Notes under the pieces: generated by a model
Databases searched by the model: none
What the model was told of the DNA's origin: nothing
What the model saw: only the letters and a program-made list of their open reading frames with translations
Source: a bacterium
GTDB taxonomy: Bacteria; Zhuqueibacterota; Zhuqueibacteria; Residuimicrobiales; Krinioviventaceae
NCBI GenBank assembly: GCA_963675755.2
Contig: CAXXMD010000002.1
Coordinates: 2,048,001 to 2,112,000 of the forward strand
DNA length: 64,000 nt
Direction of reading: 5' to 3'
Shown: piece by piece, positions 1-64,000 of the stretch
How the letters are laid out: each line of letters opens with the position of its first letter
How positions within the stretch are numbered: position 1 is the first letter of the stretch
Made by a program: the position numbers and the translations under genes

Positions 1-2746
1 CCATCATTGAAATAATGTTCATGGAAATTCCTGTAATGTACAAACCTCCAAAAACACCAATCATCGCTAAAGGAACGGTACCCAATATCAATAAAGGCTG
101 AGTTAAACTTTCCAAAATTGCCGCAAGCAGCATATATGTCAAAACTATAGCCAATACAAAGGTAAAAAGCATACTTTGTATAGTACTTTTCATTTCTTCT
201 GCCATACCCGCCCATTCAACTTTATAACCAGTTGGCAATTCAAGGTCTGCAAGACGGCTATCTATCTCATTTGTTACATCACCCATAGGAACACCAGGTG
301 CTGTCGATGCACCAAAATCTATCATTTTGAATTTATCTTTATGCAGAATTCGGGTAAATCCCTGGGTATATTTAATATCTGCAAGTTGCGAAATCTTGAA
401 TGTTCCAGCAGGAGCAACAACTGAAATACTCTCTACCTCTTCAGGGGTATCAACAGACTCGTCAGATAAACTTACACGAATATCATACTCTTCACCCTGA
501 TCACGGTATTTGGTGGTCACCAGACCTTCCAACGAACCGCGCAAAGTCATTGCCAAATCATAAATTGTCAATCCCGCATTCGAAAGCTTTTCACGGTCAG
601 GTACAATCGTAATCTCTGGTTTACCAGGACGTGAACTGGTATTCAGGTTTATCAATCCGGGAACATCATGAATGCGTTCAACAATTTCTCTACGGTATTT
701 TTCCAGTTCCTGAACATCCTGTCCCATTAAAGTAAAGTTAACAGGGGCTGTACCCATACCCATTGAAGAAGTAGCCTCAATTCTTAAACGAACATTAGGA
801 AGATCAGACAACTTTTTAATTAATTCAGCCGCCATATGCTCAGTAGAAACATCACGCATTGCAACATTCACCAATTTTACATTAACCAATGCCATATTGG
901 TACCTGTATCCATATCATTGATCTTACCCAATGTAGTTACAATGGTTTTAACTTCCGGATATTCTTCAATCCGGTTTTGCATTTCTTTTAATACCTGGGC
1001 AGTTTCATTCAAATTGTAACCAGTTGGCAGCTCAACTTCCATCTTGATATCGCCTTCATCCAGCTTGGGCATAAAGTCAAATCCAATCTGAGAAGCCATA
1101 AAAAAACTGCCAACAAACATGAATATACTAACCAAAATCACCATAAAGCTTCGCATTTTGTTCTTGATGATCCAGCTCAACAATCGTTTATACCAATCTT
1201 CCCATGCGGTAAACATGGCATTCATTTTTTTACCAATGGGATGTTTTTTTGTATCATGCTCTGGGATAATTAAAGAAGCCAGCATAGGTGTCAAAGTAAA
1301 TGACATTAACAATGAAAACAGTGTAGCATAAACTACTGTCAAAGCAAACTCTTTAAACATCATGCCCACAATACTACCCATATTTGCAATGGGTAAAAAT
1401 ACTGCTATATTGGTCATGGTAGATGCAATTACCGCAACCACAACCTCAGCCGTTCCTTTGGCAGATGCTTCACGACGACTATTCCCCATACTTTTATGCC
1501 GAAAAATATTTTCAAGCACAACAACAGAGTTCGAAACAAGCACACCCACCGCAGTCGAAAGTCCCATCAGGGTCATAAGGTTCAGGGTGAATCCTGAAAG
1601 TTGTAAAAGCATAAATGTGGATATAATAGACATGGGCATTGATAAAGCAACAATAATTGTTGAACGTAAATCGCTCAAAAAGAACAGCAATACAAGTCCG
1701 GTTAAAATCACACCCATAAAAATATTAGAAAGAGTATCTTTAACAGAACCTTCAATCAAAATAGAACTGTCTTTAATAATTGATAACTCACAACCCTCAG
1801 GCAATAGTTCCTGTAATTCCGGCATTCTTTCCTTAACAGCCGTTGCAATTCGTACGGCGTTACCATCTTTGGCCTTAACCAGTCCCAAAACCACAACATT
1901 ATCATTAGTAAGTTTATTAACATTATCTACAAATGTAGAACGTACCCGTACCTCTTCGGTAGCATCACGCACCTGGGCAAGTTCAGAAAGAGGTTTCATT
2001 CCAAAACCGGTTGGTACTTTTAATTGTTTCAGATCTTCAACAGTATCAAATTCACCTTCCAGACGAACCGAGTATTCCTGAGAACGCTGTTTAAAATTAC
2101 CACCAGGCATATCCATATTTTGCATCGAAAGCATTCCAGCCAGTTGACTGATGGATATTTTCTGCTGTAATATCGTACGGTTGTCAAACTCGACCTGAAT
2201 TTCACGTTCACCGCCACCGGTTACAGATACTTCACCAACACCCTGTATCTGAGAAAAACGGTCTGTCAGTGTTTTATCGGCCAGCTCATATAATTCTGTC
2301 ATTTCTATATTACCGGATAAAACAATATTCATGATCGGTTCAGAATTGATATCAAATTTCTGAATAATCGGCCTTTCAGCGTCACCCGGCATATCATTCA
2401 ATATTGCATCAACCTTGTCTTTCACTTCCTGATTGGCAATATCAACATCCTTGCTGAGTTCAAATCGAATAATTACAAATGATGCAGATTCCATGGAATA
2501 GGATTGTATATAATCTATTCCGCTTACTGTTGAAATTGCATCTTCAATTCTTTTGGTTATTTGCAGCTCCGTTTCCTGCGGACCCGCACCAGGATAAACC
2601 GTCTGAACCGTGATCATGGGAAACGTCATGTCAGGTGTAAGATCCAGGTTTAATCCAAAATATGATATAGCCCCAAACATCAGCAATGCCAGTAAAAGCA
2701 TCGATATCATAATAGGGCGTTTTATGGATATATCAGATAAAAACAT
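1..2746 (-). CDS. RND efflux transporter permease (AcrB/AcrD/AcrF family), 3' end runs off the window
   Basis: Absent from the ORF track because it is truncated. Manual minus-strand translation from ATG at 2746 gives MFLSDISIKRPIMISM..., YPGAGPQETE..., AVGVLVSNSVVVLENIFRH. Lies directly downstream of an RND adaptor gene. Confidence 0.93.
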   Translation of the reverse strand, partial: MFLSDISIKRPIMISMLLLALLMFGAISYFGLNLDLTPDMTFPMITVQTVYPGAGPQETELQITKRIEDAISTVSGIDYIQSYSMESASFVIIRFELSKDVDIANQEVKDKVDAILNDMPGDAERPIIQKFDINSEPIMNIVLSGNIEMTELYELADKTLTDRFSQIQGVGEVSVTGGGEREIQVEFDNRTILQQKISISQLAGMLSMQNMDMPGGNFKQRSQEYSVRLEGEFDTVEDLKQLKVPTGFGMKPLSELAQVRDATEEVRVRSTFVDNVNKLTNDNVVVLGLVKAKDGNAVRIATAVKERMPELQELLPEGCELSIIKDSSILIEGSVKDTLSNIFMGVILTGLVLLFFLSDLRSTIIVALSMPMSIISTFMLLQLSGFTLNLMTLMGLSTAVGVLVSNSVVVLENIFRHKSMGNSRREASAKGTAEVVVAVIASTMTNIAVFLPIANMGSIVGMMFKEFALTVVYATLFSLLMSFTLTPMLASLIIPEHDTKKHPIGKKMNAMFTAWEDWYKRLLSWIIKNKMRSFMVILVSIFMFVGSFFMASQIGFDFMPKLDEGDIKMEVELPTGYNLNETAQVLKEMQNRIEEYPEVKTIVTTLGKINDMDTGTNMALVNVKLVNVAMRDVSTEHMAAELIKKLSDLPNVRLRIEATSSMGMGTAPVNFTLMGQDVQELEKYRREIVERIHDVPGLINLNTSSRPGKPEITIVPDREKLSNAGLTIYDLAMTLRGSLEGLVTTKYRDQGEEYDIRVSLSDESVDTPEEVESISVVAPAGTFKISQLADIKYTQGFTRILHKDKFKMIDFGASTAPGVPMGDVTNEIDSRLADLELPTGYKVEWAGMAEEMKSTIQSMLFTFVLAIVLTYMLLAAILESLTQPLLILGTVPLAMIGVFGGLYITGISMNIISMM

Positions 2747-2818
2747 AAATTTAAATCCTTATTCGTTAATCGATTTTAATATTCCACAATACTAAATAAT
2801 TCTATTCAAATATATTTA

Positions 2819-3856
2819 TCAGGAATCAGCAATAACCCTGATTTTTTCACCATTTTTCAATAACATTTGCCCACCAATAATCAACTGGTCACCAACAGAT
2901 AAACCATCAACAACTTCAATATCCAGTCCCTGGGTTCTTCCTGTTTTTATCTCACGTTTTTGTGCTTTTCCACCCTGGTTCACAAAAACATATCTCGAAT
3001 TATCTTCCACAATCACATTTTTTCTTTCAACAATAATGGTTTCATCACCTTCACCACTATAAATAGTAATTTCCGAGTTGATTCCGCTTTTAAAACGATT
3101 TCCGGAATTGTTCAGTTCTACCCAAACACCAAATGCCTGCATAGACGAATTCAACGACAAATCAACCTGGCTCACCTTTCCTTCAATTGCCAAACCCTGC
3201 CATTTTGCAGTTACTGTATCACCAACTTTAATCACTGCAGCCTGACTTTCAGAAGCCCACAGTTTGCCTTTCAACTTTTGTGTCTGACTTACTGTAAACA
3301 GATCATCACCAGGATTCACATTATCAGATTCCTGTACATTGATCTGTGAAATCGTTCCACTGATGGGGGCCTTAACCATTACGGATTGTTTTACCGCATT
3401 CCAGTTTGCTTCTGCAACTTTGAATTGGGTTTTCGTATTATCATAGTCCTGCAAAGAAATACCACCGCTGTTATACAGATTGGTCATACGATCCAGAGTT
3501 GTTTTTGCCAACTCGTAGGCAGACTTTGTTTGATTATATTGCGCGGATGGATTGTCTGTAGGAAAGCTAATGACAACCGCATCTTTTTTAACATAGTCAC
3601 CAACTTTGTAATGAATCTTGTCAACCTTGTCCGCAACCATTGCACTTGCGTTCGATTCGTGAATACCACTCAAAGTTGTATGAAAAGTATTTTCAATACT
3701 GAATTTGCTTTTTTCTATTTTCTGAACGGATACAGGTACACCTTCTTCTTTATAAATCTGCTCAAGACTTTTTGATCGAGATTCACTTTTAGTACAAGAG
3801 CTGATCATAAGAACAGTACTTATTGCCAATAATAATATAACGCTTCGGTTACGCAT
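2819..3856 (-). CDS. RND efflux periplasmic adaptor (membrane fusion) lipoprotein
   Basis: Lipobox ISSC, lipoyl/barrel-sandwich motifs (VKAPISGTI, GLSVGDQLIIGG), adjacent to the RND permease. Confidence 0.92.
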   Translation of the reverse strand: MRNRSVILLLAISTVLMISSCTKSESRSKSLEQIYKEEGVPVSVQKIEKSKFSIENTFHTTLSGIHESNASAMVADKVDKIHYKVGDYVKKDAVVISFPTDNPSAQYNQTKSAYELAKTTLDRMTNLYNSGGISLQDYDNTKTQFKVAEANWNAVKQSVMVKAPISGTISQINVQESDNVNPGDDLFTVSQTQKLKGKLWASESQAAVIKVGDTVTAKWQGLAIEGKVSQVDLSLNSSMQAFGVWVELNNSGNRFKSGINSEITIYSGEGDETIIVERKNVIVEDNSRYVFVNQGGKAQKREIKTGRTQGLDIEVVDGLSVGDQLIIGGQMLLKNGEKIRVIADS

Positions 3857-3888
3857 TCATGCCTCCATGATTTCAGTTATTTATAATA

Positions 3889-3908
3889 TACATTCATATA
3901 TGTATGTA
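3889..3908. promoter_or_regulatory. Putative TetR/AcrR operator upstream of the efflux operon
   Basis: Imperfect palindrome TACATTCATATATGTATGTA; a sister copy lies at 4598-4617. Confidence 0.65.
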
Positions 3909-3950
3909 TTGTATGTAAAAAATTTTTCCCTTTTTATACTCATTATTCAT

Positions 3951-4574
3951 CTACATTGGGTTATCATCCTTATTTTTTAATCCATGAATAAATAGGTCAA
4001 ATAATTCTTTAGGATTTTCAATATCAACCAAATTCCTTCTTCTCTTAATATAAATATCAGCAAAGCCGGCTATAGTGGCGCTCATTAAAGTACTGAAATA
4101 ACTTGGATTGACGGGACGAATCTCTCCCTGGTTTATCCCCTCCTGCACAATTGCAGAAAACATATTAAAAAATTTCATTCCGCGCTCTTGAAAATATTCT
4201 TCAATTTCCGGCATTTCATGTATCGTTCGTTTATCCATAAATTCAAGATTTTGGTTTTCAAGAAATTCTTTATCCTCTTTTAGCTTTTGTAAAAAAACAC
4301 AAAATATTTTTTCTAATTTTTGTAAAGGTGTTATATCCTCTACCAATACATTATCAAAAATTTCAAAAAACGGATCAAGCCGTTCTTTGAATAGAGCAAT
4401 CAATAATTCTTTTTTATTCCCAAAGTGCCAATAGATTGCACCTCTTGTTAATCCAACATGTTCTGCAACATCAGACAAACGGAAAGCGTTGAATCCTTTT
4501 TCACTGATCACATGCAATGCAGATTTAAGTAATAATTTCCGTGTTTGTTCGGCTTCTTCTTTAGTACGTCGCAT
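3951..4574 (-). CDS. TetR/AcrR family transcriptional regulator
   Basis: MRRTKEEAEQTR... with HTH LSDVAEHVGLTRGAIYWHF. Start moved from 4637 to 4574 on the basis of the family N-terminus. Confidence 0.93.
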   Translation of the reverse strand: MRRTKEEAEQTRKLLLKSALHVISEKGFNAFRLSDVAEHVGLTRGAIYWHFGNKKELLIALFKERLDPFFEIFDNVLVEDITPLQKLEKIFCVFLQKLKEDKEFLENQNLEFMDKRTIHEMPEIEEYFQERGMKFFNMFSAIVQEGINQGEIRPVNPSYFSTLMSATIAGFADIYIKRRRNLVDIENPKELFDLFIHGLKNKDDNPM

Positions 4575-4597
4575 TTCTTCCCTTATATTTAAAAAAT

Positions 4598-4617
4598 TAC
4601 ATACATACTTGTACGTA
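4598..4617. promoter_or_regulatory. Putative TetR/AcrR autoregulatory operator
   Basis: Imperfect palindrome TACATACATACTTGTACGTA, about 24 nt upstream of the tetR start. Confidence 0.6.
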
Positions 4618-4670
4618 TTTATTCGGAAAAGTTCCAAAAATATTTAGTTTTTTTTCTTATTTTTTGTAAT

Positions 4671-5882
4671 TTATTTTGTGTCCCAGTAATTAATCGAGGG
4701 ATCCAGAGAATAAAGTGACATAATCTCTGAACTCAGGTCGGTACGGTTTATTCCGTTCACTTTGAACAATATTTCGAAACATTCAGTATTGCCATCGTTT
4801 GTTTGAAATTGTTCCTGGACCGTTTTTAACAGTTGAGGATTGGTTAAATACTTTACGCTTTGTATTACACCAATATCATGAAATGAAAGAAACAGCATTA
4901 CTGTATTTCGGTTGGGACCCGAAAACTTGGCTACAATGCTATAGTCATCATGCATTGACTCTGACTTGCCGATTTGATGATATTCTGTGGCTTCTTTTCC
5001 GGTTTTATCAATGAGCGATACGATATTCTCTTCTGTATCAATCGTAAAATGTGAATTTAAGAAAAAATTATTAAAAAAACCACAAGTCTTGAATAATCCA
5101 ATAAAAATTACATTATAATGCTGTAGATATTGCATATTAAACCGGGACATGAGACAAATCTCAAAATCTTGATCACTCTCAAGCAAAACAGGCATTAATG
5201 CTTTAAGATAAAAAGGAGTACCATAAGCAAGATAACTAAAATCAATTTCCTGATAATGAATACTGCTGTTACCATTTTCAGATATATAGTGCTGAAAATC
5301 ATTGCTGTTATTCACACTATAATCTCTTATTACCGCCGACTGTTTCGTTTTCTCATCTGTTTGTTGAAAGAAATAATAATCACCAAGCACTATCATTACA
5401 GGTTTTTCGTCATGTGCTATATCTTTCCAGATGGATGAATTGGAAACTTTAGACTGCCCTTGCTGCCAAATCATATATATCCATAAAAAAGCTATAAATA
5501 CCAGGCACACCAAAGCTCCAATTGCAAGGGTTTTCCAAATATTACTTTGTTGGTGTACTGAATACTTTTTTTCAATATATTCAATTTTATAACGCCCTTT
5601 GGGTATACGAAAAACAACCTTGTCTTCCCTGCCTTCAGTCAAATAATAATGTTCAAGCTTTTTACGCAGCAAATGGATCTTTACTCTGACAAATGACAAG
5701 TCCTGATTTGTAGTTCCAGATGTGTCCCGTTGAAAAAGATCATAAGCAATTTGTGATTCCTTGGGTATTTCTCCTTCACGTGTTGCATTATACAAATAGA
5801 TCAGTAATTGCCGGTCATTTTCCGATTTAAACTCGTTACTGTTTAAAATTTTCTCAAGATGTGAATCATAAACCGTATTCAT
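4671..5882 (-). CDS. Membrane-anchored regulator: N-terminal winged-helix-like domain, one TM helix, extracytoplasmic domain
   Basis: N-terminal pattern LLIYL...KESQIAYDLF...VRVKIHLLRKKLEHYY...IPKGRY; TM segment LAIGALVCLVFIAFLWIYMIW. Confidence 0.65.
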   Translation of the reverse strand: MNTVYDSHLEKILNSNEFKSENDRQLLIYLYNATREGEIPKESQIAYDLFQRDTSGTTNQDLSFVRVKIHLLRKKLEHYYLTEGREDKVVFRIPKGRYKIEYIEKKYSVHQQSNIWKTLAIGALVCLVFIAFLWIYMIWQQGQSKVSNSSIWKDIAHDEKPVMIVLGDYYFFQQTDEKTKQSAVIRDYSVNNSNDFQHYISENGNSSIHYQEIDFSYLAYGTPFYLKALMPVLLESDQDFEICLMSRFNMQYLQHYNVIFIGLFKTCGFFNNFFLNSHFTIDTEENIVSLIDKTGKEATEYHQIGKSESMHDDYSIVAKFSGPNRNTVMLFLSFHDIGVIQSVKYLTNPQLLKTVQEQFQTNDGNTECFEILFKVNGINRTDLSSEIMSLYSLDPSINYWDTK

Positions 5883-6000
5883 ATAACTGCCTGAAATTAA
5901 GTTTTTTACCGTTAATAACCGTTATTTACTGTACTTTGACAAATATTCTTTTATTTTAATAAAAAAGCTAACAATAATATCAATAGGATCAAAAAGAAAA

Positions 6001-7569
6001 ATGAAAAACATTATGCAATCTGGTAAAGCAATTACAGTTTTAACTGTATTGCGGGTAATTGTAGGTTGGCATTTCTTATATGAAGGAATTGCCAAACTCG
6101 TAAATCCAAACTGGTCAGCAGCAGCATACTTGATGGAATCCAAATGGCTTTTTTCCGGCTTTTTTCATTGGATCATCGCCAACCCAACAATTCTGAATAT
6201 TGTTGATTTCCTCAATATCTGGGGACTCATTTTTATTGGTCTCGGATTATTTGTGGGCTTGTTCACACGCACTGCAAGTTATGCGGGCATCTTACTGTTA
6301 ATGCTCTATTATGTTGCAAATCCCCCGTTTGTTCACTCTAGCGCTCCGTCAGAAGGTCATTATTTTATCGTTAACAAAAACCTCATCGAAGCTGCAATCC
6401 TTCTTCTATTTGCATTGATGAACAAAGAATCCCTTTGGGGCATTGACAGGCTTTTATCACTCTATACGCAAAAACGCAAAAACAAAACCTTCCCGGAAGC
6501 AGACAATCATGACCTGAAAGAATTTGTTGATAATCCCAGAAGAGAGCTATTGAAGAATCTGGTTACTCTCCCGGTGATGGGTGCTGCATTTTTCGGTGTA
6601 GCTAAAAAGCATGGTTGGATAAGCTTTGAAGAAAAAAATCTAAAAGCTGCAGATGCACAAACCAGTGCTTCGGTTCTATTCACCAGCGGTATGGATATTA
6701 AAGAACTTAAAGCTCAAGTCCCTCATGGAAATATCAAAGACAACCAAATCAGTCGTATTATCGTTGGTGGAAACCTGGTTAGCGGATTTGCCCATTCACG
6801 TGATCTTATATATGTATCTTCAATTTTGAAAAAATATTTCACAGATGAAAAAGTAATAGAAACCCTGTGGCTCTGCGAAGCTTGCGGTATCAATACCGCC
6901 CTGCTCAGAACCGACGAAAACACCATTAGGATTCTTGATAAATATTGGAAACGAGGCGGAAAAATCCAGTGGCTGGCACAAACATATCCCAAAGAAAATG
7001 ATTTTACAAACGTACAAATGGCAATTGACCATGGTGCCATGGGAGCTTTCTGCCAGGGAGCAATTGCAGACACATTTATAAGAGATAATAAACTGGACGT
7101 ATTGGAAAAAACAATTTCATTTATCAAAAGTAAAGGTATCATTGCCGGAACTGCCGCACACTCGCTCCAGGTACCAATTGTTTGTGAAAAATCGGGATTG
7201 GATCTGGATTTCTATATGAAAACCCTGCACCATGATAAATATTGGTCAGCTCATCCCAAAGACATGCGCATCGAATTCAACCAGTTACAACCCAATAACG
7301 ATGACCACAATCGCTATCACGACAATATCTGGTGCATCAATCCTGAAGAAACAGTAGAGTTTTTCAAAAACGTAACTACACCCATGATCGCTTACAAAGT
7401 TTTAGCAGCTGGCGCTATCAATCCCCAGGATGGATTACAATACGTGTTTAGTGGTGGTGCTGACTTTGCCTGTATTGGCATGTTTGATTTTCAGGTTGTT
7501 GAAAACGCAAATATCACAAATGATATTCTAAGCCAAAACCTCTCTCGCGAACGCAAATGGTATGCATAA
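6001..7569 (+). CDS. DoxX-family membrane domain fused to an aldo/keto-reductase-like domain
   Basis: LRVIVGWHFLYEGIAKL and IVNKNLIE are DoxX-type motifs. The C-terminal part has ISRIIVGGN and IAYKVLAAG, resembling the AKR barrel. Confidence 0.7.
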   Translation: MKNIMQSGKAITVLTVLRVIVGWHFLYEGIAKLVNPNWSAAAYLMESKWLFSGFFHWIIANPTILNIVDFLNIWGLIFIGLGLFVGLFTRTASYAGILLLMLYYVANPPFVHSSAPSEGHYFIVNKNLIEAAILLLFALMNKESLWGIDRLLSLYTQKRKNKTFPEADNHDLKEFVDNPRRELLKNLVTLPVMGAAFFGVAKKHGWISFEEKNLKAADAQTSASVLFTSGMDIKELKAQVPHGNIKDNQISRIIVGGNLVSGFAHSRDLIYVSSILKKYFTDEKVIETLWLCEACGINTALLRTDENTIRILDKYWKRGGKIQWLAQTYPKENDFTNVQMAIDHGAMGAFCQGAIADTFIRDNKLDVLEKTISFIKSKGIIAGTAAHSLQVPIVCEKSGLDLDFYMKTLHHDKYWSAHPKDMRIEFNQLQPNNDDHNRYHDNIWCINPEETVEFFKNVTTPMIAYKVLAAGAINPQDGLQYVFSGGADFACIGMFDFQVVENANITNDILSQNLSRERKWYA

Positions 7570-7597
7570 AATTTATTCTTCATTCATTTCTTCACTC

Positions 7598-7627
7598 AGG
7601 TCCCGGGGTTCACCTGGGGCCTTTTTT
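7598..7627 (+). terminator. Rho-independent terminator
   Basis: AGGTCCCGGG-gttca-CCTGGGGCCT followed by a T run. Confidence 0.75.
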
Positions 7628-7763
7628 ACATTAATATCTTGAAAAATTGGAACTTACAAATCACTCTCTCTAATTAATATTAAAGCAATCAATCATTATT
7701 TTTCTTGAAAGTTTGCTAAAATAGTTTATATTAATATCGTCAAATAATGTTTTGGATGCTTGA

Positions 7764-8573
7764 ATGGACCAGAAAAACACTTTATTGTTACTAACTATAT
7801 TTTTCTCTTTACTGTTATTCTCCTGTGCTGCAGAAACCCCATTACCTGAAAAGGGCCTTTGCGCGCATCGTGGAGCGAATAATACACATCCTGAAAACAC
7901 TTTACCCGCGTTCAAAGAAGCAATTCAACTTGGCGCGCAAATGATTGAGTTTGACGTCCGTCAAACCCAGGACAAACATCTCGTTATCATGCATGATGAA
8001 ACATTAGACAGAACAACCAACGGTACCGGAGCTGTTACAGAAAAAAACTTTGACTATATCCGGTCTCTTGATGCAGGCAGTTGGAAATCAGATAAATTTA
8101 CAGGCACTAAAGTTCCTACCTTTCAGGAAACACTCGATATGATGCCGCGTAATATATGGCTCAATATTCATATCAAAGGAGATCCACAAATCGGTGCAGA
8201 GATAGCCAATATAGTAGTTAAAGAAAAACGTCTGCACCAGTCAGTACTGGCCTGCTCATACGACATGGCTCAGACCGCGTTAAAAGTTAATGACAACATA
8301 CTCATTTGTAATATGGACAGGCAAGATTCTTCCTTGCAATACACCAAAGAAACAATTCAAAACAACTGTGAATTCTTGCAATTGAAAACACGGGCTGATT
8401 CTGTGCTAGATCAAATTATCCCACAATTGCATGCAAACAATGTTAAAATCAATTACTTTAGCTGTAATTCCCCCGTCAAAATGAAATTATTATTCAATGC
8501 AGGAGTGGATTTTATATTAACAGACAAACTGGCAGAATTAATGTCTGAATATAAGCATTCAGCTCAACATTGA
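7764..8573 (+). CDS. Glycerophosphodiester phosphodiesterase family lipoprotein
   Basis: AHRG, PENTLPAF, IEFDV, HDETLDRTTNG and ILTD motifs; lipobox LFSC. Confidence 0.9.
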   Translation: MDQKNTLLLLTIFFSLLLFSCAAETPLPEKGLCAHRGANNTHPENTLPAFKEAIQLGAQMIEFDVRQTQDKHLVIMHDETLDRTTNGTGAVTEKNFDYIRSLDAGSWKSDKFTGTKVPTFQETLDMMPRNIWLNIHIKGDPQIGAEIANIVVKEKRLHQSVLACSYDMAQTALKVNDNILICNMDRQDSSLQYTKETIQNNCEFLQLKTRADSVLDQIIPQLHANNVKINYFSCNSPVKMKLLFNAGVDFILTDKLAELMSEYKHSAQH

Positions 8574-8722
8574 TGGTATCTACTCTTTGAGTGAATACCG
8601 AAAAATCCGCAACATAATATTTTTTGCCTCATGATTGCCCACAAGCGGCACATGGATTGCAAAATATAAAATTATGAAATATTTGTTATGATTTGTATAT
8701 TAATATGAACTGAGGTTAAATT

Positions 8723-9091
8723 ATGTCCGTCTATTGTAAATACGATACTGAAGAAAATATTCTTCATATTAAAACAGACAAGACATTATCCAAAGAAGCA
8801 TTGAGCGAATATCGCACAGTGCTGAAAACTTTGCAGCTGAAACCCGGCGTAAAATGCCTGGCAGACTTTACAGAAGCCTGTTACTATACAAGAATAGAAG
8901 ACATGCTTTTAATAGTTGGTGCTGCTGAAGAAACAGGTAATCTTTTGCCAAACTCACAAATCGCTCTATGTACGAATAATGACCTGGCTTTTAGAATGGC
9001 TTTAATTTACGAAGCTGTCAGTAACCGAACCCAGGCGTGGGTAAAAATTTTCCAGAATCCCAACGAAGCGATTTTGTGGTTTAAAAACTAA
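8723..9091 (+). CDS. SpoIIAA-like (STAS/SEC14-type) small protein
   Basis: 122 aa with a C-terminal KIFQNPNEAILW pattern; paralog of the next gene. Confidence 0.55.
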   Translation: MSVYCKYDTEENILHIKTDKTLSKEALSEYRTVLKTLQLKPGVKCLADFTEACYYTRIEDMLLIVGAAEETGNLLPNSQIALCTNNDLAFRMALIYEAVSNRTQAWVKIFQNPNEAILWFKN

Positions 9092-9138
9092 AAAAGTGAA
9101 TAGCAAAATCCAGGTAGTAAAACTATTGGGGTGCAGTA

Positions 9139-9513
9139 TTGCCTATATCGTTTGAATTTGATGAAGAGAATAATTTTCTCTATGAATTCGGAACAGGCCC
9201 ATTATGTGTTGATGACTTTATTCAACATCGGCAAACTATTTCCAAACTTGCTTTAAAATCCGGTTTAAAATGTTTTTGTGATTACAGTGGTGCTGAAATC
9301 GATATGCACTTTAACGATATGCAGCAAATATCATTATCTGTTATTAGGTCAACAGAACTTGTTCAAATCAACAATGTCAAGATCGCAATTTATATTGACA
9401 ATGATCTTGGATACGGTCTGGCACGCATCTGTGAAGCCATGACCACAGATGAAAAACATCAAGTTCGGGTATTCAGATCTATGGAAAACGCAAAAACATG
9501 GTTAGACATTTAA
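9139..9513 (+). CDS. SpoIIAA-like (STAS/SEC14-type) small protein
   Basis: KIAIYIDNDLGYGLAR...RVFRSMENAKTWL pattern. Confidence 0.6.
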   Translation: MPISFEFDEENNFLYEFGTGPLCVDDFIQHRQTISKLALKSGLKCFCDYSGAEIDMHFNDMQQISLSVIRSTELVQINNVKIAIYIDNDLGYGLARICEAMTTDEKHQVRVFRSMENAKTWLDI

Positions 9514-9587
9514 AATTTACACTCAACGTATTCCTGCTAAATTCATAAAAATCTGCTTCGAAAAACGCTTGTATTCCTGACACAATA

Positions 9588-10109
9588 GTGTATATTATAG
9601 TATCCACACTCCAGGAGTTGCTTTTGAAATCTAGAATTTTATATGATTCCGTATTTGGCAATACTGAGGAAATTGCAAAAGCTATGTACAATGCAATTAA
9701 TGCAAATATTGATACAGAGATATCAAGAGTGAATGACACACATCCTCAGGATTTGTTAAATTATGATTTGCTCATTGTCGGCTCTCCAACACGGGCGTTC
9801 AGCCCCACACCGTCTACATCAAAACTCTTGAAACAAATCAAAGCTAGAGGATTAAAAGACACTTTTATTGCAGCCTTTGATACACGTATGGAAATCGACA
9901 AAATTAATTCTAAATTCCTTAAAGTAATGGAAAAATTATTTGGATACGCGGCCAAACCCATAGCCGACCTGTTGATAAAAAAAGGAGGCAAACTTGTTGC
10001 GCCACCGGAAGGCTTTATTGTAGATGGCGAACAAGGGCCGTTAAAAGCAGGTGAACTAGAGCGTGCCGCCAATTGGGCCAAAACTTTATTAACTCAAATA
10101 GAAGATTAA
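9588..10109 (+). CDS. Flavodoxin family protein (true start probably TTG near 9624)
   Basis: YDSVFGNTEEIA FMN loop, LIVGSPT, AAFDTR, GPLKAGELERA; AGGAG SD just upstream of the TTG. Confidence 0.9.
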   Translation: MYIIVSTLQELLLKSRILYDSVFGNTEEIAKAMYNAINANIDTEISRVNDTHPQDLLNYDLLIVGSPTRAFSPTPSTSKLLKQIKARGLKDTFIAAFDTRMEIDKINSKFLKVMEKLFGYAAKPIADLLIKKGGKLVAPPEGFIVDGEQGPLKAGELERAANWAKTLLTQIED

Positions 10110-10110
10110 T

Positions 10111-10416
10111 ATGAAATACTCTGAAATCCAAATCGACAATCCTATCGATCTAAAAAGCATCAACAAATTCATCAAAGATCTGGGAAACTGTACAACACCG
10201 CAACTTTTGATTGATATCGGCGATCATCATTTTGAATCCATCGAAGCCATTCAAGAGCTAAAAACCAGACTCTTGAACAAAGCAGCCATATTGGATCGTT
10301 TTGAAAAAATCGCTATTATTCATCCTCCCGGCTTTCCAAATGAAAGTGAAGATGAAGACATTTACCAATATTTTAGTGATCAAAAAGAAGCGGTCAAGTG
10401 GTTAAATAAAAAATAA
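10111..10416 (+). CDS. SpoIIAA-like small protein
   Basis: RFEKIAII...YFSDQKEAVKWL pattern. Confidence 0.55.
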   Translation: MKYSEIQIDNPIDLKSINKFIKDLGNCTTPQLLIDIGDHHFESIEAIQELKTRLLNKAAILDRFEKIAIIHPPGFPNESEDEDIYQYFSDQKEAVKWLNKK

Positions 10417-10434
10417 ACTATCAAGGGGGATTCA

Positions 10435-10848
10435 ATGAAATCCATACTGTGGGGTATTATATGGATTTGTATCTTTTTATTCTTTGCATGCAGCAGAGAT
10501 TTTTCTCCGCTGACAACCGAATATGAGGAAAAAACTTTATCAGCAGAAATATTTGTTGCATATGATGAACCACCCTCCCCAATCGGTGGACTTTCAGCCA
10601 TACAAAAAGCATTGATTTATCCACAATCCGCTATTGATGCCAAACTTGAAGGCAGGGTAGTCGTTAACTGCTTGATTGACACGATGGGTTTAGTAAAAAA
10701 AACCTCAATGTTGGTTTCATTATCAAACGATTGCGATAATGCGGCCATCAACGCGATTAAAAGCATTCACTGGCTCCCGGCAAAATGTAAAAATAAACCT
10801 GTTAATGTATGGATAGGTATTCCCGTCGTATTTAGATTACCTGAATAA
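10435..10848 (+). CDS. TonB C-terminal domain lipoprotein
   Basis: Lipobox FFAC; PIGG...IYPQSA...EGRVVV...W.PA...PV.F TonB_C pattern. Confidence 0.85.
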   Translation: MKSILWGIIWICIFLFFACSRDFSPLTTEYEEKTLSAEIFVAYDEPPSPIGGLSAIQKALIYPQSAIDAKLEGRVVVNCLIDTMGLVKKTSMLVSLSNDCDNAAINAIKSIHWLPAKCKNKPVNVWIGIPVVFRLPE

Positions 10849-10876
10849 AAAAAAGGAGACCCTCGGGTCTCCTTTT
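10847..10876. terminator. Bidirectional terminator between convergent genes
   Basis: Perfect inverted repeat AAAAGGAGACCC-TC-GGGTCTCCTTTT. Confidence 0.85.
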
Positions 10877-10902
10877 CCATTTCATGCTTGTTTGTTCCCT
10901 TT

Positions 10903-11367
10903 TTATTTCGCCGCACCTTCCAATGCGCTCAACTTTTCCAATGGGCTTTTGAAAGAATCACCACTTCCCGCAGCCGGAGCTGCCAGTTCGAGCGATTCCA
11001 AGCGCTCAAGTGGACTACCGCTCAAAGGTTCGCCGAATTCCGTACCGCTCATTTCACTATAATCATCCTCATCAGACAGCAATACATCACCAACCTGTAT
11101 GTATTGCCCGTTAAAGGATTCCACCTCTTTGGCTGCAATACCATTTTGCAGTGCTTTAACAACCTCTAAACGGCCAATACGCTGATAATCAAAACCAACC
11201 ATTCGGTATACATCGTACTGCATACCGCGATCACCCAGATCCATATTGGTATTGATCAGCACATAATTGTTGATGATCTTGACAACCTGGCCAATCTCCA
11301 TGGCAGCTTGCAGACCGGCTGTCAGAATCAAAAGAAACACCAGAATATTTATAAATTTATTCATCAT
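10903..11367 (-). CDS. Hypothetical exported protein with a small beta domain and an acidic, repetitive tail
   Basis: Signal peptide; SPLERLESLE / SPLEKLSALE repeat; 15 nt downstream of the OMP gene. Confidence 0.6.
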   Translation of the reverse strand: MMNKFINILVFLLILTAGLQAAMEIGQVVKIINNYVLINTNMDLGDRGMQYDVYRMVGFDYQRIGRLEVVKALQNGIAAKEVESFNGQYIQVGDVLLSDEDDYSEMSGTEFGEPLSGSPLERLESLELAAPAAGSGDSFKSPLEKLSALEGAAK

Positions 11368-11382
11368 AACCTCTACAATTTA

Positions 11383-12609
11383 TTAAAAACTGTAAATCAA
11401 AGAAACACGTTTAAACAAGTTACCGCTTGTTGAATAATCCTTTCCACTGATAATAAAAGGACCATTGTGTAAAAAGTCTGCACCTGAATTGGTGTCAAGC
11501 GCAACATCAATTTTCAGATTGCGCAGGCGGAAATAGAGACCCAAATTAGCCACATAATTGTTAAAGTATTCATTGTACTCGTCAAGCTCATCAGCGCTAA
11601 CTGCAGATTTCATGGTCATCTTTTCAATTAATTTGTACATTGACATACGGAAACCCAGCCAATGGTACAATTCAGCTTCCATACCAATATTTACAAACGG
11701 TAAAATAGTGGTTCCGCTTTCCGGTTGAACACCGGCAGTTCCCGTAATGAGCGTTACGTCTGTAGTAGATGATGAACGCATCATACCGGTTGCACAGGTT
11801 ACCAATACTTTTTCCCGGGGAACAATATCAAAACCCGCGCCAACGGTTAAACTGTTTTGTTTCTGAGTCAAAGATGCAATACCACCGGTAAATGAATTCT
11901 GTTTAACGGCATTGTCATACCCCATACCGCTGTTGGTGTAATTGAAAAAAGGTACAAGTACAACTTTATCTGTCATAGAATACAAATAACGGGCTGTAAA
12001 GCTGATTGTGCGATGACCACTGGGCTCGCGATAAATTGCAGTATCACGAGATGTGTCTTCATACTGAAAATCTCTGCCTGTGTATGAAAAAGAAGCATCA
12101 AGCTGGTTGCGGGAATCCGCTTTGTAACTCACACCCGCTTCAATTGAAGTACTGGACAAGTGACCGTTTTGACTAACATCGTTTACAGGATCAGAATATT
12201 CGCCCTTGTTCGTATAAGAAGCCAGATGAACACCGTAATTAAATACACCGGCACGATATCCAACCAGAATATCCATCTTTTGAGTTGCAACATAACCGGC
12301 AAGTTGAGGATCGGTATACGCGATTGTACGAGTATCATCTGTCAGGTACAATCCCAGGCTGATCTGTGAGGTAATTGGCAAATTTACACCACCACCGGCA
12401 AGAGGATTACCAGTATAGGATTCCATAAAAACATTATTGTCATAGTTAACCAGGGTTGAAGGGAACAGCCAAATATTATAACTGTCAATCACATAATAAT
12501 TGGCAAGATATCCCAGTGACTGTACACGTGTACCACTGGCAGACAAAGGTGCGGCTGCTGTTAACAGCAAACATAGAACGAGGAGCACAATTTTCAAGGT
12601 TTTCATCAA
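11383..12609 (-). CDS. Outer-membrane beta-barrel (porin-like) protein
   Basis: Signal peptide, amphipathic beta-strands and C-terminal ...RVSLIYSF (terminal Phe). Confidence 0.75.
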   Translation of the reverse strand: MMKTLKIVLLVLCLLLTAAAPLSASGTRVQSLGYLANYYVIDSYNIWLFPSTLVNYDNNVFMESYTGNPLAGGGVNLPITSQISLGLYLTDDTRTIAYTDPQLAGYVATQKMDILVGYRAGVFNYGVHLASYTNKGEYSDPVNDVSQNGHLSSTSIEAGVSYKADSRNQLDASFSYTGRDFQYEDTSRDTAIYREPSGHRTISFTARYLYSMTDKVVLVPFFNYTNSGMGYDNAVKQNSFTGGIASLTQKQNSLTVGAGFDIVPREKVLVTCATGMMRSSSTTDVTLITGTAGVQPESGTTILPFVNIGMEAELYHWLGFRMSMYKLIEKMTMKSAVSADELDEYNEYFNNYVANLGLYFRLRNLKIDVALDTNSGADFLHNGPFIISGKDYSTSGNLFKRVSLIYSF

Positions 12610-12842
12610 AGCCTCCTGTAAACATTTTCCAATGAAAATGATTTAATTTGGGGGTAATCTTCTTACCCGTCACTATAAAGGAATGTCTGAAGATAACTTA
12701 TTATTCCTATAAAATCAAGAAAAAATTACTTAACAGCATAAAAAACTTGACGTTAGCCAAAAACTACGTGTCATAAAATTTCCAGCTTGAATTCATCATA
12801 ATAAAATACTATTTTAAGAATCCCAAAAAAAAGGAATCAAAT

Positions 12843-13814
12843 ATGCTGAAATCAATCCGGTTGTATTCGCTTTTACTTTTATTTCTTGCAATTGCATGTG
12901 CAAAACCAACACAAAACGCTACGCCGCAACGTCCCGAAATAATCAAACTCGGTACAATTGATTGTGATCTGGTAGAAACTACCCCCATTGTATTCAATGA
13001 AAAAGTTTGGCGTTTTGAATATGTTAGAATCAAATATGCGCACAATACTACCGGAGATTCGTATTTTCGTTTCATCAATCACGAAACCGGTCAAGCGACT
13101 GCCCCCTTTGCAAAAGGATACCATTTAGGTAGTGCGTTTGTTGAAAAAGATTCTGTATATGTCAGTTGTGTAGACATTTGGGATGGTGAGATTATTCAAC
13201 TATTTGTATCGGCAGATCTTGAGCACTGGACCACTCGAACCGCATTAAATCTGCCGGGATATGGAATTTTCAACACATCCATGTGTAAAGCAGATGATCG
13301 GTATGTTCTCATGTATGAGATTGGTAAACCCAAATCAGAAGCCGGCGTTCGCTTTACCGCAAACTTTGCTGAATCTCAAGACCTCCTGAATTGGAAAACC
13401 TTACCTGCGGAATGCAATTACGCTAAAGATCGCTATACCGCACCGCATGCACTGCGCTACCTTGATGGATATTTTTATGATTTCTATCTAGAAGCCCATG
13501 AAGGTTATGAAATGCGGATAGTACGCTCAAAAGATCTTGTCACCTGGCAACCCAGTCCATTCAATCCGGTTCTCAAAGCATCGGATAAAGACAAACAGAT
13601 TGCGAACCCAAAGCTGACAGATGATGAACGAGAACGGATCCTGAATGCAGAAAACATCAACAATTCTGACATCGACTTTTGTGAATTCCAGGGAAAACTG
13701 GTAATCAATTACTCGTGGGGTAACCAGCGAGGCAAAGAATTCCTTGCAGAAGCAGAGTACAAAGGGACGTTAAAACAATTTCTAACAGGATGGTTTCCAA
13801 TGACAGACCAATAA
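12843..13814 (+). CDS. Beta-propeller glycoside hydrolase-like lipoprotein (GH43/32/130-like fold)
   Basis: Lipobox AIAC; repeated SxDLxxW motifs (SADLEHW, SQDLLNW, SKDLVTW) and NPVL. Confidence 0.6.
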   Translation: MLKSIRLYSLLLLFLAIACAKPTQNATPQRPEIIKLGTIDCDLVETTPIVFNEKVWRFEYVRIKYAHNTTGDSYFRFINHETGQATAPFAKGYHLGSAFVEKDSVYVSCVDIWDGEIIQLFVSADLEHWTTRTALNLPGYGIFNTSMCKADDRYVLMYEIGKPKSEAGVRFTANFAESQDLLNWKTLPAECNYAKDRYTAPHALRYLDGYFYDFYLEAHEGYEMRIVRSKDLVTWQPSPFNPVLKASDKDKQIANPKLTDDERERILNAENINNSDIDFCEFQGKLVINYSWGNQRGKEFLAEAEYKGTLKQFLTGWFPMTDQ

Positions 13815-14126
13815 AAAAAGCTATTTTTAGAAAAATTTATTTTTAAAAAGCTATTTTTTACTAAAAATCTGGTAAAAAAATAATATTTATTTAAAATAAT
13901 AAAACTTTTTGTTGCATTTCAATAATAAATAATGTAAATTTGTAAACTAAATAACTGTACGCCGTTTTTATGCTAGTTAGAAAAATTTGTTTACAAAAAA
14001 TTTTATAAAAAGTTCAAAAAAAAGATTATCGCTGCGAAGAGCGTAATGCTGTTCAATGCGATTTTTTTTTGTCGATACAGCAAAAAAAAGTGTACAAAGT
14101 TTTATTTTATCATGAAGGAAAGTACA

Positions 14127-14327
14127 ATGGAAAAAGGTACTGTAAAATGGTTTAACGGTTCAAAGGGTTATGGCTTTATCACTAAAGAAGACGGCCAAGA
14201 TGTGTTTGTTCATTTTAACGCCATCAATGGTGATGGATACAGAACATTGGATGAAGGCGATCAGGTAGAATTTGAGACCGAACAAGGCCAAAAAGGTTTG
14301 CAAGCAGCGAATGTAACTAAATTATAA
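14127..14327 (+). CDS. cspA: Cold-shock protein
   Basis: [18 protein letters not shown]...DVFVHF...QAANV, 66 aa. Start corrected to ATG 14127. Confidence 0.95.
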
Positions 14328-14345
14328 TTCTATATACTTGTAAGC

Positions 14346-14384
14346 AAAAGCCCTGTTAATTTATTACCAGGGCTTTCTTTTTTT
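14346..14384. terminator. Rho-independent terminator (probably bidirectional)
   Basis: AAAGCCCTG...CAGGGCTTT followed by a T run, between convergent genes. Confidence 0.8.
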
Positions 14385-14404
14385 ATAGCAGTTACAATTG
14401 ACTG

Positions 14405-16117
14405 TCACCATCCCGCAATCTTGAATTTCACAATTTCTTTTGGTGTCAACTTTTTACTCCCCCTTGCTTTCTGTATTGATTCCACATATGCTTTATCTAC
14501 ACCATGAATCTTAAAATCTATCAACTCGGATATCGTAACACCAGTCAATCCTGTTGAATGAATGTCTCTAATATAATCAGGATCAATGCCATGTATTTTC
14601 ATTTCTATTAGCTTTGACTTTGTCATATTTTTATACCCATATTCTCCAAGCACGGTAATCAGTTCCGGATCAAATCCCTGTATCTTGAAATCAACAACAT
14701 CCGATAAAGTTACATTTTTCAATCCTGCATTCTGAAGTTCTCTAACATAGTCCGGAGATACTCCATGAATTTTCATTTCTATAATTCTCGAATACTTAAT
14801 ATCTGCAAAACCCAGTTTTACAAAAGCTTTAACATATGAAGGCTCTACACCATGAATTTTAAATTCCTCCAACTGTTCAAGTGTTAAATCTTCAAGCCCT
14901 GTCTTGTGCATTTCCACAATATAGTCCGGTTTTACTCCATGGATTGTCAGATCTACAACGGTAGATGCGGGTATATCTGTATAACCCAGTTCAGCAAGTG
15001 CTTTTAACAATTCAGGTTCCACACCATGGATTTTGAATTCAACGAGTTTCGATATGGGTAGTGCTTCAAAGCCCATCTGCTGCATCTCGCGAATGTACTG
15101 CGGACGAATGCCCTGAATTTTCAATTGCACAATTTCAGAGTTTTTAATATGATCATACCCCAAAGCCGTAATTTCTTTAACAAATCTGGGCTCTACTCCA
15201 TGTATTTTAAATTCAGTCAATTGATCAAGAGTAAAATTTTTTAATCCCGCATTGTGCATCTCTTTAATATAATCCGGCGAAACACCCTGTATTGTCAAAT
15301 CAACAACTTTGGAAGGAGAAATATCATGATAGCCCAATTCATCCAATGTTTTTACCAACTCGGGTTTTACACCATGTATTTTAAATTCAACCAGCTTTGA
15401 TATTGACAGTTGATGAAAACCGGCAATATCCATTTCCTGTATATAATCTGCACTGACACCATGAATCTTGAACGCAACCAGATCTTCAGCATCCACATTT
15501 TTATATCCCATATTCGCAAGAGATTGAATAAATTCCAAACTCACCCCATGAATCCGAAAACTGATCAAATCATCTGCACTCAAATCCCGATATCCATACT
15601 GATGGAGCGATTTAATAAAGTCTATACTAATACTAAATATTGCAAAAGAAACCAGGTCTTTGCTGCTGATTCTATTATATCCGAGTTTTTTTAAATCATG
15701 AACATATTTTTTATCAATATTACCAAGGCACAAATGCATCAACTGTGTGTCTGACACATCACCGGAAAGGCTCTTTTGTAAAAAGGATTTAAATTCAGCA
15801 TTCGGAATAAATTCAAACAATCCAAAGCCTTTGTCTTTACTTGTTCTGCCATCCAATATCAATTTGCCGGCATCACTTTGCAGATAAAACGGACCCTCAC
15901 TATTCGTATTTAAATTTTGAAAATCTTTAAAGCTGAACAATCCGTTGGTTTCCCACTCTTTCATACCAGACCAGGATCGCTCATTAAACATCAGTTTCAA
16001 TTTCAAACTATCATCATTGAATTTTGCTACCCAATCACCATGAATTGAACCGGCAAACAATTCTGTTGAAATAAACAACAAAAATAATCCCATTTGTATC
16101 ATTATATGTTTTTTCAT
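14405..16117 (-). CDS. Exported protein with about 15 tandem 29-aa repeats (FKIHGV.P.Y motif)
   Basis: Signal peptide from MKKHIM (16117); repeats counted in the translation; last gene of the ECF operon. Confidence 0.8.
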   Translation of the reverse strand: MKKHIMIQMGLFLLFISTELFAGSIHGDWVAKFNDDSLKLKLMFNERSWSGMKEWETNGLFSFKDFQNLNTNSEGPFYLQSDAGKLILDGRTSKDKGFGLFEFIPNAEFKSFLQKSLSGDVSDTQLMHLCLGNIDKKYVHDLKKLGYNRISSKDLVSFAIFSISIDFIKSLHQYGYRDLSADDLISFRIHGVSLEFIQSLANMGYKNVDAEDLVAFKIHGVSADYIQEMDIAGFHQLSISKLVEFKIHGVKPELVKTLDELGYHDISPSKVVDLTIQGVSPDYIKEMHNAGLKNFTLDQLTEFKIHGVEPRFVKEITALGYDHIKNSEIVQLKIQGIRPQYIREMQQMGFEALPISKLVEFKIHGVEPELLKALAELGYTDIPASTVVDLTIHGVKPDYIVEMHKTGLEDLTLEQLEEFKIHGVEPSYVKAFVKLGFADIKYSRIIEMKIHGVSPDYVRELQNAGLKNVTLSDVVDFKIQGFDPELITVLGEYGYKNMTKSKLIEMKIHGIDPDYIRDIHSTGLTGVTISELIDFKIHGVDKAYVESIQKARGSKKLTPKEIVKFKIAGW

Positions 16118-16196
16118 AACATTCTCATCAATTATAAAATTACTGGTTTCCTGCAGGCCGAGTTTCAATAATATAAACCAGTGTTCCTTCCAAAAG

Positions 16197-16994
16197 TTAC
16201 AACAAGGTCAGAATGCTTTTCTCAATTTTATCCCGTACGTTCTGATCAAGATCACGATTAGCAAGAAGCTGCTCAAACGAGTATATCGATTCTTTTTCAT
16301 GCAAAGATACCATAATATCCGCCAGCATCAACAATACCTGTGGGTTCTTTTGAACATTTATGGCATGCACCAATCCTTCCCTCACCATAGGGTAATCACT
16401 GAACCGTGCCAACGACTGTGCTGCCATTAACCTCACATCAATGTTGGTATCATTATTCAAGGTCATAAGCAACGCATGCACAATAGCTACGCCCAAAGTA
16501 TCCAGATCACTTACTCTGCTTACACCTTGCAGCCGCTGCATCGCAGATGGATGCTGGATCAACGTCAGAGTCACGAGCTGTTTCATATCTCGCATTTCGG
16601 TTTGCATGGTGTTTAAACGGTGCTCATAATTTGTCTGGGGCGTAAACCGCCCTCCCAAAAACCAACCTGACATCAAAAGTACAAGACTATATACCGCAAC
16701 TGCAAACACTTTGGGAGAAAAATCAAAAAAAGCTTTTAATCCCATAAATCCATTCATAAATCTCTCGCTCTTGTGTTCCTGCATTGCGAGCATATCATAA
16801 AAGCGTGTATCCATTCTCTCACTGGGTTCAGGTACGTTGAGCTTTTCCAGATTTTCATTCACAGATACGAGAGATTCAAGCTCTTGCATATCGTAACCGG
16901 CTTTAATCAAAGCAGCCTCTAGCCGTTGTTGTTCATCAGAACCAGGACGGCTGTCCAGATATGCTATTACCAATAATTCTATATTTTTATCCAT
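16197..16994 (-). CDS. Putative anti-sigma factor (single TM, coiled coil, HEAT repeats)
   Basis: Overlaps the sigma stop codon; TM AVAVYSLVLLMSGWFLG; HEAT-like NNDTNIDVRLMAAQSL. Confidence 0.75.
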   Translation of the reverse strand: MDKNIELLVIAYLDSRPGSDEQQRLEAALIKAGYDMQELESLVSVNENLEKLNVPEPSERMDTRFYDMLAMQEHKSERFMNGFMGLKAFFDFSPKVFAVAVYSLVLLMSGWFLGGRFTPQTNYEHRLNTMQTEMRDMKQLVTLTLIQHPSAMQRLQGVSRVSDLDTLGVAIVHALLMTLNNDTNIDVRLMAAQSLARFSDYPMVREGLVHAINVQKNPQVLLMLADIMVSLHEKESIYSFEQLLANRDLDQNVRDKIEKSILTLL

Positions 16995-17538
16995 GATTTA
17001 TATCTTCCATTTGTAAATAAATATCTTTTAATTCATTCAACGCCCGGAACACCTTGATCTTGACGTTTCCTTCCGAGCAATTTAGAATCTTGCCTATCTC
17101 TTTATATTTCAATCCCTGATATTTACTTAATATTAATATTTCCCGTTTATCTTTGCCTAGCTTGTTCAGTGCTTTATCAAGCATTTGTAGATTTTCTTTT
17201 TGAATATAATGTGCATCATGATCAAAATCATCCTCCAGCCCGGCTTCCAGCATTTCAGGCATTTCCTTATACCGGTTGTTTTTGCGGGTGTGATCAACAA
17301 AAACATTGTGGGCTATCTGATACATCCATGCTGTAAAAGACCCATACCCTGAAAACTTTTGCCTGTATTTCAGTATACGCATAAATACATTCTGAACAAG
17401 GTCTTCGCTGCTTTGATGGTCCCGCGTTAGACGAAAAAAATACGCAAACAAATTCTGTTTATAACGTTCAAACAGAATTGCCAGCTTTTCTGTCTCTCCG
17501 GATTTTACCCAAAGCATGATCTCGATATCGGAATACAG
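16987..17538 (-). CDS. ECF sigma-70 factor (start ATG 17517 or CTG 17538)
   Basis: SEDLVQNVF, FTAWMYQIAHN (region 2) and LKYKEIGKILNCSEGNVK (region 4). Confidence 0.93.
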   Translation of the reverse strand: MYSDIEIMLWVKSGETEKLAILFERYKQNLFAYFFRLTRDHQSSEDLVQNVFMRILKYRQKFSGYGSFTAWMYQIAHNVFVDHTRKNNRYKEMPEMLEAGLEDDFDHDAHYIQKENLQMLDKALNKLGKDKREILILSKYQGLKYKEIGKILNCSEGNVKIKVFRALNELKDIYLQMEDINHG

Positions 17539-17582
17539 TCCTGACCTCCAATTATAATAATATCAAATATTGATATTTTTAT

Positions 17583-17609
17583 AAACTGTTCTTTATTGAA
17601 AAGGTTACA
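17583..17609 (-). promoter_or_regulatory. Putative ECF-dependent autoregulatory promoter
   Basis: Minus strand reads TGTAACC-N16-GTTT, matching the general ECF AAC/-35 and GT/-10 layout. Confidence 0.5.
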
Positions 17610-17747
17610 CAAAACTCTTATAATTCTTACTGACTACAAATATTTTTCATTTCTATAATACCAAAATTTTTTCTATATTTACACACTTTTTTGTGGGTCA
17701 AATCAATTTATATTAAAACAATATTCAAGCGAATACCGGGAGTACGA

Positions 17748-18287
17748 ATGCGTAAATCCAAAACAGTATTATTTATCATCTATATATTATTTTTATCATC
17801 CACAGCTTTTTCACAATATTATAATAACAGCGAAAAAGGAAATCTGGGGCTGGGTGTACAGCTCAGTTATCCTTTCTACGGAGTCAGCGCGCAGTTGAAT
17901 TTTATTGATAGAATAGGTATCCAGGGGATTTTTGGATTAAATTCAGACATTAAATCTTACAGCGGTAAATTATCCTATAATGTAATACACAATTATAATT
18001 ACAATTTCTACGTCTATGGTGTTTATGGACGCTACGAATATACAGATTGGGCTATTACCGGATTTTTTTTATTGGAAGAGATTACGGAAAAAGAGAATGG
18101 ATACGGCTTTGGATTTGGAGTTGATACCAATTATCTAAGCAACAAGGCCCTCGTCCCGGTATGGGCCAATTTTGAAGTGGGTTATGGTTATGTGGATTTC
18201 CAATACCTGAATTTTGACACTCCGGCCATTACAATAGGAGTAGGGCTGCATTACTATTTTGATTTCAGCAATTCTTCAAATTTCTAA
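17748..18287 (+). CDS. Hypothetical small outer-membrane beta-barrel protein
   Basis: Signal peptide MRKSKT...AFSQ, alternating beta-strands, IGVGLHYYF near the C-terminus. Confidence 0.6.
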   Translation: MRKSKTVLFIIYILFLSSTAFSQYYNNSEKGNLGLGVQLSYPFYGVSAQLNFIDRIGIQGIFGLNSDIKSYSGKLSYNVIHNYNYNFYVYGVYGRYEYTDWAITGFFLLEEITEKENGYGFGFGVDTNYLSNKALVPVWANFEVGYGYVDFQYLNFDTPAITIGVGLHYYFDFSNSSNF

Positions 18288-18353
18288 CTATCTCTCTTTA
18301 CTTTACTCTTGATTTACTGCATTTCATAGAGTATAATATATAAACGGGAGGTT

Positions 18354-20054
18354 TTGATGAAAATAACCAGGCAACTCATACTTTTAATATTTTTCCTGAT
18401 CTCAAATACATTTGCTGTTGGCGGCAGAACTCCTGTCTATGCTGAAAAAGGGATGGTGGTTACCAGTTCTCAACCCGCTTCTCTGGCAGGCCTCAATATT
18501 CTTAAAAATGGTGGAAATGCCATAGATGCTGCAGTTGCAACCGCGTTTGCCATGTCAGTCACCTGGCCCCCCGCAGGGAATATCGCCGGGGGTGGCTTTA
18601 TGGTTATACATTTCCCCGATGGCAAAGTAACAACGATAGACTTTCGGGAAAAAGCCCCTCTCGCCTCTACTGAAAACATGTATCTCGATAAAAATGGCAA
18701 GATTAAAAATAACAGCAATCATGACGGATTACTTGCAGTGGGTGTACCCGGCACAGTAGCCGGCCTTTGGTTGGCACACCAAAAATATGGCAGTACATCC
18801 TGGAGTGATCTTTTATCGCCCGCAATTGATCTTGCGGAAAACGGATTTCCCATGCCTCGTTCTGTTTATAATGATGTAACAGGATATCTTGCCCCCTATC
18901 TCAATCAATGGCAATCAACCAAAGCCATCTTTTATAAAGACGACAATTCTCCGGTTAATCCCGGAGAAAACTGGCAGCAGCCGGATCTGGCCGCTACGCT
19001 CAAACGCATCCAGGAAAAAGGACACGATGGCTTTTACAAAGGAGAAACCGCGCAAAAACTGGCAGCATTCATGCGTGAAAATGGGGGTATCATCACCGAA
19101 CAGGACCTTTTATCTTATCAGGCTGTCGAACGGAAACCGATCCACGGCACCTACAGGGAATACGATATTTATTCAATGCCCCCGCCAAGTTCCGGCGGTG
19201 TTGCTATTGTTGAAATGTTAAACATGCTCGAGTCATACAACCTGGTTGAAATGGGGCACAATTCAGCGCAATATCTCCATTTATTAACCGAAGTTATGCG
19301 ACGTACCTTTGCAGACCGCGCCCAATATTTGGGTGATTCGGATTTTAATCCCAATATTTCCCTTGAAATGCTTTTATCAAAAGAACATGCCGGTGAATTA
19401 AGAAAAACAATAGATCTCAACACTGCATCAAAAAGCGATTCTGCTCTGTTCAATCAGGCTTATGAAAGTGATCAAACCACCCACTTTGTTGTCATTGATA
19501 AACAGGGTACTGCTGTTTCACTAACCTATACACTTGAACAAAGCTATGGTTCAAAAATCGTTGCTGATGGATTGGGCTTTCTGCTCAATAATGAGATGGG
19601 TGATTTTAATCCGGTACCTGGCATAACAAACACAAAAGGACAAATCGGTACTCCTCCAAACCGAATTGCACCGGAAAAGCGTATGCTTTCCAGTATGTCT
19701 CCCACCATAGTTGCCAGAAACGGCAAACCGGTGCTGTTAATCGGTAGTCCCGGTGGACGGACCATCATCAATACGGTTCTTCAGGTAATTTTAAACACAT
19801 TGGATCATAAAATGAATGTTGCACAAGCCATTGAAGCCGGACGAATGCACCATCAATGGCTGCCTGATGTAACCCGGTTTGAAAAATTTGGTATCTCACC
19901 AGACACCAAATCCCTGTATGAAAACATGGGTCATCAATGCCAGTGGATTAGTTCACAGGGCTGTGCTATGGGCATAATGCTGGATCCCGAAACCGGAACC
20001 ATCTCCGGTGCGGCTGACTCACGTAGCCCCGAGGGCTGGGCAGCGGGTTATTAA
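18354..20054 (+). CDS. ggt: Gamma-glutamyltransferase
   Basis: GGNAIDAAVA, IDFREKAP, catalytic TTHF, LNNEMGDF, KRMLSSMSPT and GSPGG motifs. Confidence 0.96.
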   Translation: MMKITRQLILLIFFLISNTFAVGGRTPVYAEKGMVVTSSQPASLAGLNILKNGGNAIDAAVATAFAMSVTWPPAGNIAGGGFMVIHFPDGKVTTIDFREKAPLASTENMYLDKNGKIKNNSNHDGLLAVGVPGTVAGLWLAHQKYGSTSWSDLLSPAIDLAENGFPMPRSVYNDVTGYLAPYLNQWQSTKAIFYKDDNSPVNPGENWQQPDLAATLKRIQEKGHDGFYKGETAQKLAAFMRENGGIITEQDLLSYQAVERKPIHGTYREYDIYSMPPPSSGGVAIVEMLNMLESYNLVEMGHNSAQYLHLLTEVMRRTFADRAQYLGDSDFNPNISLEMLLSKEHAGELRKTIDLNTASKSDSALFNQAYESDQTTHFVVIDKQGTAVSLTYTLEQSYGSKIVADGLGFLLNNEMGDFNPVPGITNTKGQIGTPPNRIAPEKRMLSSMSPTIVARNGKPVLLIGSPGGRTIINTVLQVILNTLDHKMNVAQAIEAGRMHHQWLPDVTRFEKFGISPDTKSLYENMGHQCQWISSQGCAMGIMLDPETGTISGAADSRSPEGWAAGY

Positions 20055-20109
20055 CAAGCTAACTTGATTTCAATTCAAAAAAACAATTACACAGTTTTTT
20101 AAATAGTAA

Positions 20110-20958
20110 ATGATTGGGAAACATGTGAATATATGCAAAATGGGTATCGACCTGGGTGGGACAAAACTTTTGTGTTTTGCCAATAATGGCAAACATGATT
20201 TTCAAGAAAAATTCACAACAGGAAGATCCACAACAATAGAACAGATAAATACTTTTATTTCAGAATTTATCACAAAACACAAGATTAATCCTGAAATAAT
20301 TGGCATTGCAATTCCAGGTTTAATTGAAAACAACTCACTCATCATCGAATCAGATGTCTTACCAGATCTCAATAATTATAAAAGCAGCGATTTCCTTCCG
20401 GAATTTCGTATACCCAAAATTTTGATCAATGATGTAGATGCTTCCGCTATTTATGCTAAAATACAATATCCAGACAAGGAATTTATCCTTTCTGTAATGG
20501 CGGGGACAGGCATTGGTCTGGGTATTCACATCAATAACAAGCTTTACAAAGGTAGAAATGGGTTTGCAGGTGAGTTGGGGTACATGCCACTCCCCACATT
20601 GAATGGAACAAAAAATCTCGACCAACTTGCCTCGGGATCTTTTATACTTGAATCCTGTACTGGTGATGCAGCAACCCTATCACGTGCCTTAGAGTCAAAT
20701 GATTCGAATGCTGTACAAATAATTGACAGAGCAGCTACTCATCTGGGTATTGCCCTTGCCGGTATAGTAAACATCTTGAATCCTGATTTGCTGGCAATTG
20801 GGGGAGGTACATGTAGATTCCTGAATTATTTTGAGATTTGCAAGAACACGGTAATTAACAACACGAATCCTTTTCTTTTAAAAGATCTTGATATTGTATT
20901 AATTGAAACAAATTTCAATGTGGCTAAAGGTGCTTTACATTTTGCTCAATCACAATAA
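20110..20958 (+). CDS. ROK family sugar kinase/regulator
   Basis: GIDLGGTK, INDVDA, GTGIGLG and GFAGELGY motifs. Confidence 0.9.
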   Translation: MIGKHVNICKMGIDLGGTKLLCFANNGKHDFQEKFTTGRSTTIEQINTFISEFITKHKINPEIIGIAIPGLIENNSLIIESDVLPDLNNYKSSDFLPEFRIPKILINDVDASAIYAKIQYPDKEFILSVMAGTGIGLGIHINNKLYKGRNGFAGELGYMPLPTLNGTKNLDQLASGSFILESCTGDAATLSRALESNDSNAVQIIDRAATHLGIALAGIVNILNPDLLAIGGGTCRFLNYFEICKNTVINNTNPFLLKDLDIVLIETNFNVAKGALHFAQSQ

Positions 20959-21040
20959 AGTATTTGAAAATAATCTAAATTCTATTTTAATTGTATAACG
21001 GATAGTTTTTTATTACTGTAAAACAAAAAGGACTAATCCT

Positions 21041-22207
21041 ATGAAACCAATTCCATTAACCCCAATAGAATATATTTTTACCGGCGCTGGTTCTCAGCCC
21101 ATTACCTTTGCGTTCTATTACAAAGAGCAGCTGAATCCGGAACGGCTCATGGCCCATTTAAAAGAAACGCTGGAACAGTTTCCCATTCTATCCAGCAGAC
21201 TCGTTAAAATCTCAGAACAGGAATACGGTTTTAAACAAGACCCAGATGCTCTTACATTCACAATTCGTGATTCAGGACCTGATTTTGATGAAACATCAAG
21301 TGTTCTGAACTATATTGAACCGATCCAAACCATTGAGGATGCTCCTCTCTCACGCATCACATTAACACAAACAGAAAAAGGTTCTGTTCTAGCAGCTAGT
21401 ATCTCTCACGCCCTGGTAGATGGATTCAGCTTTTTCCATTTTTTATCAACCTGGGCCAGAAATACCCGCCAGGATCGTTCACTGCCACCTTCTCTTGACC
21501 GTAATACATTTAACCATCACCTGCATTCCAATCCCTTTGCAAAAATTACAGCTAAAAACATTCTTGAACAGAGTGGTCTATTTTTCGGTGAAAAACGAAA
21601 CGATACCGATCCATTGTCCGTTCAGGAAGAAAGAGAATTTATTTCCATAGAAACTATCCGAACACATTTGCTCAAATTCAAAAAAACCAATCCAGATGTT
21701 TCATTAACCGAAAATGACATCATAACCGCAATGTTGTGGCAAAAATATGTGCCCCAATGGTGTGATACAACTATACCTGAAACGTTTATAACCTGCCCTG
21801 TCGATTTACGCCGGGTTGTTAAACCACTTTCCAGAAATTACCTGGGCTGCGCCATAGCGTTTGCCACTGCGTCTATGAAACTTGAGGATTTAAAAAATAA
21901 ATCCATTGGCGAAATTGCAGTAATTGTCAAAAATGCTGTCAAAAGTATCAACACAGATACTGCTATAACAGCCATGCAAACGTTGGATATGTTTAGAAAA
22001 GAAAACGGCCCACAGGCTTTTGAACATTTGCATCTCTGTCACCCCGGAAACGGTATGATTGTCACAAATCTAACCAGAATGCCGGTTCAGGATATCAACT
22101 TTACAGGTTCAGGACCCAAAGGTTATCTCACTTTTACCGATGTTTCCGGAGGTGCTGCAATACTTGCATCTGAAGATGGTGTTGAAGTTTTGGTATCAAT
22201 GCCCTAA
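21041..22207 (+). CDS. CoA-dependent acyltransferase (HxxxD, BAHD/transferase-like)
   Basis: SHALVDG motif, PVDLRR...NYLGC, C-terminal DINFTGSGP. Confidence 0.75.
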   Translation: MKPIPLTPIEYIFTGAGSQPITFAFYYKEQLNPERLMAHLKETLEQFPILSSRLVKISEQEYGFKQDPDALTFTIRDSGPDFDETSSVLNYIEPIQTIEDAPLSRITLTQTEKGSVLAASISHALVDGFSFFHFLSTWARNTRQDRSLPPSLDRNTFNHHLHSNPFAKITAKNILEQSGLFFGEKRNDTDPLSVQEEREFISIETIRTHLLKFKKTNPDVSLTENDIITAMLWQKYVPQWCDTTIPETFITCPVDLRRVVKPLSRNYLGCAIAFATASMKLEDLKNKSIGEIAVIVKNAVKSINTDTAITAMQTLDMFRKENGPQAFEHLHLCHPGNGMIVTNLTRMPVQDINFTGSGPKGYLTFTDVSGGAAILASEDGVEVLVSMP

Positions 22208-22266
22208 AACAGTAATTAATTATTTCAACTTTTGCTAATAATTAACCAAAATGAATCGAGGCAGCG

Positions 22267-23199
22267 ATGAACAAGTACTTGAAATATGTTTTCATACTCT
22301 CTTTAATTTTCACCTACACAAGCTGTCAAAAACAACAAACCTTAAATCCAGAACCTTCACCAATCAGCATTTCACTTGCCAGACCCAACTTTATTACGGT
22401 TTTAAACAGCAATCATCCCGGTAACAGGATCGGTTACCGGCTACACGAACACGAACCCATAACATATGGAGAGATCCCCTCAACGTTACAGGAAGCCAAT
22501 ATAGACACCCTGCAAATCAATGCTATTCTGAAAAAACTGGAAAAAGATACTACCTGCTTTATCTACAAACTGGAAGTAGAGCGAGACGTACATTGGGCAA
22601 AACAAACCTGGACATACTATTTAAAACCTGTTAATGATGGTATAGAATTATTCTGGCTGATCCAAACATATGATAAAGGATTACCCGAATATCATGGTGT
22701 ACAGCAATGTTTCCGTTTAGGCGGCCCCTCAAACAAAGAATGGAGAAGAGAAATTGCAAACACCCCTGCCTTTAGTGAATATGAATTATGGCAATCAGAC
22801 TCTACAAAATCTCTCACCTATGTAATCAGACATAATGAATGCCAGCAATTACCTGCTTTATCTCACACTGTGGGAGCCAGAACACCACTGGGTATCAGCA
22901 TAGATAACCTGCGTACAAATAATAATCCCATGGAATACGTTGGCCCTTATAAAGCAGAAATGCTTGCCCCAATTGACAATGGATTGATCTTTCGCAGCGA
23001 TACAACCAACACCTGGGTCTGTGGAATTTATTGGCAAAACACATCACACGTAACCAATCATCACCCGGCAGATTGTCTGCATGCCATTGTCAATATCGGT
23101 AATATTCCACCCTCGTCTAAAAGGCTCTTAAAAGGTAAAATATTTTGGTTTAAAGGAGATAGAACAACACTGATCAATATTTCAAACAATTTGTATTAA
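22267..23199 (+). CDS. Hypothetical lipoprotein
   Basis: 310-aa ORF with lipobox YTSC and a GAGG SD; no family recognised. Confidence 0.6.
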   Translation: MNKYLKYVFILSLIFTYTSCQKQQTLNPEPSPISISLARPNFITVLNSNHPGNRIGYRLHEHEPITYGEIPSTLQEANIDTLQINAILKKLEKDTTCFIYKLEVERDVHWAKQTWTYYLKPVNDGIELFWLIQTYDKGLPEYHGVQQCFRLGGPSNKEWRREIANTPAFSEYELWQSDSTKSLTYVIRHNECQQLPALSHTVGARTPLGISIDNLRTNNNPMEYVGPYKAEMLAPIDNGLIFRSDTTNTWVCGIYWQNTSHVTNHHPADCLHAIVNIGNIPPSSKRLLKGKIFWFKGDRTTLINISNNLY

Positions 23200-23327
23200 T
23201 CGGATTGAATCATGCCTGAAAAAACATGCAAATCCAAATTTTAATGTTTTTTCTTTGCTTTTATTCAACAAAAACAGTATACTAGATAACATTTGTAAAT
23301 GTAGTAGGCAGGGCCAAGTCGAAAAAA

Positions 23328-24890
23328 ATGGACAGAAAATACCCGTATATCATTTTTCTTATACTTGTCTGTTTTCTCTCTTGCAGTAACAGCTCAGTAG
23401 ATCCATGGAAAAGAGCACCTGAAATCCTCAAGAACATCAAAGCACCAGATTTTAGCAGTGTAGACTTTAACATAATAGATTATGGTGCAAGAGGAGATCA
23501 GAATTACGACTGCACAGAATCCATAAAACAGGCAATAATTGCATGTCATAAAGCCGGAGGTGGCAAAGTCATTGTTCCTGCCGGTATTTATATGACGGGC
23601 CCCATTCATTTAATGAGCAATGTCAATCTGCATCTTGAAGAAAATGCAGTCCTTAAATTCTATGTAGACCCCGAAAAATATCTCCCACTGGTACTCAGTC
23701 GCTGGGAAGGTGTAGAATTAATGAATTATTCTCCCCTTGTCTATGCATATGGTCAGGAAAATATTGCCATTTCAGGAAAAGGAACGCTGGATGGACAGGC
23801 AGGTAAAGGACGTTGGTGGGATTGGAGAAAAAATCCTACATGGGGCTGGCAGGAAGGCAAAGTTTCTCAGAGTGAAAACAGGAACATCCTGTTTGAAATG
23901 GCGGAAAATAAAGTTCCGGTCAAAGATCGAGTATTTCCAGATGGTTCACTACTCTCACCACCGTTCATTCAACTATACAATTGCAAAAGCATATTGATAG
24001 ATGGAATCACAATAGTCAATTCTCCCATGTGGCACTTGCACACAGTATTATCTCAAAACATTACAATACAGAACCTCAATATCAGCAGTTTTGGCCCCAA
24101 TAGCGATGGTTGTGTTGTGGAATCAAGTAAAAATGTACTCATACAAAACTGCAAAATTAGAACTCAAAACGATTGCATTTCATTAAAATCTGGCCGAAAC
24201 GAAGATGGTCGAAGAATTAATATACCAACAGAAAATATTGTTATAGACAACTGTAATCTGCAAAGCGGTATTGGTGCATTTACTATTGGCAGTGAAATGT
24301 CTGGCGGCATACAAAATGCGTTTATTGAAAATTGTCGAATGACCAGCCCCTATATGGAATTTGGAATCCGGCTAAAAAGCAATTCATTAAGAGGTGGATT
24401 TGTCCGTAATGTTCATTTTAAAAACATAGAAATCAATCAGGTTTCAAATGCTGTCATATACTTGAGTATGTATTATAATGAAGGAGATGCCGGCAATTAC
24501 AACCCAACAATAGAAAACTTTACATTTGAAAATATTAATAGCTATAAAAGCCGTTATGGATTAATATTGATGGGATACACAGATTCAGAAATATCCAACA
24601 TTCAATTCAAAAACTGTACTTTTCAGGATGTAGAGAATGGCAATTGTATTATTAATGTAAAAAATATAACCGCTATCAATACAACTACGAGTGGAGAAAA
24701 ACTGCCAGACATTGAAGAATTGAAAATGCCAAAACAAGTTACCAATACATTAAAAAAAGAAATGGGTAACGGTATCATCGAACGGTTAATGGTTCATACA
24801 CATAGTACAGGCGTTCAATATGAATTTAGGATACTTGCAAATGGTTCACGCAGATATGTTCTGATCAATCAGGACGGCAGGTTATTATAA
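23328..24890 (+). CDS. GH28 polygalacturonase-like lipoprotein with atypical active-site motifs and a short C-terminal extra domain
   Basis: Pectin-lyase-fold motifs (GGGKVIVPAG, NSDG, LKSGR, IGSEMSGG, RLKS). Confidence 0.85.
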   Translation: MDRKYPYIIFLILVCFLSCSNSSVDPWKRAPEILKNIKAPDFSSVDFNIIDYGARGDQNYDCTESIKQAIIACHKAGGGKVIVPAGIYMTGPIHLMSNVNLHLEENAVLKFYVDPEKYLPLVLSRWEGVELMNYSPLVYAYGQENIAISGKGTLDGQAGKGRWWDWRKNPTWGWQEGKVSQSENRNILFEMAENKVPVKDRVFPDGSLLSPPFIQLYNCKSILIDGITIVNSPMWHLHTVLSQNITIQNLNISSFGPNSDGCVVESSKNVLIQNCKIRTQNDCISLKSGRNEDGRRINIPTENIVIDNCNLQSGIGAFTIGSEMSGGIQNAFIENCRMTSPYMEFGIRLKSNSLRGGFVRNVHFKNIEINQVSNAVIYLSMYYNEGDAGNYNPTIENFTFENINSYKSRYGLILMGYTDSEISNIQFKNCTFQDVENGNCIINVKNITAINTTTSGEKLPDIEELKMPKQVTNTLKKEMGNGIIERLMVHTHSTGVQYEFRILANGSRRYVLINQDGRLL

Positions 24891-24932
24891 TCCAGTTTAA
24901 TCTCCCATCAAACAACTTATTCAGGGGCACCC

Positions 24933-26477
24933 ATGAAGCGCAGACAATTCTTAAAATCCATTTCTGCTGTCAGTATGGCAAGTCTTGCCGGATTTAATTG
25001 TACAAAAACGTCAAAATCAAACCGCCCTAATATTGTTCTCATATATGCAGATGACCTGGGTTACGGAGATCTGAGTTGTTACGGAGCCACCCGGGTAAAT
25101 ACACCCAACATTGACAGCCTGGCAAAAAACGGGATCAAATTTACGCAGGCCTATGCCACAGCTGCCACTTGCACACCGTCACGTTATTCCCTGCTAACCG
25201 GTCAGTATGCCTGGCGGAAAAAAGGTACGGGCATTGCTCCTGGCGATGCTTCTCTGCTTATTCCAACAAATATCACTACATTGCCATCAATGCTTGGCAA
25301 TGCCGGTTATACATGCGGAGTAGTGGGTAAATGGCATTTGGGATTAGGTGAGAAAAAACCAAACTGGAACACTGAAATAAAACCGGGGCCGCTTGAAATT
25401 GGATTTGATTATTCTTTTTTAATTCCCGCAACAGGAGATCGTGTTCCCTGCGTTTATGTTGAAAACCATAATGTAGTGGGACTCGATCCGTCAGATCCCA
25501 TAACAGTCAGTTTTGAAAAAAATGTTGGCAACTCTCCTACTGGCGTTTCTCATCCGGAAATGTTAAAATTTAAAGGCGATCCTCAACACAGCAACACAAT
25601 TGTCAATGGTGTAAGCAGAATCGGATTCATGACCGGTGGTAAATCCGCCCATTGGGTTGACGAAGATATGGCAGTTGTAATTAGCAGTAAAGCAGTCAAC
25701 TTTATTGAACAAAATCAAAACAGTCCCTTTTTCCTCTACTTTTCCCTGCACGATATTCACGTACCGCGCGTTCCGAATCCCCGCTTTGTCGGCAAAACCG
25801 AAATGGGGCCTCGCGGAGATGCCATTGTTCAGGCGGACTGGTGTGTGGGAGAAATTCTAAACGTTTTGAAAAAACAGGGATTGTCAGAAAATACGATAGT
25901 TATATTCAGCTCCGATAACGGTCCGGTTTTGAACGATGGTTACGATGACCATGCGGAAGAACTCAAGGGTGACCACAAGGTAGCGGGTCCACTACGCGGC
26001 GGAAAATACAGCAGTTTTGAAGGCGGTACCCGCATTCCGCTTTTACTTCAATGGCCCTCAAAAGTAAAACCAGCAATCAGCAATGCTCTGGTCAGTCAGG
26101 TTGATTTCCTTGCCTCTTTTGCAGCATTAACAAAACAAACACTCTCTGACAAAGACGCACCTGACAGCATAGACAATCTGGCAGCCCTGCTTGGCAAAGA
26201 CCCGGTTGGACGCAGCCACATTGTTGAACAATCCGCTGAAAACTTTATCAACCTGCGAAAAGGGAAATGGAAATTTATCCAACCCGGAAGAGGCCCCAAG
26301 CTCAATGTTGTTAAAAACATTGAAACCGGAAGAGATACCAATCCGCAGCTTTATGATATATCCACGGATGTGGGTGAAAAATTAAACGTTGCAGATAAAT
26401 ACCCGCAAATCCTGCAAGAAATGGAAACCCTGCTGCAAAAAATACGTGAAACCGGAGACAGGTCTTTACGTAGTTAA
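24933..26477 (+). CDS. Arylsulfatase (Cys-type, Tat-exported)
   Basis: KRRQFLK Tat motif; ADDLGYGD, CTPSRYSLLTG, GKWHLG and SSDNG motifs. Confidence 0.95.
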   Translation: MKRRQFLKSISAVSMASLAGFNCTKTSKSNRPNIVLIYADDLGYGDLSCYGATRVNTPNIDSLAKNGIKFTQAYATAATCTPSRYSLLTGQYAWRKKGTGIAPGDASLLIPTNITTLPSMLGNAGYTCGVVGKWHLGLGEKKPNWNTEIKPGPLEIGFDYSFLIPATGDRVPCVYVENHNVVGLDPSDPITVSFEKNVGNSPTGVSHPEMLKFKGDPQHSNTIVNGVSRIGFMTGGKSAHWVDEDMAVVISSKAVNFIEQNQNSPFFLYFSLHDIHVPRVPNPRFVGKTEMGPRGDAIVQADWCVGEILNVLKKQGLSENTIVIFSSDNGPVLNDGYDDHAEELKGDHKVAGPLRGGKYSSFEGGTRIPLLLQWPSKVKPAISNALVSQVDFLASFAALTKQTLSDKDAPDSIDNLAALLGKDPVGRSHIVEQSAENFINLRKGKWKFIQPGRGPKLNVVKNIETGRDTNPQLYDISTDVGEKLNVADKYPQILQEMETLLQKIRETGDRSLRS

Positions 26478-26538
26478 CATTGAAAACAGCGAAAACAATC
26501 TTTTCGCATCATTCAATCATTGACTACAAGGGGCTATA

Positions 26539-27141
26539 ATGAAACGTACAGAGCTTTATCATCCACGGGTGTTTGACTCTCTCTGGGCGGAAAAATATTA
26601 CAAAAATAATTTTAAAAATATCCAGCGAGCGGGTAAAGATATTGTAAAAATTCTCAAACAGTATGGATTCAAAAGCGGTAAAATCCTTGACGCGGGTTGC
26701 GGTTTTGGAGCCATAGATATAGAAATAGCAAAAGCCTTTCCTAAAGCAGAAATTGTAGCAGTAGACCTTTCCGAACCGCTGCTCGAGATTGCCAGACGGG
26801 ATGCCGAAAAAAATAAAACATCTGACAGAATTACCTTTCAACCGGGCGATGTACATAACCTGAGCTTTGATACTGCATCCTTTGACCTGGTAATCAATAC
26901 TTTTTTGCTGCATATAGTTGAACACCCCATCGACATGCTGAACGAATTGGACCGAGTGACAAAGCCAAACGGTCATATTATCGTTCTCGACCTCTGCAGA
27001 AACTGGCTGGCATGGATCATTAAAGAGCTTCGCAAATCCTTAACACTGACCGAAGCCTGTGAAATCATCAAAAAATCGAATATACGTCAGGGAAAAACCT
27101 CACGGGGCGCCTATTGGTGGGCCTGGGAATCAGACAGTTGA
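26539..27141 (+). CDS. Class I SAM-dependent methyltransferase
   Basis: ILDAGCGFG, VDLS, FDLV and RVTKPNG motifs. Confidence 0.9.
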   Translation: MKRTELYHPRVFDSLWAEKYYKNNFKNIQRAGKDIVKILKQYGFKSGKILDAGCGFGAIDIEIAKAFPKAEIVAVDLSEPLLEIARRDAEKNKTSDRITFQPGDVHNLSFDTASFDLVINTFLLHIVEHPIDMLNELDRVTKPNGHIIVLDLCRNWLAWIIKELRKSLTLTEACEIIKKSNIRQGKTSRGAYWWAWESDS

Positions 27142-27550
27142 AATCCTACTAGTTTTTACCAACTAATGGGGGATTGAATCATGTTGTTATTTAATCATGT
27201 GATAATTGCTACACTTTGTGGTCCGGACTTGAGATTTTTTTGCATAGCAGTGGCTATACCTGTTCTACCGGTTGTTGTTTTCGCCATAGGACAATAGTCA
27301 TGGGCACCATTTACGACTTTTTAACTGTGCTTATTACCTCTATTATTCAAAGCCAATCACATTCAAACGCCTGATTCAAGATTCCGGGGATCAGATCATA
27401 ACCTGCTCCCCTTTTATTTCAAGTTCGAACAACGCATTTTCAAACCCGTCCATTTGTCACTCCAAAAAACCGCTTGCGCTTTGAATCAACAAACATTACC
27501 TTGAGTCTTGCCTTAAAAATTTTCTAAAAAACATAAAAAATGGAGACCTC

Positions 27551-28741
27551 ATGAAAAAACTCTTGCTACTGATTATACTGCTTCCGATGTTTATTTTTGC
27601 ACAACACAATATCACCATTGACGGAGATTTCAGCGACTGGCAGGATGTGTCCGTGGCTGTTACCGATCCTGCTGATGATGTTCATCATACAGACGGTTAC
27701 CCGGCTGGTACTGCACCCGGTTACCGTGCATATAGCGATGTCGATATACTGGAAGTTAAATTCACCAACGATGCTGAAAACCTGTTTGGCTACATGAGTG
27801 CAACCGGTATTATCGGAAACACATCATCCGATACACTGGGGCACACTAAAAAAGGCCGTTATTACTTTATCTTTACAATTGATGTAGATGAAAATGAAGA
27901 TACCGGTTACCGTCTCAATGAAGGTGGGTATTACCCGGATAGTGATGGTTACGATGTAAATATGGAAGTTGAATTCTATAACGGTGGGTTCAACACCGGC
28001 CACTATATCAATCACGAATTCTTGTCAGACAATGCAGTTGAAACCCAGGGCATGCAGGATCTTGAAGACGGCATTATTCGTCTTGCTCCCGGTGTATACG
28101 ACTATTATTCACAATGGGTTACCTTTGACGACTCTTCTTATGTAGTGGTTGCTGACAAGGGCCCCGTTTACCAGGGGATCATCACCATTGCTGTATCAGA
28201 AGACGGTCATCAAGCAGAAATGAAAGCACCCATGTGGGGATTCTTGAAAACTCCGGAAGGCACTCCCATTATCGATTTGGGATACACCCTTAAAGTCTCT
28301 GCATCGCTCGAAGGCAGCGGAGAGCTGTCCGAAGAATCTATCAACGCAGGCTACACGGCCGGCAGTCATTCGGAATGGGGATCAGATACGGCAGAACCCT
28401 TCCTCTATACTGTCATGGATCCCGCAACATCAGTTGCAGACAATTCTGAAAATGCAGTACCGCAAACAACAGTATTGCATCCCAACTATCCCAATCCATT
28501 CAATCCACAGACTACAATAGAATATGAATTGACAGAAAACGCGTATACAAACCTGTCCGTTTATAACATACTCGGCAAAGAAATCAAATCACTGGTTTCC
28601 GAAAATCAAACCCCGGGTGTCTATCGAATTTCATGGGATGGTAAAGATAATTCAGGCAATAACGTAGGATCAGGATTTTATTTCATCCAGCTCCAAACAG
28701 GAAACACCCTCCTCAGCCAAAAAGCTGTTCTGATTAGATAA
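27551..28741 (+). CDS. Acidic secreted protein with a C-terminal FlgD-Ig/T9SS-like sorting domain
   Basis: Signal peptide; IDGDFSDW start; C-terminal NYPNPFNPQTTIEYEL...WDGKD...SGFYF. Confidence 0.8.
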   Translation: MKKLLLLIILLPMFIFAQHNITIDGDFSDWQDVSVAVTDPADDVHHTDGYPAGTAPGYRAYSDVDILEVKFTNDAENLFGYMSATGIIGNTSSDTLGHTKKGRYYFIFTIDVDENEDTGYRLNEGGYYPDSDGYDVNMEVEFYNGGFNTGHYINHEFLSDNAVETQGMQDLEDGIIRLAPGVYDYYSQWVTFDDSSYVVVADKGPVYQGIITIAVSEDGHQAEMKAPMWGFLKTPEGTPIIDLGYTLKVSASLEGSGELSEESINAGYTAGSHSEWGSDTAEPFLYTVMDPATSVADNSENAVPQTTVLHPNYPNPFNPQTTIEYELTENAYTNLSVYNILGKEIKSLVSENQTPGVYRISWDGKDNSGNNVGSGFYFIQLQTGNTLLSQKAVLIR

Positions 28742-28755
28742 TTCAAAAAACAACA

Positions 28756-28804
28756 CACCGGTGCCTTAATATCCATCATAAATGGATATATCAAAGGCCC
28801 GGTG
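28756..28804. repeat. Repeat family A hairpin (degenerate copy)
   Basis: CACCGGTGCC...(inner hairpin)...AAGGCCCGGTG. Confidence 0.75.
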
Positions 28805-29015
28805 TATTTTTATGAATACCTATTCTTACTATTTCCAACAACTCCCATCTGCCATTTTCCGTCACACTCATTTGATTGTACCAGACATTCGTCCCGATTA
28901 ATCAAATCAATTCCATTGGCTCAAAATATTTCACTGGATTCTAATCAATATTATTATATTTTATAAACAAGGTTGGGAGTTTAAATAAATACATTATTGA
29001 ATCAAGGAGAGCAAA

Positions 29016-30443
29016 ATGGATTATAATGTATCACGTCGTAGTTTTATGAAAAGTGTTTCTGCTGTAACCGCTGCAGCCTCTGCCCCGTTAATTCTACCAA
29101 AATCAGTATTTGGTGCCAATGACCGCATTACTGTAGCGGTACTGGGTGTTAGAGGACGTGGGAAAAGTCATATTGAAGGCTTTATGGAGCAGGATAATGT
29201 AGAAGTTGTCACATTGTGTGATCCTGATAAAAATGTGCTGGCTGAACGCGCAAAAACATTTCAGGAAACCTATGGTAAAAAAGTAAAACAGGTTCAGGAT
29301 TTGCGCAAAGTTATGGATGACAAAAAAGTCGATGTTGTATCAATTGCAACACCAAACCATTGGCATTCATTAGCTACTATCTGGGCTTGCCAGGCAGGTA
29401 AAGATGTATACGTCGAAAAACCCATGAGCCATAATATTTTTGAAGGCGGACAAGCAGTAGCAGCCGCCCGCAAATACGACCGTATTGTGCAGCATGGTAC
29501 CCAGAGCCGTTCAAGCCAGAGTTGGGGTAAAATCATTGCCGCAATCCAGTCCGAAAAATTTGGTAAATTGCTCGTATCAAAAGGATATTGCTGTAAACCC
29601 AGATGGAGTATTGGTTTTAAACCCTTTAAACAGCCACCCGCACATCTGGATTTTGATTTATGGGCTGGCCCTGCTCTGGATGATCGCTATCACGAAAACC
29701 TCGTACATTATAACTGGCACTGGTTCTGGCATACCGGTAATGGAGATACCGGCAACCAGGGTGTTCACCAGATGGATATTGCTCGTTGGGCTATCAAAGG
29801 CGCAACATGGCCTACAAAAGTATGGGCAATGGGCGGTCGTTTTGGCTATGACGATCAGGGAGAAACACCCAATACCCAGCTCGCCATGATGCAGTTTGGT
29901 GATGTGTTAATGTTGTTTGAAACACGGGGACTTGTTGGTGGTGAATCCAAAATGCCGCGCAAAGTGACAAATGAATTCTATACCACAGAAGGCATGTTTG
30001 ATGATAAACGCTTTTATCCCAAAGACGGTGGTACCCCCATTGAACTGGATGATTTTGAATCCGCAGTTAAACCGGGTAATAATTTTGAGAACTTAATTAA
30101 TGCTGTACGCAGTCACAATGTTAAAGAATTGAATGCAGATGTGCTTGAAGGTCATTATTCTTCGGCATTATGTCATTTACCAAACATTTCTCAACGCTTG
30201 GGTGAACAGGTACCATTCAAAACCCCCAAACAGGTATTGGAAAATGAAGTGGCCTATGACGCATGGCAAATGGTAGAAAAGAACCTGGCATGGGGACTGG
30301 ATTTGGATCTGCACAACATGACGTATCAGAATGGGCTTGAATTGGCTTTTGATCCGGAAACGGAAAAATTCACCAATGAAAATGCCAATGCAATGTTGAC
30401 ACGTACTTACCGCGCACCTTATATAGTGCCTGAAACCGTTTAA
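29016..30443 (+). CDS. Gfo/Idh/MocA family oxidoreductase (Tat-exported)
   Basis: SRRSFMK Tat motif; GVRGRG, ATPNHWH, VYVEKP and QGVHQMD motifs. Confidence 0.93.
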   Translation: MDYNVSRRSFMKSVSAVTAAASAPLILPKSVFGANDRITVAVLGVRGRGKSHIEGFMEQDNVEVVTLCDPDKNVLAERAKTFQETYGKKVKQVQDLRKVMDDKKVDVVSIATPNHWHSLATIWACQAGKDVYVEKPMSHNIFEGGQAVAAARKYDRIVQHGTQSRSSQSWGKIIAAIQSEKFGKLLVSKGYCCKPRWSIGFKPFKQPPAHLDFDLWAGPALDDRYHENLVHYNWHWFWHTGNGDTGNQGVHQMDIARWAIKGATWPTKVWAMGGRFGYDDQGETPNTQLAMMQFGDVLMLFETRGLVGGESKMPRKVTNEFYTTEGMFDDKRFYPKDGGTPIELDDFESAVKPGNNFENLINAVRSHNVKELNADVLEGHYSSALCHLPNISQRLGEQVPFKTPKQVLENEVAYDAWQMVEKNLAWGLDLDLHNMTYQNGLELAFDPETEKFTNENANAMLTRTYRAPYIVPETV

Positions 30444-30444
30444 A

Positions 30445-30479
30445 TAAAAATCCCCCCAGCTTAACCACTGGGGGGATTG
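30445..30479. terminator. Terminator hairpin between convergent genes
   Basis: AATCCCCCCAG...CTGGGGGGATT with an A run on the left. Confidence 0.75.
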
Positions 30480-30598
30480 ATCATTTCTCATCTAAAGTTT
30501 TACTGCGTCCAATCCACCAGCAAGTCAATGGATTTTCTCTCGCCAGGCTGAGCTTTATCAATACATTTCAAATCTTTACTTTTCAATAATAAAATATT

Positions 30599-30737
30599 CA
30601 CCGGTGCCTGAGTGTCCCGAACTTGCTTCGGGATGTATCGAAGGCCCGGTGCTTCTCGTCGCCCTACTCAAGCCAATAACTTTACTGTCTTTCATCTTTT
30701 TATGCTACTGACAACTAATAACTGATTACTGATAACT
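30599..30737. repeat. Composite 3' module: family A hairpin (30599-30651) plus heptamer tract (30705-30737)
   Basis: Near-duplicate of 32572-32710. Confidence 0.85.
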
Positions 30738-30739
30738 TT

Positions 30740-32539
30740 TTACTTTCCATGAAACAACAATTCAGCAGGGATCTCACTCTTTTCAATTCCCGGCCCTTTC
30801 CAGGTCAATTTCAAAGTCTGCCCGCCAGCCATCTGAAAATATTTACATTCTAACTTGTGCTTGCCCTTTTTCAAAGCAATAGATACAGACATTTCACGAG
30901 TCCAATGTCCCCCGTCATTATTGATCACCAACTTTTCATCAATATACAGCACACTGCCGTCATTAGATTCAAGGTAAAAAACATACTGCCCGTCCTGCGG
31001 AACATCCACATATCCATTGAAAATAAACGCGTAATCATAATCACGACGACGTTTGTCAATATTGAATCCGTCCAGAGTTCCTGAAGAAACAAACGGCAGC
31101 TTTTCGATCTGATCACATTTCGTCGCACTGCCCTCAAAATACTGGTAGAATATTCCCGGACCCGGCTGGGCACCCAGTTGTAATGCCTGCTGATACACAT
31201 CAACACCTACGTATGCAGAGACGATACGGCTGGGCGGTTTCCCATCCGAAAAAGCCTGCATGAGCAAAATAGTCGAACCTGACACAGTGAACGGTTCTTT
31301 ATACAACACACCTCTAGTCAGTGCAGGCAGACTTTCATCCAGCGTATAACGGATAATCGCCCCGTTTTCACAATCCAGTTCAACAGTACCATCTTTATCT
31401 TTTTTAATCACCGGGTCAGCGGTTGCCTCGGAATAGATCCAGTCAAGGCTCAACCGGGTGATCTGGGTGGTTTCCAATCCATTGCTGTTACGACGGATAC
31501 CGGCACAATGGCCCAACAGTACACAATCCTCTAAAAATTCAATGGCGGTATAACAGTACCATCCGTAAGGATCATTCTCAATCGTTTTGATCTTTTTCCA
31601 GGTTTTTCCCTCATCTGATGACAATGCCAGATTATAGGGTGTTCGCTTGCCGCTTTCCAGTGCGTCTTTATAATTATTGTTCCATAACAGCAGCAGATCG
31701 CCAGTGGAAGGTATACGCTCAATAGATGCGGGAGATAACGGGGATTTTATATTACCCGGTTCAAGATCGGACCATGTCTCTCCCCGGTCATTCGACCAGG
31801 TAAAATATTGTTCACCGGCATCGGTTCGACAAAACATCAAGAGTCTGCCGGATTTCAACTCGATAATCCCTGGTTCCTGGGTAACAACTTTATTGGGATT
31901 CGCGGCTTCGCTGCTTTTATGAAATGTGACACCATTATCATCCGAGTAATAACTCATAATACGGGCAATTGGACTGTTATAGTTTTCATCAACATGCAGA
32001 GCCACAGGCATTAATATCCTGCCATCTTTTAACTGCACCACCCGGTCATTATTCATAACAAAATAACCGTCATCCGGAATCATCCTCCGGGGTTCTCCCC
32101 ATGATTTTGCTTCATCTTTGGAAATCCGCATATACGGTACACAATCGGTTTCAGAATTCTTGCGCAAATAAATCAATGCAATTTCACCTGTTTTTAACCG
32201 CAGCATGGAAACCGACATGATGTTCATGTCCGCCTCATTGGCTACAATCAAACTGTCGGATTGGGTCCAGGTACGGCCTTTATCATCTGAATACCGACCG
32301 GCAAGGTAAGCACTGTCATTGTCTCCATTACCACCGGTAAAATGTGTATACACGAATAAAATCCGACCATCTTTTAACGTAATAAAATCACCCTCACTAT
32401 TACGAAAATTATCAGGACCCGGCTCCAACCTCAATGCCACCTCTTTACCGGGAAGAGGAACTACTTTATCCGTACCACAGGATTGCAATACTACTGCCAT
32501 CAAAACCATCACTGTTAACAAATACCACTTGAATTTCAT
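30740..32539 (-). CDS. BNR/Asp-box sialidase-like (GH33-like) lipoprotein with Fn3-like and PA14 domains
   Basis: Lipobox LQSC; five Asp boxes (e.g. SDDKGRTW, SNDRGETW, SSDEGKTW); YTLDESLP linker domain; PA14 motif ESNDGS...NDGGH. Confidence 0.85.
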   Translation of the reverse strand: MKFKWYLLTVMVLMAVVLQSCGTDKVVPLPGKEVALRLEPGPDNFRNSEGDFITLKDGRILFVYTHFTGGNGDNDSAYLAGRYSDDKGRTWTQSDSLIVANEADMNIMSVSMLRLKTGEIALIYLRKNSETDCVPYMRISKDEAKSWGEPRRMIPDDGYFVMNNDRVVQLKDGRILMPVALHVDENYNSPIARIMSYYSDDNGVTFHKSSEAANPNKVVTQEPGIIELKSGRLLMFCRTDAGEQYFTWSNDRGETWSDLEPGNIKSPLSPASIERIPSTGDLLLLWNNNYKDALESGKRTPYNLALSSDEGKTWKKIKTIENDPYGWYCYTAIEFLEDCVLLGHCAGIRRNSNGLETTQITRLSLDWIYSEATADPVIKKDKDGTVELDCENGAIIRYTLDESLPALTRGVLYKEPFTVSGSTILLMQAFSDGKPPSRIVSAYVGVDVYQQALQLGAQPGPGIFYQYFEGSATKCDQIEKLPFVSSGTLDGFNIDKRRRDYDYAFIFNGYVDVPQDGQYVFYLESNDGSVLYIDEKLVINNDGGHWTREMSVSIALKKGKHKLECKYFQMAGGQTLKLTWKGPGIEKSEIPAELLFHGK

Positions 32540-32571
32540 AACCTACCCGTTCTTTAATAATAATCGATATT

Positions 32572-32710
32572 TATTGGTGCCCGAGTATCCCGAACGTGCT
32601 TCGGGATGTATAAAAGGCCCGATGCTTTTCATCGCCCAACTCAAACTAACAGCTTTACTGTCTTTTATCTTTTTAGGCTACTGACAACCGATAACTGATT
32701 ACTGATAACT
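32572..32710. repeat. Composite 3' module: family A hairpin (32572-32624) plus heptamer tract (32678-32710)
   Basis: Near-duplicate of 30599-30737. Confidence 0.85.
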
Positions 32711-32711
32711 T

Positions 32712-34514
32712 TTATTTTCCATGAAACAACAATTCAGCAGGGATTTCAGATTTGTCAAAACCGGGACCTTTCCAGTTCAATTGCAAACCAAGTCCACCCG
32801 CCATCTGAAAATACTCGCACTGCAATTTATGTTTTCCTTTTTTTAACGCCACAGTTGCATCCACTTCATACGTGCCATGTCCGCCGTCATTGTCAATCAG
32901 CAGCTTGTCATCAATGTAGAGCATACTCCCGTCATTGGATTCCAGATAAAATGTATATTGACCGTCCTGCGGAATATCCACATATCCGTTATAAACAATT
33001 GCAAAATCATTTTTTCGTCTGCTTGGTTCAAGATTGATTTCCGACTGAATCCCGGAAGTGACCAATTTCAACGTTTTAATTTGTTCGGCTCTTGAAGCAG
33101 TTCCCTCATAATATTGATAAAACAAACCGGGACTCAAGTCTGCATCTAACTTTAAAGCTTCCTGAAAAACATCACTACCTACATTTGCATGAACTATCTC
33201 ACTGGGTGTTTTACCGGTTGCAAATGCCTGCATTGACAAAGGTGTTGTTCCGGTTACCTGGAAAGGTCCTTTGTAAATATCACCATGAGTCAAAGTAGGA
33301 AGACTATTGTCCAGCGTATAACGGACCATAGCACCCGCATCATCACAGGCCAATTCTATGGTCCCATCTTTATCTTTAACAACCCGGGGCTCTGCCGTTG
33401 CATCAGCATAAATCCAGTCATAACTCAACCGAGTAATCTGTGTGGTTTCAAGCCCATTGCTTTTACGTCGATCTCCGGCACAATGCCCCAATAACACACA
33501 GTCATCCAGAAACTCGATTGCTGTATAGCAATACCATCCATTCGGATCACTTTCAAGGGTTTTGATATGTTTCCAGGTCTCACCTTCATCCGAAGATACG
33601 GCAAGATGAAAAGGTGTGCGCATACCGCCATCCCGCGCGTCTTCATAGCAATTATTCCAGACCAGCAACAGATCGCCGGTGGATGGTATTCTCTCAATGG
33701 AAGCCGGTGAAAGTGGTGATGTTATATTACCCGGTTGTAAATCCGACCAGGTTTCTCCATGATCATCAGAATATGTAAAATATTGAGTCCCAACAATCGT
33801 ACGGCAAAACATCAAAAGTTTGCCCGATTTCAACTCTATCATGCCGGGTTCCTGGGTGATCACATGATTAGGATTACCCGCTACAGCACTTTTTATAAAA
33901 GTTTTACCATTATCATCCGAATAGTAGCATAAAATATCAGCACCTGAAACAAAAACATTATTCCGGGTATGCTTTGCTACCGGTATTAAAATCCTGCCGC
34001 TACCGAGCTTTACAACTCTATCATTGTTCATCACAAAATAAGCCTTATCCTGAATACAGCGTCTGGGTTCACTCCACGATTTGGCTTCATCATGTGATAT
34101 TCTCATATATGGCACACAGTCTGATTGCGAATTTTTAATTGCGTAAAACAATGCAATCTCGTCACTACCCAGTCGAAGCAGTGACACGGACATGGTATTC
34201 ATCCCCCCTTCATTTGCAACAATCAAACTGTCTTCCTGCGTCCAGGTTAGTCCCTGATCACTTGAAAAACGTCCCGCAAGATAAGCGCTGTCATCGTCAC
34301 CATTGCCACCGGTAAAATGACTATACACAAACAGAATTCTGCCATCTTTTAACCTAATAAAATCACCTTCACTGTTGCGGAAATTATCAGGACCCGGTTC
34401 CAACCTCAAAACTACTTCTTTACCGGGATGAGGAACAATATTTTTTGTCCCACAGGATTGCAATACTACTACCATCAAAACCATCACTGTTAACTTATAC
34501 CACTTTAATTTCAT
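32712..34514 (-). CDS. BNR/Asp-box sialidase-like lipoprotein with Fn3-like and PA14 domains (tandem paralog)
   Basis: Colinear with 30740-32539 from signal peptide to the shared C-terminus EIPAELLFHGK. Confidence 0.85.
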   Translation of the reverse strand: MKLKWYKLTVMVLMVVVLQSCGTKNIVPHPGKEVVLRLEPGPDNFRNSEGDFIRLKDGRILFVYSHFTGGNGDDDSAYLAGRFSSDQGLTWTQEDSLIVANEGGMNTMSVSLLRLGSDEIALFYAIKNSQSDCVPYMRISHDEAKSWSEPRRCIQDKAYFVMNNDRVVKLGSGRILIPVAKHTRNNVFVSGADILCYYSDDNGKTFIKSAVAGNPNHVITQEPGMIELKSGKLLMFCRTIVGTQYFTYSDDHGETWSDLQPGNITSPLSPASIERIPSTGDLLLVWNNCYEDARDGGMRTPFHLAVSSDEGETWKHIKTLESDPNGWYCYTAIEFLDDCVLLGHCAGDRRKSNGLETTQITRLSYDWIYADATAEPRVVKDKDGTIELACDDAGAMVRYTLDNSLPTLTHGDIYKGPFQVTGTTPLSMQAFATGKTPSEIVHANVGSDVFQEALKLDADLSPGLFYQYYEGTASRAEQIKTLKLVTSGIQSEINLEPSRRKNDFAIVYNGYVDIPQDGQYTFYLESNDGSMLYIDDKLLIDNDGGHGTYEVDATVALKKGKHKLQCEYFQMAGGLGLQLNWKGPGFDKSEIPAELLFHGK

Positions 34515-34543
34515 ACCACATCCGTTCTTATAATTATAATATT

Positions 34544-34691
34544 AACCGGTGCCCGAGTGATCGCCGAAGGTGATTGTATAAAAGGCCCGGTGTAATCTGA
34601 ATCCATTTTAATAACTACTCATTCTTATTGTTTTTAACGTCTCACCTCTGCCGTCTACCATCTGACAACTGAATACTGACATCTGACAACT
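34544..34691. repeat. Family A hairpin (34544-34592) plus heptamer tracts (34636-34691)
   Basis: ACCGGTGCCCGAGTG...TGTATAAAAGGCCCGGTG; CTGACAA CTGAATA CTGACAT CTGACAA. Confidence 0.8.
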
Positions 34692-37600
34692 CACCTTGGC
34701 TTTAACGCCCAAAGATCCGAAAACGGCTGTCTCTCCATTCCCGGTCCCTCAATTTCAATTTCCATACTTTCCGTTCCACCGTTCTCATAGTACAAGATGT
34801 CAATAGCATGACGTCCCTTATCCAGGTTTACACTGCCATCCAGGAAGCGGATTCCTCCTTCCGGCTCATCATCTACCACAACTTTGCCATCAACGGATAC
34901 AAAACAACCATCATTGGCCTTGGCATAAAATGTATATTTACCCGCGGTTTTAACCTCATAGTCAAACCGGAACCGGATTCCCACAAAATCCCCGCGACGT
35001 TTAATCTTGTTTACATCCAGTTCATAGGTAATCCCCGAAGAGACCTCTCTCACCTGACTCCAGTCCGGAAAGCCTTCCCATTCGCCTTCATATACCGTAT
35101 ACGCAATGCCCTGTACCCGGGGATCAACAAACCAAATCTTGTCGGTCTTGTCATAGCTGGTTAAAAATCCTTCCTTTACCGCAATAGCCCGGATCGTGGT
35201 TTCATCCCAGATCTCAATGGGGCTCTTGTATTTTTCCGATTCGGTTGTCGGCAGACTGCCATCCAGTGTATAATAAATATCCGCATCATTGCTTGCGGTA
35301 ATCTTAATCCTGGCCGCGTCCGGTTTGTGATACAGGGTATCGGTTTTGGCAATAATCGGCACAGGCAAATGCACGGTTTTGATCAACTCTGTTGCGCCCT
35401 TTGAAACAAACTGATATTTACCGGAACCAACTTTATAGATCACTGTCTGTTTGTCCGCCTTGACAAACTCTGCAGGCCCCTTGTTTACAGATACACTTTC
35501 TCCATCCACTGCGGGAACATATACAGTAGCAGTCGTATTTGCCGGGATCTCTATATCCATAACGAGATTATTATTTTTCAACTTCCAATGGCTTTTGATC
35601 ATACCATATATGGACTCGTACTCTCCAGTTACAAATGTCAAATCACCGCACAGCACAGGCTTGATGATAACGTGATTGAATCCGGGATCAGCCAGATCCG
35701 GATTAATACCTGCCAACGCTTTAAAAAACCATTTGTCAATACTGCCAAACATGGGGTGACTGTGCGAGCTGTGGCCGTCCCAGTCTTCCCACAAGGTTGT
35801 TACACCCTTGCCCAGTATATAATATCCAAATCCCGGAAAATCACTCTGGTTCATCACGCTGAATGCCAGGTCTTCCCGTCCCATTTCTGTCAACGTTTCC
35901 AACAACAACGGCGTTGCCAGTATACCGGTATCCAGATGGCCCCGGTTTCCCATCACATGCTCGGCCATGCTTTTAGAAACGCCTGCAATGTTATCCTGCT
36001 CTACCATACCAAAGGCAAGTGGAAACGTATCTGCGCCCTGGTAACTGGTCCAATAGCGCTGTTCTTTTGCATCGTAATATTGTTTATTAAAATTGTTCTG
36101 GATCTTGTCTGCCAATGCCGCCAGTTTCTTATGGTCCTGGTCATTCCCCAAAATTCCGGCAATTTCAGAAACGGTTTTAGCGCAGAAATAATAATAACTG
36201 GTATTCACCAACGGTGCCGGCAGTTCCAATGGATCGGGCGGACACCAGTCGCCCAACGGACTGTCACCGGGATTTTCATGTATCACCAGCCCGTTCCTGT
36301 CCGTTCCTTTGCCCAAAAACTCGACCCAGTGTTTCATACCTTCGTAATGCTTTGCAAGCAGAGTTGTGTCCCCGTAATAAAGATAATAATACCAGGGAAC
36401 CACAACAATTGCCGAACCCCAGGCAGGACCGCCGCCGCCGCCCTCATAAGGCGCAGTATGCGGAACAAATCCGGTTTTCTTGTCTTGCGCGTCATCAATG
36501 TCATTCATCCACTTGCGGTAAAACCGCATCATATCAAAATTAAATATAGAGCCTTCTACCAAAAGCTCTCCGTCTCCGGTATATCCCAAACGCTCACGGT
36601 GCGGACAATCACTGCTAAAACTGCTGTGAAAGTTGCCCAATTGTGTCCAGATGTAATTCTGATGGATTTTGTTAAACAAATCATTTGAACAGTGAAAATA
36701 TCCTGTCGTATCAACTGCAGTGTTAACGACCCGCCCTGTAATACTGCTTATATCCAGCGGCGTAGACGAACCCTTGATCTCTACCGTACGAAATGCATGC
36801 CAACTGAATCGCGGCTCCCAAATCTCGGTACCGCCTTTGCAGATATAATGATCGATCTGGCTAAAATCGCTGCCCAGCTCCTCATTATGGATAATTCTCA
36901 AGGTATCTCCACGATTCCCTTTTATATTCAAACGTACCCACCCTGTAAACATTTGCCCGAAATCATAAACATAGGTATTCTCTTTTGTGTGCTTGACAGA
37001 GACCGGTTTCAAAGTTGCAACTACTCCATCCTGTGGTGCCAGTTGTGGATGCAATGCTCCATCCGGTGCGTTTAACAACCTGGCTTGCTGCCAGCCAGAT
37101 GCATCGTAACCTGCCTTGTCCCATCCGGACATTTCCATACGTGCATCATAATGCTCACCGGTAAAAATATAATCATAACGGATTGGTCCGTCTGTACTGA
37201 ATTGCCAGCTTTCATCGCTTATAATGGTTTGTTTTTCGCCATCCTGGTATTCGATCTCGATCTGCATAATGAATCGCGGTGTATTGTACCAAACCCAGCC
37301 GTTAGGATCACGATGTCTACGATTATACCAGCCATTCCCAAGCACAATACCCACTGCATTGCGTCCTGCATGCAGCTGCTCGGTAATATCATAAATATTG
37401 TACAAAACCCGTGTCGACGAATTTTTATCAAAATCATAAACACGATTATTATTTACCCGTTTTTGATAGTGGGTCTGCGCGGGAACCAGTGCATCGTCTC
37501 CGGTTTTGGTCCCGTTGATGGACATTTCATAATAGCCCAAACCGCTCACATAAACGCGGGCAGTTTCAACAGGTTTGTCGATATTAAACTCTTTGCGGAA

Positions 37601-38095
37601 CCAGGGGGCCGGACCGTATTCAACCTCCTCCGGACTTTTACCCTCGGCAACCCCCACCCATTTTGCCTGCCAGGCATCAGGATTCAGCGTCATTTCCCAA
37701 TATGATATTTCACTCCAGAGAGAAGCCGCACCTGTTTCATCCCAAACCTGTACTTTCCAAAACACCTGCTGCCGGGGTGCAAGTTCTGCGCCCTCGTACA
37801 CAATATGCTGTGACTGGTTAGATCTTACTTTGCCGCTGTCCCAGATGTCACCCGTATCCGTTATGAGCAAATCAGGCGAGCTGGCAGCCAGAATACGATA
37901 AGCGGATTGGCTCCGGTTATGGCCTCCTGCCTCAAGCTTCCATCCCAATCGGGGCGCAGAGTTTTCAACACCCATAGGATTACTCATATACTCACAACGC
38001 AGGTCCACAACCCGCATGGCTTTATTCATTGGTTGACAACCGGATAACAATAAAAACATAAGCACAGCAGTAACAACCAGCAGCGTCTTTTTCAT
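34691..38095 (-). CDS. GH78 alpha-L-rhamnosidase lipoprotein with Fn3-like and PA14 domains
   Basis: LRCEY...PRLGW, GLGYYE, DFGQ, SDCPHRERLGYTGD, TTLWE, SHSHPMFG; YYTLDGS and PA14 ANDG. Confidence 0.92.
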   Translation of the reverse strand: MKKTLLVVTAVLMFLLLSGCQPMNKAMRVVDLRCEYMSNPMGVENSAPRLGWKLEAGGHNRSQSAYRILAASSPDLLITDTGDIWDSGKVRSNQSQHIVYEGAELAPRQQVFWKVQVWDETGAASLWSEISYWEMTLNPDAWQAKWVGVAEGKSPEEVEYGPAPWFRKEFNIDKPVETARVYVSGLGYYEMSINGTKTGDDALVPAQTHYQKRVNNNRVYDFDKNSSTRVLYNIYDITEQLHAGRNAVGIVLGNGWYNRRHRDPNGWVWYNTPRFIMQIEIEYQDGEKQTIISDESWQFSTDGPIRYDYIFTGEHYDARMEMSGWDKAGYDASGWQQARLLNAPDGALHPQLAPQDGVVATLKPVSVKHTKENTYVYDFGQMFTGWVRLNIKGNRGDTLRIIHNEELGSDFSQIDHYICKGGTEIWEPRFSWHAFRTVEIKGSSTPLDISSITGRVVNTAVDTTGYFHCSNDLFNKIHQNYIWTQLGNFHSSFSSDCPHRERLGYTGDGELLVEGSIFNFDMMRFYRKWMNDIDDAQDKKTGFVPHTAPYEGGGGGPAWGSAIVVVPWYYYLYYGDTTLLAKHYEGMKHWVEFLGKGTDRNGLVIHENPGDSPLGDWCPPDPLELPAPLVNTSYYYFCAKTVSEIAGILGNDQDHKKLAALADKIQNNFNKQYYDAKEQRYWTSYQGADTFPLAFGMVEQDNIAGVSKSMAEHVMGNRGHLDTGILATPLLLETLTEMGREDLAFSVMNQSDFPGFGYYILGKGVTTLWEDWDGHSSHSHPMFGSIDKWFFKALAGINPDLADPGFNHVIIKPVLCGDLTFVTGEYESIYGMIKSHWKLKNNNLVMDIEIPANTTATVYVPAVDGESVSVNKGPAEFVKADKQTVIYKVGSGKYQFVSKGATELIKTVHLPVPIIAKTDTLYHKPDAARIKITASNDADIYYTLDGSLPTTESEKYKSPIEIWDETTIRAIAVKEGFLTSYDKTDKIWFVDPRVQGIAYTVYEGEWEGFPDWSQVREVSSGITYELDVNKIKRRGDFVGIRFRFDYEVKTAGKYTFYAKANDGCFVSVDGKVVVDDEPEGGIRFLDGSVNLDKGRHAIDILYYENGGTESMEIEIEGPGMERQPFSDLWALKPR

Positions 38096-38309
38096 ATTTT
38101 TCCTTTTGGATTAGAGAGGTGTGTAATTTTTTAGAATAAAATCATTTTTTACGAAAAAAACAAGAGGTATAATTATATGCAGTTTCAAAGGTTTTCAATC
38201 ATGGATCACATAATTCTTTTGCTGTGGAATGATTTAAATGCTATTAGCTGTTAGCTCCCAGCTATCAGTTTTCTATCTGCTCTTGTCAGCTTTGCAACAA
38301 CACACTACG

Positions 38310-38632
38310 CACCGGTGCCTGAGTGCGAGTCCGTATAGCGGACGAGTGTATCGAAGGCCCGGTTCATTCAACATCCAATAACAACAAATAATTTGATCGC
38401 TCGGCATATTCATGCCGGGCGGAATATTCATCCGGGACATTCGTCCCGCTGGGTTTCACTCAATGGATCTCACGGTAAAATCTTAATCCAGATTTTTAAA
38501 TTCAGGATAAACAGTGTTTATCCTGTCCTTTCCGTCCAAAACCAGAGTTTTTAAAGGAGTAATGTCGAGCGGAATATTCGGCCCTTTTCCTTCGATACAT
38601 CCGTCCGCAAGCTGGCGGACGGGATGCCTGGG
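38310..38632. repeat. Composite repeat block: family A (38310-38363), family B (38394-38448), 57-bp unit (38445-38501), inverted family A (38589-38632)
   Basis: 38394-38632 recurs in the same order at 40408-40767. Confidence 0.85.
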
Positions 38633-38694
38633 GTATATTAATTCAGGTAACATCCATTTTCGACCAAAATCAGCATATAGAACAGAAGAAACTC

Positions 38695-39534
38695 TCAGTT
38701 TTTTTTTGTTACATAAACACATCGAAAGCCGATAAACTCCATTTCCAGACTTTTATCATCAGCATAACTGCGATATCCCGTATGTGAGTAAAAAGCACAA
38801 TTTTTATTAATGGATGCACCACGAATCACCTTAACATATCCTTCTTTGGGGCCAAGTGGATTTTTAGAAGTGGATTCGAAATAATAATCCCTGCTGAACC
38901 AGTCCATACACCACTCCTGTACATTTCCTCCCAAGTCATATATACCGTATTTATTTGGCGGAAATTGTCCTACAGGTTCAAGATTATAATCCTGACAATT
39001 ATCCTGCCCCATTATCAGTTCATCTCCCCAGGGATACAAGTAATCCTTACCACCTTTGGCTGTTTTCTCCCACTCTGCTTCTGTAGGTAGACGCTTTCCA
39101 TAAAACTTTGCATATTCAAAGGCATCCTGCCAAGTAACTCCATATACTGGGTAATCTTTCATTCCCGGTTCAAAATGATCTTTCCAATTACCTTTGGGAG
39201 TATACCCGGACTTTTCAACAAATTTCAAATATTGACCAAAGGTTACCTCATATTTATCAATATAAAAATCATCAATCCATACCTTATGTTTCGGTTGCTC
39301 ATCTTTAAACCAGTCTAAACTAGAAAAACCAGGAGCTTCATTTACTATGTATTCAGCCCGTTCTTCAGTTATTCCCATTTCAAATTGACCAGCAGGTATT
39401 AACACCATGTCATTTAATCTGGGATTCTTTTGATTTTGTGAACAATTATTAAAAAATAATACAATAAACACTAATGAAATAATTTTATAATCATTCATTG
39501 CTACCCCTATAGTTTTGCTGTTAAACAAGATCAT
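38695..39534 (-). CDS. FGE-sulfatase (SUMF1) domain lipoprotein (start probably 39498)
   Basis: MVLIPAGQFEMG, KYEVT, RLPTEAEWEK, YPWG, DLGGNVQEW and IGFRC motifs. Confidence 0.9.
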   Translation of the reverse strand: MILFNSKTIGVAMNDYKIISLVFIVLFFNNCSQNQKNPRLNDMVLIPAGQFEMGITEERAEYIVNEAPGFSSLDWFKDEQPKHKVWIDDFYIDKYEVTFGQYLKFVEKSGYTPKGNWKDHFEPGMKDYPVYGVTWQDAFEYAKFYGKRLPTEAEWEKTAKGGKDYLYPWGDELIMGQDNCQDYNLEPVGQFPPNKYGIYDLGGNVQEWCMDWFSRDYYFESTSKNPLGPKEGYVKVIRGASINKNCAFYSHTGYRSYADDKSLEMEFIGFRCVYVTKKN

Positions 39535-39549
39535 GGCCTAATGGATAAT

Positions 39550-39948
39550 TTATAAATGCCAAATGCGCAAACCTTTTATATATTCAAAATGTTTATCGAA
39601 TGTTATTAAAGTTGACCCAATTTCCATTGCATGCGAAGCAATCCAGATATCCTGAATAGGAATAGGTGTTCCTGAAAGTTTAAGATCGTTTTTGATCATA
39701 CTAAAATACTCGGCAGTTTCCAATGTTGAATTTAATAACTGAACGGTAGGTTTTTCCAAAAATTTATTCAGGATTTCACGATTTTGTATCTCTTTACTAC
39801 CACCCCGAAATCCGTAATATAGTTCAGCAATAACAAAAACAGACATGTATACCATTTCTGCATTTGAAATCGCCTCTAACACAATTTTATTGCCTGCCAG
39901 CAAATGACTATACGCATTAGTATCAATTAATAAACGTTTCATTTCCAT
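39550..39948 (-). CDS. vapC: PIN-domain toxin, VapC family
   Basis: LLIDTN, AELYYG, DIWIASHA and LITFDKHF motifs. Confidence 0.93.
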   Translation of the reverse strand: MEMKRLLIDTNAYSHLLAGNKIVLEAISNAEMVYMSVFVIAELYYGFRGGSKEIQNREILNKFLEKPTVQLLNSTLETAEYFSMIKNDLKLSGTPIPIQDIWIASHAMEIGSTLITFDKHFEYIKGLRIWHL

Positions 39949-40211
39949 TGATCCGGTTCAATTTCACGGAGTTCTGCTGTCTTTTGATCAAACACATTTG
40001 CCTCATCTTTAGACCAAACACCACAAAACTCTGAAAAATCCTGTTTTCTTTTATTCAAGCCAAGAGCATCGTACAAAAGCATTTTTATAGTCTTGTTCAG
40101 ACTTGCACCGTTTTTTCTAGCCAATTCTTCAATTTTTCTACTTGCTTGACTATCAATATTATGTACAGTTATAGATTTCATGCCACACCTATGAATCAAT
40201 TTATGGTTCAA
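39939..40211 (-). CDS. Antitoxin (ribbon-helix-helix-like, VapB-type; start probably 40181)
   Basis: MKSITVHNID...LARKNGASLNKTI; overlaps the vapC start. Confidence 0.8.
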   Translation of the reverse strand: MNHKLIHRCGMKSITVHNIDSQASRKIEELARKNGASLNKTIKMLLYDALGLNKRKQDFSEFCGVWSKDEANVFDQKTAELREIEPDQWK

Positions 40212-40348
40212 AATACACTAAAAAATAGTTCAATATATATTTAAATGCAAGTATTTATTTAATTATCTCAAGTCACTATTATTAGCAACGCTTATTGAAA
40301 ATCCAAAGCAAGAAGCAACCTCAGAAATCCCCCATTCGCTTAATTTCT

Positions 40349-40811
40349 CCCGCTGGCTTTTACTTAATGGACCTCACAGTAAAACCTTAATCCAGATTTT
40401 TAAATACCGATCGCTCGGCATATTCATGCCGGGCGGAATATTAATCCGGGACATTCGTCCCGCTGGCTTTTACTTAATGGACCTCACGGTAAAACCTTAA
40501 TCCAGATTTTTAAATTAAGGATAAACAGAGTTTTGGATGGAGTAAAAAACACCATTCTACTTGTTGACATGAAAACAGTAAATCATTAATCAAATTTTCT
40601 GTTTCATCCGAGCAAATCCGTGGCTAAATAAATGGGTTCCAAGGCAGAGCCTTTGAACCAGATAATATATACAGCGTTTTAGACAGAGTATTATCGAGCG
40701 GAACATTCAGGCCCTTTTCCTTCGATACATCCGCCCGCCATCTGACGGACGGACACTCTGGAACCGGGCCTCGTTTTTTTTCTGATAACTGATTACTGAA
40801 TACTGACTACT
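40349..40811. repeat. Composite repeat block: 57-bp unit x2 (40349-40405, 40459-40515), family B (40408-40462), ATCCGTGG box, GGTTCC/GAACC hairpin (40635-40659), inverted family A (40719-40767), heptamer tract (40782-40811)
   Basis: Direct comparison with 38394-38632 and the other spacers. Confidence 0.85.
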
Positions 40812-40817
40812 TTTGCT

Positions 40818-43800
40818 TCACGGCAAAATCATCCACGACGGAGGAAACGCCTGCTTTTCATATCCCGGCCCCTCAAAATAAAAATCCATGGACTCAGAGC
40901 CAACAACCTCATAATAGAACAAGTCCAAATCATGACGACCTTTGTCCAACTGGATCTTGCCGGAATTAATACGTTTAGCATGCGCGCCTGCGTCATAAAC
41001 AATCGTCTTGCCGTCTATTTTCAACACACACCCGTCATTGGCATCACCATAAAAGGTATAAACACCGGGTGTCATAATATCAAATTTACCCTCAAAACGG
41101 ATTGCCACCTGATCACCCCGCCTGTCAATCTTGTTTACGTCAAACTGAAAAGTTTTTCCGGTAGATGCCACTGTAAACTCGTAGGTCTCGGGATCAGGAC
41201 CCAAATCGCCCCACTCTCCATGATACACAGTATACGCAATACCATTTACAGCAGGATCAATAAAACGGACATTGGCAGATGCAGGATAACTGGTTATAAA
41301 TCCCTCTTTGACCATAATCGCCTGAATGGTGCAGTTTTCTTTAATCTCTACCGGACCCGTATATTTCTCAGATTCTACAGTAGGCTCGCTTCCATCCAAT
41401 GTGTAATACACATCCGCATGATTTGTAGCCCGAATGGGTATGTATGCTGTATCATGAATGTGATACAATGTATCCACCTTGTCAATAATCGGTACAGGTA
41501 AACGGACCGGCTTTATCAACTCTGCGGCTCCCTGGGACTTGAATGTATATTTCCCTGAACCCACGTTGTAAACCGCTCTATTGTCCTCTGTTCTGACAAA
41601 TTGGGCGGCATCACTATTGACTGACACCAGCTCCTCGCTCGTTGCAGGTACATAAATTGTTGCCGTTGTATTGACAGGTATTTCTACATCCATTTTCAGG
41701 TTGCCCTTTTTATCAAGCTTCCAATGGCTTTTGATCATACCGTAAAATGTTTCTGTCCCGGCGTTCACATAGGTCAAATCCCCACAAAGAACGGGTTTGA
41801 TGATTATGTGCTTGAATCCCGGATTTTCAGGATCCGGATTAATACCTGCCGGTGCTTTAAAGAACCAACGGATTGTGCTTCCATACATAGGGTGACTGTG
41901 CGAAAGCTTGCCGTCCCAATATTCCCACAGCGTAGTAACGCCTTTGCCAAGGATATAGTGACCATAGCTGGGAAAATCATGCTGGTTCATCATCATAAAC
42001 GCAAGGTCTTCTCGACCCATTTCCGTCAGCATTTCCATTACAAGCGGCAGACCCAAAATACCGGTATCCAGATGTTCACGATTTTTAACAACATTCTCTA
42101 CCATGCTGTCAAAAACACCATCAATATTCTCTTCTTTTACCATACCAAATGCCAATGGAAACGCATCCGCGCCCTGGTAACTGGTCCAGTATTGTTGATT
42201 TTCTTCATTATAATACCGCTTGTCCAGTGCAGTTTTTATCTTTTCCATGAGGGCCAAATGTTCATCACGGTCAGCGGCTTTACCCAGCACATCCGCGGTC
42301 TGGGCCACCAGCTTTGCACAGAAATAATAATAACTGGTATTCACCAAAGGTTCCGGCAATTCCATGGGATAAGGAGTAGCCCAATCTCCCAGGCACCATG
42401 CGTTTGGTTCTTCCCGAACGACAATTCCATCCTTGTCTGTGCGAGTACCCAGGTATTCCACCCACTGCTTCATACCTTTATAATGTTTCTGCAATATCTG
42501 TGTATCACCATAATAGACATAATAGTACCAGGGAACAATTACATACGCTGAACCCCATGCAGGGCCACCGCCTCCGCCTTCATACGGAGCGGTATGTGGA
42601 ACAAATCCGGTTTTCTTGTTACGGGCATCGTCAATATCGTTTACCCATTTGTCATAAAACCGGGTCATGTCAAAATTAAAAATAGACGACTCTACCAGAA
42701 TCGATCCGTCACCAGTGTAGCCCAAACGTTCGCGGTGCGGACAATCACTGCTAAAGCTGCCATGCATATTGCCCAACTGGGTACGGATATAATTCTCATG
42801 GATCTTGTTAAACAGCTCGTTCGAGCAGTTGAAATAACCTACTGTATCCATAACAGTATTTACAACCCGCCCGCTGATGCTGTTTAGGTCGAGTGGAACG
42901 GACGATCCCCGGATCTCAACAGTCCTGAACGCATGCCAGGTAAAACTGGGTTCCCAGGTTTCCTGCCCGCCTTTACACATATACTGATCACCCTGGCTGT
43001 AATCGCTGCCCAGTTCTTCGATAAAACGCAAATGCAATGTATCTCCGCGATTACCGTTAATGTTCAATTTTACCCAACCCGAGAACATGTGTCCAAAGTC
43101 ATAGACATAAACATTATCTTCCGTATGTCTTACCGCAACCGGTTTTACGGTATTGATAATACCGTCCCTTGGCGCAAGCTGGGGCTGCAGTTTGCCATCC
43201 GGTGCTTTTAATAGATTGGCCTGCTGCCAACCCGATGCATCGTATCCCGCTGAACTCCAGCCGGGCATTTCCATACGGGCATCATAGTATTCACCGGAGA
43301 ATAGTCCGTTATGACGAATGGGTCCCTCTGTGGTAAATTTCCACGTATCATCACTCACTACCCGTTGACGTTCACCATCGGCATAATCAATTTCGATCTG
43401 CATGATAAATCGTGGTGTATTGTACCACATTCTGCCCTCGGCACCCCGGTCACGTTGATTATACCAGCCATTGCCAAGAACAATTCCCACAGCATTGGCG
43501 CCCTGCTCAAGCTGACTGGTTATATCATATATATTGTAGAAAACCCGTGTAGAGGATTGATCATCGTAATGATAGATCAAACCCGAAAGATTGCGTTTTT
43601 CATAATTGGTCTGCGCGGGGACCAGTTCGTCATTACCGGTCTCGCTTCCGTTCAAAAACATTTCATAATATCCCAAACCCGTAACATAAACCCGAGCTTT
43701 TTTAATGGGCTTGTTAATAGTAAATTCTTTGCGGAACCACGGGGCCGGGCCGGTTTTCTTCTCGACAGGTTCTTTGATTTCCGATACCCCCACCCATTTT

Positions 43801-44237
43801 GCCTGCCAGTCAGCAGGGTTTATCAGGGCCATCTCCCATTTAGCGGTTTCACTCCATTCAGATTCTGCACCCTGCTCGTCCCACACCTGTACTTTCCAGA
43901 ATACCTGTTGGCGTGAATTCAATTCTTTACCACCCCAGGGAATGTTTACGGATTGGTCCGAATCCACCTTACCGCTGTCCCACAAATCCGCGGAACCTTC
44001 TGTTAACAGATCAGGACTGCTTGCCGCCAGGATATGATATGCGGTCTGGATGCGATTGTACCCGCCTGCTGCCAGTTTCCAGCTTAATCGGGGAGTAGCG
44101 CTGTCAATCCCCAACGGATCGCTTATATATTCGCAACGCAGATCGTTGACCTGCATGGATTTATTCATGGATTGACAACCGGAAAATAAAAATACCAACA
44201 TCAGTACAAACAGCAAGACAGGAATGGTCTTTTTCAT
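40818..44237 (-). CDS. GH78 alpha-L-rhamnosidase lipoprotein with Fn3-like and PA14 domains (paralog 2)
   Basis: Same motifs as the 34691 copy. Start set at MKKTIPV (44237) by identity with paralog 3. Confidence 0.92.
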   Translation of the reverse strand: MKKTIPVLLFVLMLVFLFSGCQSMNKSMQVNDLRCEYISDPLGIDSATPRLSWKLAAGGYNRIQTAYHILAASSPDLLTEGSADLWDSGKVDSDQSVNIPWGGKELNSRQQVFWKVQVWDEQGAESEWSETAKWEMALINPADWQAKWVGVSEIKEPVEKKTGPAPWFRKEFTINKPIKKARVYVTGLGYYEMFLNGSETGNDELVPAQTNYEKRNLSGLIYHYDDQSSTRVFYNIYDITSQLEQGANAVGIVLGNGWYNQRDRGAEGRMWYNTPRFIMQIEIDYADGERQRVVSDDTWKFTTEGPIRHNGLFSGEYYDARMEMPGWSSAGYDASGWQQANLLKAPDGKLQPQLAPRDGIINTVKPVAVRHTEDNVYVYDFGHMFSGWVKLNINGNRGDTLHLRFIEELGSDYSQGDQYMCKGGQETWEPSFTWHAFRTVEIRGSSVPLDLNSISGRVVNTVMDTVGYFNCSNELFNKIHENYIRTQLGNMHGSFSSDCPHRERLGYTGDGSILVESSIFNFDMTRFYDKWVNDIDDARNKKTGFVPHTAPYEGGGGGPAWGSAYVIVPWYYYVYYGDTQILQKHYKGMKQWVEYLGTRTDKDGIVVREEPNAWCLGDWATPYPMELPEPLVNTSYYYFCAKLVAQTADVLGKAADRDEHLALMEKIKTALDKRYYNEENQQYWTSYQGADAFPLAFGMVKEENIDGVFDSMVENVVKNREHLDTGILGLPLVMEMLTEMGREDLAFMMMNQHDFPSYGHYILGKGVTTLWEYWDGKLSHSHPMYGSTIRWFFKAPAGINPDPENPGFKHIIIKPVLCGDLTYVNAGTETFYGMIKSHWKLDKKGNLKMDVEIPVNTTATIYVPATSEELVSVNSDAAQFVRTEDNRAVYNVGSGKYTFKSQGAAELIKPVRLPVPIIDKVDTLYHIHDTAYIPIRATNHADVYYTLDGSEPTVESEKYTGPVEIKENCTIQAIMVKEGFITSYPASANVRFIDPAVNGIAYTVYHGEWGDLGPDPETYEFTVASTGKTFQFDVNKIDRRGDQVAIRFEGKFDIMTPGVYTFYGDANDGCVLKIDGKTIVYDAGAHAKRINSGKIQLDKGRHDLDLFYYEVVGSESMDFYFEGPGYEKQAFPPSWMILP

Positions 44238-44413
44238 AGAGTCCCTCAAAATTTTAACAGAAAAGTGTATTTTTAATAAAATCAATTTTTACAAATTAAG
44301 CAAAGGTAATAATTCAACAATCTGGTTCTCAGTACCTGGTCATCAGTTTTCAGTAAAGGCTCAAGATATGGGTCTATTACAATAGTAATATATCTAATAA
44401 AGATAGTTTTTTT

Positions 44414-44450
44414 CTGACTACTGACTACTGACTACTGATAACTGATTACT
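44414..44450. repeat. Heptamer tract
   Basis: CTGACTA CTGACTA CTGACTA CTGATAA CTGATTA CT. Confidence 0.85.
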
Positions 44451-44461
44451 TTTCCCATCTA

Positions 44462-47400
44462 TTATTTCCCGTCTCCGGGAATTGTCATCCACTCTGGTGG
44501 GAACATTTGCTTTTCAAATCCCGGACCTTTGAAATTAAAATCCATACTTTCAGAACCGGTTACTTCATAATAAAACAAGTCCAAATCATGACGGCCGGCT
44601 TTTAGGTCTATTTCATCAAATTCTTTACGTGCAGCATAAGCACCCGCATCATATACCACCGTTTTTCCATCGATTTTCAGTACACAACCATCGTTGGCAT
44701 TCGCATAAAAAGTATATTTACCCGGTGTTTTTATATCAAATGAACCCTCAAAGCGGATAGCCACATAATCACCGCGCCTCTCAATCTTGTTCACATCAAA
44801 TTCAAAGGTCTTGCCGGTAGATGCCACTTTGTATTTATCAGATTCCGGATCAGGACCCAAATCGCTCCATTCTCCCTCATAAACCGTATAAGCAATTCCA
44901 TTTACAGCAGGATCAATAAATCGGACCTTGTCGGCTCTATCATAACTGTTTATAAATCCATCTTTAATAGCAACCGCCCGGATTATTGTATTGTCTTTAA
45001 TTTCTAAAGGTCCGGTATATTTAATGGAATTCCCGTCAGGTATGCTGCCATCAAGAGTATAATAGATATCTGCATTATTACTGGCAGAAATCTCTATATT
45101 CGCTGTATTGGGTTTAAAGTAAAGCGTATCCACATTTGTTATAATAGGAGTGGGCAAATGTACGGGCTTCATCAATTTCGCTGCTCCCTGGGACTTGAAT
45201 GTATATACCCCTGATCCCACCTTGTAAACCGCTTTATTGTCCTCAATTCTGACAAATTGGGCGACCTCACTATTGACTGACACCAGCTCCTCGCTCGTTG
45301 CAGGTACGTAAACAGTTGCTGTTGTATTGACAGGTATTTCCACATCCATTTTCAGGTTGCCATTTTTATCGAGTTTCCAATTGCTCTTGATTAGGCCGTA
45401 AAACGATTCGGTCTGTGTATTCACAAAAGTCAAATCACCACACAGTATGGGTTTGATGATGATGTGCTTGAATCCAGGATTGGCAGTATCAGGATTAATA
45501 CCCCCAAGCCCTTTATAAAACCATCGTATCACACTGCCAAACATGGGGTGACTGTGAGAACTTTTACCACTAAATTCTTCCCACAAGGTGGTTACCCCTT
45601 TACCCAGTATATAATTACCAAAACTCGGAAAATCACGCTGGTTCATCATCATAAACGCAAGATCTTCACGTCCCATATCTGTTAATACTTCCAGTACAAG
45701 CGGTGTACCCAAAATACCGGTATCCAGATGCTCACGGTTCTTGACAATATTTTCAACCATGCTGTCGAAAACACCATCAATATTCTCATTTTTAACCATA
45801 CCAAATGCCAATGGAAAAACATCCGCGCCCTGATAACTGGTCCAGTATTGTTGATTTTTTTCATTGTAATAGCGTTTATCCATTGCAGATTGAATTTCAT
45901 CCAATAGTGCCGAATAATGGTCTCTGTCTTTAGGTTTGTCAAGAACATCGGCAATCTGTGCAACCAGTTTTGCGCAATAATAATAATAACCGGTATTCAC
46001 CAATGGTTCGGGCAGTTCTATCGCCTCGGGAGTAACCCAATCACCCAGGCACCATCCGTTTGGTTCTTCACGCACCACAATGCCTTCCTTGTCTGTGCGT
46101 GTCCCCAAATAGTCCACCCATTGTTTCATACCTTCGTAATGCTGCTGCAATATTTGTGTATCGCCATAATAAACATAATAAAACCAGGGAACAATCACAT
46201 ATGCCGAACCCCATGCAGGTCCACCGCCTCCACCTTCGTACGGAGCGGTATGCGGAACAAATCCGGTTTTCTTGTTACGGGCATCATCAATATCATTTAC
46301 CCATTTGTCATAAAACCGGGTCATGTCAAAATTAAATATAGATGATTCAACCAAAAGTGATCCGTCACCGGTGTACCCCAGACGTTCACGGTGCGGACAA
46401 TCACTGCTAAAGCTGCCATGCATGTTGCCCAACTGGGTACGAATATAGTTATCGTGTATTTTATTAAACAGCTCGTTCGAGCAGTTGAAATAACCTACTG
46501 TATCCATAACGGTATTTACAACCCGCCCGCTGATGCTGTTTAGGTCGAGTGGAACGGACGATCCCCGGATCTCTACCGTCCTGAACGCATGCCAGGTAAA
46601 GCTGGGCTCCCAACTCTCGCTGCCACCCTTGCATATATACTGATCAGCCTGATTGTAATCGCTGCCCAGTTCTTCGATAAAACGCAAATGCAATGTATCT
46701 CCACGATTCCCGTTTATGTTCAACTTTACCCATCCCGAGAACATGAGTCCAAAGTCATAGACATAAACATTATCTTTTGTATGTTTGACGGATACCGGTT
46801 TTATCGTATCAATAATGCCGTCTCTTGGCGCAAGTTGAGGATACAGCTTGCCATCCGGTGCTTTTAACAGATTGGCCTGCTGCCAGCCAGACGCGTCAAA
46901 ATCCGCAGTGCTCCAGCCGGGCATTTCCATGCGGGCATCATAATGCTCGCCGGTGAATAGTCCATCATGACGAATGGGCCCCTCTGTGGTATACTGCCAG
47001 GAACGATCACCAACCAGAGTTTGACGTTCACCATCCTTATATTCGATCTCCAACTGTAGAAAAAATCTCGGTGTATTGAACCACATACGTCCTTCAGATA
47101 CCCGATCACGTTGATTGTACCAGCCATTGCCCAGCACAATTCCAGCCGCATTCTTGCCCTGTACGAGCTGGCTGGTTACATCATAAATATTGTACAATAC
47201 CCGGGTAGTAGATTGATCATCATAATCATAAATCAGTTTTGTCAAATCTCGCTTTTCATAATTAGTTTGCGCGGGGACCAGTTCGTCATTACCGGTTTTG
47301 CTGCCATTCAAAAACAATTCATAATATCCCAAACCGGTAACATAGACGCGGGCTTGTTTAACGGATTTGTTAATTGTAAATTCTTTACGAAACCATGGGG

Positions 47401-47893
47401 CAGGACCGGTTTTCATCTCGGCAGGTTCCTTGCTTTCCTCTACACCCACCCATTTGGCTTGCCATTCTTCCGCATTTAATAACGCCATCTCCCATTTGGC
47501 GGTTTCACTCCATTTAGACTCTGCTCCCTGCTCGTCCCACACCTGTACTTTCCAGAACACTTGTTGGCGTGAATTCAATTCTTTACCGCCCCAGGGAATG
47601 TTTACGGACTGGTCCGAATCCACCTTGCCGCTGTCCCACAAATCTGCAGAACCCTCAGATAACAAATCAGGACTGCTTGCCGCCAGGATATGATATGCGG
47701 ACTGGCTGCGATTATACCCGCCTGCTGCCAGTTTCCAGCTTAATCGGGGAGTAGTGCTGTCAATACCCAACGGATTGCCTATATATTCGCATCGCAGATC
47801 GTTAACTCGCATAGATTTGTTCATAGACTGACAACCGGAAAATAAAAATACCAACATCAGTACAAACAGCAAGACAGGAATGGTCTTTTTCAT
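44462..47893 (-). CDS. GH78 alpha-L-rhamnosidase lipoprotein with Fn3-like and PA14 domains (paralog 3)
   Basis: Same motifs; lipobox FSGC; N-terminus identical to paralog 2. Confidence 0.92.
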   Translation of the reverse strand: MKKTIPVLLFVLMLVFLFSGCQSMNKSMRVNDLRCEYIGNPLGIDSTTPRLSWKLAAGGYNRSQSAYHILAASSPDLLSEGSADLWDSGKVDSDQSVNIPWGGKELNSRQQVFWKVQVWDEQGAESKWSETAKWEMALLNAEEWQAKWVGVEESKEPAEMKTGPAPWFRKEFTINKSVKQARVYVTGLGYYELFLNGSKTGNDELVPAQTNYEKRDLTKLIYDYDDQSTTRVLYNIYDVTSQLVQGKNAAGIVLGNGWYNQRDRVSEGRMWFNTPRFFLQLEIEYKDGERQTLVGDRSWQYTTEGPIRHDGLFTGEHYDARMEMPGWSTADFDASGWQQANLLKAPDGKLYPQLAPRDGIIDTIKPVSVKHTKDNVYVYDFGLMFSGWVKLNINGNRGDTLHLRFIEELGSDYNQADQYICKGGSESWEPSFTWHAFRTVEIRGSSVPLDLNSISGRVVNTVMDTVGYFNCSNELFNKIHDNYIRTQLGNMHGSFSSDCPHRERLGYTGDGSLLVESSIFNFDMTRFYDKWVNDIDDARNKKTGFVPHTAPYEGGGGGPAWGSAYVIVPWFYYVYYGDTQILQQHYEGMKQWVDYLGTRTDKEGIVVREEPNGWCLGDWVTPEAIELPEPLVNTGYYYYCAKLVAQIADVLDKPKDRDHYSALLDEIQSAMDKRYYNEKNQQYWTSYQGADVFPLAFGMVKNENIDGVFDSMVENIVKNREHLDTGILGTPLVLEVLTDMGREDLAFMMMNQRDFPSFGNYILGKGVTTLWEEFSGKSSHSHPMFGSVIRWFYKGLGGINPDTANPGFKHIIIKPILCGDLTFVNTQTESFYGLIKSNWKLDKNGNLKMDVEIPVNTTATVYVPATSEELVSVNSEVAQFVRIEDNKAVYKVGSGVYTFKSQGAAKLMKPVHLPTPIITNVDTLYFKPNTANIEISASNNADIYYTLDGSIPDGNSIKYTGPLEIKDNTIIRAVAIKDGFINSYDRADKVRFIDPAVNGIAYTVYEGEWSDLGPDPESDKYKVASTGKTFEFDVNKIERRGDYVAIRFEGSFDIKTPGKYTFYANANDGCVLKIDGKTVVYDAGAYAARKEFDEIDLKAGRHDLDLFYYEVTGSESMDFNFKGPGFEKQMFPPEWMTIPGDGK

Positions 47894-48007
47894 AGAGTCC
47901 CTTAATTTTTTACAGGTGAGTGTTTTTTTTAGAATAAAACCAATTTTTACGATTTTTGCAAGATATAAAATTTAATATAGGATAGGTTGTTTTTATATTG
48001 TGGTTTA

Positions 48008-48610
48008 TTAAGATTGAAGTAAAAAATATAATGGTTTATAACTTACAAATCGAAAAAAATGATTTCCATAAGATAATCTTTTTATATCTCTAATTACATC
48101 CATAATCATATCTAGGCTATAATAATTATTATATTTCAAAACATAATCTTTTAATAAAATAGGATCAAAAATAAGATTATCATCAAAATAATCAGCAATT
48201 AATTTTTTTCTATCTATCTTGATAAATTTATCAGTTTTACTATTTAATTTTATCCAAATGCAATCAGGGCTATTAGCTAATTCCTTAAAATTATTAGCTA
48301 AAGGACAACCAGCAACCATAGGGAAACCGTACTCTTCAGCAATTTGAGCTGACTCAACTATCTCTTCATTAATCTTAATTAAAATTTCATTATAATTATG
48401 CTTATTTACTTTCGGCCGCCTTGGGAATAAACCTAAAAGCATATATCTTTCATTTGCATGAATTACCTTTGAAATATTACTTCCTTCACGATTTAACCAA
48501 GGAAAAATTGGACAAATTACATTAAAATCAGACCTTAAAATTTCCTTAATTTTAAACACTATTGGGAATTCAGCAGAGTGTTCAGAAATAAAGCTTGTGT
48601 ATTGTTGCAT
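48008..48610 (-). CDS. Hypothetical protein (very AT-rich, possibly N-terminally truncated)
   Basis: 200-aa ORF; no family recognised. Confidence 0.5.
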   Translation of the reverse strand: MQQYTSFISEHSAEFPIVFKIKEILRSDFNVICPIFPWLNREGSNISKVIHANERYMLLGLFPRRPKVNKHNYNEILIKINEEIVESAQIAEEYGFPMVAGCPLANNFKELANSPDCIWIKLNSKTDKFIKIDRKKLIADYFDDNLIFDPILLKDYVLKYNNYYSLDMIMDVIRDIKRLSYGNHFFRFVSYKPLYFLLQS

Positions 48611-48640
48611 ATTAATCCAGTAAAATTTTATTTAAAAAAT

Positions 48641-49369
48641 TCATTCTCTCTCAACAATCCAAAATGTTAAATATAATTCTTCCCCATGAATCATATTAGG
48701 ACGTATCTCAATATATTCTTCAGTATTCTTTTCAATATCAAAAGTAAGGGCTCCAGCAGTCGTTTGTATCATTACAATTGGTGGTTTTTTAAATTTAGGT
48801 AAATTTGATGAATTAATTGGTTTTAAGTTTTTATAATCGTAATGTGAAGTACTATCTTCATTAACTAGTTTAATATCAGGTACAATATATATTTTTAAAA
48901 TTGTCTCTATATTCATCATACGTTCACTAAGTAAATTATCTAATTTATCATATTTTCCAATCAATTGCATTGTCGAATTTTCAAGATTATATAAATTATT
49001 TTGAATATTATTAATTGCATTTGAACTTTCTTTATAAGATAAATTAAGTAATTCAGCTTGTCCTTTTAGGTTTCCCAGATCATCCTTTACATCAGACAAA
49101 ATCTCACTTTTCAGCTCTCCAACTATTTGGGTTTTAACATTCCAACCAAGTGTAGTTATGGCAACACCTACAACCCAAAGAGTTGTAATCACAAGTTGAA
49201 ATTTAAAATTTAAATCCAAATAATTAGCATTCAAATCACTATTATGATTATTTTTAATTCTAGCTTGTTTGAACATATATATCAATATTAATATATTAGC
49301 TATGAAAATTGAAACTAGAAGAATTATTGAAATTGTTAGTAAATTATTTTGCATTATCCCCAATCTCAT
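48641..49369 (-). CDS. Hypothetical membrane protein (two TM helices plus coiled coil; very AT-rich)
   Basis: Two hydrophobic segments followed by a heptad-rich region. Confidence 0.55.
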   Translation of the reverse strand: MRLGIMQNNLLTISIILLVSIFIANILILIYMFKQARIKNNHNSDLNANYLDLNFKFQLVITTLWVVGVAITTLGWNVKTQIVGELKSEILSDVKDDLGNLKGQAELLNLSYKESSNAINNIQNNLYNLENSTMQLIGKYDKLDNLLSERMMNIETILKIYIVPDIKLVNEDSTSHYDYKNLKPINSSNLPKFKKPPIVMIQTTAGALTFDIEKNTEEYIEIRPNMIHGEELYLTFWIVERE

Positions 49370-49735
49370 TTACATTTTTCACAGTATTTAATACTACAAC
49401 ATTTATAGGATTATATGGAAAAATACACCCATATCAATAAATACTATTTTAAATTCATATGCAAGTAAATAATTTTGATTTAGTTAAAAAACCCAAGATT
49501 TGTCAAAAATGCAATTCAATAATTATAAAGCTTACAAACCACATCTAGCTTTGAATTTATCTCATACCGCCCTTACAGTCTTACCAACAAACAACTGACT
49601 ACTTTTCTCCGTCTTACATTTCACGTTTGCCGTTTGCCATTTATCGTCTGCCGTTTCCCCCTTGCCTTTTATATTTTTTATACTTACCATATCCTACTCA
49701 TCATAAAACATCACAATACAGGAATACACCCGATT

Positions 49736-51391
49736 ATGTTTTACGCATTCTTAGCTGTGCTCCCGATTTTGACCGCCGCGGTCCTGCTGGTCGGATTTCG
49801 TTTACCCGCCAAATACGCCATGCCCATCGTATTCATTATCGCCATTGCCGTTTCCATGCTGTTCTGGCATGTACAATGGATTGTTGTACTTGCTTCCAGT
49901 ATACAGGGATTGTTTATCACCTTTGACATTCTCTATATCATTTTTGGGGCAATCCTGTTGTTAAATACGCTAAAATATTCAGGGGCTATATCCGCAATCC
50001 GCGCGGGATTCTCTCACATCAGCGATGACCGGCGCGTTCAGGTAATTATTATCGCCTGGCTGTTTGGTTCGTTTATAGAAGGTGCATCAGGCTTTGGTAC
50101 ACCCGCTGCTATTGCAGCCCCTCTGCTGGTCGCACTCGGCTTCCCGGCCATGGCCGCAGTCATGATAGGCATGATGATACAAAGCACCGCCGTTACATTC
50201 GGTGCCGTGGGTACCCCCATCCTCATTGGCGTTAATGGCGGACTAGAAAATCCTGAACTCCTGGCCCAACTAGCCGCATCCGGTCATAATATGCAATGGC
50301 TGCTGCTCAATATCACTACCTATTCAGCAATTTTTCATGCCATCACCGGCACACTGATCCCTCTGCTCATGGTTGTCATGATGACACGTTTTTTCGGAGA
50401 GAACCGCTCCTGGAAAGAAGGTTTATCCATCACCCCGTTTGCAATTTTAAGCGGACTGGCATTTACTGTCCCCTATGTTCTTACCGGCGTGTTATTGGGA
50501 CCCGAGTTCCCCTCGCTTTTAGGCGCATTGATAGGATTGCCTCTGGTCACCTGGCTTGCACATAAAAAAATCCTGATTCCGCAAGACAAATGGGATTTCC
50601 CCAAATCCAACACCTGGCCTGCAGAATGGCTGGGCAAGATAGAGATCAAACCCGAAACCAATCCATCCAACAAAATTTCCTTTGCCGCTGCCTGGGTGCC
50701 CTATTTATTTGTAGCATTATTTCTGGTATTGACCCGCCTGCCTCGTCTCGGTATAGGCGCCTTTTTGAAAACCGCTGCCATCAAATGGACACACATTTTG
50801 GGAACGCCTGTAACCGCAGCATCCACCCCCCTGTATCTGCCGGGTTCCATCTTGTTGCTCGTGGTATTGATCACCGTATTCCTGCACCGCATGGATTTCA
50901 AAGCATTAAAGTCTGCGGTAACCGATTCAGTTAAAATCCTGTTCAGCGCAGGATTCGTCCTCGTATTTACCGTCCCCATGGTACGGCTCTATATCAATTC
51001 TGGAATCAACCCGGTAGACATGTCCAGCATGCCCGTTACCATGGCGCAATGGGTAGCGGATTCGGTGGGAGGCATTTGGCCCTTTTTCGCCCCGACCATT
51101 GGCGCTCTTGGAGCATTCATTGCCGGCAGCAATACCATCAGTAATCTCATGTTCAGCCTGTTCCAGTATAGTGTAGCAGAACGACTCCTGATCTCCGGCA
51201 CCATTACTGTTGCATTGCAGGCCGTAGGTGCCGCAGCCGGTAACATGATCGCCATTCACAACGTAGTAGCCGCATCAGCGACTGTGGGACTCCTGGGCAA
51301 AGAAGGCGCAGTCCTAAGAAAAACCATCATCCCCACTCTGTATTACCTCACAGTAGTAGGCTTGCTGGGATTGATCGCTGTTTATTTATAG
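49736..51391 (+). CDS. lctP: L-lactate permease
   Basis: [44 protein letters not shown] and [12 protein letters not shown] motifs. Start moved to ATG 49736; the ORF-track extension reads through a repeat tract. Confidence 0.92.
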
Positions 51392-51409
51392 ATTATATCA
51401 ATTATTTAA

Positions 51410-51752
51410 TGTAGGGACCGATCTGAGACCGGTCCCTACAAATCCCCAATTCCTCACTTGATCGCGATGCAGATTCCTGCATCGCGGAATATACACATGG
51501 GACATTCGTCCCAAATCATGATCTAACACATTCACCTATGGAATATATAACAGCTTGTAGCTTTCCGTCTCACATCTGCCGTCTTGCGTTTCTTCTGAAT
51601 ACTGAGCACTGATAACTTGATCGCGGTGCAGATTCCTGCATCGCGGAATATTGCTACGGGACATCTGTCCCGTTTTTCTGCATCTATCCGTGGCTAAAAG
51701 CTAATAGCTTATTAATGACAGCTTTTCTTCTGAATACTGAGCACTGATAACT
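51410..51752. repeat. Composite repeat block: GTAG-type REP (51410-51440), family B x2 (51459-51512, 51618-51672), ATCCGTGG box, heptamer tracts
   Basis: GTAGGGACCG...CGGTCCCTAC; TGATCGC-hairpin-GGAATAT-GGGACATnnGTCCC; CTGAATACTGAGCACTGATAACT occurs twice. Confidence 0.88.
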
Positions 51753-51753
51753 T

Positions 51754-53226
51754 TTATTTCCCCTCCGGCAACTCTACATCTTTACAATTCCGGGTCTGAA
51801 TCGGTGTTTTTGCAAGCAGACTCACATCATCCATTTTCCAGTTCACAGCATTGGTAATCTTGCCGCCATTCTGTGCTTCAATAGACACACGTTCCCAAAC
51901 CACATCCCGGATGGGTTTTTCTTCATACGCATTGGCATAAATCCCGATCCCCGCATTGGTTGCGGTTACATCCGAAATCCGGATATCATAAAACTCGGGA
52001 ATGCCCCGTTCCGGCGGATCGACTTTTGTCAGCATGGCTTTCCAGTGCGCCGGCCATTCCGATTCCGGAATATGCTCGGGACGCGGGGGATAACTGTATT
52101 CGGGAAACCAGTTCAACTCCCAATGAAACGGATTTTTCACACTGTCCATTTGGATATCATGAAACCAGACATTGCTGATCACACCGCCGCGCACCTTGGC
52201 GGATTTAAACCGGATACCGTTATTAGTCCCTCTGGCATCCAATCCGTACACTTCAATATTGTGCATCCCTCCCGAAGTCTCGCTGCCCAGGGTAATCAAA
52301 CCATGCCCCTTGCCGGTGATGCAATTGCGGACCACTATATTTTCAGCAGGACGGTTAACACGTAATCCGTCTGCGTCTCGTCCCGCTTTTAAACAGAAAT
52401 TATCATCATTACAGTCTATATCACAATCCTCAACCAATATATCTTGAGAAGAATCTATGTCAATGCCATCTGTACTGGGTCCATGCCCGCCAATGTTATT
52501 CCGAATGACAAGACCCTTTACATATACCCGCTCGCTGTAGGTCATGGTAACGGTCCAGAATCCCGACCGCTTGACCGTAAAGTCTGTCAAGCGCACATTT
52601 TTCGACTCGTACACAACAACGGGACGTACACGCTTTGCATCATAATCCACTGCCCAGCGCATGTTCTGTTGAGTATATGGTTCCAGCAGGGTAAAAAACT
52701 TGTCCCACCAGAATTTGCCGTTGCCGTCAATCATCCCCTTGCCCGTCACATGCGCATTTTCTACCTGGTAAATATTAATCAACGCCACGGGCCAGTCCAT
52801 TTCAATCCCCGCAATGCGTGTCCATTTGTCCGGAAATTCTTCATCCTTGTTTACAGCCTTTAGCACAACACCCGCATCCAGTCGCAGCTCTACATTGGAT
52901 TTGAGGAACAATGCCCCGCTCAAAACCGTACCTTCCGGCAGCGTTACAATCCCTCCGCCGGCGGCACTGGCCGCGTCAATAGCGGATTGGATCTGCTTTG
53001 TATTGATGGTCTTTCCATCCGCAACGGCACCATAATTCTCAGCGGCAAACACCGTCTGCGGTACTTGTCCAAAATTCGCATCATAAAAAATGGATTCCAG
53101 TTGCATCACCAGCTCACTCTTGCCGGATGAAACAGGCTCTCCACTCTGCGATTTACATAATAGAATAAATGGAAGAAAAACTACTAAACTCAGCCCCATC
53201 CACTTTTTCAGAGAAATAGTAACCAT
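51754..53226 (-). CDS. GH28 polygalacturonase-family glycoside hydrolase
   Basis: Intact motifs STDG, NDD, GHG and RFK; LGSETSGG. Confidence 0.92.
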   Translation of the reverse strand: MVTISLKKWMGLSLVVFLPFILLCKSQSGEPVSSGKSELVMQLESIFYDANFGQVPQTVFAAENYGAVADGKTINTKQIQSAIDAASAAGGGIVTLPEGTVLSGALFLKSNVELRLDAGVVLKAVNKDEEFPDKWTRIAGIEMDWPVALINIYQVENAHVTGKGMIDGNGKFWWDKFFTLLEPYTQQNMRWAVDYDAKRVRPVVVYESKNVRLTDFTVKRSGFWTVTMTYSERVYVKGLVIRNNIGGHGPSTDGIDIDSSQDILVEDCDIDCNDDNFCLKAGRDADGLRVNRPAENIVVRNCITGKGHGLITLGSETSGGMHNIEVYGLDARGTNNGIRFKSAKVRGGVISNVWFHDIQMDSVKNPFHWELNWFPEYSYPPRPEHIPESEWPAHWKAMLTKVDPPERGIPEFYDIRISDVTATNAGIGIYANAYEEKPIRDVVWERVSIEAQNGGKITNAVNWKMDDVSLLAKTPIQTRNCKDVELPEGK

Positions 53227-53306
53227 AATTTACTCCTTAAATTAATACTTGTAAATATATTGAATATTCTTAAACGAGTCAACAATCTCAACTTGAATAT
53301 TCACAA

Positions 53307-53478
53307 TGAGGGGATTGGGCTAAGACCGATCCCTACTCAAAACCTGTATTCTGCGTCCCACCTCCTACATAAATCACTTTTTCCCTCAACTACCTATCAC
53401 GTATTTTCTGACAACTGAGTACTGACTACTGACAACTTTAAATCTCACATTTGGCATCTTACGTTTTACGTTTCACGT
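53307..53478. repeat. Degenerate GTAG-type REP (53307-53336) plus two heptamer tracts (53408-53437, 53443-53478)
   Basis: GGGATTGGGCTAAGACCGATCCCTAC; CTGACAA CTGAGTA CTGACTA CTGACAA; TTACGTT TTACGTT TCACGT. Confidence 0.7.
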
Positions 53479-53580
53479 AAAAAAACACTTGCATCGATAT
53501 AACCAATCTATTATATTTAATCAGGGCCAAGGGGCAGATACGGAAGGATCAATTTACTACATATTCTTTGGGAGAGAACC

Positions 53581-56097
53581 ATGACCAAGCGTAACTATTT
53601 TGTACGTATTGTAGTGTTTGTTCTTTTGTATCTGCCATTCATTACCTATCCACAACACATCACAGACATCCTCGTCAACACCGAACCGGATTCCAACGCT
53701 TTCAAAGCCACATCCACCTCTCTGCATGTGCTTTCACCGGAAAAATTTATAGTTATTTGGAATGATGATCGTTGTGATCACAGAATGGCCTGGGCAAACA
53801 TCCTCAATGAAAATGCAGATATTCTTTATGATGACTTTATGGTCCCAGGGGGAGATGACATTTCAGTTTACGAGGATAGTTATACGGTTTTAGGTTCCTA
53901 CTACAACCTTACTCCCGTTATGGAAACACATGAAGGTTATTATCAACATTTCAATAACAATCAACCGATATCAGAACCTACCTCATTATATTCCGAATAT
54001 GTTGGCATGTGTGGAACAGGCTTTACAGGAGAAGGATTAGCAATGACGCGCACATCCTGGGGAAATGTCTATGTTCATAATTCGGGGGGTGCTATATATT
54101 GGGCAACACAAAATGAAATGCTGGGCACAACACAATCCAATTGGAATATCTTTTATCACCCGGATTCATTAAGCAATAATGATAGAACAACAGATGCAGA
54201 ACATTTTTCACTATTCCCATCCACAGATAATAGTTTTGCCTGGTGTGTAATCAGTCGTTCCAATTACTGGTGGTACGGGCCCAGAGAAAACCAGTTACTT
54301 TTATGCAAAATAGATCAAACCGGTTCAACAAAAAAAACAAAAATCGTTTTAAACGACACGCTTTCAACCGATTGGGGCTTTTCAAAATGGTTGCATGCTG
54401 AAACTGAAAACGACTCTTCTATTGTAATTTTCTGGGCAAAAAAAGATTCCCTTATCGAAACCCATATTGATACCAGCGGACAAGTAAAAAGTTATCAGGC
54501 GTTTCTACCTTTTCCAGAAGATAATGTGAATGATCCCGGATATCACGAATTGTCTACTTTTCATCTGAGCAATAAACAAAACGGGACCATGTTTCTTTAT
54601 ATAGGTATTATAAATCAACTTAAAAAAATAACAATTCAAAATAATCATATCACCAATATTTCTGAATCTATTACAGACTTTGAGAATTATGGTACACTCA
54701 ATTTGTCAGACCGTTTTTTTCAAAATTCAGCAGGAGACTTGTTTTTTGTAGCAATAAAAAATAATGATCCGGTTCTTTACAAATCTTCAGGAAGCACATT
54801 TCAACCTTGCAATAACCTGTCTTTTACCGGTAACGGAGCAAGTCAAAACACTCCTGGAATATTCAAAAAAACCAACAACAGCTTTGCCATTAGATATACC
54901 GAGTCCGACAAATACTATAAATCTGTTTATATGAACATGGACGGAGAAAGAGATCAACCACCATTATCCTGGCCCGTTCCCGGTAGTCTGCTCTTTAACA
55001 ATGGAGAAGAACTTTTACATTTAAATATTGAATATTTCAGCGGTCCGGATTATGTAACCCTGCACAAATTCAATGCCCTTGATGGTTCACTATTATTGGA
55101 AAAATTCTTACGACCTCATTTAAACACATTTACGTATGGCAAATTAAATGATGATCAGTTTTTTGTTTTTCAAACGCAGCAGGATTATCAAAACAAAATT
55201 TCTATTTTCAATACCAATGGTACATTAATAGACTCATTGGTTTTTGAAAAATATAAAAAAGAACATGACAATCTTACAGTATATCGTATGCCCAGTGGCA
55301 AGTTCTGGTTGAATGATAGAAACTATGCCCTTTGGGACCCGATAAATAAAACGGTCCGGTACACGCCCAAAGTAAAGAAATACAATACCCCACTCAACGA
55401 TTCTCTGTTTTTAGATTTATCAATTAAAAAAATTCAAAACGAATACACAATCAATTTAGTTTTAATTGATACAAGCAATATCGAGTTGATGTCAAATCAC
55501 ATATCATTTCAAGCGGAATACGGTTCTTATTCCTACCCCATATTGATAAATGATGCCTATTTTATACTACCCTATAGAATAAACAACCAATATATGTTCA
55601 ACATTTTCAACTTGAATTTGGAAACGGAATGCTTGCATCCCCAGGAAATATTCCCCAATGCTTCTCCTTATCTGACAAACTTTACGCGCAAACGCATCGG
55701 CAACCACATCGTCTTTGCCTGTACCGATATCCGCGATACTGAAACCGGACAAAATGTCTATGCCAGCATTTTCAACATTAACGATCTCATCACCGGCATT
55801 GACGATGCCCCCAAATCCCAGCAGGTGCCGAGCCGGTTCAGTTTGTCCGAACCCTCACCCAATCCCACCAAAGCGGGACAATCAATCACCTTTCAACTGG
55901 ATATACATAAACAATCCAAAATGGATTTTCAATTGTACAATATTCTGGGACAACGAATCCAAACTTTTAACCGGCAATTCAACGAGGGGCAACAGTCCGT
56001 CAGGTTCCAACTGCCCAATCTGGCCGCCGGTGTCTATTTTCTCAAAGCAACAGACAACCAGCAGGCCATTATCAAAAAAATCGCAGTGATACGATAA
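53581..56097 (+). CDS. Large secreted protein with a C-terminal T9SS-like sorting domain (paralog 1)
   Basis: Signal peptide; C-terminal PSPNP...LYNILGQ...LAAGVYFLK...KKIAVIR. Confidence 0.8.
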   Translation: MTKRNYFVRIVVFVLLYLPFITYPQHITDILVNTEPDSNAFKATSTSLHVLSPEKFIVIWNDDRCDHRMAWANILNENADILYDDFMVPGGDDISVYEDSYTVLGSYYNLTPVMETHEGYYQHFNNNQPISEPTSLYSEYVGMCGTGFTGEGLAMTRTSWGNVYVHNSGGAIYWATQNEMLGTTQSNWNIFYHPDSLSNNDRTTDAEHFSLFPSTDNSFAWCVISRSNYWWYGPRENQLLLCKIDQTGSTKKTKIVLNDTLSTDWGFSKWLHAETENDSSIVIFWAKKDSLIETHIDTSGQVKSYQAFLPFPEDNVNDPGYHELSTFHLSNKQNGTMFLYIGIINQLKKITIQNNHITNISESITDFENYGTLNLSDRFFQNSAGDLFFVAIKNNDPVLYKSSGSTFQPCNNLSFTGNGASQNTPGIFKKTNNSFAIRYTESDKYYKSVYMNMDGERDQPPLSWPVPGSLLFNNGEELLHLNIEYFSGPDYVTLHKFNALDGSLLLEKFLRPHLNTFTYGKLNDDQFFVFQTQQDYQNKISIFNTNGTLIDSLVFEKYKKEHDNLTVYRMPSGKFWLNDRNYALWDPINKTVRYTPKVKKYNTPLNDSLFLDLSIKKIQNEYTINLVLIDTSNIELMSNHISFQAEYGSYSYPILINDAYFILPYRINNQYMFNIFNLNLETECLHPQEIFPNASPYLTNFTRKRIGNHIVFACTDIRDTETGQNVYASIFNINDLITGIDDAPKSQQVPSRFSLSEPSPNPTKAGQSITFQLDIHKQSKMDFQLYNILGQRIQTFNRQFNEGQQSVRFQLPNLAAGVYFLKATDNQQAIIKKIAVIR

Positions 56098-56152
56098 CCA
56101 ACTCCCGTCCATGAGCGAGCGTCCCTCGGGGGGATAACTTTAAGGAAGAACA

Positions 56153-58579
56153 ATGAAAAATATTTTAAATTACTCAATACTATTACTTTTACTAGTACAT
56201 ATAAATGCATCAGCACAACACATCACAGACATCCTTGTCCACACCGAACCGGATTCTAACGATTTCAATGCCACCTCTACTTCCCTGCATGTGCTTTCAC
56301 CGGACAAATTTATGGTTATTTGGCTTGATGATCGTGGAGTTCCTGATCAGGCATGGGCAAATATCTTTGATCAAAATGGAAATGAATTGTATACACCCTT
56401 TAAAGTTCCGGGAGACACATATGTCTCGGCTGAAGATGATAAATATACCATCCTTAGTAAATATTACTCACAATCGGGATTCTTGGAAAACTATGATTTC
56501 CAACATTTTCAAAACGATACAAATATTACGAAACAAAAAGAGATTGAATCTATTTTTTATAATCCATGTGATTATTTTAATCCAATTGAAAAGTTTGAAC
56601 TTTATCGAACACAAGAAAGAAACATCTGGATCAAAAATAACTGTGGTTCTATAAATATTGCAATTCAAGATTCACATTTCTCAACTTTAATTCCTGATTT
56701 TTATCCACTATACATAGATTATTGGGATAATGAAAACAATCATGGTTACGAAGAACTCGTATCAAATTATTCGATAGCACAAAATGATGATAAAAGCCAA
56801 TCATGGATGCTAACACTTCACCCTGGAGTATTTTTAGATTTAATTGACATTGACAAACCGAGCCATTCAGATCTTATAGCAAAAAAAATATACCTGGACT
56901 CTATAGATTACGATTTTGAGCAATATTGGGCAAATGCTCAGATGATAACAGATAGCACTATCTTGTTCTTATGGGCAACAAGAGATACACTAAGAACAAT
57001 ACAACTGGATACAAGTAGTACAATTCTTGAAAAACAAAATTATTATATTGGTGACGAACAATACTATAGCGATATCTATCACATAAGCAATGAGTCAAAT
57101 AATATAAAATATTTGCTGGCAGGAAACCACTTTCGGGCAAAAATTATTAAAATTAAAGATGATCTGGTTGAATCCATATCTGATAATTATCTCGATTTGC
57201 CTCAATCGTTGAACCGCAAAAAGTTCACACAAATATTTTTAAATGAAAACGAGGAAATGTTTCTCCCAGCTGTTGATAACAATCAGGCAAAGCTATTCAA
57301 AATTAAAAATAATTCAATTTCACAGTTTAAAACGTTAAAAGCTCCTGATACCGGGGCCAACCAGGAATGCTCACATATTCGTTCTATTGACGATAATAAT
57401 TTTGCAGTCACATTTAAAGAGTCAGGTGTCTCTAAAACAGCTAAAATGTCAGTTTACGGCACCATTATTAATCAGGAAATGGATTTACCATCAGCCAATG
57501 GAATGTTTTTCAATAATGGGACAGAACTCGTAACTCTAGTCAAAAATATGGAATCTAATATTTTACAGATGAAAAAATATGATTTACAAACAAATACTAT
57601 ACTTTTAGAAAAAACACTGTTTGACTCTACTCTCACTTTTTATTTTGAAAAGCTAAATGATTCATCATTTGTTGTTTTTAATCTATTGGAAAACAGGATT
57701 CATTTTGCATTATTTAATTCTAACGGAGATATAATAGGTGAAACAAGTATCCTCAATCCATTTAACAACGGTGAACAATTTATAATAGCAAAATTACCTG
57801 ATACTAAAATCTGGTTTCATTCAAATTTTAATTATTTTTTATTTGATCCGCAATCATTTAGCGTTCAATCATTTTCGGGTTTATATGGGCAATCAAAATT
57901 TTTCCCGGTTACTGAATCCAAACTTGTCAATCACAGAAATGGTACGTTTACAATCATTGACACATCAGGAACGATTTTAAAACAACTCGAAACCTCATTC
58001 AATTATTATGGATCATTGAATGTTCTTCCTCTAAATGATGATACATTTTTGTTTAATTCTGCTTATTCAGCTAAATTTCAACTAATTACAACTGAATTAG
58101 AGTTTTACACACAAAGCACGCTAAGCTGTTTTCCGAAAAGAACTTTATATAACATGACTGATTTCACATATGAACGCATCGGCAACCACATCGTCTTTGC
58201 CTGTACCGATATCCGCGATACTGAAACCGGACAAAACGTCTATGCCAGTATTTTCAATATAAACGATCTCATCACCGGCATTGACGATGCCCCAATATCC
58301 CAGCAGGTGCCGAACCGGTTCAGCTTGTCCGAACCCTCACCCAATCCCAGCAGAGCGGGACAATCGATCTCCTTTCAACTGGATATACATAAACAATCCA
58401 AAATGGATTTTCAATTGTATAATATTCTGGGACAACGAATCCAAACTTTTAATCGGCAATTCAACGCGGGGCAACAGTCCGTCAGGTTCCAACTGCCCAA
58501 TCTGGCCGCCGGGATCTATTTTCTCAAAGCAACGGACAGCCAGCAAGCCATTATCAAAAAAATCGCAGTTGTTCGATAA
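56153..58579 (+). CDS. Large secreted protein with a C-terminal T9SS-like sorting domain (paralog 2)
   Basis: Shares the mature N-terminus QHITDILV.TEPDSN and the last ~135 aa with paralog 1. Confidence 0.8.
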   Translation: MKNILNYSILLLLLVHINASAQHITDILVHTEPDSNDFNATSTSLHVLSPDKFMVIWLDDRGVPDQAWANIFDQNGNELYTPFKVPGDTYVSAEDDKYTILSKYYSQSGFLENYDFQHFQNDTNITKQKEIESIFYNPCDYFNPIEKFELYRTQERNIWIKNNCGSINIAIQDSHFSTLIPDFYPLYIDYWDNENNHGYEELVSNYSIAQNDDKSQSWMLTLHPGVFLDLIDIDKPSHSDLIAKKIYLDSIDYDFEQYWANAQMITDSTILFLWATRDTLRTIQLDTSSTILEKQNYYIGDEQYYSDIYHISNESNNIKYLLAGNHFRAKIIKIKDDLVESISDNYLDLPQSLNRKKFTQIFLNENEEMFLPAVDNNQAKLFKIKNNSISQFKTLKAPDTGANQECSHIRSIDDNNFAVTFKESGVSKTAKMSVYGTIINQEMDLPSANGMFFNNGTELVTLVKNMESNILQMKKYDLQTNTILLEKTLFDSTLTFYFEKLNDSSFVVFNLLENRIHFALFNSNGDIIGETSILNPFNNGEQFIIAKLPDTKIWFHSNFNYFLFDPQSFSVQSFSGLYGQSKFFPVTESKLVNHRNGTFTIIDTSGTILKQLETSFNYYGSLNVLPLNDDTFLFNSAYSAKFQLITTELEFYTQSTLSCFPKRTLYNMTDFTYERIGNHIVFACTDIRDTETGQNVYASIFNINDLITGIDDAPISQQVPNRFSLSEPSPNPSRAGQSISFQLDIHKQSKMDFQLYNILGQRIQTFNRQFNAGQQSVRFQLPNLAAGIYFLKATDSQQAIIKKIAVVR

Positions 58580-58603
58580 ACACTTTTAACGAGGTATACA
58601 CGA

Positions 58604-59677
58604 TTGAAATTTGCTTTTTACATTTTAATATTGATCATAATTTTTATGGCGTGTTCATTACCTGTAGAAGAGGAATCCTCAGAATATTTCTATTATGAAT
58701 CTTTTATTTCGCTTATTTCAATAGATGGAGAAAATTTTGAAACGCTTGTAAATCATGCCGGTGGTGTGGAAGCAACAAGCGCGGATATATATTGGTTGGG
58801 TGATAAATCCCAATTTCTAGTGAACCGTGATGATCTATATATTTACGATCTTGAAGGAACGCTTGTTAAAGAAATCAGAATACCGGACTGTAATATTGAC
58901 ATTGATACTAGTCCCAATGGGGATAATATAGCTATTAGATGTGGCGGTGACGGTTCAGATTTGTACATAATTGACACAGAATCATTTAAAATGAAAAAAA
59001 TCACAAATACGCCATCAATTGTCGAACGTTACCCACGTTTCTCAAGTGATGGTAAAAAAATTGTATATGTATGCGTATTTGATAAAGAGGACCAAGAGAA
59101 GCCAGCTATCAAATTGTATGATATGGATTCAGACAGCTCGGTAACGCTGATAACGGTAAAAGAGGAGAACCTGCATTCCAATCCCTTTGTATCGCCCTGC
59201 TTTGGTAAAAATGATGAAATACTTTATTATATGAACAACTATAATAAAGAGATAAATTACTCGGGCACAACAACGCTTTACAGTTATAATTTAATTACCA
59301 GCGAAATATCCGAAATTGACAAGAATGCTATCTGGTTTACAAAAATGCAATATGCCCCGGCTGGTGACCGGTTAGTTTATCTCACGAGAGAACCATTCTG
59401 CGGAATCAAAGTATTTGATGCAAACACACAAAGCTTTTATAATTTGGGAGATAAAATCCATGAAGAATGTAGGGCCATTGGCCCCAATCAGATACTGAAT
59501 ATAAATTCTCAAGGTACGCATGTTATCGCAGGAACTGATTATTGTAGCAGCACCCATATATATGCAATAGATATTGAAAAAGCAGAATACAAAGAAATTG
59601 CTTTGGGTACATCACCCGCATTGAACAATGATGACAAGACAATTTTATTTGTAAAAACATTTAAAAACAAATACTAG
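58604..59677 (+). CDS. TolB-like (PD40) beta-propeller lipoprotein
   Basis: Lipobox FMAC; SPNGDNIA and PRFSSDGKKIVY motifs. Confidence 0.75.
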   Translation: MKFAFYILILIIIFMACSLPVEEESSEYFYYESFISLISIDGENFETLVNHAGGVEATSADIYWLGDKSQFLVNRDDLYIYDLEGTLVKEIRIPDCNIDIDTSPNGDNIAIRCGGDGSDLYIIDTESFKMKKITNTPSIVERYPRFSSDGKKIVYVCVFDKEDQEKPAIKLYDMDSDSSVTLITVKEENLHSNPFVSPCFGKNDEILYYMNNYNKEINYSGTTTLYSYNLITSEISEIDKNAIWFTKMQYAPAGDRLVYLTREPFCGIKVFDANTQSFYNLGDKIHEECRAIGPNQILNINSQGTHVIAGTDYCSSTHIYAIDIEKAEYKEIALGTSPALNNDDKTILFVKTFKNKY

Positions 59678-59699
59678 AGTTCATTTCCTCAATACAATT

Positions 59700-59930
59700 T
59701 GATCGCACGGCAATCCGACAACTTACGGATACCGTGTGGAATATATCATCGGGATATTTGTCCCGGATTACTGCATCCATCCGTGGTTTGATCGTGATGC
59801 AGATTCCTGCATCGCGGAATATTTATTTGGGACATTCATCCCGCTTGCCAGCATCCATCCGTGGCTAAAAGCTGATGGCTTATAGCTGACAGCTAACAGC
59901 TTTTCTTCTGATAACTGACAACTGATTACT
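59700..59930. repeat. Composite repeat block: family B x2 (59700-59765, 59789-59843), ATCCGTGG boxes, heptamer tracts (59870-59930)
   Basis: Same module order as 51618-51752. Confidence 0.88.
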
Positions 59931-59945
59931 TTTTACCATCTCCCG

Positions 59946-60713
59946 CTAATCCCTCTTTCCCTGCATCAACCGGGTATATACGCCATGTGGTAACAATTTT
60001 ATAAATTTACCAAACATTGACATACGATACGGAAAGTGGATCTCCAGCTTGCCCTTTTCAAGCCCCCTGATAATCCTCGCAGCCGCCTTGTCTGTCTCCA
60101 TCAAAAATGGCATTTGAAACGTATTCCGGTCCGTGATCTCGGATTTTACAAATCCCGGTGAAATAATCACACAATTCACTCCTGTCTTCCAGAGATCAAT
60201 ACGCAAACTCTCCATCAAATTATACAACGCCGCCTTGCTGGAACAATATGGCGCTGATTCCGGCATCCCACGGTACGCCGCCAAACTCGCAACAGCTGCA
60301 ATGGTACCGCGTTTACGTTCAATCATCCCCGGCAACAGATATTTCAGAAAATACAACGTATGAAAATAATTGACCTTGAATTCATGATGAAAATGGTCCA
60401 GGTTGATATCGTTCACATTAAATCCAAAACTCATTCCAGCGTTCATTAAAAGCAGATCAATCTCGGTTCCCTCTTCCAATAAAGATTCACACACATTCTG
60501 TACTGCTTTTTCATCGCTGACATCACAAGGAAAAAACAAATGCTGATCCAGATTTGGCAAAGACTTTACCAGCTCCAGCAGCCGATCTTCCCGACGTGCT
60601 ACCAGAATTAAGCGATTCCCTTTTTGCGCCAACTGTACTGCCAGTTCCCTGCCAATCCCAGATGACGCTCCCGTGATCAGTATCGTCTTGTTCGATATAG
60701 TTTCGTTACTCAA
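59946..60713 (-). CDS. Short-chain dehydrogenase/reductase
   Basis: ITGASSGIG, NAG, YCSSK and SPGFV motifs. Confidence 0.93.
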   Translation of the reverse strand: MSNETISNKTILITGASSGIGRELAVQLAQKGNRLILVARREDRLLELVKSLPNLDQHLFFPCDVSDEKAVQNVCESLLEEGTEIDLLLMNAGMSFGFNVNDINLDHFHHEFKVNYFHTLYFLKYLLPGMIERKRGTIAAVASLAAYRGMPESAPYCSSKAALYNLMESLRIDLWKTGVNCVIISPGFVKSEITDRNTFQMPFLMETDKAAARIIRGLEKGKLEIHFPYRMSMFGKFIKLLPHGVYTRLMQGKRD

Positions 60714-61395
60714 TTTTATATTCCTTTAATTTTAATGCTTCGTAAACAAAAGAGTTTGATCCCTGTCCCCATTCAAGAAATGAAATCCCAAATTCTTTAA
60801 CAAATTCAACATTGGTCACTTCATAGTACGGATAATAGTCAGTCCCTCTGATATAAAGTGTATCTGTTGTTATTTGGCTAAAATGTTCTAATACGTAATT
60901 ATTGATTGAAAGGTTCCAACTGGTTTCATATTGGATCTCATAAATCACTGTATCATATTTTACTATTTGAAACTGTTTTGAATCAGAATAATTAAAATTC
61001 GTATCCGGTTCAATGGATGGATTATCAAAAAAGTAATGAATGGATATTCCGGCAACCTGTGTATCAACAGTATAATATTCCAGGGTATCAATCAATGCAG
61101 AGTCAATAACAGTCCAACCCATTTCACCGTAAATATCCCATGATTCACCGGAAACACCACTTTTAATTTCTTTATAATAATCATAGGTCCACACATTACC
61201 GGTTTTTATGGGCAGATATGCAATATTCAATCCCTTAATAGGCTCCGGTGCAGGTTCTTCCGGAACAGACACCGTATCAACATCGGTAACTGGTTCAGGT
61301 TCTGATACATTTGATAATGGAATTTTTTCACGTTCGCAAAACATAAAAAGGAGTGAGATGTAAGCAAAAAATAATAGTAATATGATCTTTTTCAT
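60706..61395 (-). CDS. Hypothetical lipoprotein with a Pro/Glu-rich linker
   Basis: Signal peptide ending in FMFC; YLPIKTGNVWTY; overlaps the SDR start. Confidence 0.6.
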   Translation of the reverse strand: MKKIILLLFFAYISLLFMFCEREKIPLSNVSEPEPVTDVDTVSVPEEPAPEPIKGLNIAYLPIKTGNVWTYDYYKEIKSGVSGESWDIYGEMGWTVIDSALIDTLEYYTVDTQVAGISIHYFFDNPSIEPDTNFNYSDSKQFQIVKYDTVIYEIQYETSWNLSINNYVLEHFSQITTDTLYIRGTDYYPYYEVTNVEFVKEFGISFLEWGQGSNSFVYEALKLKEYKIE

Positions 61396-61430
61396 GTTCC
61401 CCCCTGGTGCAAGTATGGTACTATAATATA

Positions 61431-62048
61431 TTATCGGAGGTCAATCAATTCGTACTGGTCCATATTGGAAATTTTAAAATCATCTGCGGTGAGTTTGGTA
61501 TCCAAATCCACGGAATCCACAATATAGGTGGTTTCATTCTCATTTGCATCAATCTGCAATACCTTGTTGATCAGTTTAGAGTCCTTGTTCACCCACAAAT
61601 GTACCTGACGTACAAATTCATCCTGGCTTTTCGCTGTCAAATGTAAATGAACAATCCCCGATTTTTCTTCAACCCATTCAGCATTATAATCAGTAACATA
61701 TTTTTCAATAAAGCTCTTTAAAAAAGGTTGATCTCCACCCTGCTTGGCATCATTTACTATCACCTGATTATTGGCATAACTCAGCGTATACAGGGCCTTG
61801 CCATCATTGATGATCAGATTATCGGGATTCTCAAAGCGAAATTTTTCACCATCCTGCACAAATATTTTGCCGGCAATGGTAATCTCTTCTTTTGTCAGTT
61901 TCCATAAAAATTTCTGAGTAAAATGTATGCTTAAATCTTTATTAGATTTATAGGTCTTTTGCACATCTTTTAAAAGATCATTGGCATCATCTTTGGCAAA
62001 TGCCAGAGACACAAAACCAATCAATATCAATACTAAAATTTTCTTCAT
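61431..62048 (-). CDS. lolA: Outer-membrane lipoprotein carrier LolA family
   Basis: Signal peptide MKKILV; FTQ...GKI...KFRFE...IINDGK...NNQV pattern; conserved ftsK-lolA synteny. Confidence 0.82.
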   Translation of the reverse strand: MKKILVLILIGFVSLAFAKDDANDLLKDVQKTYKSNKDLSIHFTQKFLWKLTKEEITIAGKIFVQDGEKFRFENPDNLIINDGKALYTLSYANNQVIVNDAKQGGDQPFLKSFIEKYVTDYNAEWVEEKSGIVHLHLTAKSQDEFVRQVHLWVNKDSKLINKVLQIDANENETTYIVDSVDLDTKLTADDFKISNMDQYELIDLR

Positions 62049-62061
62049 TCTCAATGTTCCT

Positions 62062-64000
62062 CTATTCAAGATACTCATCATCATCGTCACTCATATTGTC
62101 CACAGCACCGTTTTCCATAGCTTCCAATTCTTCGGGCGAGATCAAAACTTCTCGCGCTTTACTGCCCTCAAACGGACCTACAACACCTGCGTCTTCCAGT
62201 TCATCAATAATCCTTGCGGCACGTGAATATCCAACTTTGAGGCGTCGCTGTATCAGCGATACTGAACCCTGCTGGTGCCGTACTACCAGTTTGAGTGCTT
62301 CATTAAACAAGGCGTCTCTATCTCCGCTGATTCCACCATAACTGGATGTTTCTTCAGCTTCTGTAAAGAGAGGCAGTGGTTTTTTATCTACCGGAGACTG
62401 ATGACGTATATGTTCAATAATGTTTTCAATCTCGTTCAAGTTTATAAACGCACAATGGATACGAATTGTTTCAGGACTTGCTGGTGGAAGATACAACATA
62501 TCTCCACGACCCAATAATTTTTCAGCTCCGTTTGTATCCAGAATGGTCCGGGAATCAATCTTGGAGGCAACCTGAAATGCCATACGTGCCGGAAAGTTTG
62601 CCTTGATCACACCTGTAATGACATCAACAGAAGGACGTTGTGTTGCTAAAATCAAATGGATCCCCACAGCACGAGACATCTGGGCCAATCTTGCAATAGG
62701 CTCTTCAACCTCTTTTGAGGCTTGCGAAGTCATCATCAAATCCGCCAGCTCATCAACAATGACGACCATATAGGGCAAAGTTTTCGTTTCTTCTTCACCT
62801 TCTGCCTGGTATATGCCATCACGAATACGTTCATTATATTCTTCTATATTCCTAACACCCGCTCCGGCCAGTTTTTCATAACGTCGTTCCATTTCCTGCT
62901 CAACAGATTTAAAGACCTGTATAGCAGACTTGGCCGATGTAGCTACTTTTTCCTTCGATCCCTGCACATAGCTCAAATGGTGCCTGAACAATTTGGCATA
63001 ATTTGACAATTCCAGTCGCTTCGGATCAATCAGTACAAACTGCACTTCTTCCGGTGTGGACTTGTACAAAAAGCTCATAATGATGGTATTCAAGCATACA
63101 CTCTTACCTGATCCGGTAGCACCCGCAACAAGCAAGTGTGGCATTTTAGCAAGATCGGCAATAAACGGTTTGCCTGATATCGTTTTACCCACAGCTATGG
63201 TCAGCGGAGATTTGGCTTCCTGAAATTCAGGTGTCTCTACAATTTCCCTAAGGAATACGGTTGCCGGATTCATGTTCGGCAATTCCACTCCCACTGCCGC
63301 CTTACCGGGCACAGGCGCAACAATACGGATGCGTTTCGCCCGCATGGTCATAGCAAGATCGTCTGCTAATGCGGTAATTCGTGATACTTTGACACCGGGA
63401 GCCGGTTCAAGTTCATATCGGGTAATCACAGGCCCGGGATGAATTTCCAATACAGTGGTTTTGATTCCAAAATCCGCCAGCTTGTCTTCAAGCATCCGTG
63501 CATTAGCCTGAAGCATATCTTCATCCACATAATCTTCCTGTTCATCAGGATAAAACATCAGATCCGTTGGTGGCTTTTCATAGGGTCTACCGGGAGGTGG
63601 TGGCGGTTCTTCATCCAAATCCACTTCATCTTCTTCAGATGTTTTCGCTTTATTACCCAGTTCCAGATTCAACTGTTCTTTCAAAGCCCCAATCTTTGCA
63701 GGATCAATAGGTGCTTTTTGCTGCTGCAACTCTTCGTCATATCCGGGATCCGATTCACCATACTCGGGATCATAATCAATAACAGGCTTGGGTTCGGGTC
63801 GGCCAAATATTTTAGGCTTGACTGGTACAGGCGGTTCTTCTTCCTCTTCGTCAACCTCGGGTTTCCGTACATTTTCACGCTGGTGCCGTACCAATGCCGG
63901 ACGCGGACGTTTTTGTTTTGCCGGTGTTTTAAAACTCTTTTTGAGGAAAATACCAGCCTGAAAGAAGAATTTGGTTAAAAATGTACTGATTATATTGTAC
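62062..64000 (-). CDS. ftsK: DNA translocase FtsK (N-terminus beyond the window)
   Basis: GPVITRYE, PHLLVAGATGSGKS, VDELADLMM, ATQRPSVDVITG and gamma-domain IQRRLKVGYSRAARII. The frame stays open to the window edge. Confidence 0.97.
   Translation of the reverse strand, partial: YNIISTFLTKFFFQAGIFLKKSFKTPAKQKRPRPALVRHQRENVRKPEVDEEEEEPPVPVKPKIFGRPEPKPVIDYDPEYGESDPGYDEELQQQKAPIDPAKIGALKEQLNLELGNKAKTSEEDEVDLDEEPPPPPGRPYEKPPTDLMFYPDEQEDYVDEDMLQANARMLEDKLADFGIKTTVLEIHPGPVITRYELEPAPGVKVSRITALADDLAMTMRAKRIRIVAPVPGKAAVGVELPNMNPATVFLREIVETPEFQEAKSPLTIAVGKTISGKPFIADLAKMPHLLVAGATGSGKSVCLNTIIMSFLYKSTPEEVQFVLIDPKRLELSNYAKLFRHHLSYVQGSKEKVATSAKSAIQVFKSVEQEMERRYEKLAGAGVRNIEEYNERIRDGIYQAEGEEETKTLPYMVVIVDELADLMMTSQASKEVEEPIARLAQMSRAVGIHLILATQRPSVDVITGVIKANFPARMAFQVASKIDSRTILDTNGAEKLLGRGDMLYLPPASPETIRIHCAFINLNEIENIIEHIRHQSPVDKKPLPLFTEAEETSSYGGISGDRDALFNEALKLVVRHQQGSVSLIQRRLKVGYSRAARIIDELEDAGVVGPFEGSKAREVLISPEELEAMENGAVDNMSDDDDEYLE

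Follow-up and report, generated by a model that had tools for sequence, protein, structure and literature searches.

A two-hairpin, GATCG-footed repeat family as a probable form of the REP class

Six repeat units in the window

The window, the whole stretch of 64,000 nucleotides analysed here, contains six copies of a short repeat (family B). Each unit is ~55–60 nt long and consists of a 5' foot, (T)GATCG, a 10-bp hairpin (stem 1), the motif GGAATAT, a spacer of ~5 nt and a second hairpin, GGGACAnnnGTCCC (hairpin 2). The boundaries listed below are the placements of model R1, converted from G000:C2 to window coordinates.

38391..38451, + strand: unit 1; TGATCG foot, stem 1 CGCTCGGCAT/ATGCCGGGCG, GGAATAT, then GGGACATTCGTCCC; R1 score 74 bits
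40405..40465, + strand: unit 2; CGATCG foot, stem of the type of unit 1; 72.1 bits
51456..51516, + strand: unit 3; stem CGCGATGCAG/CTGCATCGCG, between convergent genes; 79.5 bits
51615..51675, + strand: unit 4; stem with one G-T wobble, 159 bp past unit 3; 79.6 bits
59697..59768, + strand: unit 5; long interrupted stem 1 (CGCACGG...CCGTGTG), hairpin 2 GGGATATTTGTCCC; 40.3 bits
59786..59846, + strand: unit 6; tandem neighbour of unit 5; 76.4 bits

A preliminary description of this DNA had placed six same-strand copies at 38394, 40408, 51459, 51618, 59700 and 59789, and all of them are present on the + strand. The pattern GGAATAT-N4-8-GGGAYATYYRTCCC matched the window six times, each time at one of these sites and on that strand, and it matched none of 100 dinucleotide shuffles of the window. 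The stem 1 variants were likewise as described. Two copies have CGCTCGGCAT/ATGCCGGGCG, including one T-G wobble, three have CGCGATGCAG/CTGCATCGCG, of which two contain a single G-T or T-G wobble, and the copy at 59700 has the extended form. Two details need revision. The TGAT flank, said to be kept, is replaced in the copy at 40408, which begins with CGATCG instead of TGATCG, and the conserved 5' motif is better given as GATCG, the CG of which opens stem 1; the loop of hairpin 2, described as a conserved ATTC, can also be ATCT or ATTT in the window copies.

Units 1 and 2 form the left and right direct repeats of a 2-kb cassette. Unit 1 lies between two minus-strand genes, and both units are antisense to both of their neighbouring genes, which are on the minus strand. 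Units 5 and 6 share the terminal sequence ...CATCCATCCGTGG. When four single units were folded as single-stranded DNA, two hairpins were predicted on either strand (-15 to -19.3 kcal/mol, z -3.4 to -6.7); the DNA fold of unit 1 has -17.5 kcal/mol and z -5.0, and that of unit 5 has z -3.4.

Structure and distribution in the genome

The 6.48-Mb genome contains ~75 copies of family B (78 R1 matches at E<=0.01), on both strands (13 forward and 12 reverse genome-wide). Among the 57 strongest nhmmer matches, 54 lie outside long ORFs, which make up ~89–90% of the DNA. Of 25 aligned copies, 24 have the foot GATCG and one has GATTG; none of them has a GT[AG]G or CGTC tetranucleotide foot. Apart from A/T-rich terminator-like ends, no hairpin foot is more frequent in the genome than GATCG (48 of 2760 hairpin ends).

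The two hairpins are conserved in different ways. Within the genome, 6 of the 10 pairs of stem 1 have changes on both sides and 98% of the cells are paired (25 copies); double-change cells number 26, as against 5.5 in shuffles, and none of 500 shuffles reached as high a value. Across genera, double changes affect 8 of the 10 pairs in stem 1 and 2 of the 5 in stem 2, with 93.8% pairing compared to 73.9% in shuffles, the alignment being one fitted to the model. The stem had been called fully covarying, which is overstated for the window, where two stem types and one extended form occur; genome-wide, covariation is clear. Hairpin 2, with the pattern GGGAC-N4-GTCCC, is more conserved than stem 1 and near-invariant across the copies of this genome. 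Family B joins a drifting stem 1, in which pairing is kept, to a conserved second hairpin, and selection acts on its structure, not on its sequence.

Palindromic, extragenic units with a near-invariant hairpin 2 might also be bound as duplexes by a host protein, for instance a regulator or a nucleoid protein, with no link to transposition. However, the sequence of stem 1 varies freely while its complementarity is kept, which a sequence-reading dimer would not tolerate, and most matches are at gene ends, only 5 of 57 lying between divergent genes. The units also bracket RAYT genes in five genomes (see below), and we consider such a role very improbable.

A cis-acting RNA, in which the hairpins would act within mRNAs as a 3'-end protector, a processing site or an unrecognised ncRNA, deserves more attention, and it would be compatible with a REP origin; REPs are known to be co-opted for RNA-level roles. 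The hairpins are stable on either strand, their stems covary, and 41 of the 57 matches lie downstream of a co-oriented gene, as do 29 of 41 intergenic sites after clusters had been collapsed by hand; the family also persists in a sister species lacking the presumed enzyme (see below). On the other hand, 16 of the 57 matches are oppositely oriented, including the copies at 38394 and 40408, the foot GATCG is conserved outside the helix, as in REP feet, and an RNA motif has no reason to form the inverted doublets and arrays that bracket RAYT genes. Rfam gave no match at the gathering score in the whole window and none at E<=1 in window positions 51380–51800. The suggestion of a structured ncRNA was therefore set aside because of the copies on both strands, the two antisense window copies, the doublets and arrays, and the absence of an Rfam match, and we regard an RNA role as unlikely.

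Family B copies are mostly singlets, but inverted doublets and tandem arrays also occur. Manual reading of the 78 R1 matches revealed ~10 tail-to-tail pairs with their feet pointing outward. The doublets are ~120–135 nt long with inverted ends TGATCGC...GCGATCA. Examples of both arrangements are as follows.

C2:1361109-1361265: inverted doublet
C2:1361302-1361441: inverted doublet
C3:3443983-3444125: inverted doublet
C3:3447722-3447899: inverted doublet (others also occur)
C2:1854156-1854823: array
C3:3447247-3447899: array

The size and inverted ends of these doublets resemble those of a MITE, whose GATCG...CGATC ends would act as duplex terminal inverted repeats for a transposase of the classical DDE type. 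Several observations make this very improbable. Single arms outnumber doublets; the two arms of one doublet have differing stem 1 sequences with pairing kept in each, which suits hairpin recognition; and the gene between such elements in five genomes encodes a Y1 RAYT, not a DDE enzyme. In the predicted fold of a doublet the outer ends are paired and one local stem 1 hairpin is kept, so that one perfect long hairpin is not formed. No target-site duplication was found at the three family B doublets scanned, a small sample (the fourth scanned row was a mixed pair), and this fits a Y1 enzyme.

RAYT genes and the presumed enzyme

Family B occurs in 15 genomes of the phylum. R1 matches directly flank a RAYT/TnpA-REP gene on both sides in five further genomes from this phylum, two of them (G018 and G014) in the window's own family and three (G130, G111 and G079) in three other families. 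The latter three are the bracketed cases among seven loci fetched (L169–L175), of which L169–L174 had been picked before any gene search because their R1 matches were clustered (G130, G111 and G079) or scored well (G059 and G125), and L175 (G010) for its nearness to a RAYT of the P0001 type (see below). These bracketed RAYTs share 62% identity with the G018 RAYT (tblastn). Those of G014, G130, G111 and G079 contain the motif NH[IL]H, which is NHMH in G018; a second motif is WQDE[FY]H in G018, G111 and G079, WKDD in G014 and WTDE in G130; and a third is YIHNNP in G018, G130 and G111, YIHDNP in G014 and YLHENP in G079. The G111 RAYT gene has an internal stop. In two further genomes, G004 and G017, a RAYT of the same clade is flanked by two-part units of the same design with a GCTCG foot. 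Judged by these motifs alone, the bracketed clade appears to match subclass 2.6 in the scheme of Quentin et al. (2018).

Since the element brackets HUH/Y1 RAYT genes in five other genomes, the earlier proposal of a single-stranded DNA recognition site is supported. Family B has the stem-loop form in single-stranded DNA, the many extragenic copies, the flanking of RAYT genes (in the five other genomes) and the inverted dimers and arrays of REPs, whereas the GT[AG]G (or CGTC) foot is missing. We conclude, with a probability of about 0.75, that family B is a REP-type element served by a RAYT/TnpA-REP of the NH[IL]H, WQ, YIHNNP clade. According to the proposed mechanism, a unit would fold when its DNA is in the single-stranded state, a RAYT of this clade (an HUH/Y1 tyrosine transposase) would recognise the folded unit through its foot and hairpins, and the same enzyme would cleave and rejoin single strands, leading to the spread and upkeep of the family. 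Binding and cleavage, like the strand used and the role of hairpin 2, are presumed steps in this scheme.

The genome studied here encodes two RAYTs of the relevant clade, at L003 and L156. The L003 protein scores 116 bits with the NCBIfam model REP_Tyr_transpos (cut-off 80) and has the motifs NHFH and YIHYNP; that at L156 has NHLH, WQ and YIHNNP. Family B directly brackets no RAYT gene in this genome. The L003 gene is flanked by arrays of a sister repeat (GATCG, a stem, GGAAyy and then a small palindrome), and the L156 gene by unrelated hairpins. Which enzyme acts on family B in this genome we can therefore only infer, because neither of the two clade RAYTs is bracketed by it and both share only 43–44% identity with the bracketed RAYT of G018 (a separate comparison gave 42% for L003).

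Another RAYT, P0001, has family B nearby, with the nearest copies ~0.9 kb away on either side and five R1 matches at E<=1e-4 within ~0.9–1.25 kb. It was rejected as the cognate enzyme in the main reading. P0001 resembles the TnpA-REP of E. coli (4ER8, E 3.5e-35) and has a GTAG-footed hairpin of its own directly upstream, while its ortholog in the sister species G001 has one on each side. None of 11 orthologous loci in relatives had a convincing R1 match (best 16.9 bits), and none of 80 distant homologous loci had any; among 92 loci of the P0001 type, 46 contained at least two GT[AG]G hairpins and 2 contained GATC hairpins. Among 40 relatives, R1 and a RAYT of the P0001 type occur together in 6 genomes, R1 alone in 5 and the RAYT alone in 3; for the L003 type the corresponding numbers are 6, 5 and 6. 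These counts are weak, and related genomes are non-independent. The RAYT family as a whole is present in 34 of 41 genomes and is therefore uninformative in this respect.

IS200/IS605 elements such as IS608 have subterminal hairpins that a Y1 HUH transposase recognises in single-stranded DNA. Family B shares with their ends the hairpins for a Y1 HUH enzyme, a guide-like foot motif and the lack of target duplication, but has no internal transposase gene, is 55–135 nt long and does not follow the direction of replication in its choice of strand. Judged by GC skew, replication starts near C3:1.48 Mb and ends near C2:0.66 Mb; a replication-strand bias of the IS200/IS605 kind was considered and rejected, since the strands of the elements run regionally, not along the replichores.

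Relation to known REPs and persistence in a sister species

Subclass 2.6, which Table 1 of Quentin et al. (PMC6006769) equates with group 5 of Bertels et al. (2017), has been described mostly in Bacteroidetes, and its proteins (~179–180 aa) have the motifs NH[LIV]H, WQ and YIH[QN]NP. In the portions of that paper drawn on here, the REPs of subclass 2.6 and class 3 are said to be without GT[AG]G, those of subclass 2.6 being characterized only as "atypical secondary structures". Like family B, they are GT[AG]G-less hairpins located beside a RAYT gene, with further copies elsewhere in the genome. Entries of Table S1 in the same source show feet of GCTAG, GCTGG and GCTCC followed by stems of 8–10 bp and loops of 3–4 nt, much like hairpin 1 of family B, and one Pedobacter entry has a long loop, TTAAG...ACGT, like that of the sister family at L003. 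Family B differs in its foot, GATCG, in its host lineage and in having a second hairpin of the GGAC-N4-GTCC type ~13 nt downstream, where these table entries are single hairpins.

The main text of neither PMC3733652 nor PMC6006769 contains the string GATC. Table S1 of the latter has gatcg 7 times, and the two occurrences inspected both lie inside GTAG-footed Marinomonas REPs. A GATCG-footed two-hairpin unit was not found in the literature texts searched, and a GATCG-footed entry elsewhere in that table is possible. The preliminary description had regarded the element as undescribed and as not recognisable as a REP. This fails at the level of kind, since family B has the working features of a REP family and the consulted portions of PMC6006769 already report REPs that lack a GTAG foot next to RAYTs of this subclass; the match to a known REP family accordingly extends to the kind of element and not to its sequence. 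Family B is best regarded as a two-hairpin, GATCG-footed form of the known REP class, a selfish or domesticated repeat of the sort acted on by a domesticated single-stranded DNA transposase.

With the classical REPs and BIMEs, as treated in the sections consulted on the E. coli TnpA-REP (PDB 4ER8) and on GTAG- or CGTC-tagged REPs (Di Nocera 2013, PMC3733652; Corneloup 2021, PMC8266576), family B shares short extragenic hairpins, a conserved 5' foot, inverted dimers, mosaic arrays and the flanking of a single-copy Y1 gene. Recognition of folded single-stranded DNA has been shown for E. coli, S. maltophilia and Marinomonas, according to the same part of PMC8266576. In contrast to classical REPs, family B has neither a GT[AG]G nor a CGTC foot and has two hairpins per unit, its ~75 copies are below the hundreds typical of Enterobacteria and Pseudomonas, and P0001, the RAYT here that resembles the E. 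coli enzyme, is accompanied by GTAG hairpin(s) of its own. According to Bertels and Rainey (2011; PMC3116915), in the portion cited, REPINs are spaced inverted REP pairs that adjoin RAYT genes, are inherited vertically and persist for a long time. Family B likewise forms inverted pairs and appears long-lived, with copies at matching sites in two species, but the ~10 pairs among 78 matches are outnumbered by singlets and their arms have different stem 1 sequences.

The sister species G001, the genome of which is rated 100% complete, contains 54 copies of family B, and searches with the RAYT proteins of G018 and L003 and with the family model revealed no RAYT of the relevant clade in it; the repeats thus persist there without the presumed enzyme. 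Many copies lie at matching sites in both species, with flank identities of 90–95%. Four of the six window copies have a counterpart in G001. Units 3 and 4 are kept at G001:C1:4211159-4211219 and G001:C1:4211286-4211346, respectively, unit 5 corresponds to a diverged copy, and unit 6 is absent from the matching site. A single copy occupies the G001 site matching units 1 and 2, which flank the 2-kb cassette in the present genome. No fresh transposition was seen in the comparison of the window copies with G001, where the differences resemble the products of recombination or tandem duplication. Family B copies mark sites of rearrangement, namely the 2-kb cassette between direct copies and one tandem duplication.

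A more tentative reading, which we consider possible but doubtful, is that the two-hairpin unit represents a distinct RAYT substrate conserved across the phylum, in which a drifting "address" hairpin with a GATCG or GCTCG foot would be joined to a GGAC-N4-GTCC module for recognition or cleavage, and that the family can outlive its enzyme. If so, the host would have taken the units over for a role of its own, for example mRNA 3'-end protection or service as recombination hot spots that shuffle cassettes.

With the assignment to the REP class, the best "novel RNA" candidate of the window becomes a DNA-level repeat of a known class, and a false lead is removed. To our knowledge, nearly all experimental work on REPs has dealt with the GTAG-footed, single-hairpin REPs of Proteobacteria. 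The present data give the atypical REP class a defined form, in which a foot of GATCG or GCTCG precedes a variable hairpin and a spacer separates this hairpin from a second, conserved one. This form was found around a RAYT gene directly in at least five genomes, plus two with the GCTCG foot. The unit offers a concrete substrate for asking how these RAYTs recognise DNA without a GTAG guide. Model R1 can be used in annotation to mask family B units, which otherwise resemble candidate riboswitches or sRNAs, and this genus provides a natural case for studying whether REP populations persist after the loss of their enzyme.

Copies and covariation of the family B repeat

Each family B unit is made up of a GATCG foot, stem 1, GGAATAT, a spacer of about 5 nt and hairpin 2 (GGGAC-N4-GTCCC). 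Six copies are present on the plus strand of the window (copies 1–6, starting at 38394, 40408, 51459, 51618, 59700 and 59789), as the preliminary description had stated; the 3'-half pattern GGAATAT-N4-8-GGGAYATYYRTCCC matches exactly these six, with no match in 100 dinucleotide-preserving shuffles of the window. The window corresponds to C2:2048001-2112000 of the source genome (G000; 6.48 Mb, contigs C1–C3, 39–40% G+C). In the whole of G000, the strict pattern gave 25 matches (13 forward and 12 reverse) and a reversed control pattern none, while an nhmmer profile from 26 copies and a covariance model from 25 copies (R1, E<=0.01) gave 73 and 78 matches, respectively, with no R1 match on the 390-kb C1. 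Long ORFs, which occupy about 89–90% of the genome, are avoided by 54 of 57 strong matches. Many copies are solitary. About 10 pairs are inverted doublets (tail-to-tail, about 120–135 nt, with GATCG feet outward), whose second arm has another type of stem (CCCGGCAT) together with the hairpin AGGAC...GTCCT. R1 matches also form tandem arrays, among them:

C2:1854156-1854823, family B tandem array
C3:3447247-3447899, family B tandem array

Strands are arranged in regional runs (all minus at C2:1.546–1.864 Mb; all plus at C2:2.086–2.333 Mb and C3:0.09–0.49 Mb), which disagree with the replichores inferred from GC skew.

Four single units folded as ssDNA each formed two hairpins (z -3.4 to -6.7), both strands equally. 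In the 25-copy alignment, 98% of stem 1 cells are paired and 6 of the 10 pairs show double-sided change; doubly changed cells number 26, versus 5.5 in shuffles (0/500 reaching 26), and pairing falls to 27–50% when the partners are slid by 1–3 columns. Hairpin 2 is nearly invariant in G000. An alignment of 24 copies from ten other genomes of nine genera (among them G001, which is the sister species, and also G003, G011, G013, G014, G016, G018, G023 and G025), fitted to the model and so favouring structure, shows double-sided change in 8/10 stem 1 pairs and 2/5 hairpin 2 pairs, with 93.8% pairing against 73.9% in shuffles. The central claim made from the window, that sequence changes while pairing is kept, is therefore correct and stronger than the window alone could make it. 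Constant features are the GATCG foot (with the CG that begins the stem), a loop resembling ATWYY, the CGG found at the base of stem 1 on its 3' side and, in hairpin 2, the core GGAC-N4-GTCC; conservation of GGAATAT is limited to this genus. A duplex binding site does not fit, being at odds with the free covariation of stem 1.

RAYT enzymes and the identity of family B

RAYTs (TnpA-REP) are HUH/Y1 enzymes found beside REPs, and G000 encodes four RAYT-like genes plus one IS200-like gene. Two of them score as follows with NCBIfam REP_Tyr_transpos:

C2:1359648-1360193, RAYT P0001 (L004/L035, outside the window), 177.7 bits (cut-off 80)
C3:340671-341201, RAYT of locus L003, 116 bits

Five R1 matches (E<=1e-4) lie 0.9–1.25 kb from P0001. 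It was rejected as the main candidate for the family B enzyme on the grounds that i) it resembles E. coli TnpA-REP (4ER8, E 3.5e-35), ii) it has its own GTAG-footed hairpin, GTAGCCTGGGCC..., directly upstream, iii) a convincing R1 match occurs at 0/11 orthologous loci in relatives and 0/80 distant homologous loci, and iv) 46/92 such loci have two or more GT[AG]G hairpins, versus 2/92 with GATC hairpins. Its G001 ortholog, 81–85% identical and split into two ORFs (107 aa and 68 aa), has a GTAG-footed hairpin on each side; its neighbourhood is different, beside an IS-like 370-aa ORF.

The L003 RAYT lies within arrays of a sister repeat built in the same frame as family B (GATCG, stem, GGAAyy, small palindrome). 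This REPtron (L003/L165, C3:339365-343711, outside the window) holds the gene amid >25 copies of GATCGTGACGGAG-loop15-CTCCGTCACGGAAyy with a partner arm, GATCGCAACGGAGA...TCTCCGTTGCG.

Other genomes gave the decisive evidence for the enzyme clade. G018 has a RAYT with 42% identity to that of L003, and nine R1 matches (E<=1e-3; a weaker tenth is also listed) bracket the gene from both sides, the units reading ACGATCGTCCGGCATATTCATGCCGGACG..GGAATAGTCAAGGACATTTGTCCG, the stem of copies 1 and 2. G014 has the same arrangement, and in three further families (G130, G111 and G079) a RAYT 62% identical to that of G018, with one internal stop in G111, is immediately bracketed by R1 matches. These are three of the seven loci fetched from the phylum-wide search, in which L169–L174 were picked by R1 matches alone (clusters in G130, G111 and G079; high scorers in G059 and G125) and L175 (G010) because R1 matches sit a few kb from a P0001-type RAYT. 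In G004 and G017, RAYTs of this clade are flanked by the same two-part design, but with a GCTCG foot.

An RNA-level role may exist as a secondary use: 41/57 matches lie downstream of a co-oriented gene (29/41 sites with clusters collapsed by hand). The novel ncRNA, one of the two readings proposed from the window, is disfavoured as the primary nature of the element by antisense copies, inverted doublets, RAYT bracketing and the suggested Rfam search, which returned no match in the window. A DDE-type MITE is likewise unlikely: target-site duplications were not seen (none at the 3 doublets that could be delimited), most copies consist of one arm only, and the gene lying within arrays is of the Y1 type.

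We conclude that family B is most likely a REP family, part of a REPtron whose RAYT resembles subclass 2.6; its foot is GATCG, and its two-part unit is conserved. The clade motifs, NH[ILM]H, W[QKT]D[ED] and Y[IL]H[NDE]NP, appear to fit subclass 2.6 as tabulated by Quentin et al. 2018 (PMC6006769, Table 1), the enzymes of G018, G111 and G079 and that of L156 fitting best (NH[ILM]H, WQ, YIHNNP or YLHENP). In the part of Table S1 consulted (PMC6006769), subclass 2.6 REPs have feet such as GCTAG, GCTGG and GCTCC ahead of 8–10-bp stems, whereas the foot here is GATCG. The GATCG-footed two-part form was not found in the texts searched, including that part of Table S1, and neither PMC3733652 nor PMC6006769 has a single occurrence of 'GATC' in its main text.

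Other footed hairpins of the genome

A census of GATCG with a stem of >=9 bp gave 207 matches in G000 and places family B among several families of GATCG-footed hairpins, the others being:

CCGGGTAC/AGGACTTGAGTCCT family
perfect palindromes GATCGTGACGGAGA-N3-TCTCCGTCACGATC
long-loop type

The 31-nt palindromes, with GATC at both ends, occupy about 40 sites on C3 (e.g. 478590, 953298, 1555732 and 1940711; a GTGACAGAGA variant occurs) and are a symmetric, double-footed member of this group. Among 1380 perfect hairpins (stem >=9 bp), GATCG is the foot on 48/2760 ends, the commonest after A/T-rich terminator-like ends; GATC itself shows no avoidance in G000 (observed/expected 0.93).

A canonical GTAG...CTAC 'double-foot' palindrome, GTAGGGACCGATCTGAGACCGGTCCCTAC (window 51411-51439), is found just past the gene for lactate permease and precedes copy 3 by 20 nt. 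Hairpins resembling it (GTAGGGACCGGTC...) are present near C2:1907582 (+) and at a single C2 site on the minus strand; together they have the look of a GTAG REP family of low copy number, which may be the partner of P0001. Hairpins of the GGATAAACAGAGTTTATCC and TTCCGTCC...GGACGGA types adjoin copies 1 and 2 (window about 38505-38560 and 40515-40535) and also flank L156, the fourth RAYT gene (flanks of C2:1813559-1814083); they probably make up a separate REP family served by an enzyme of its own. Copies 4, 5 and 6 are each followed by an ...GCATCCATCCGTGGCTAAAAGC module, and a T-rich module (...CTTTTCTTCTGAATACTGAGCACTGATAACTT, with variants) is repeated next to family B copies and where minus-strand genes end:

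window 51585-51617, T-rich module
window 51723-51755, T-rich module
window 59897-59935, T-rich module
window 40775-40815, T-rich module

Distribution, enzyme supply and inheritance

R1 matches were found in 11/40 relatives (E<=0.001) and in 15/120 other genomes of a phylum-wide sample (E<=1e-5; 8/23 families), but at none of the 80 loci from distant phyla. G000 lacks a close ortholog of the RAYT bracketed elsewhere (best matches L003, 43%, and L156, 44%), and no RAYT of that clade was found in G001, a genome with a completeness rating of 100% that still has 54 copies by R1. Therefore, either the L003 or L156 enzyme serves family B in trans, which is possible because the foot is shared, or family B is an orphan population in this genus. 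Hairpins other than family B flank the L156 RAYT; the L003 RAYT and its arrays are missing at the matching G001 site, where one sister-repeat doublet remains.

The window region is about 90–93% identical to G001. Copies 51459, 51618 and 59700 are common to both genomes, and 59789 is an additional tandem unit in G000. As direct repeats, 38394 and 40408 stand on either side of an insert of 2.0 kb (window 38452-40404) absent from G001, which has a single family B copy at this site. Within the insert are a gene for an FGE-sulfatase-like protein, one for a PIN-domain protein and an ORF of 90 aa, the latter two possibly forming a toxin-antitoxin pair; a downstream 60-nt module, GCTGGCTTTTACTTAATGGACCTCACGGTAAAACC..., is duplicated at 40350-40405. 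Elsewhere in G001, the L055 copy is fully syntenic and that of L026 lies at a synteny break. No clean fresh insertion was seen in the G000/G001 comparison. The comparison fits family B repeats that are long-lived, pass mostly by vertical inheritance and act as recombination points.
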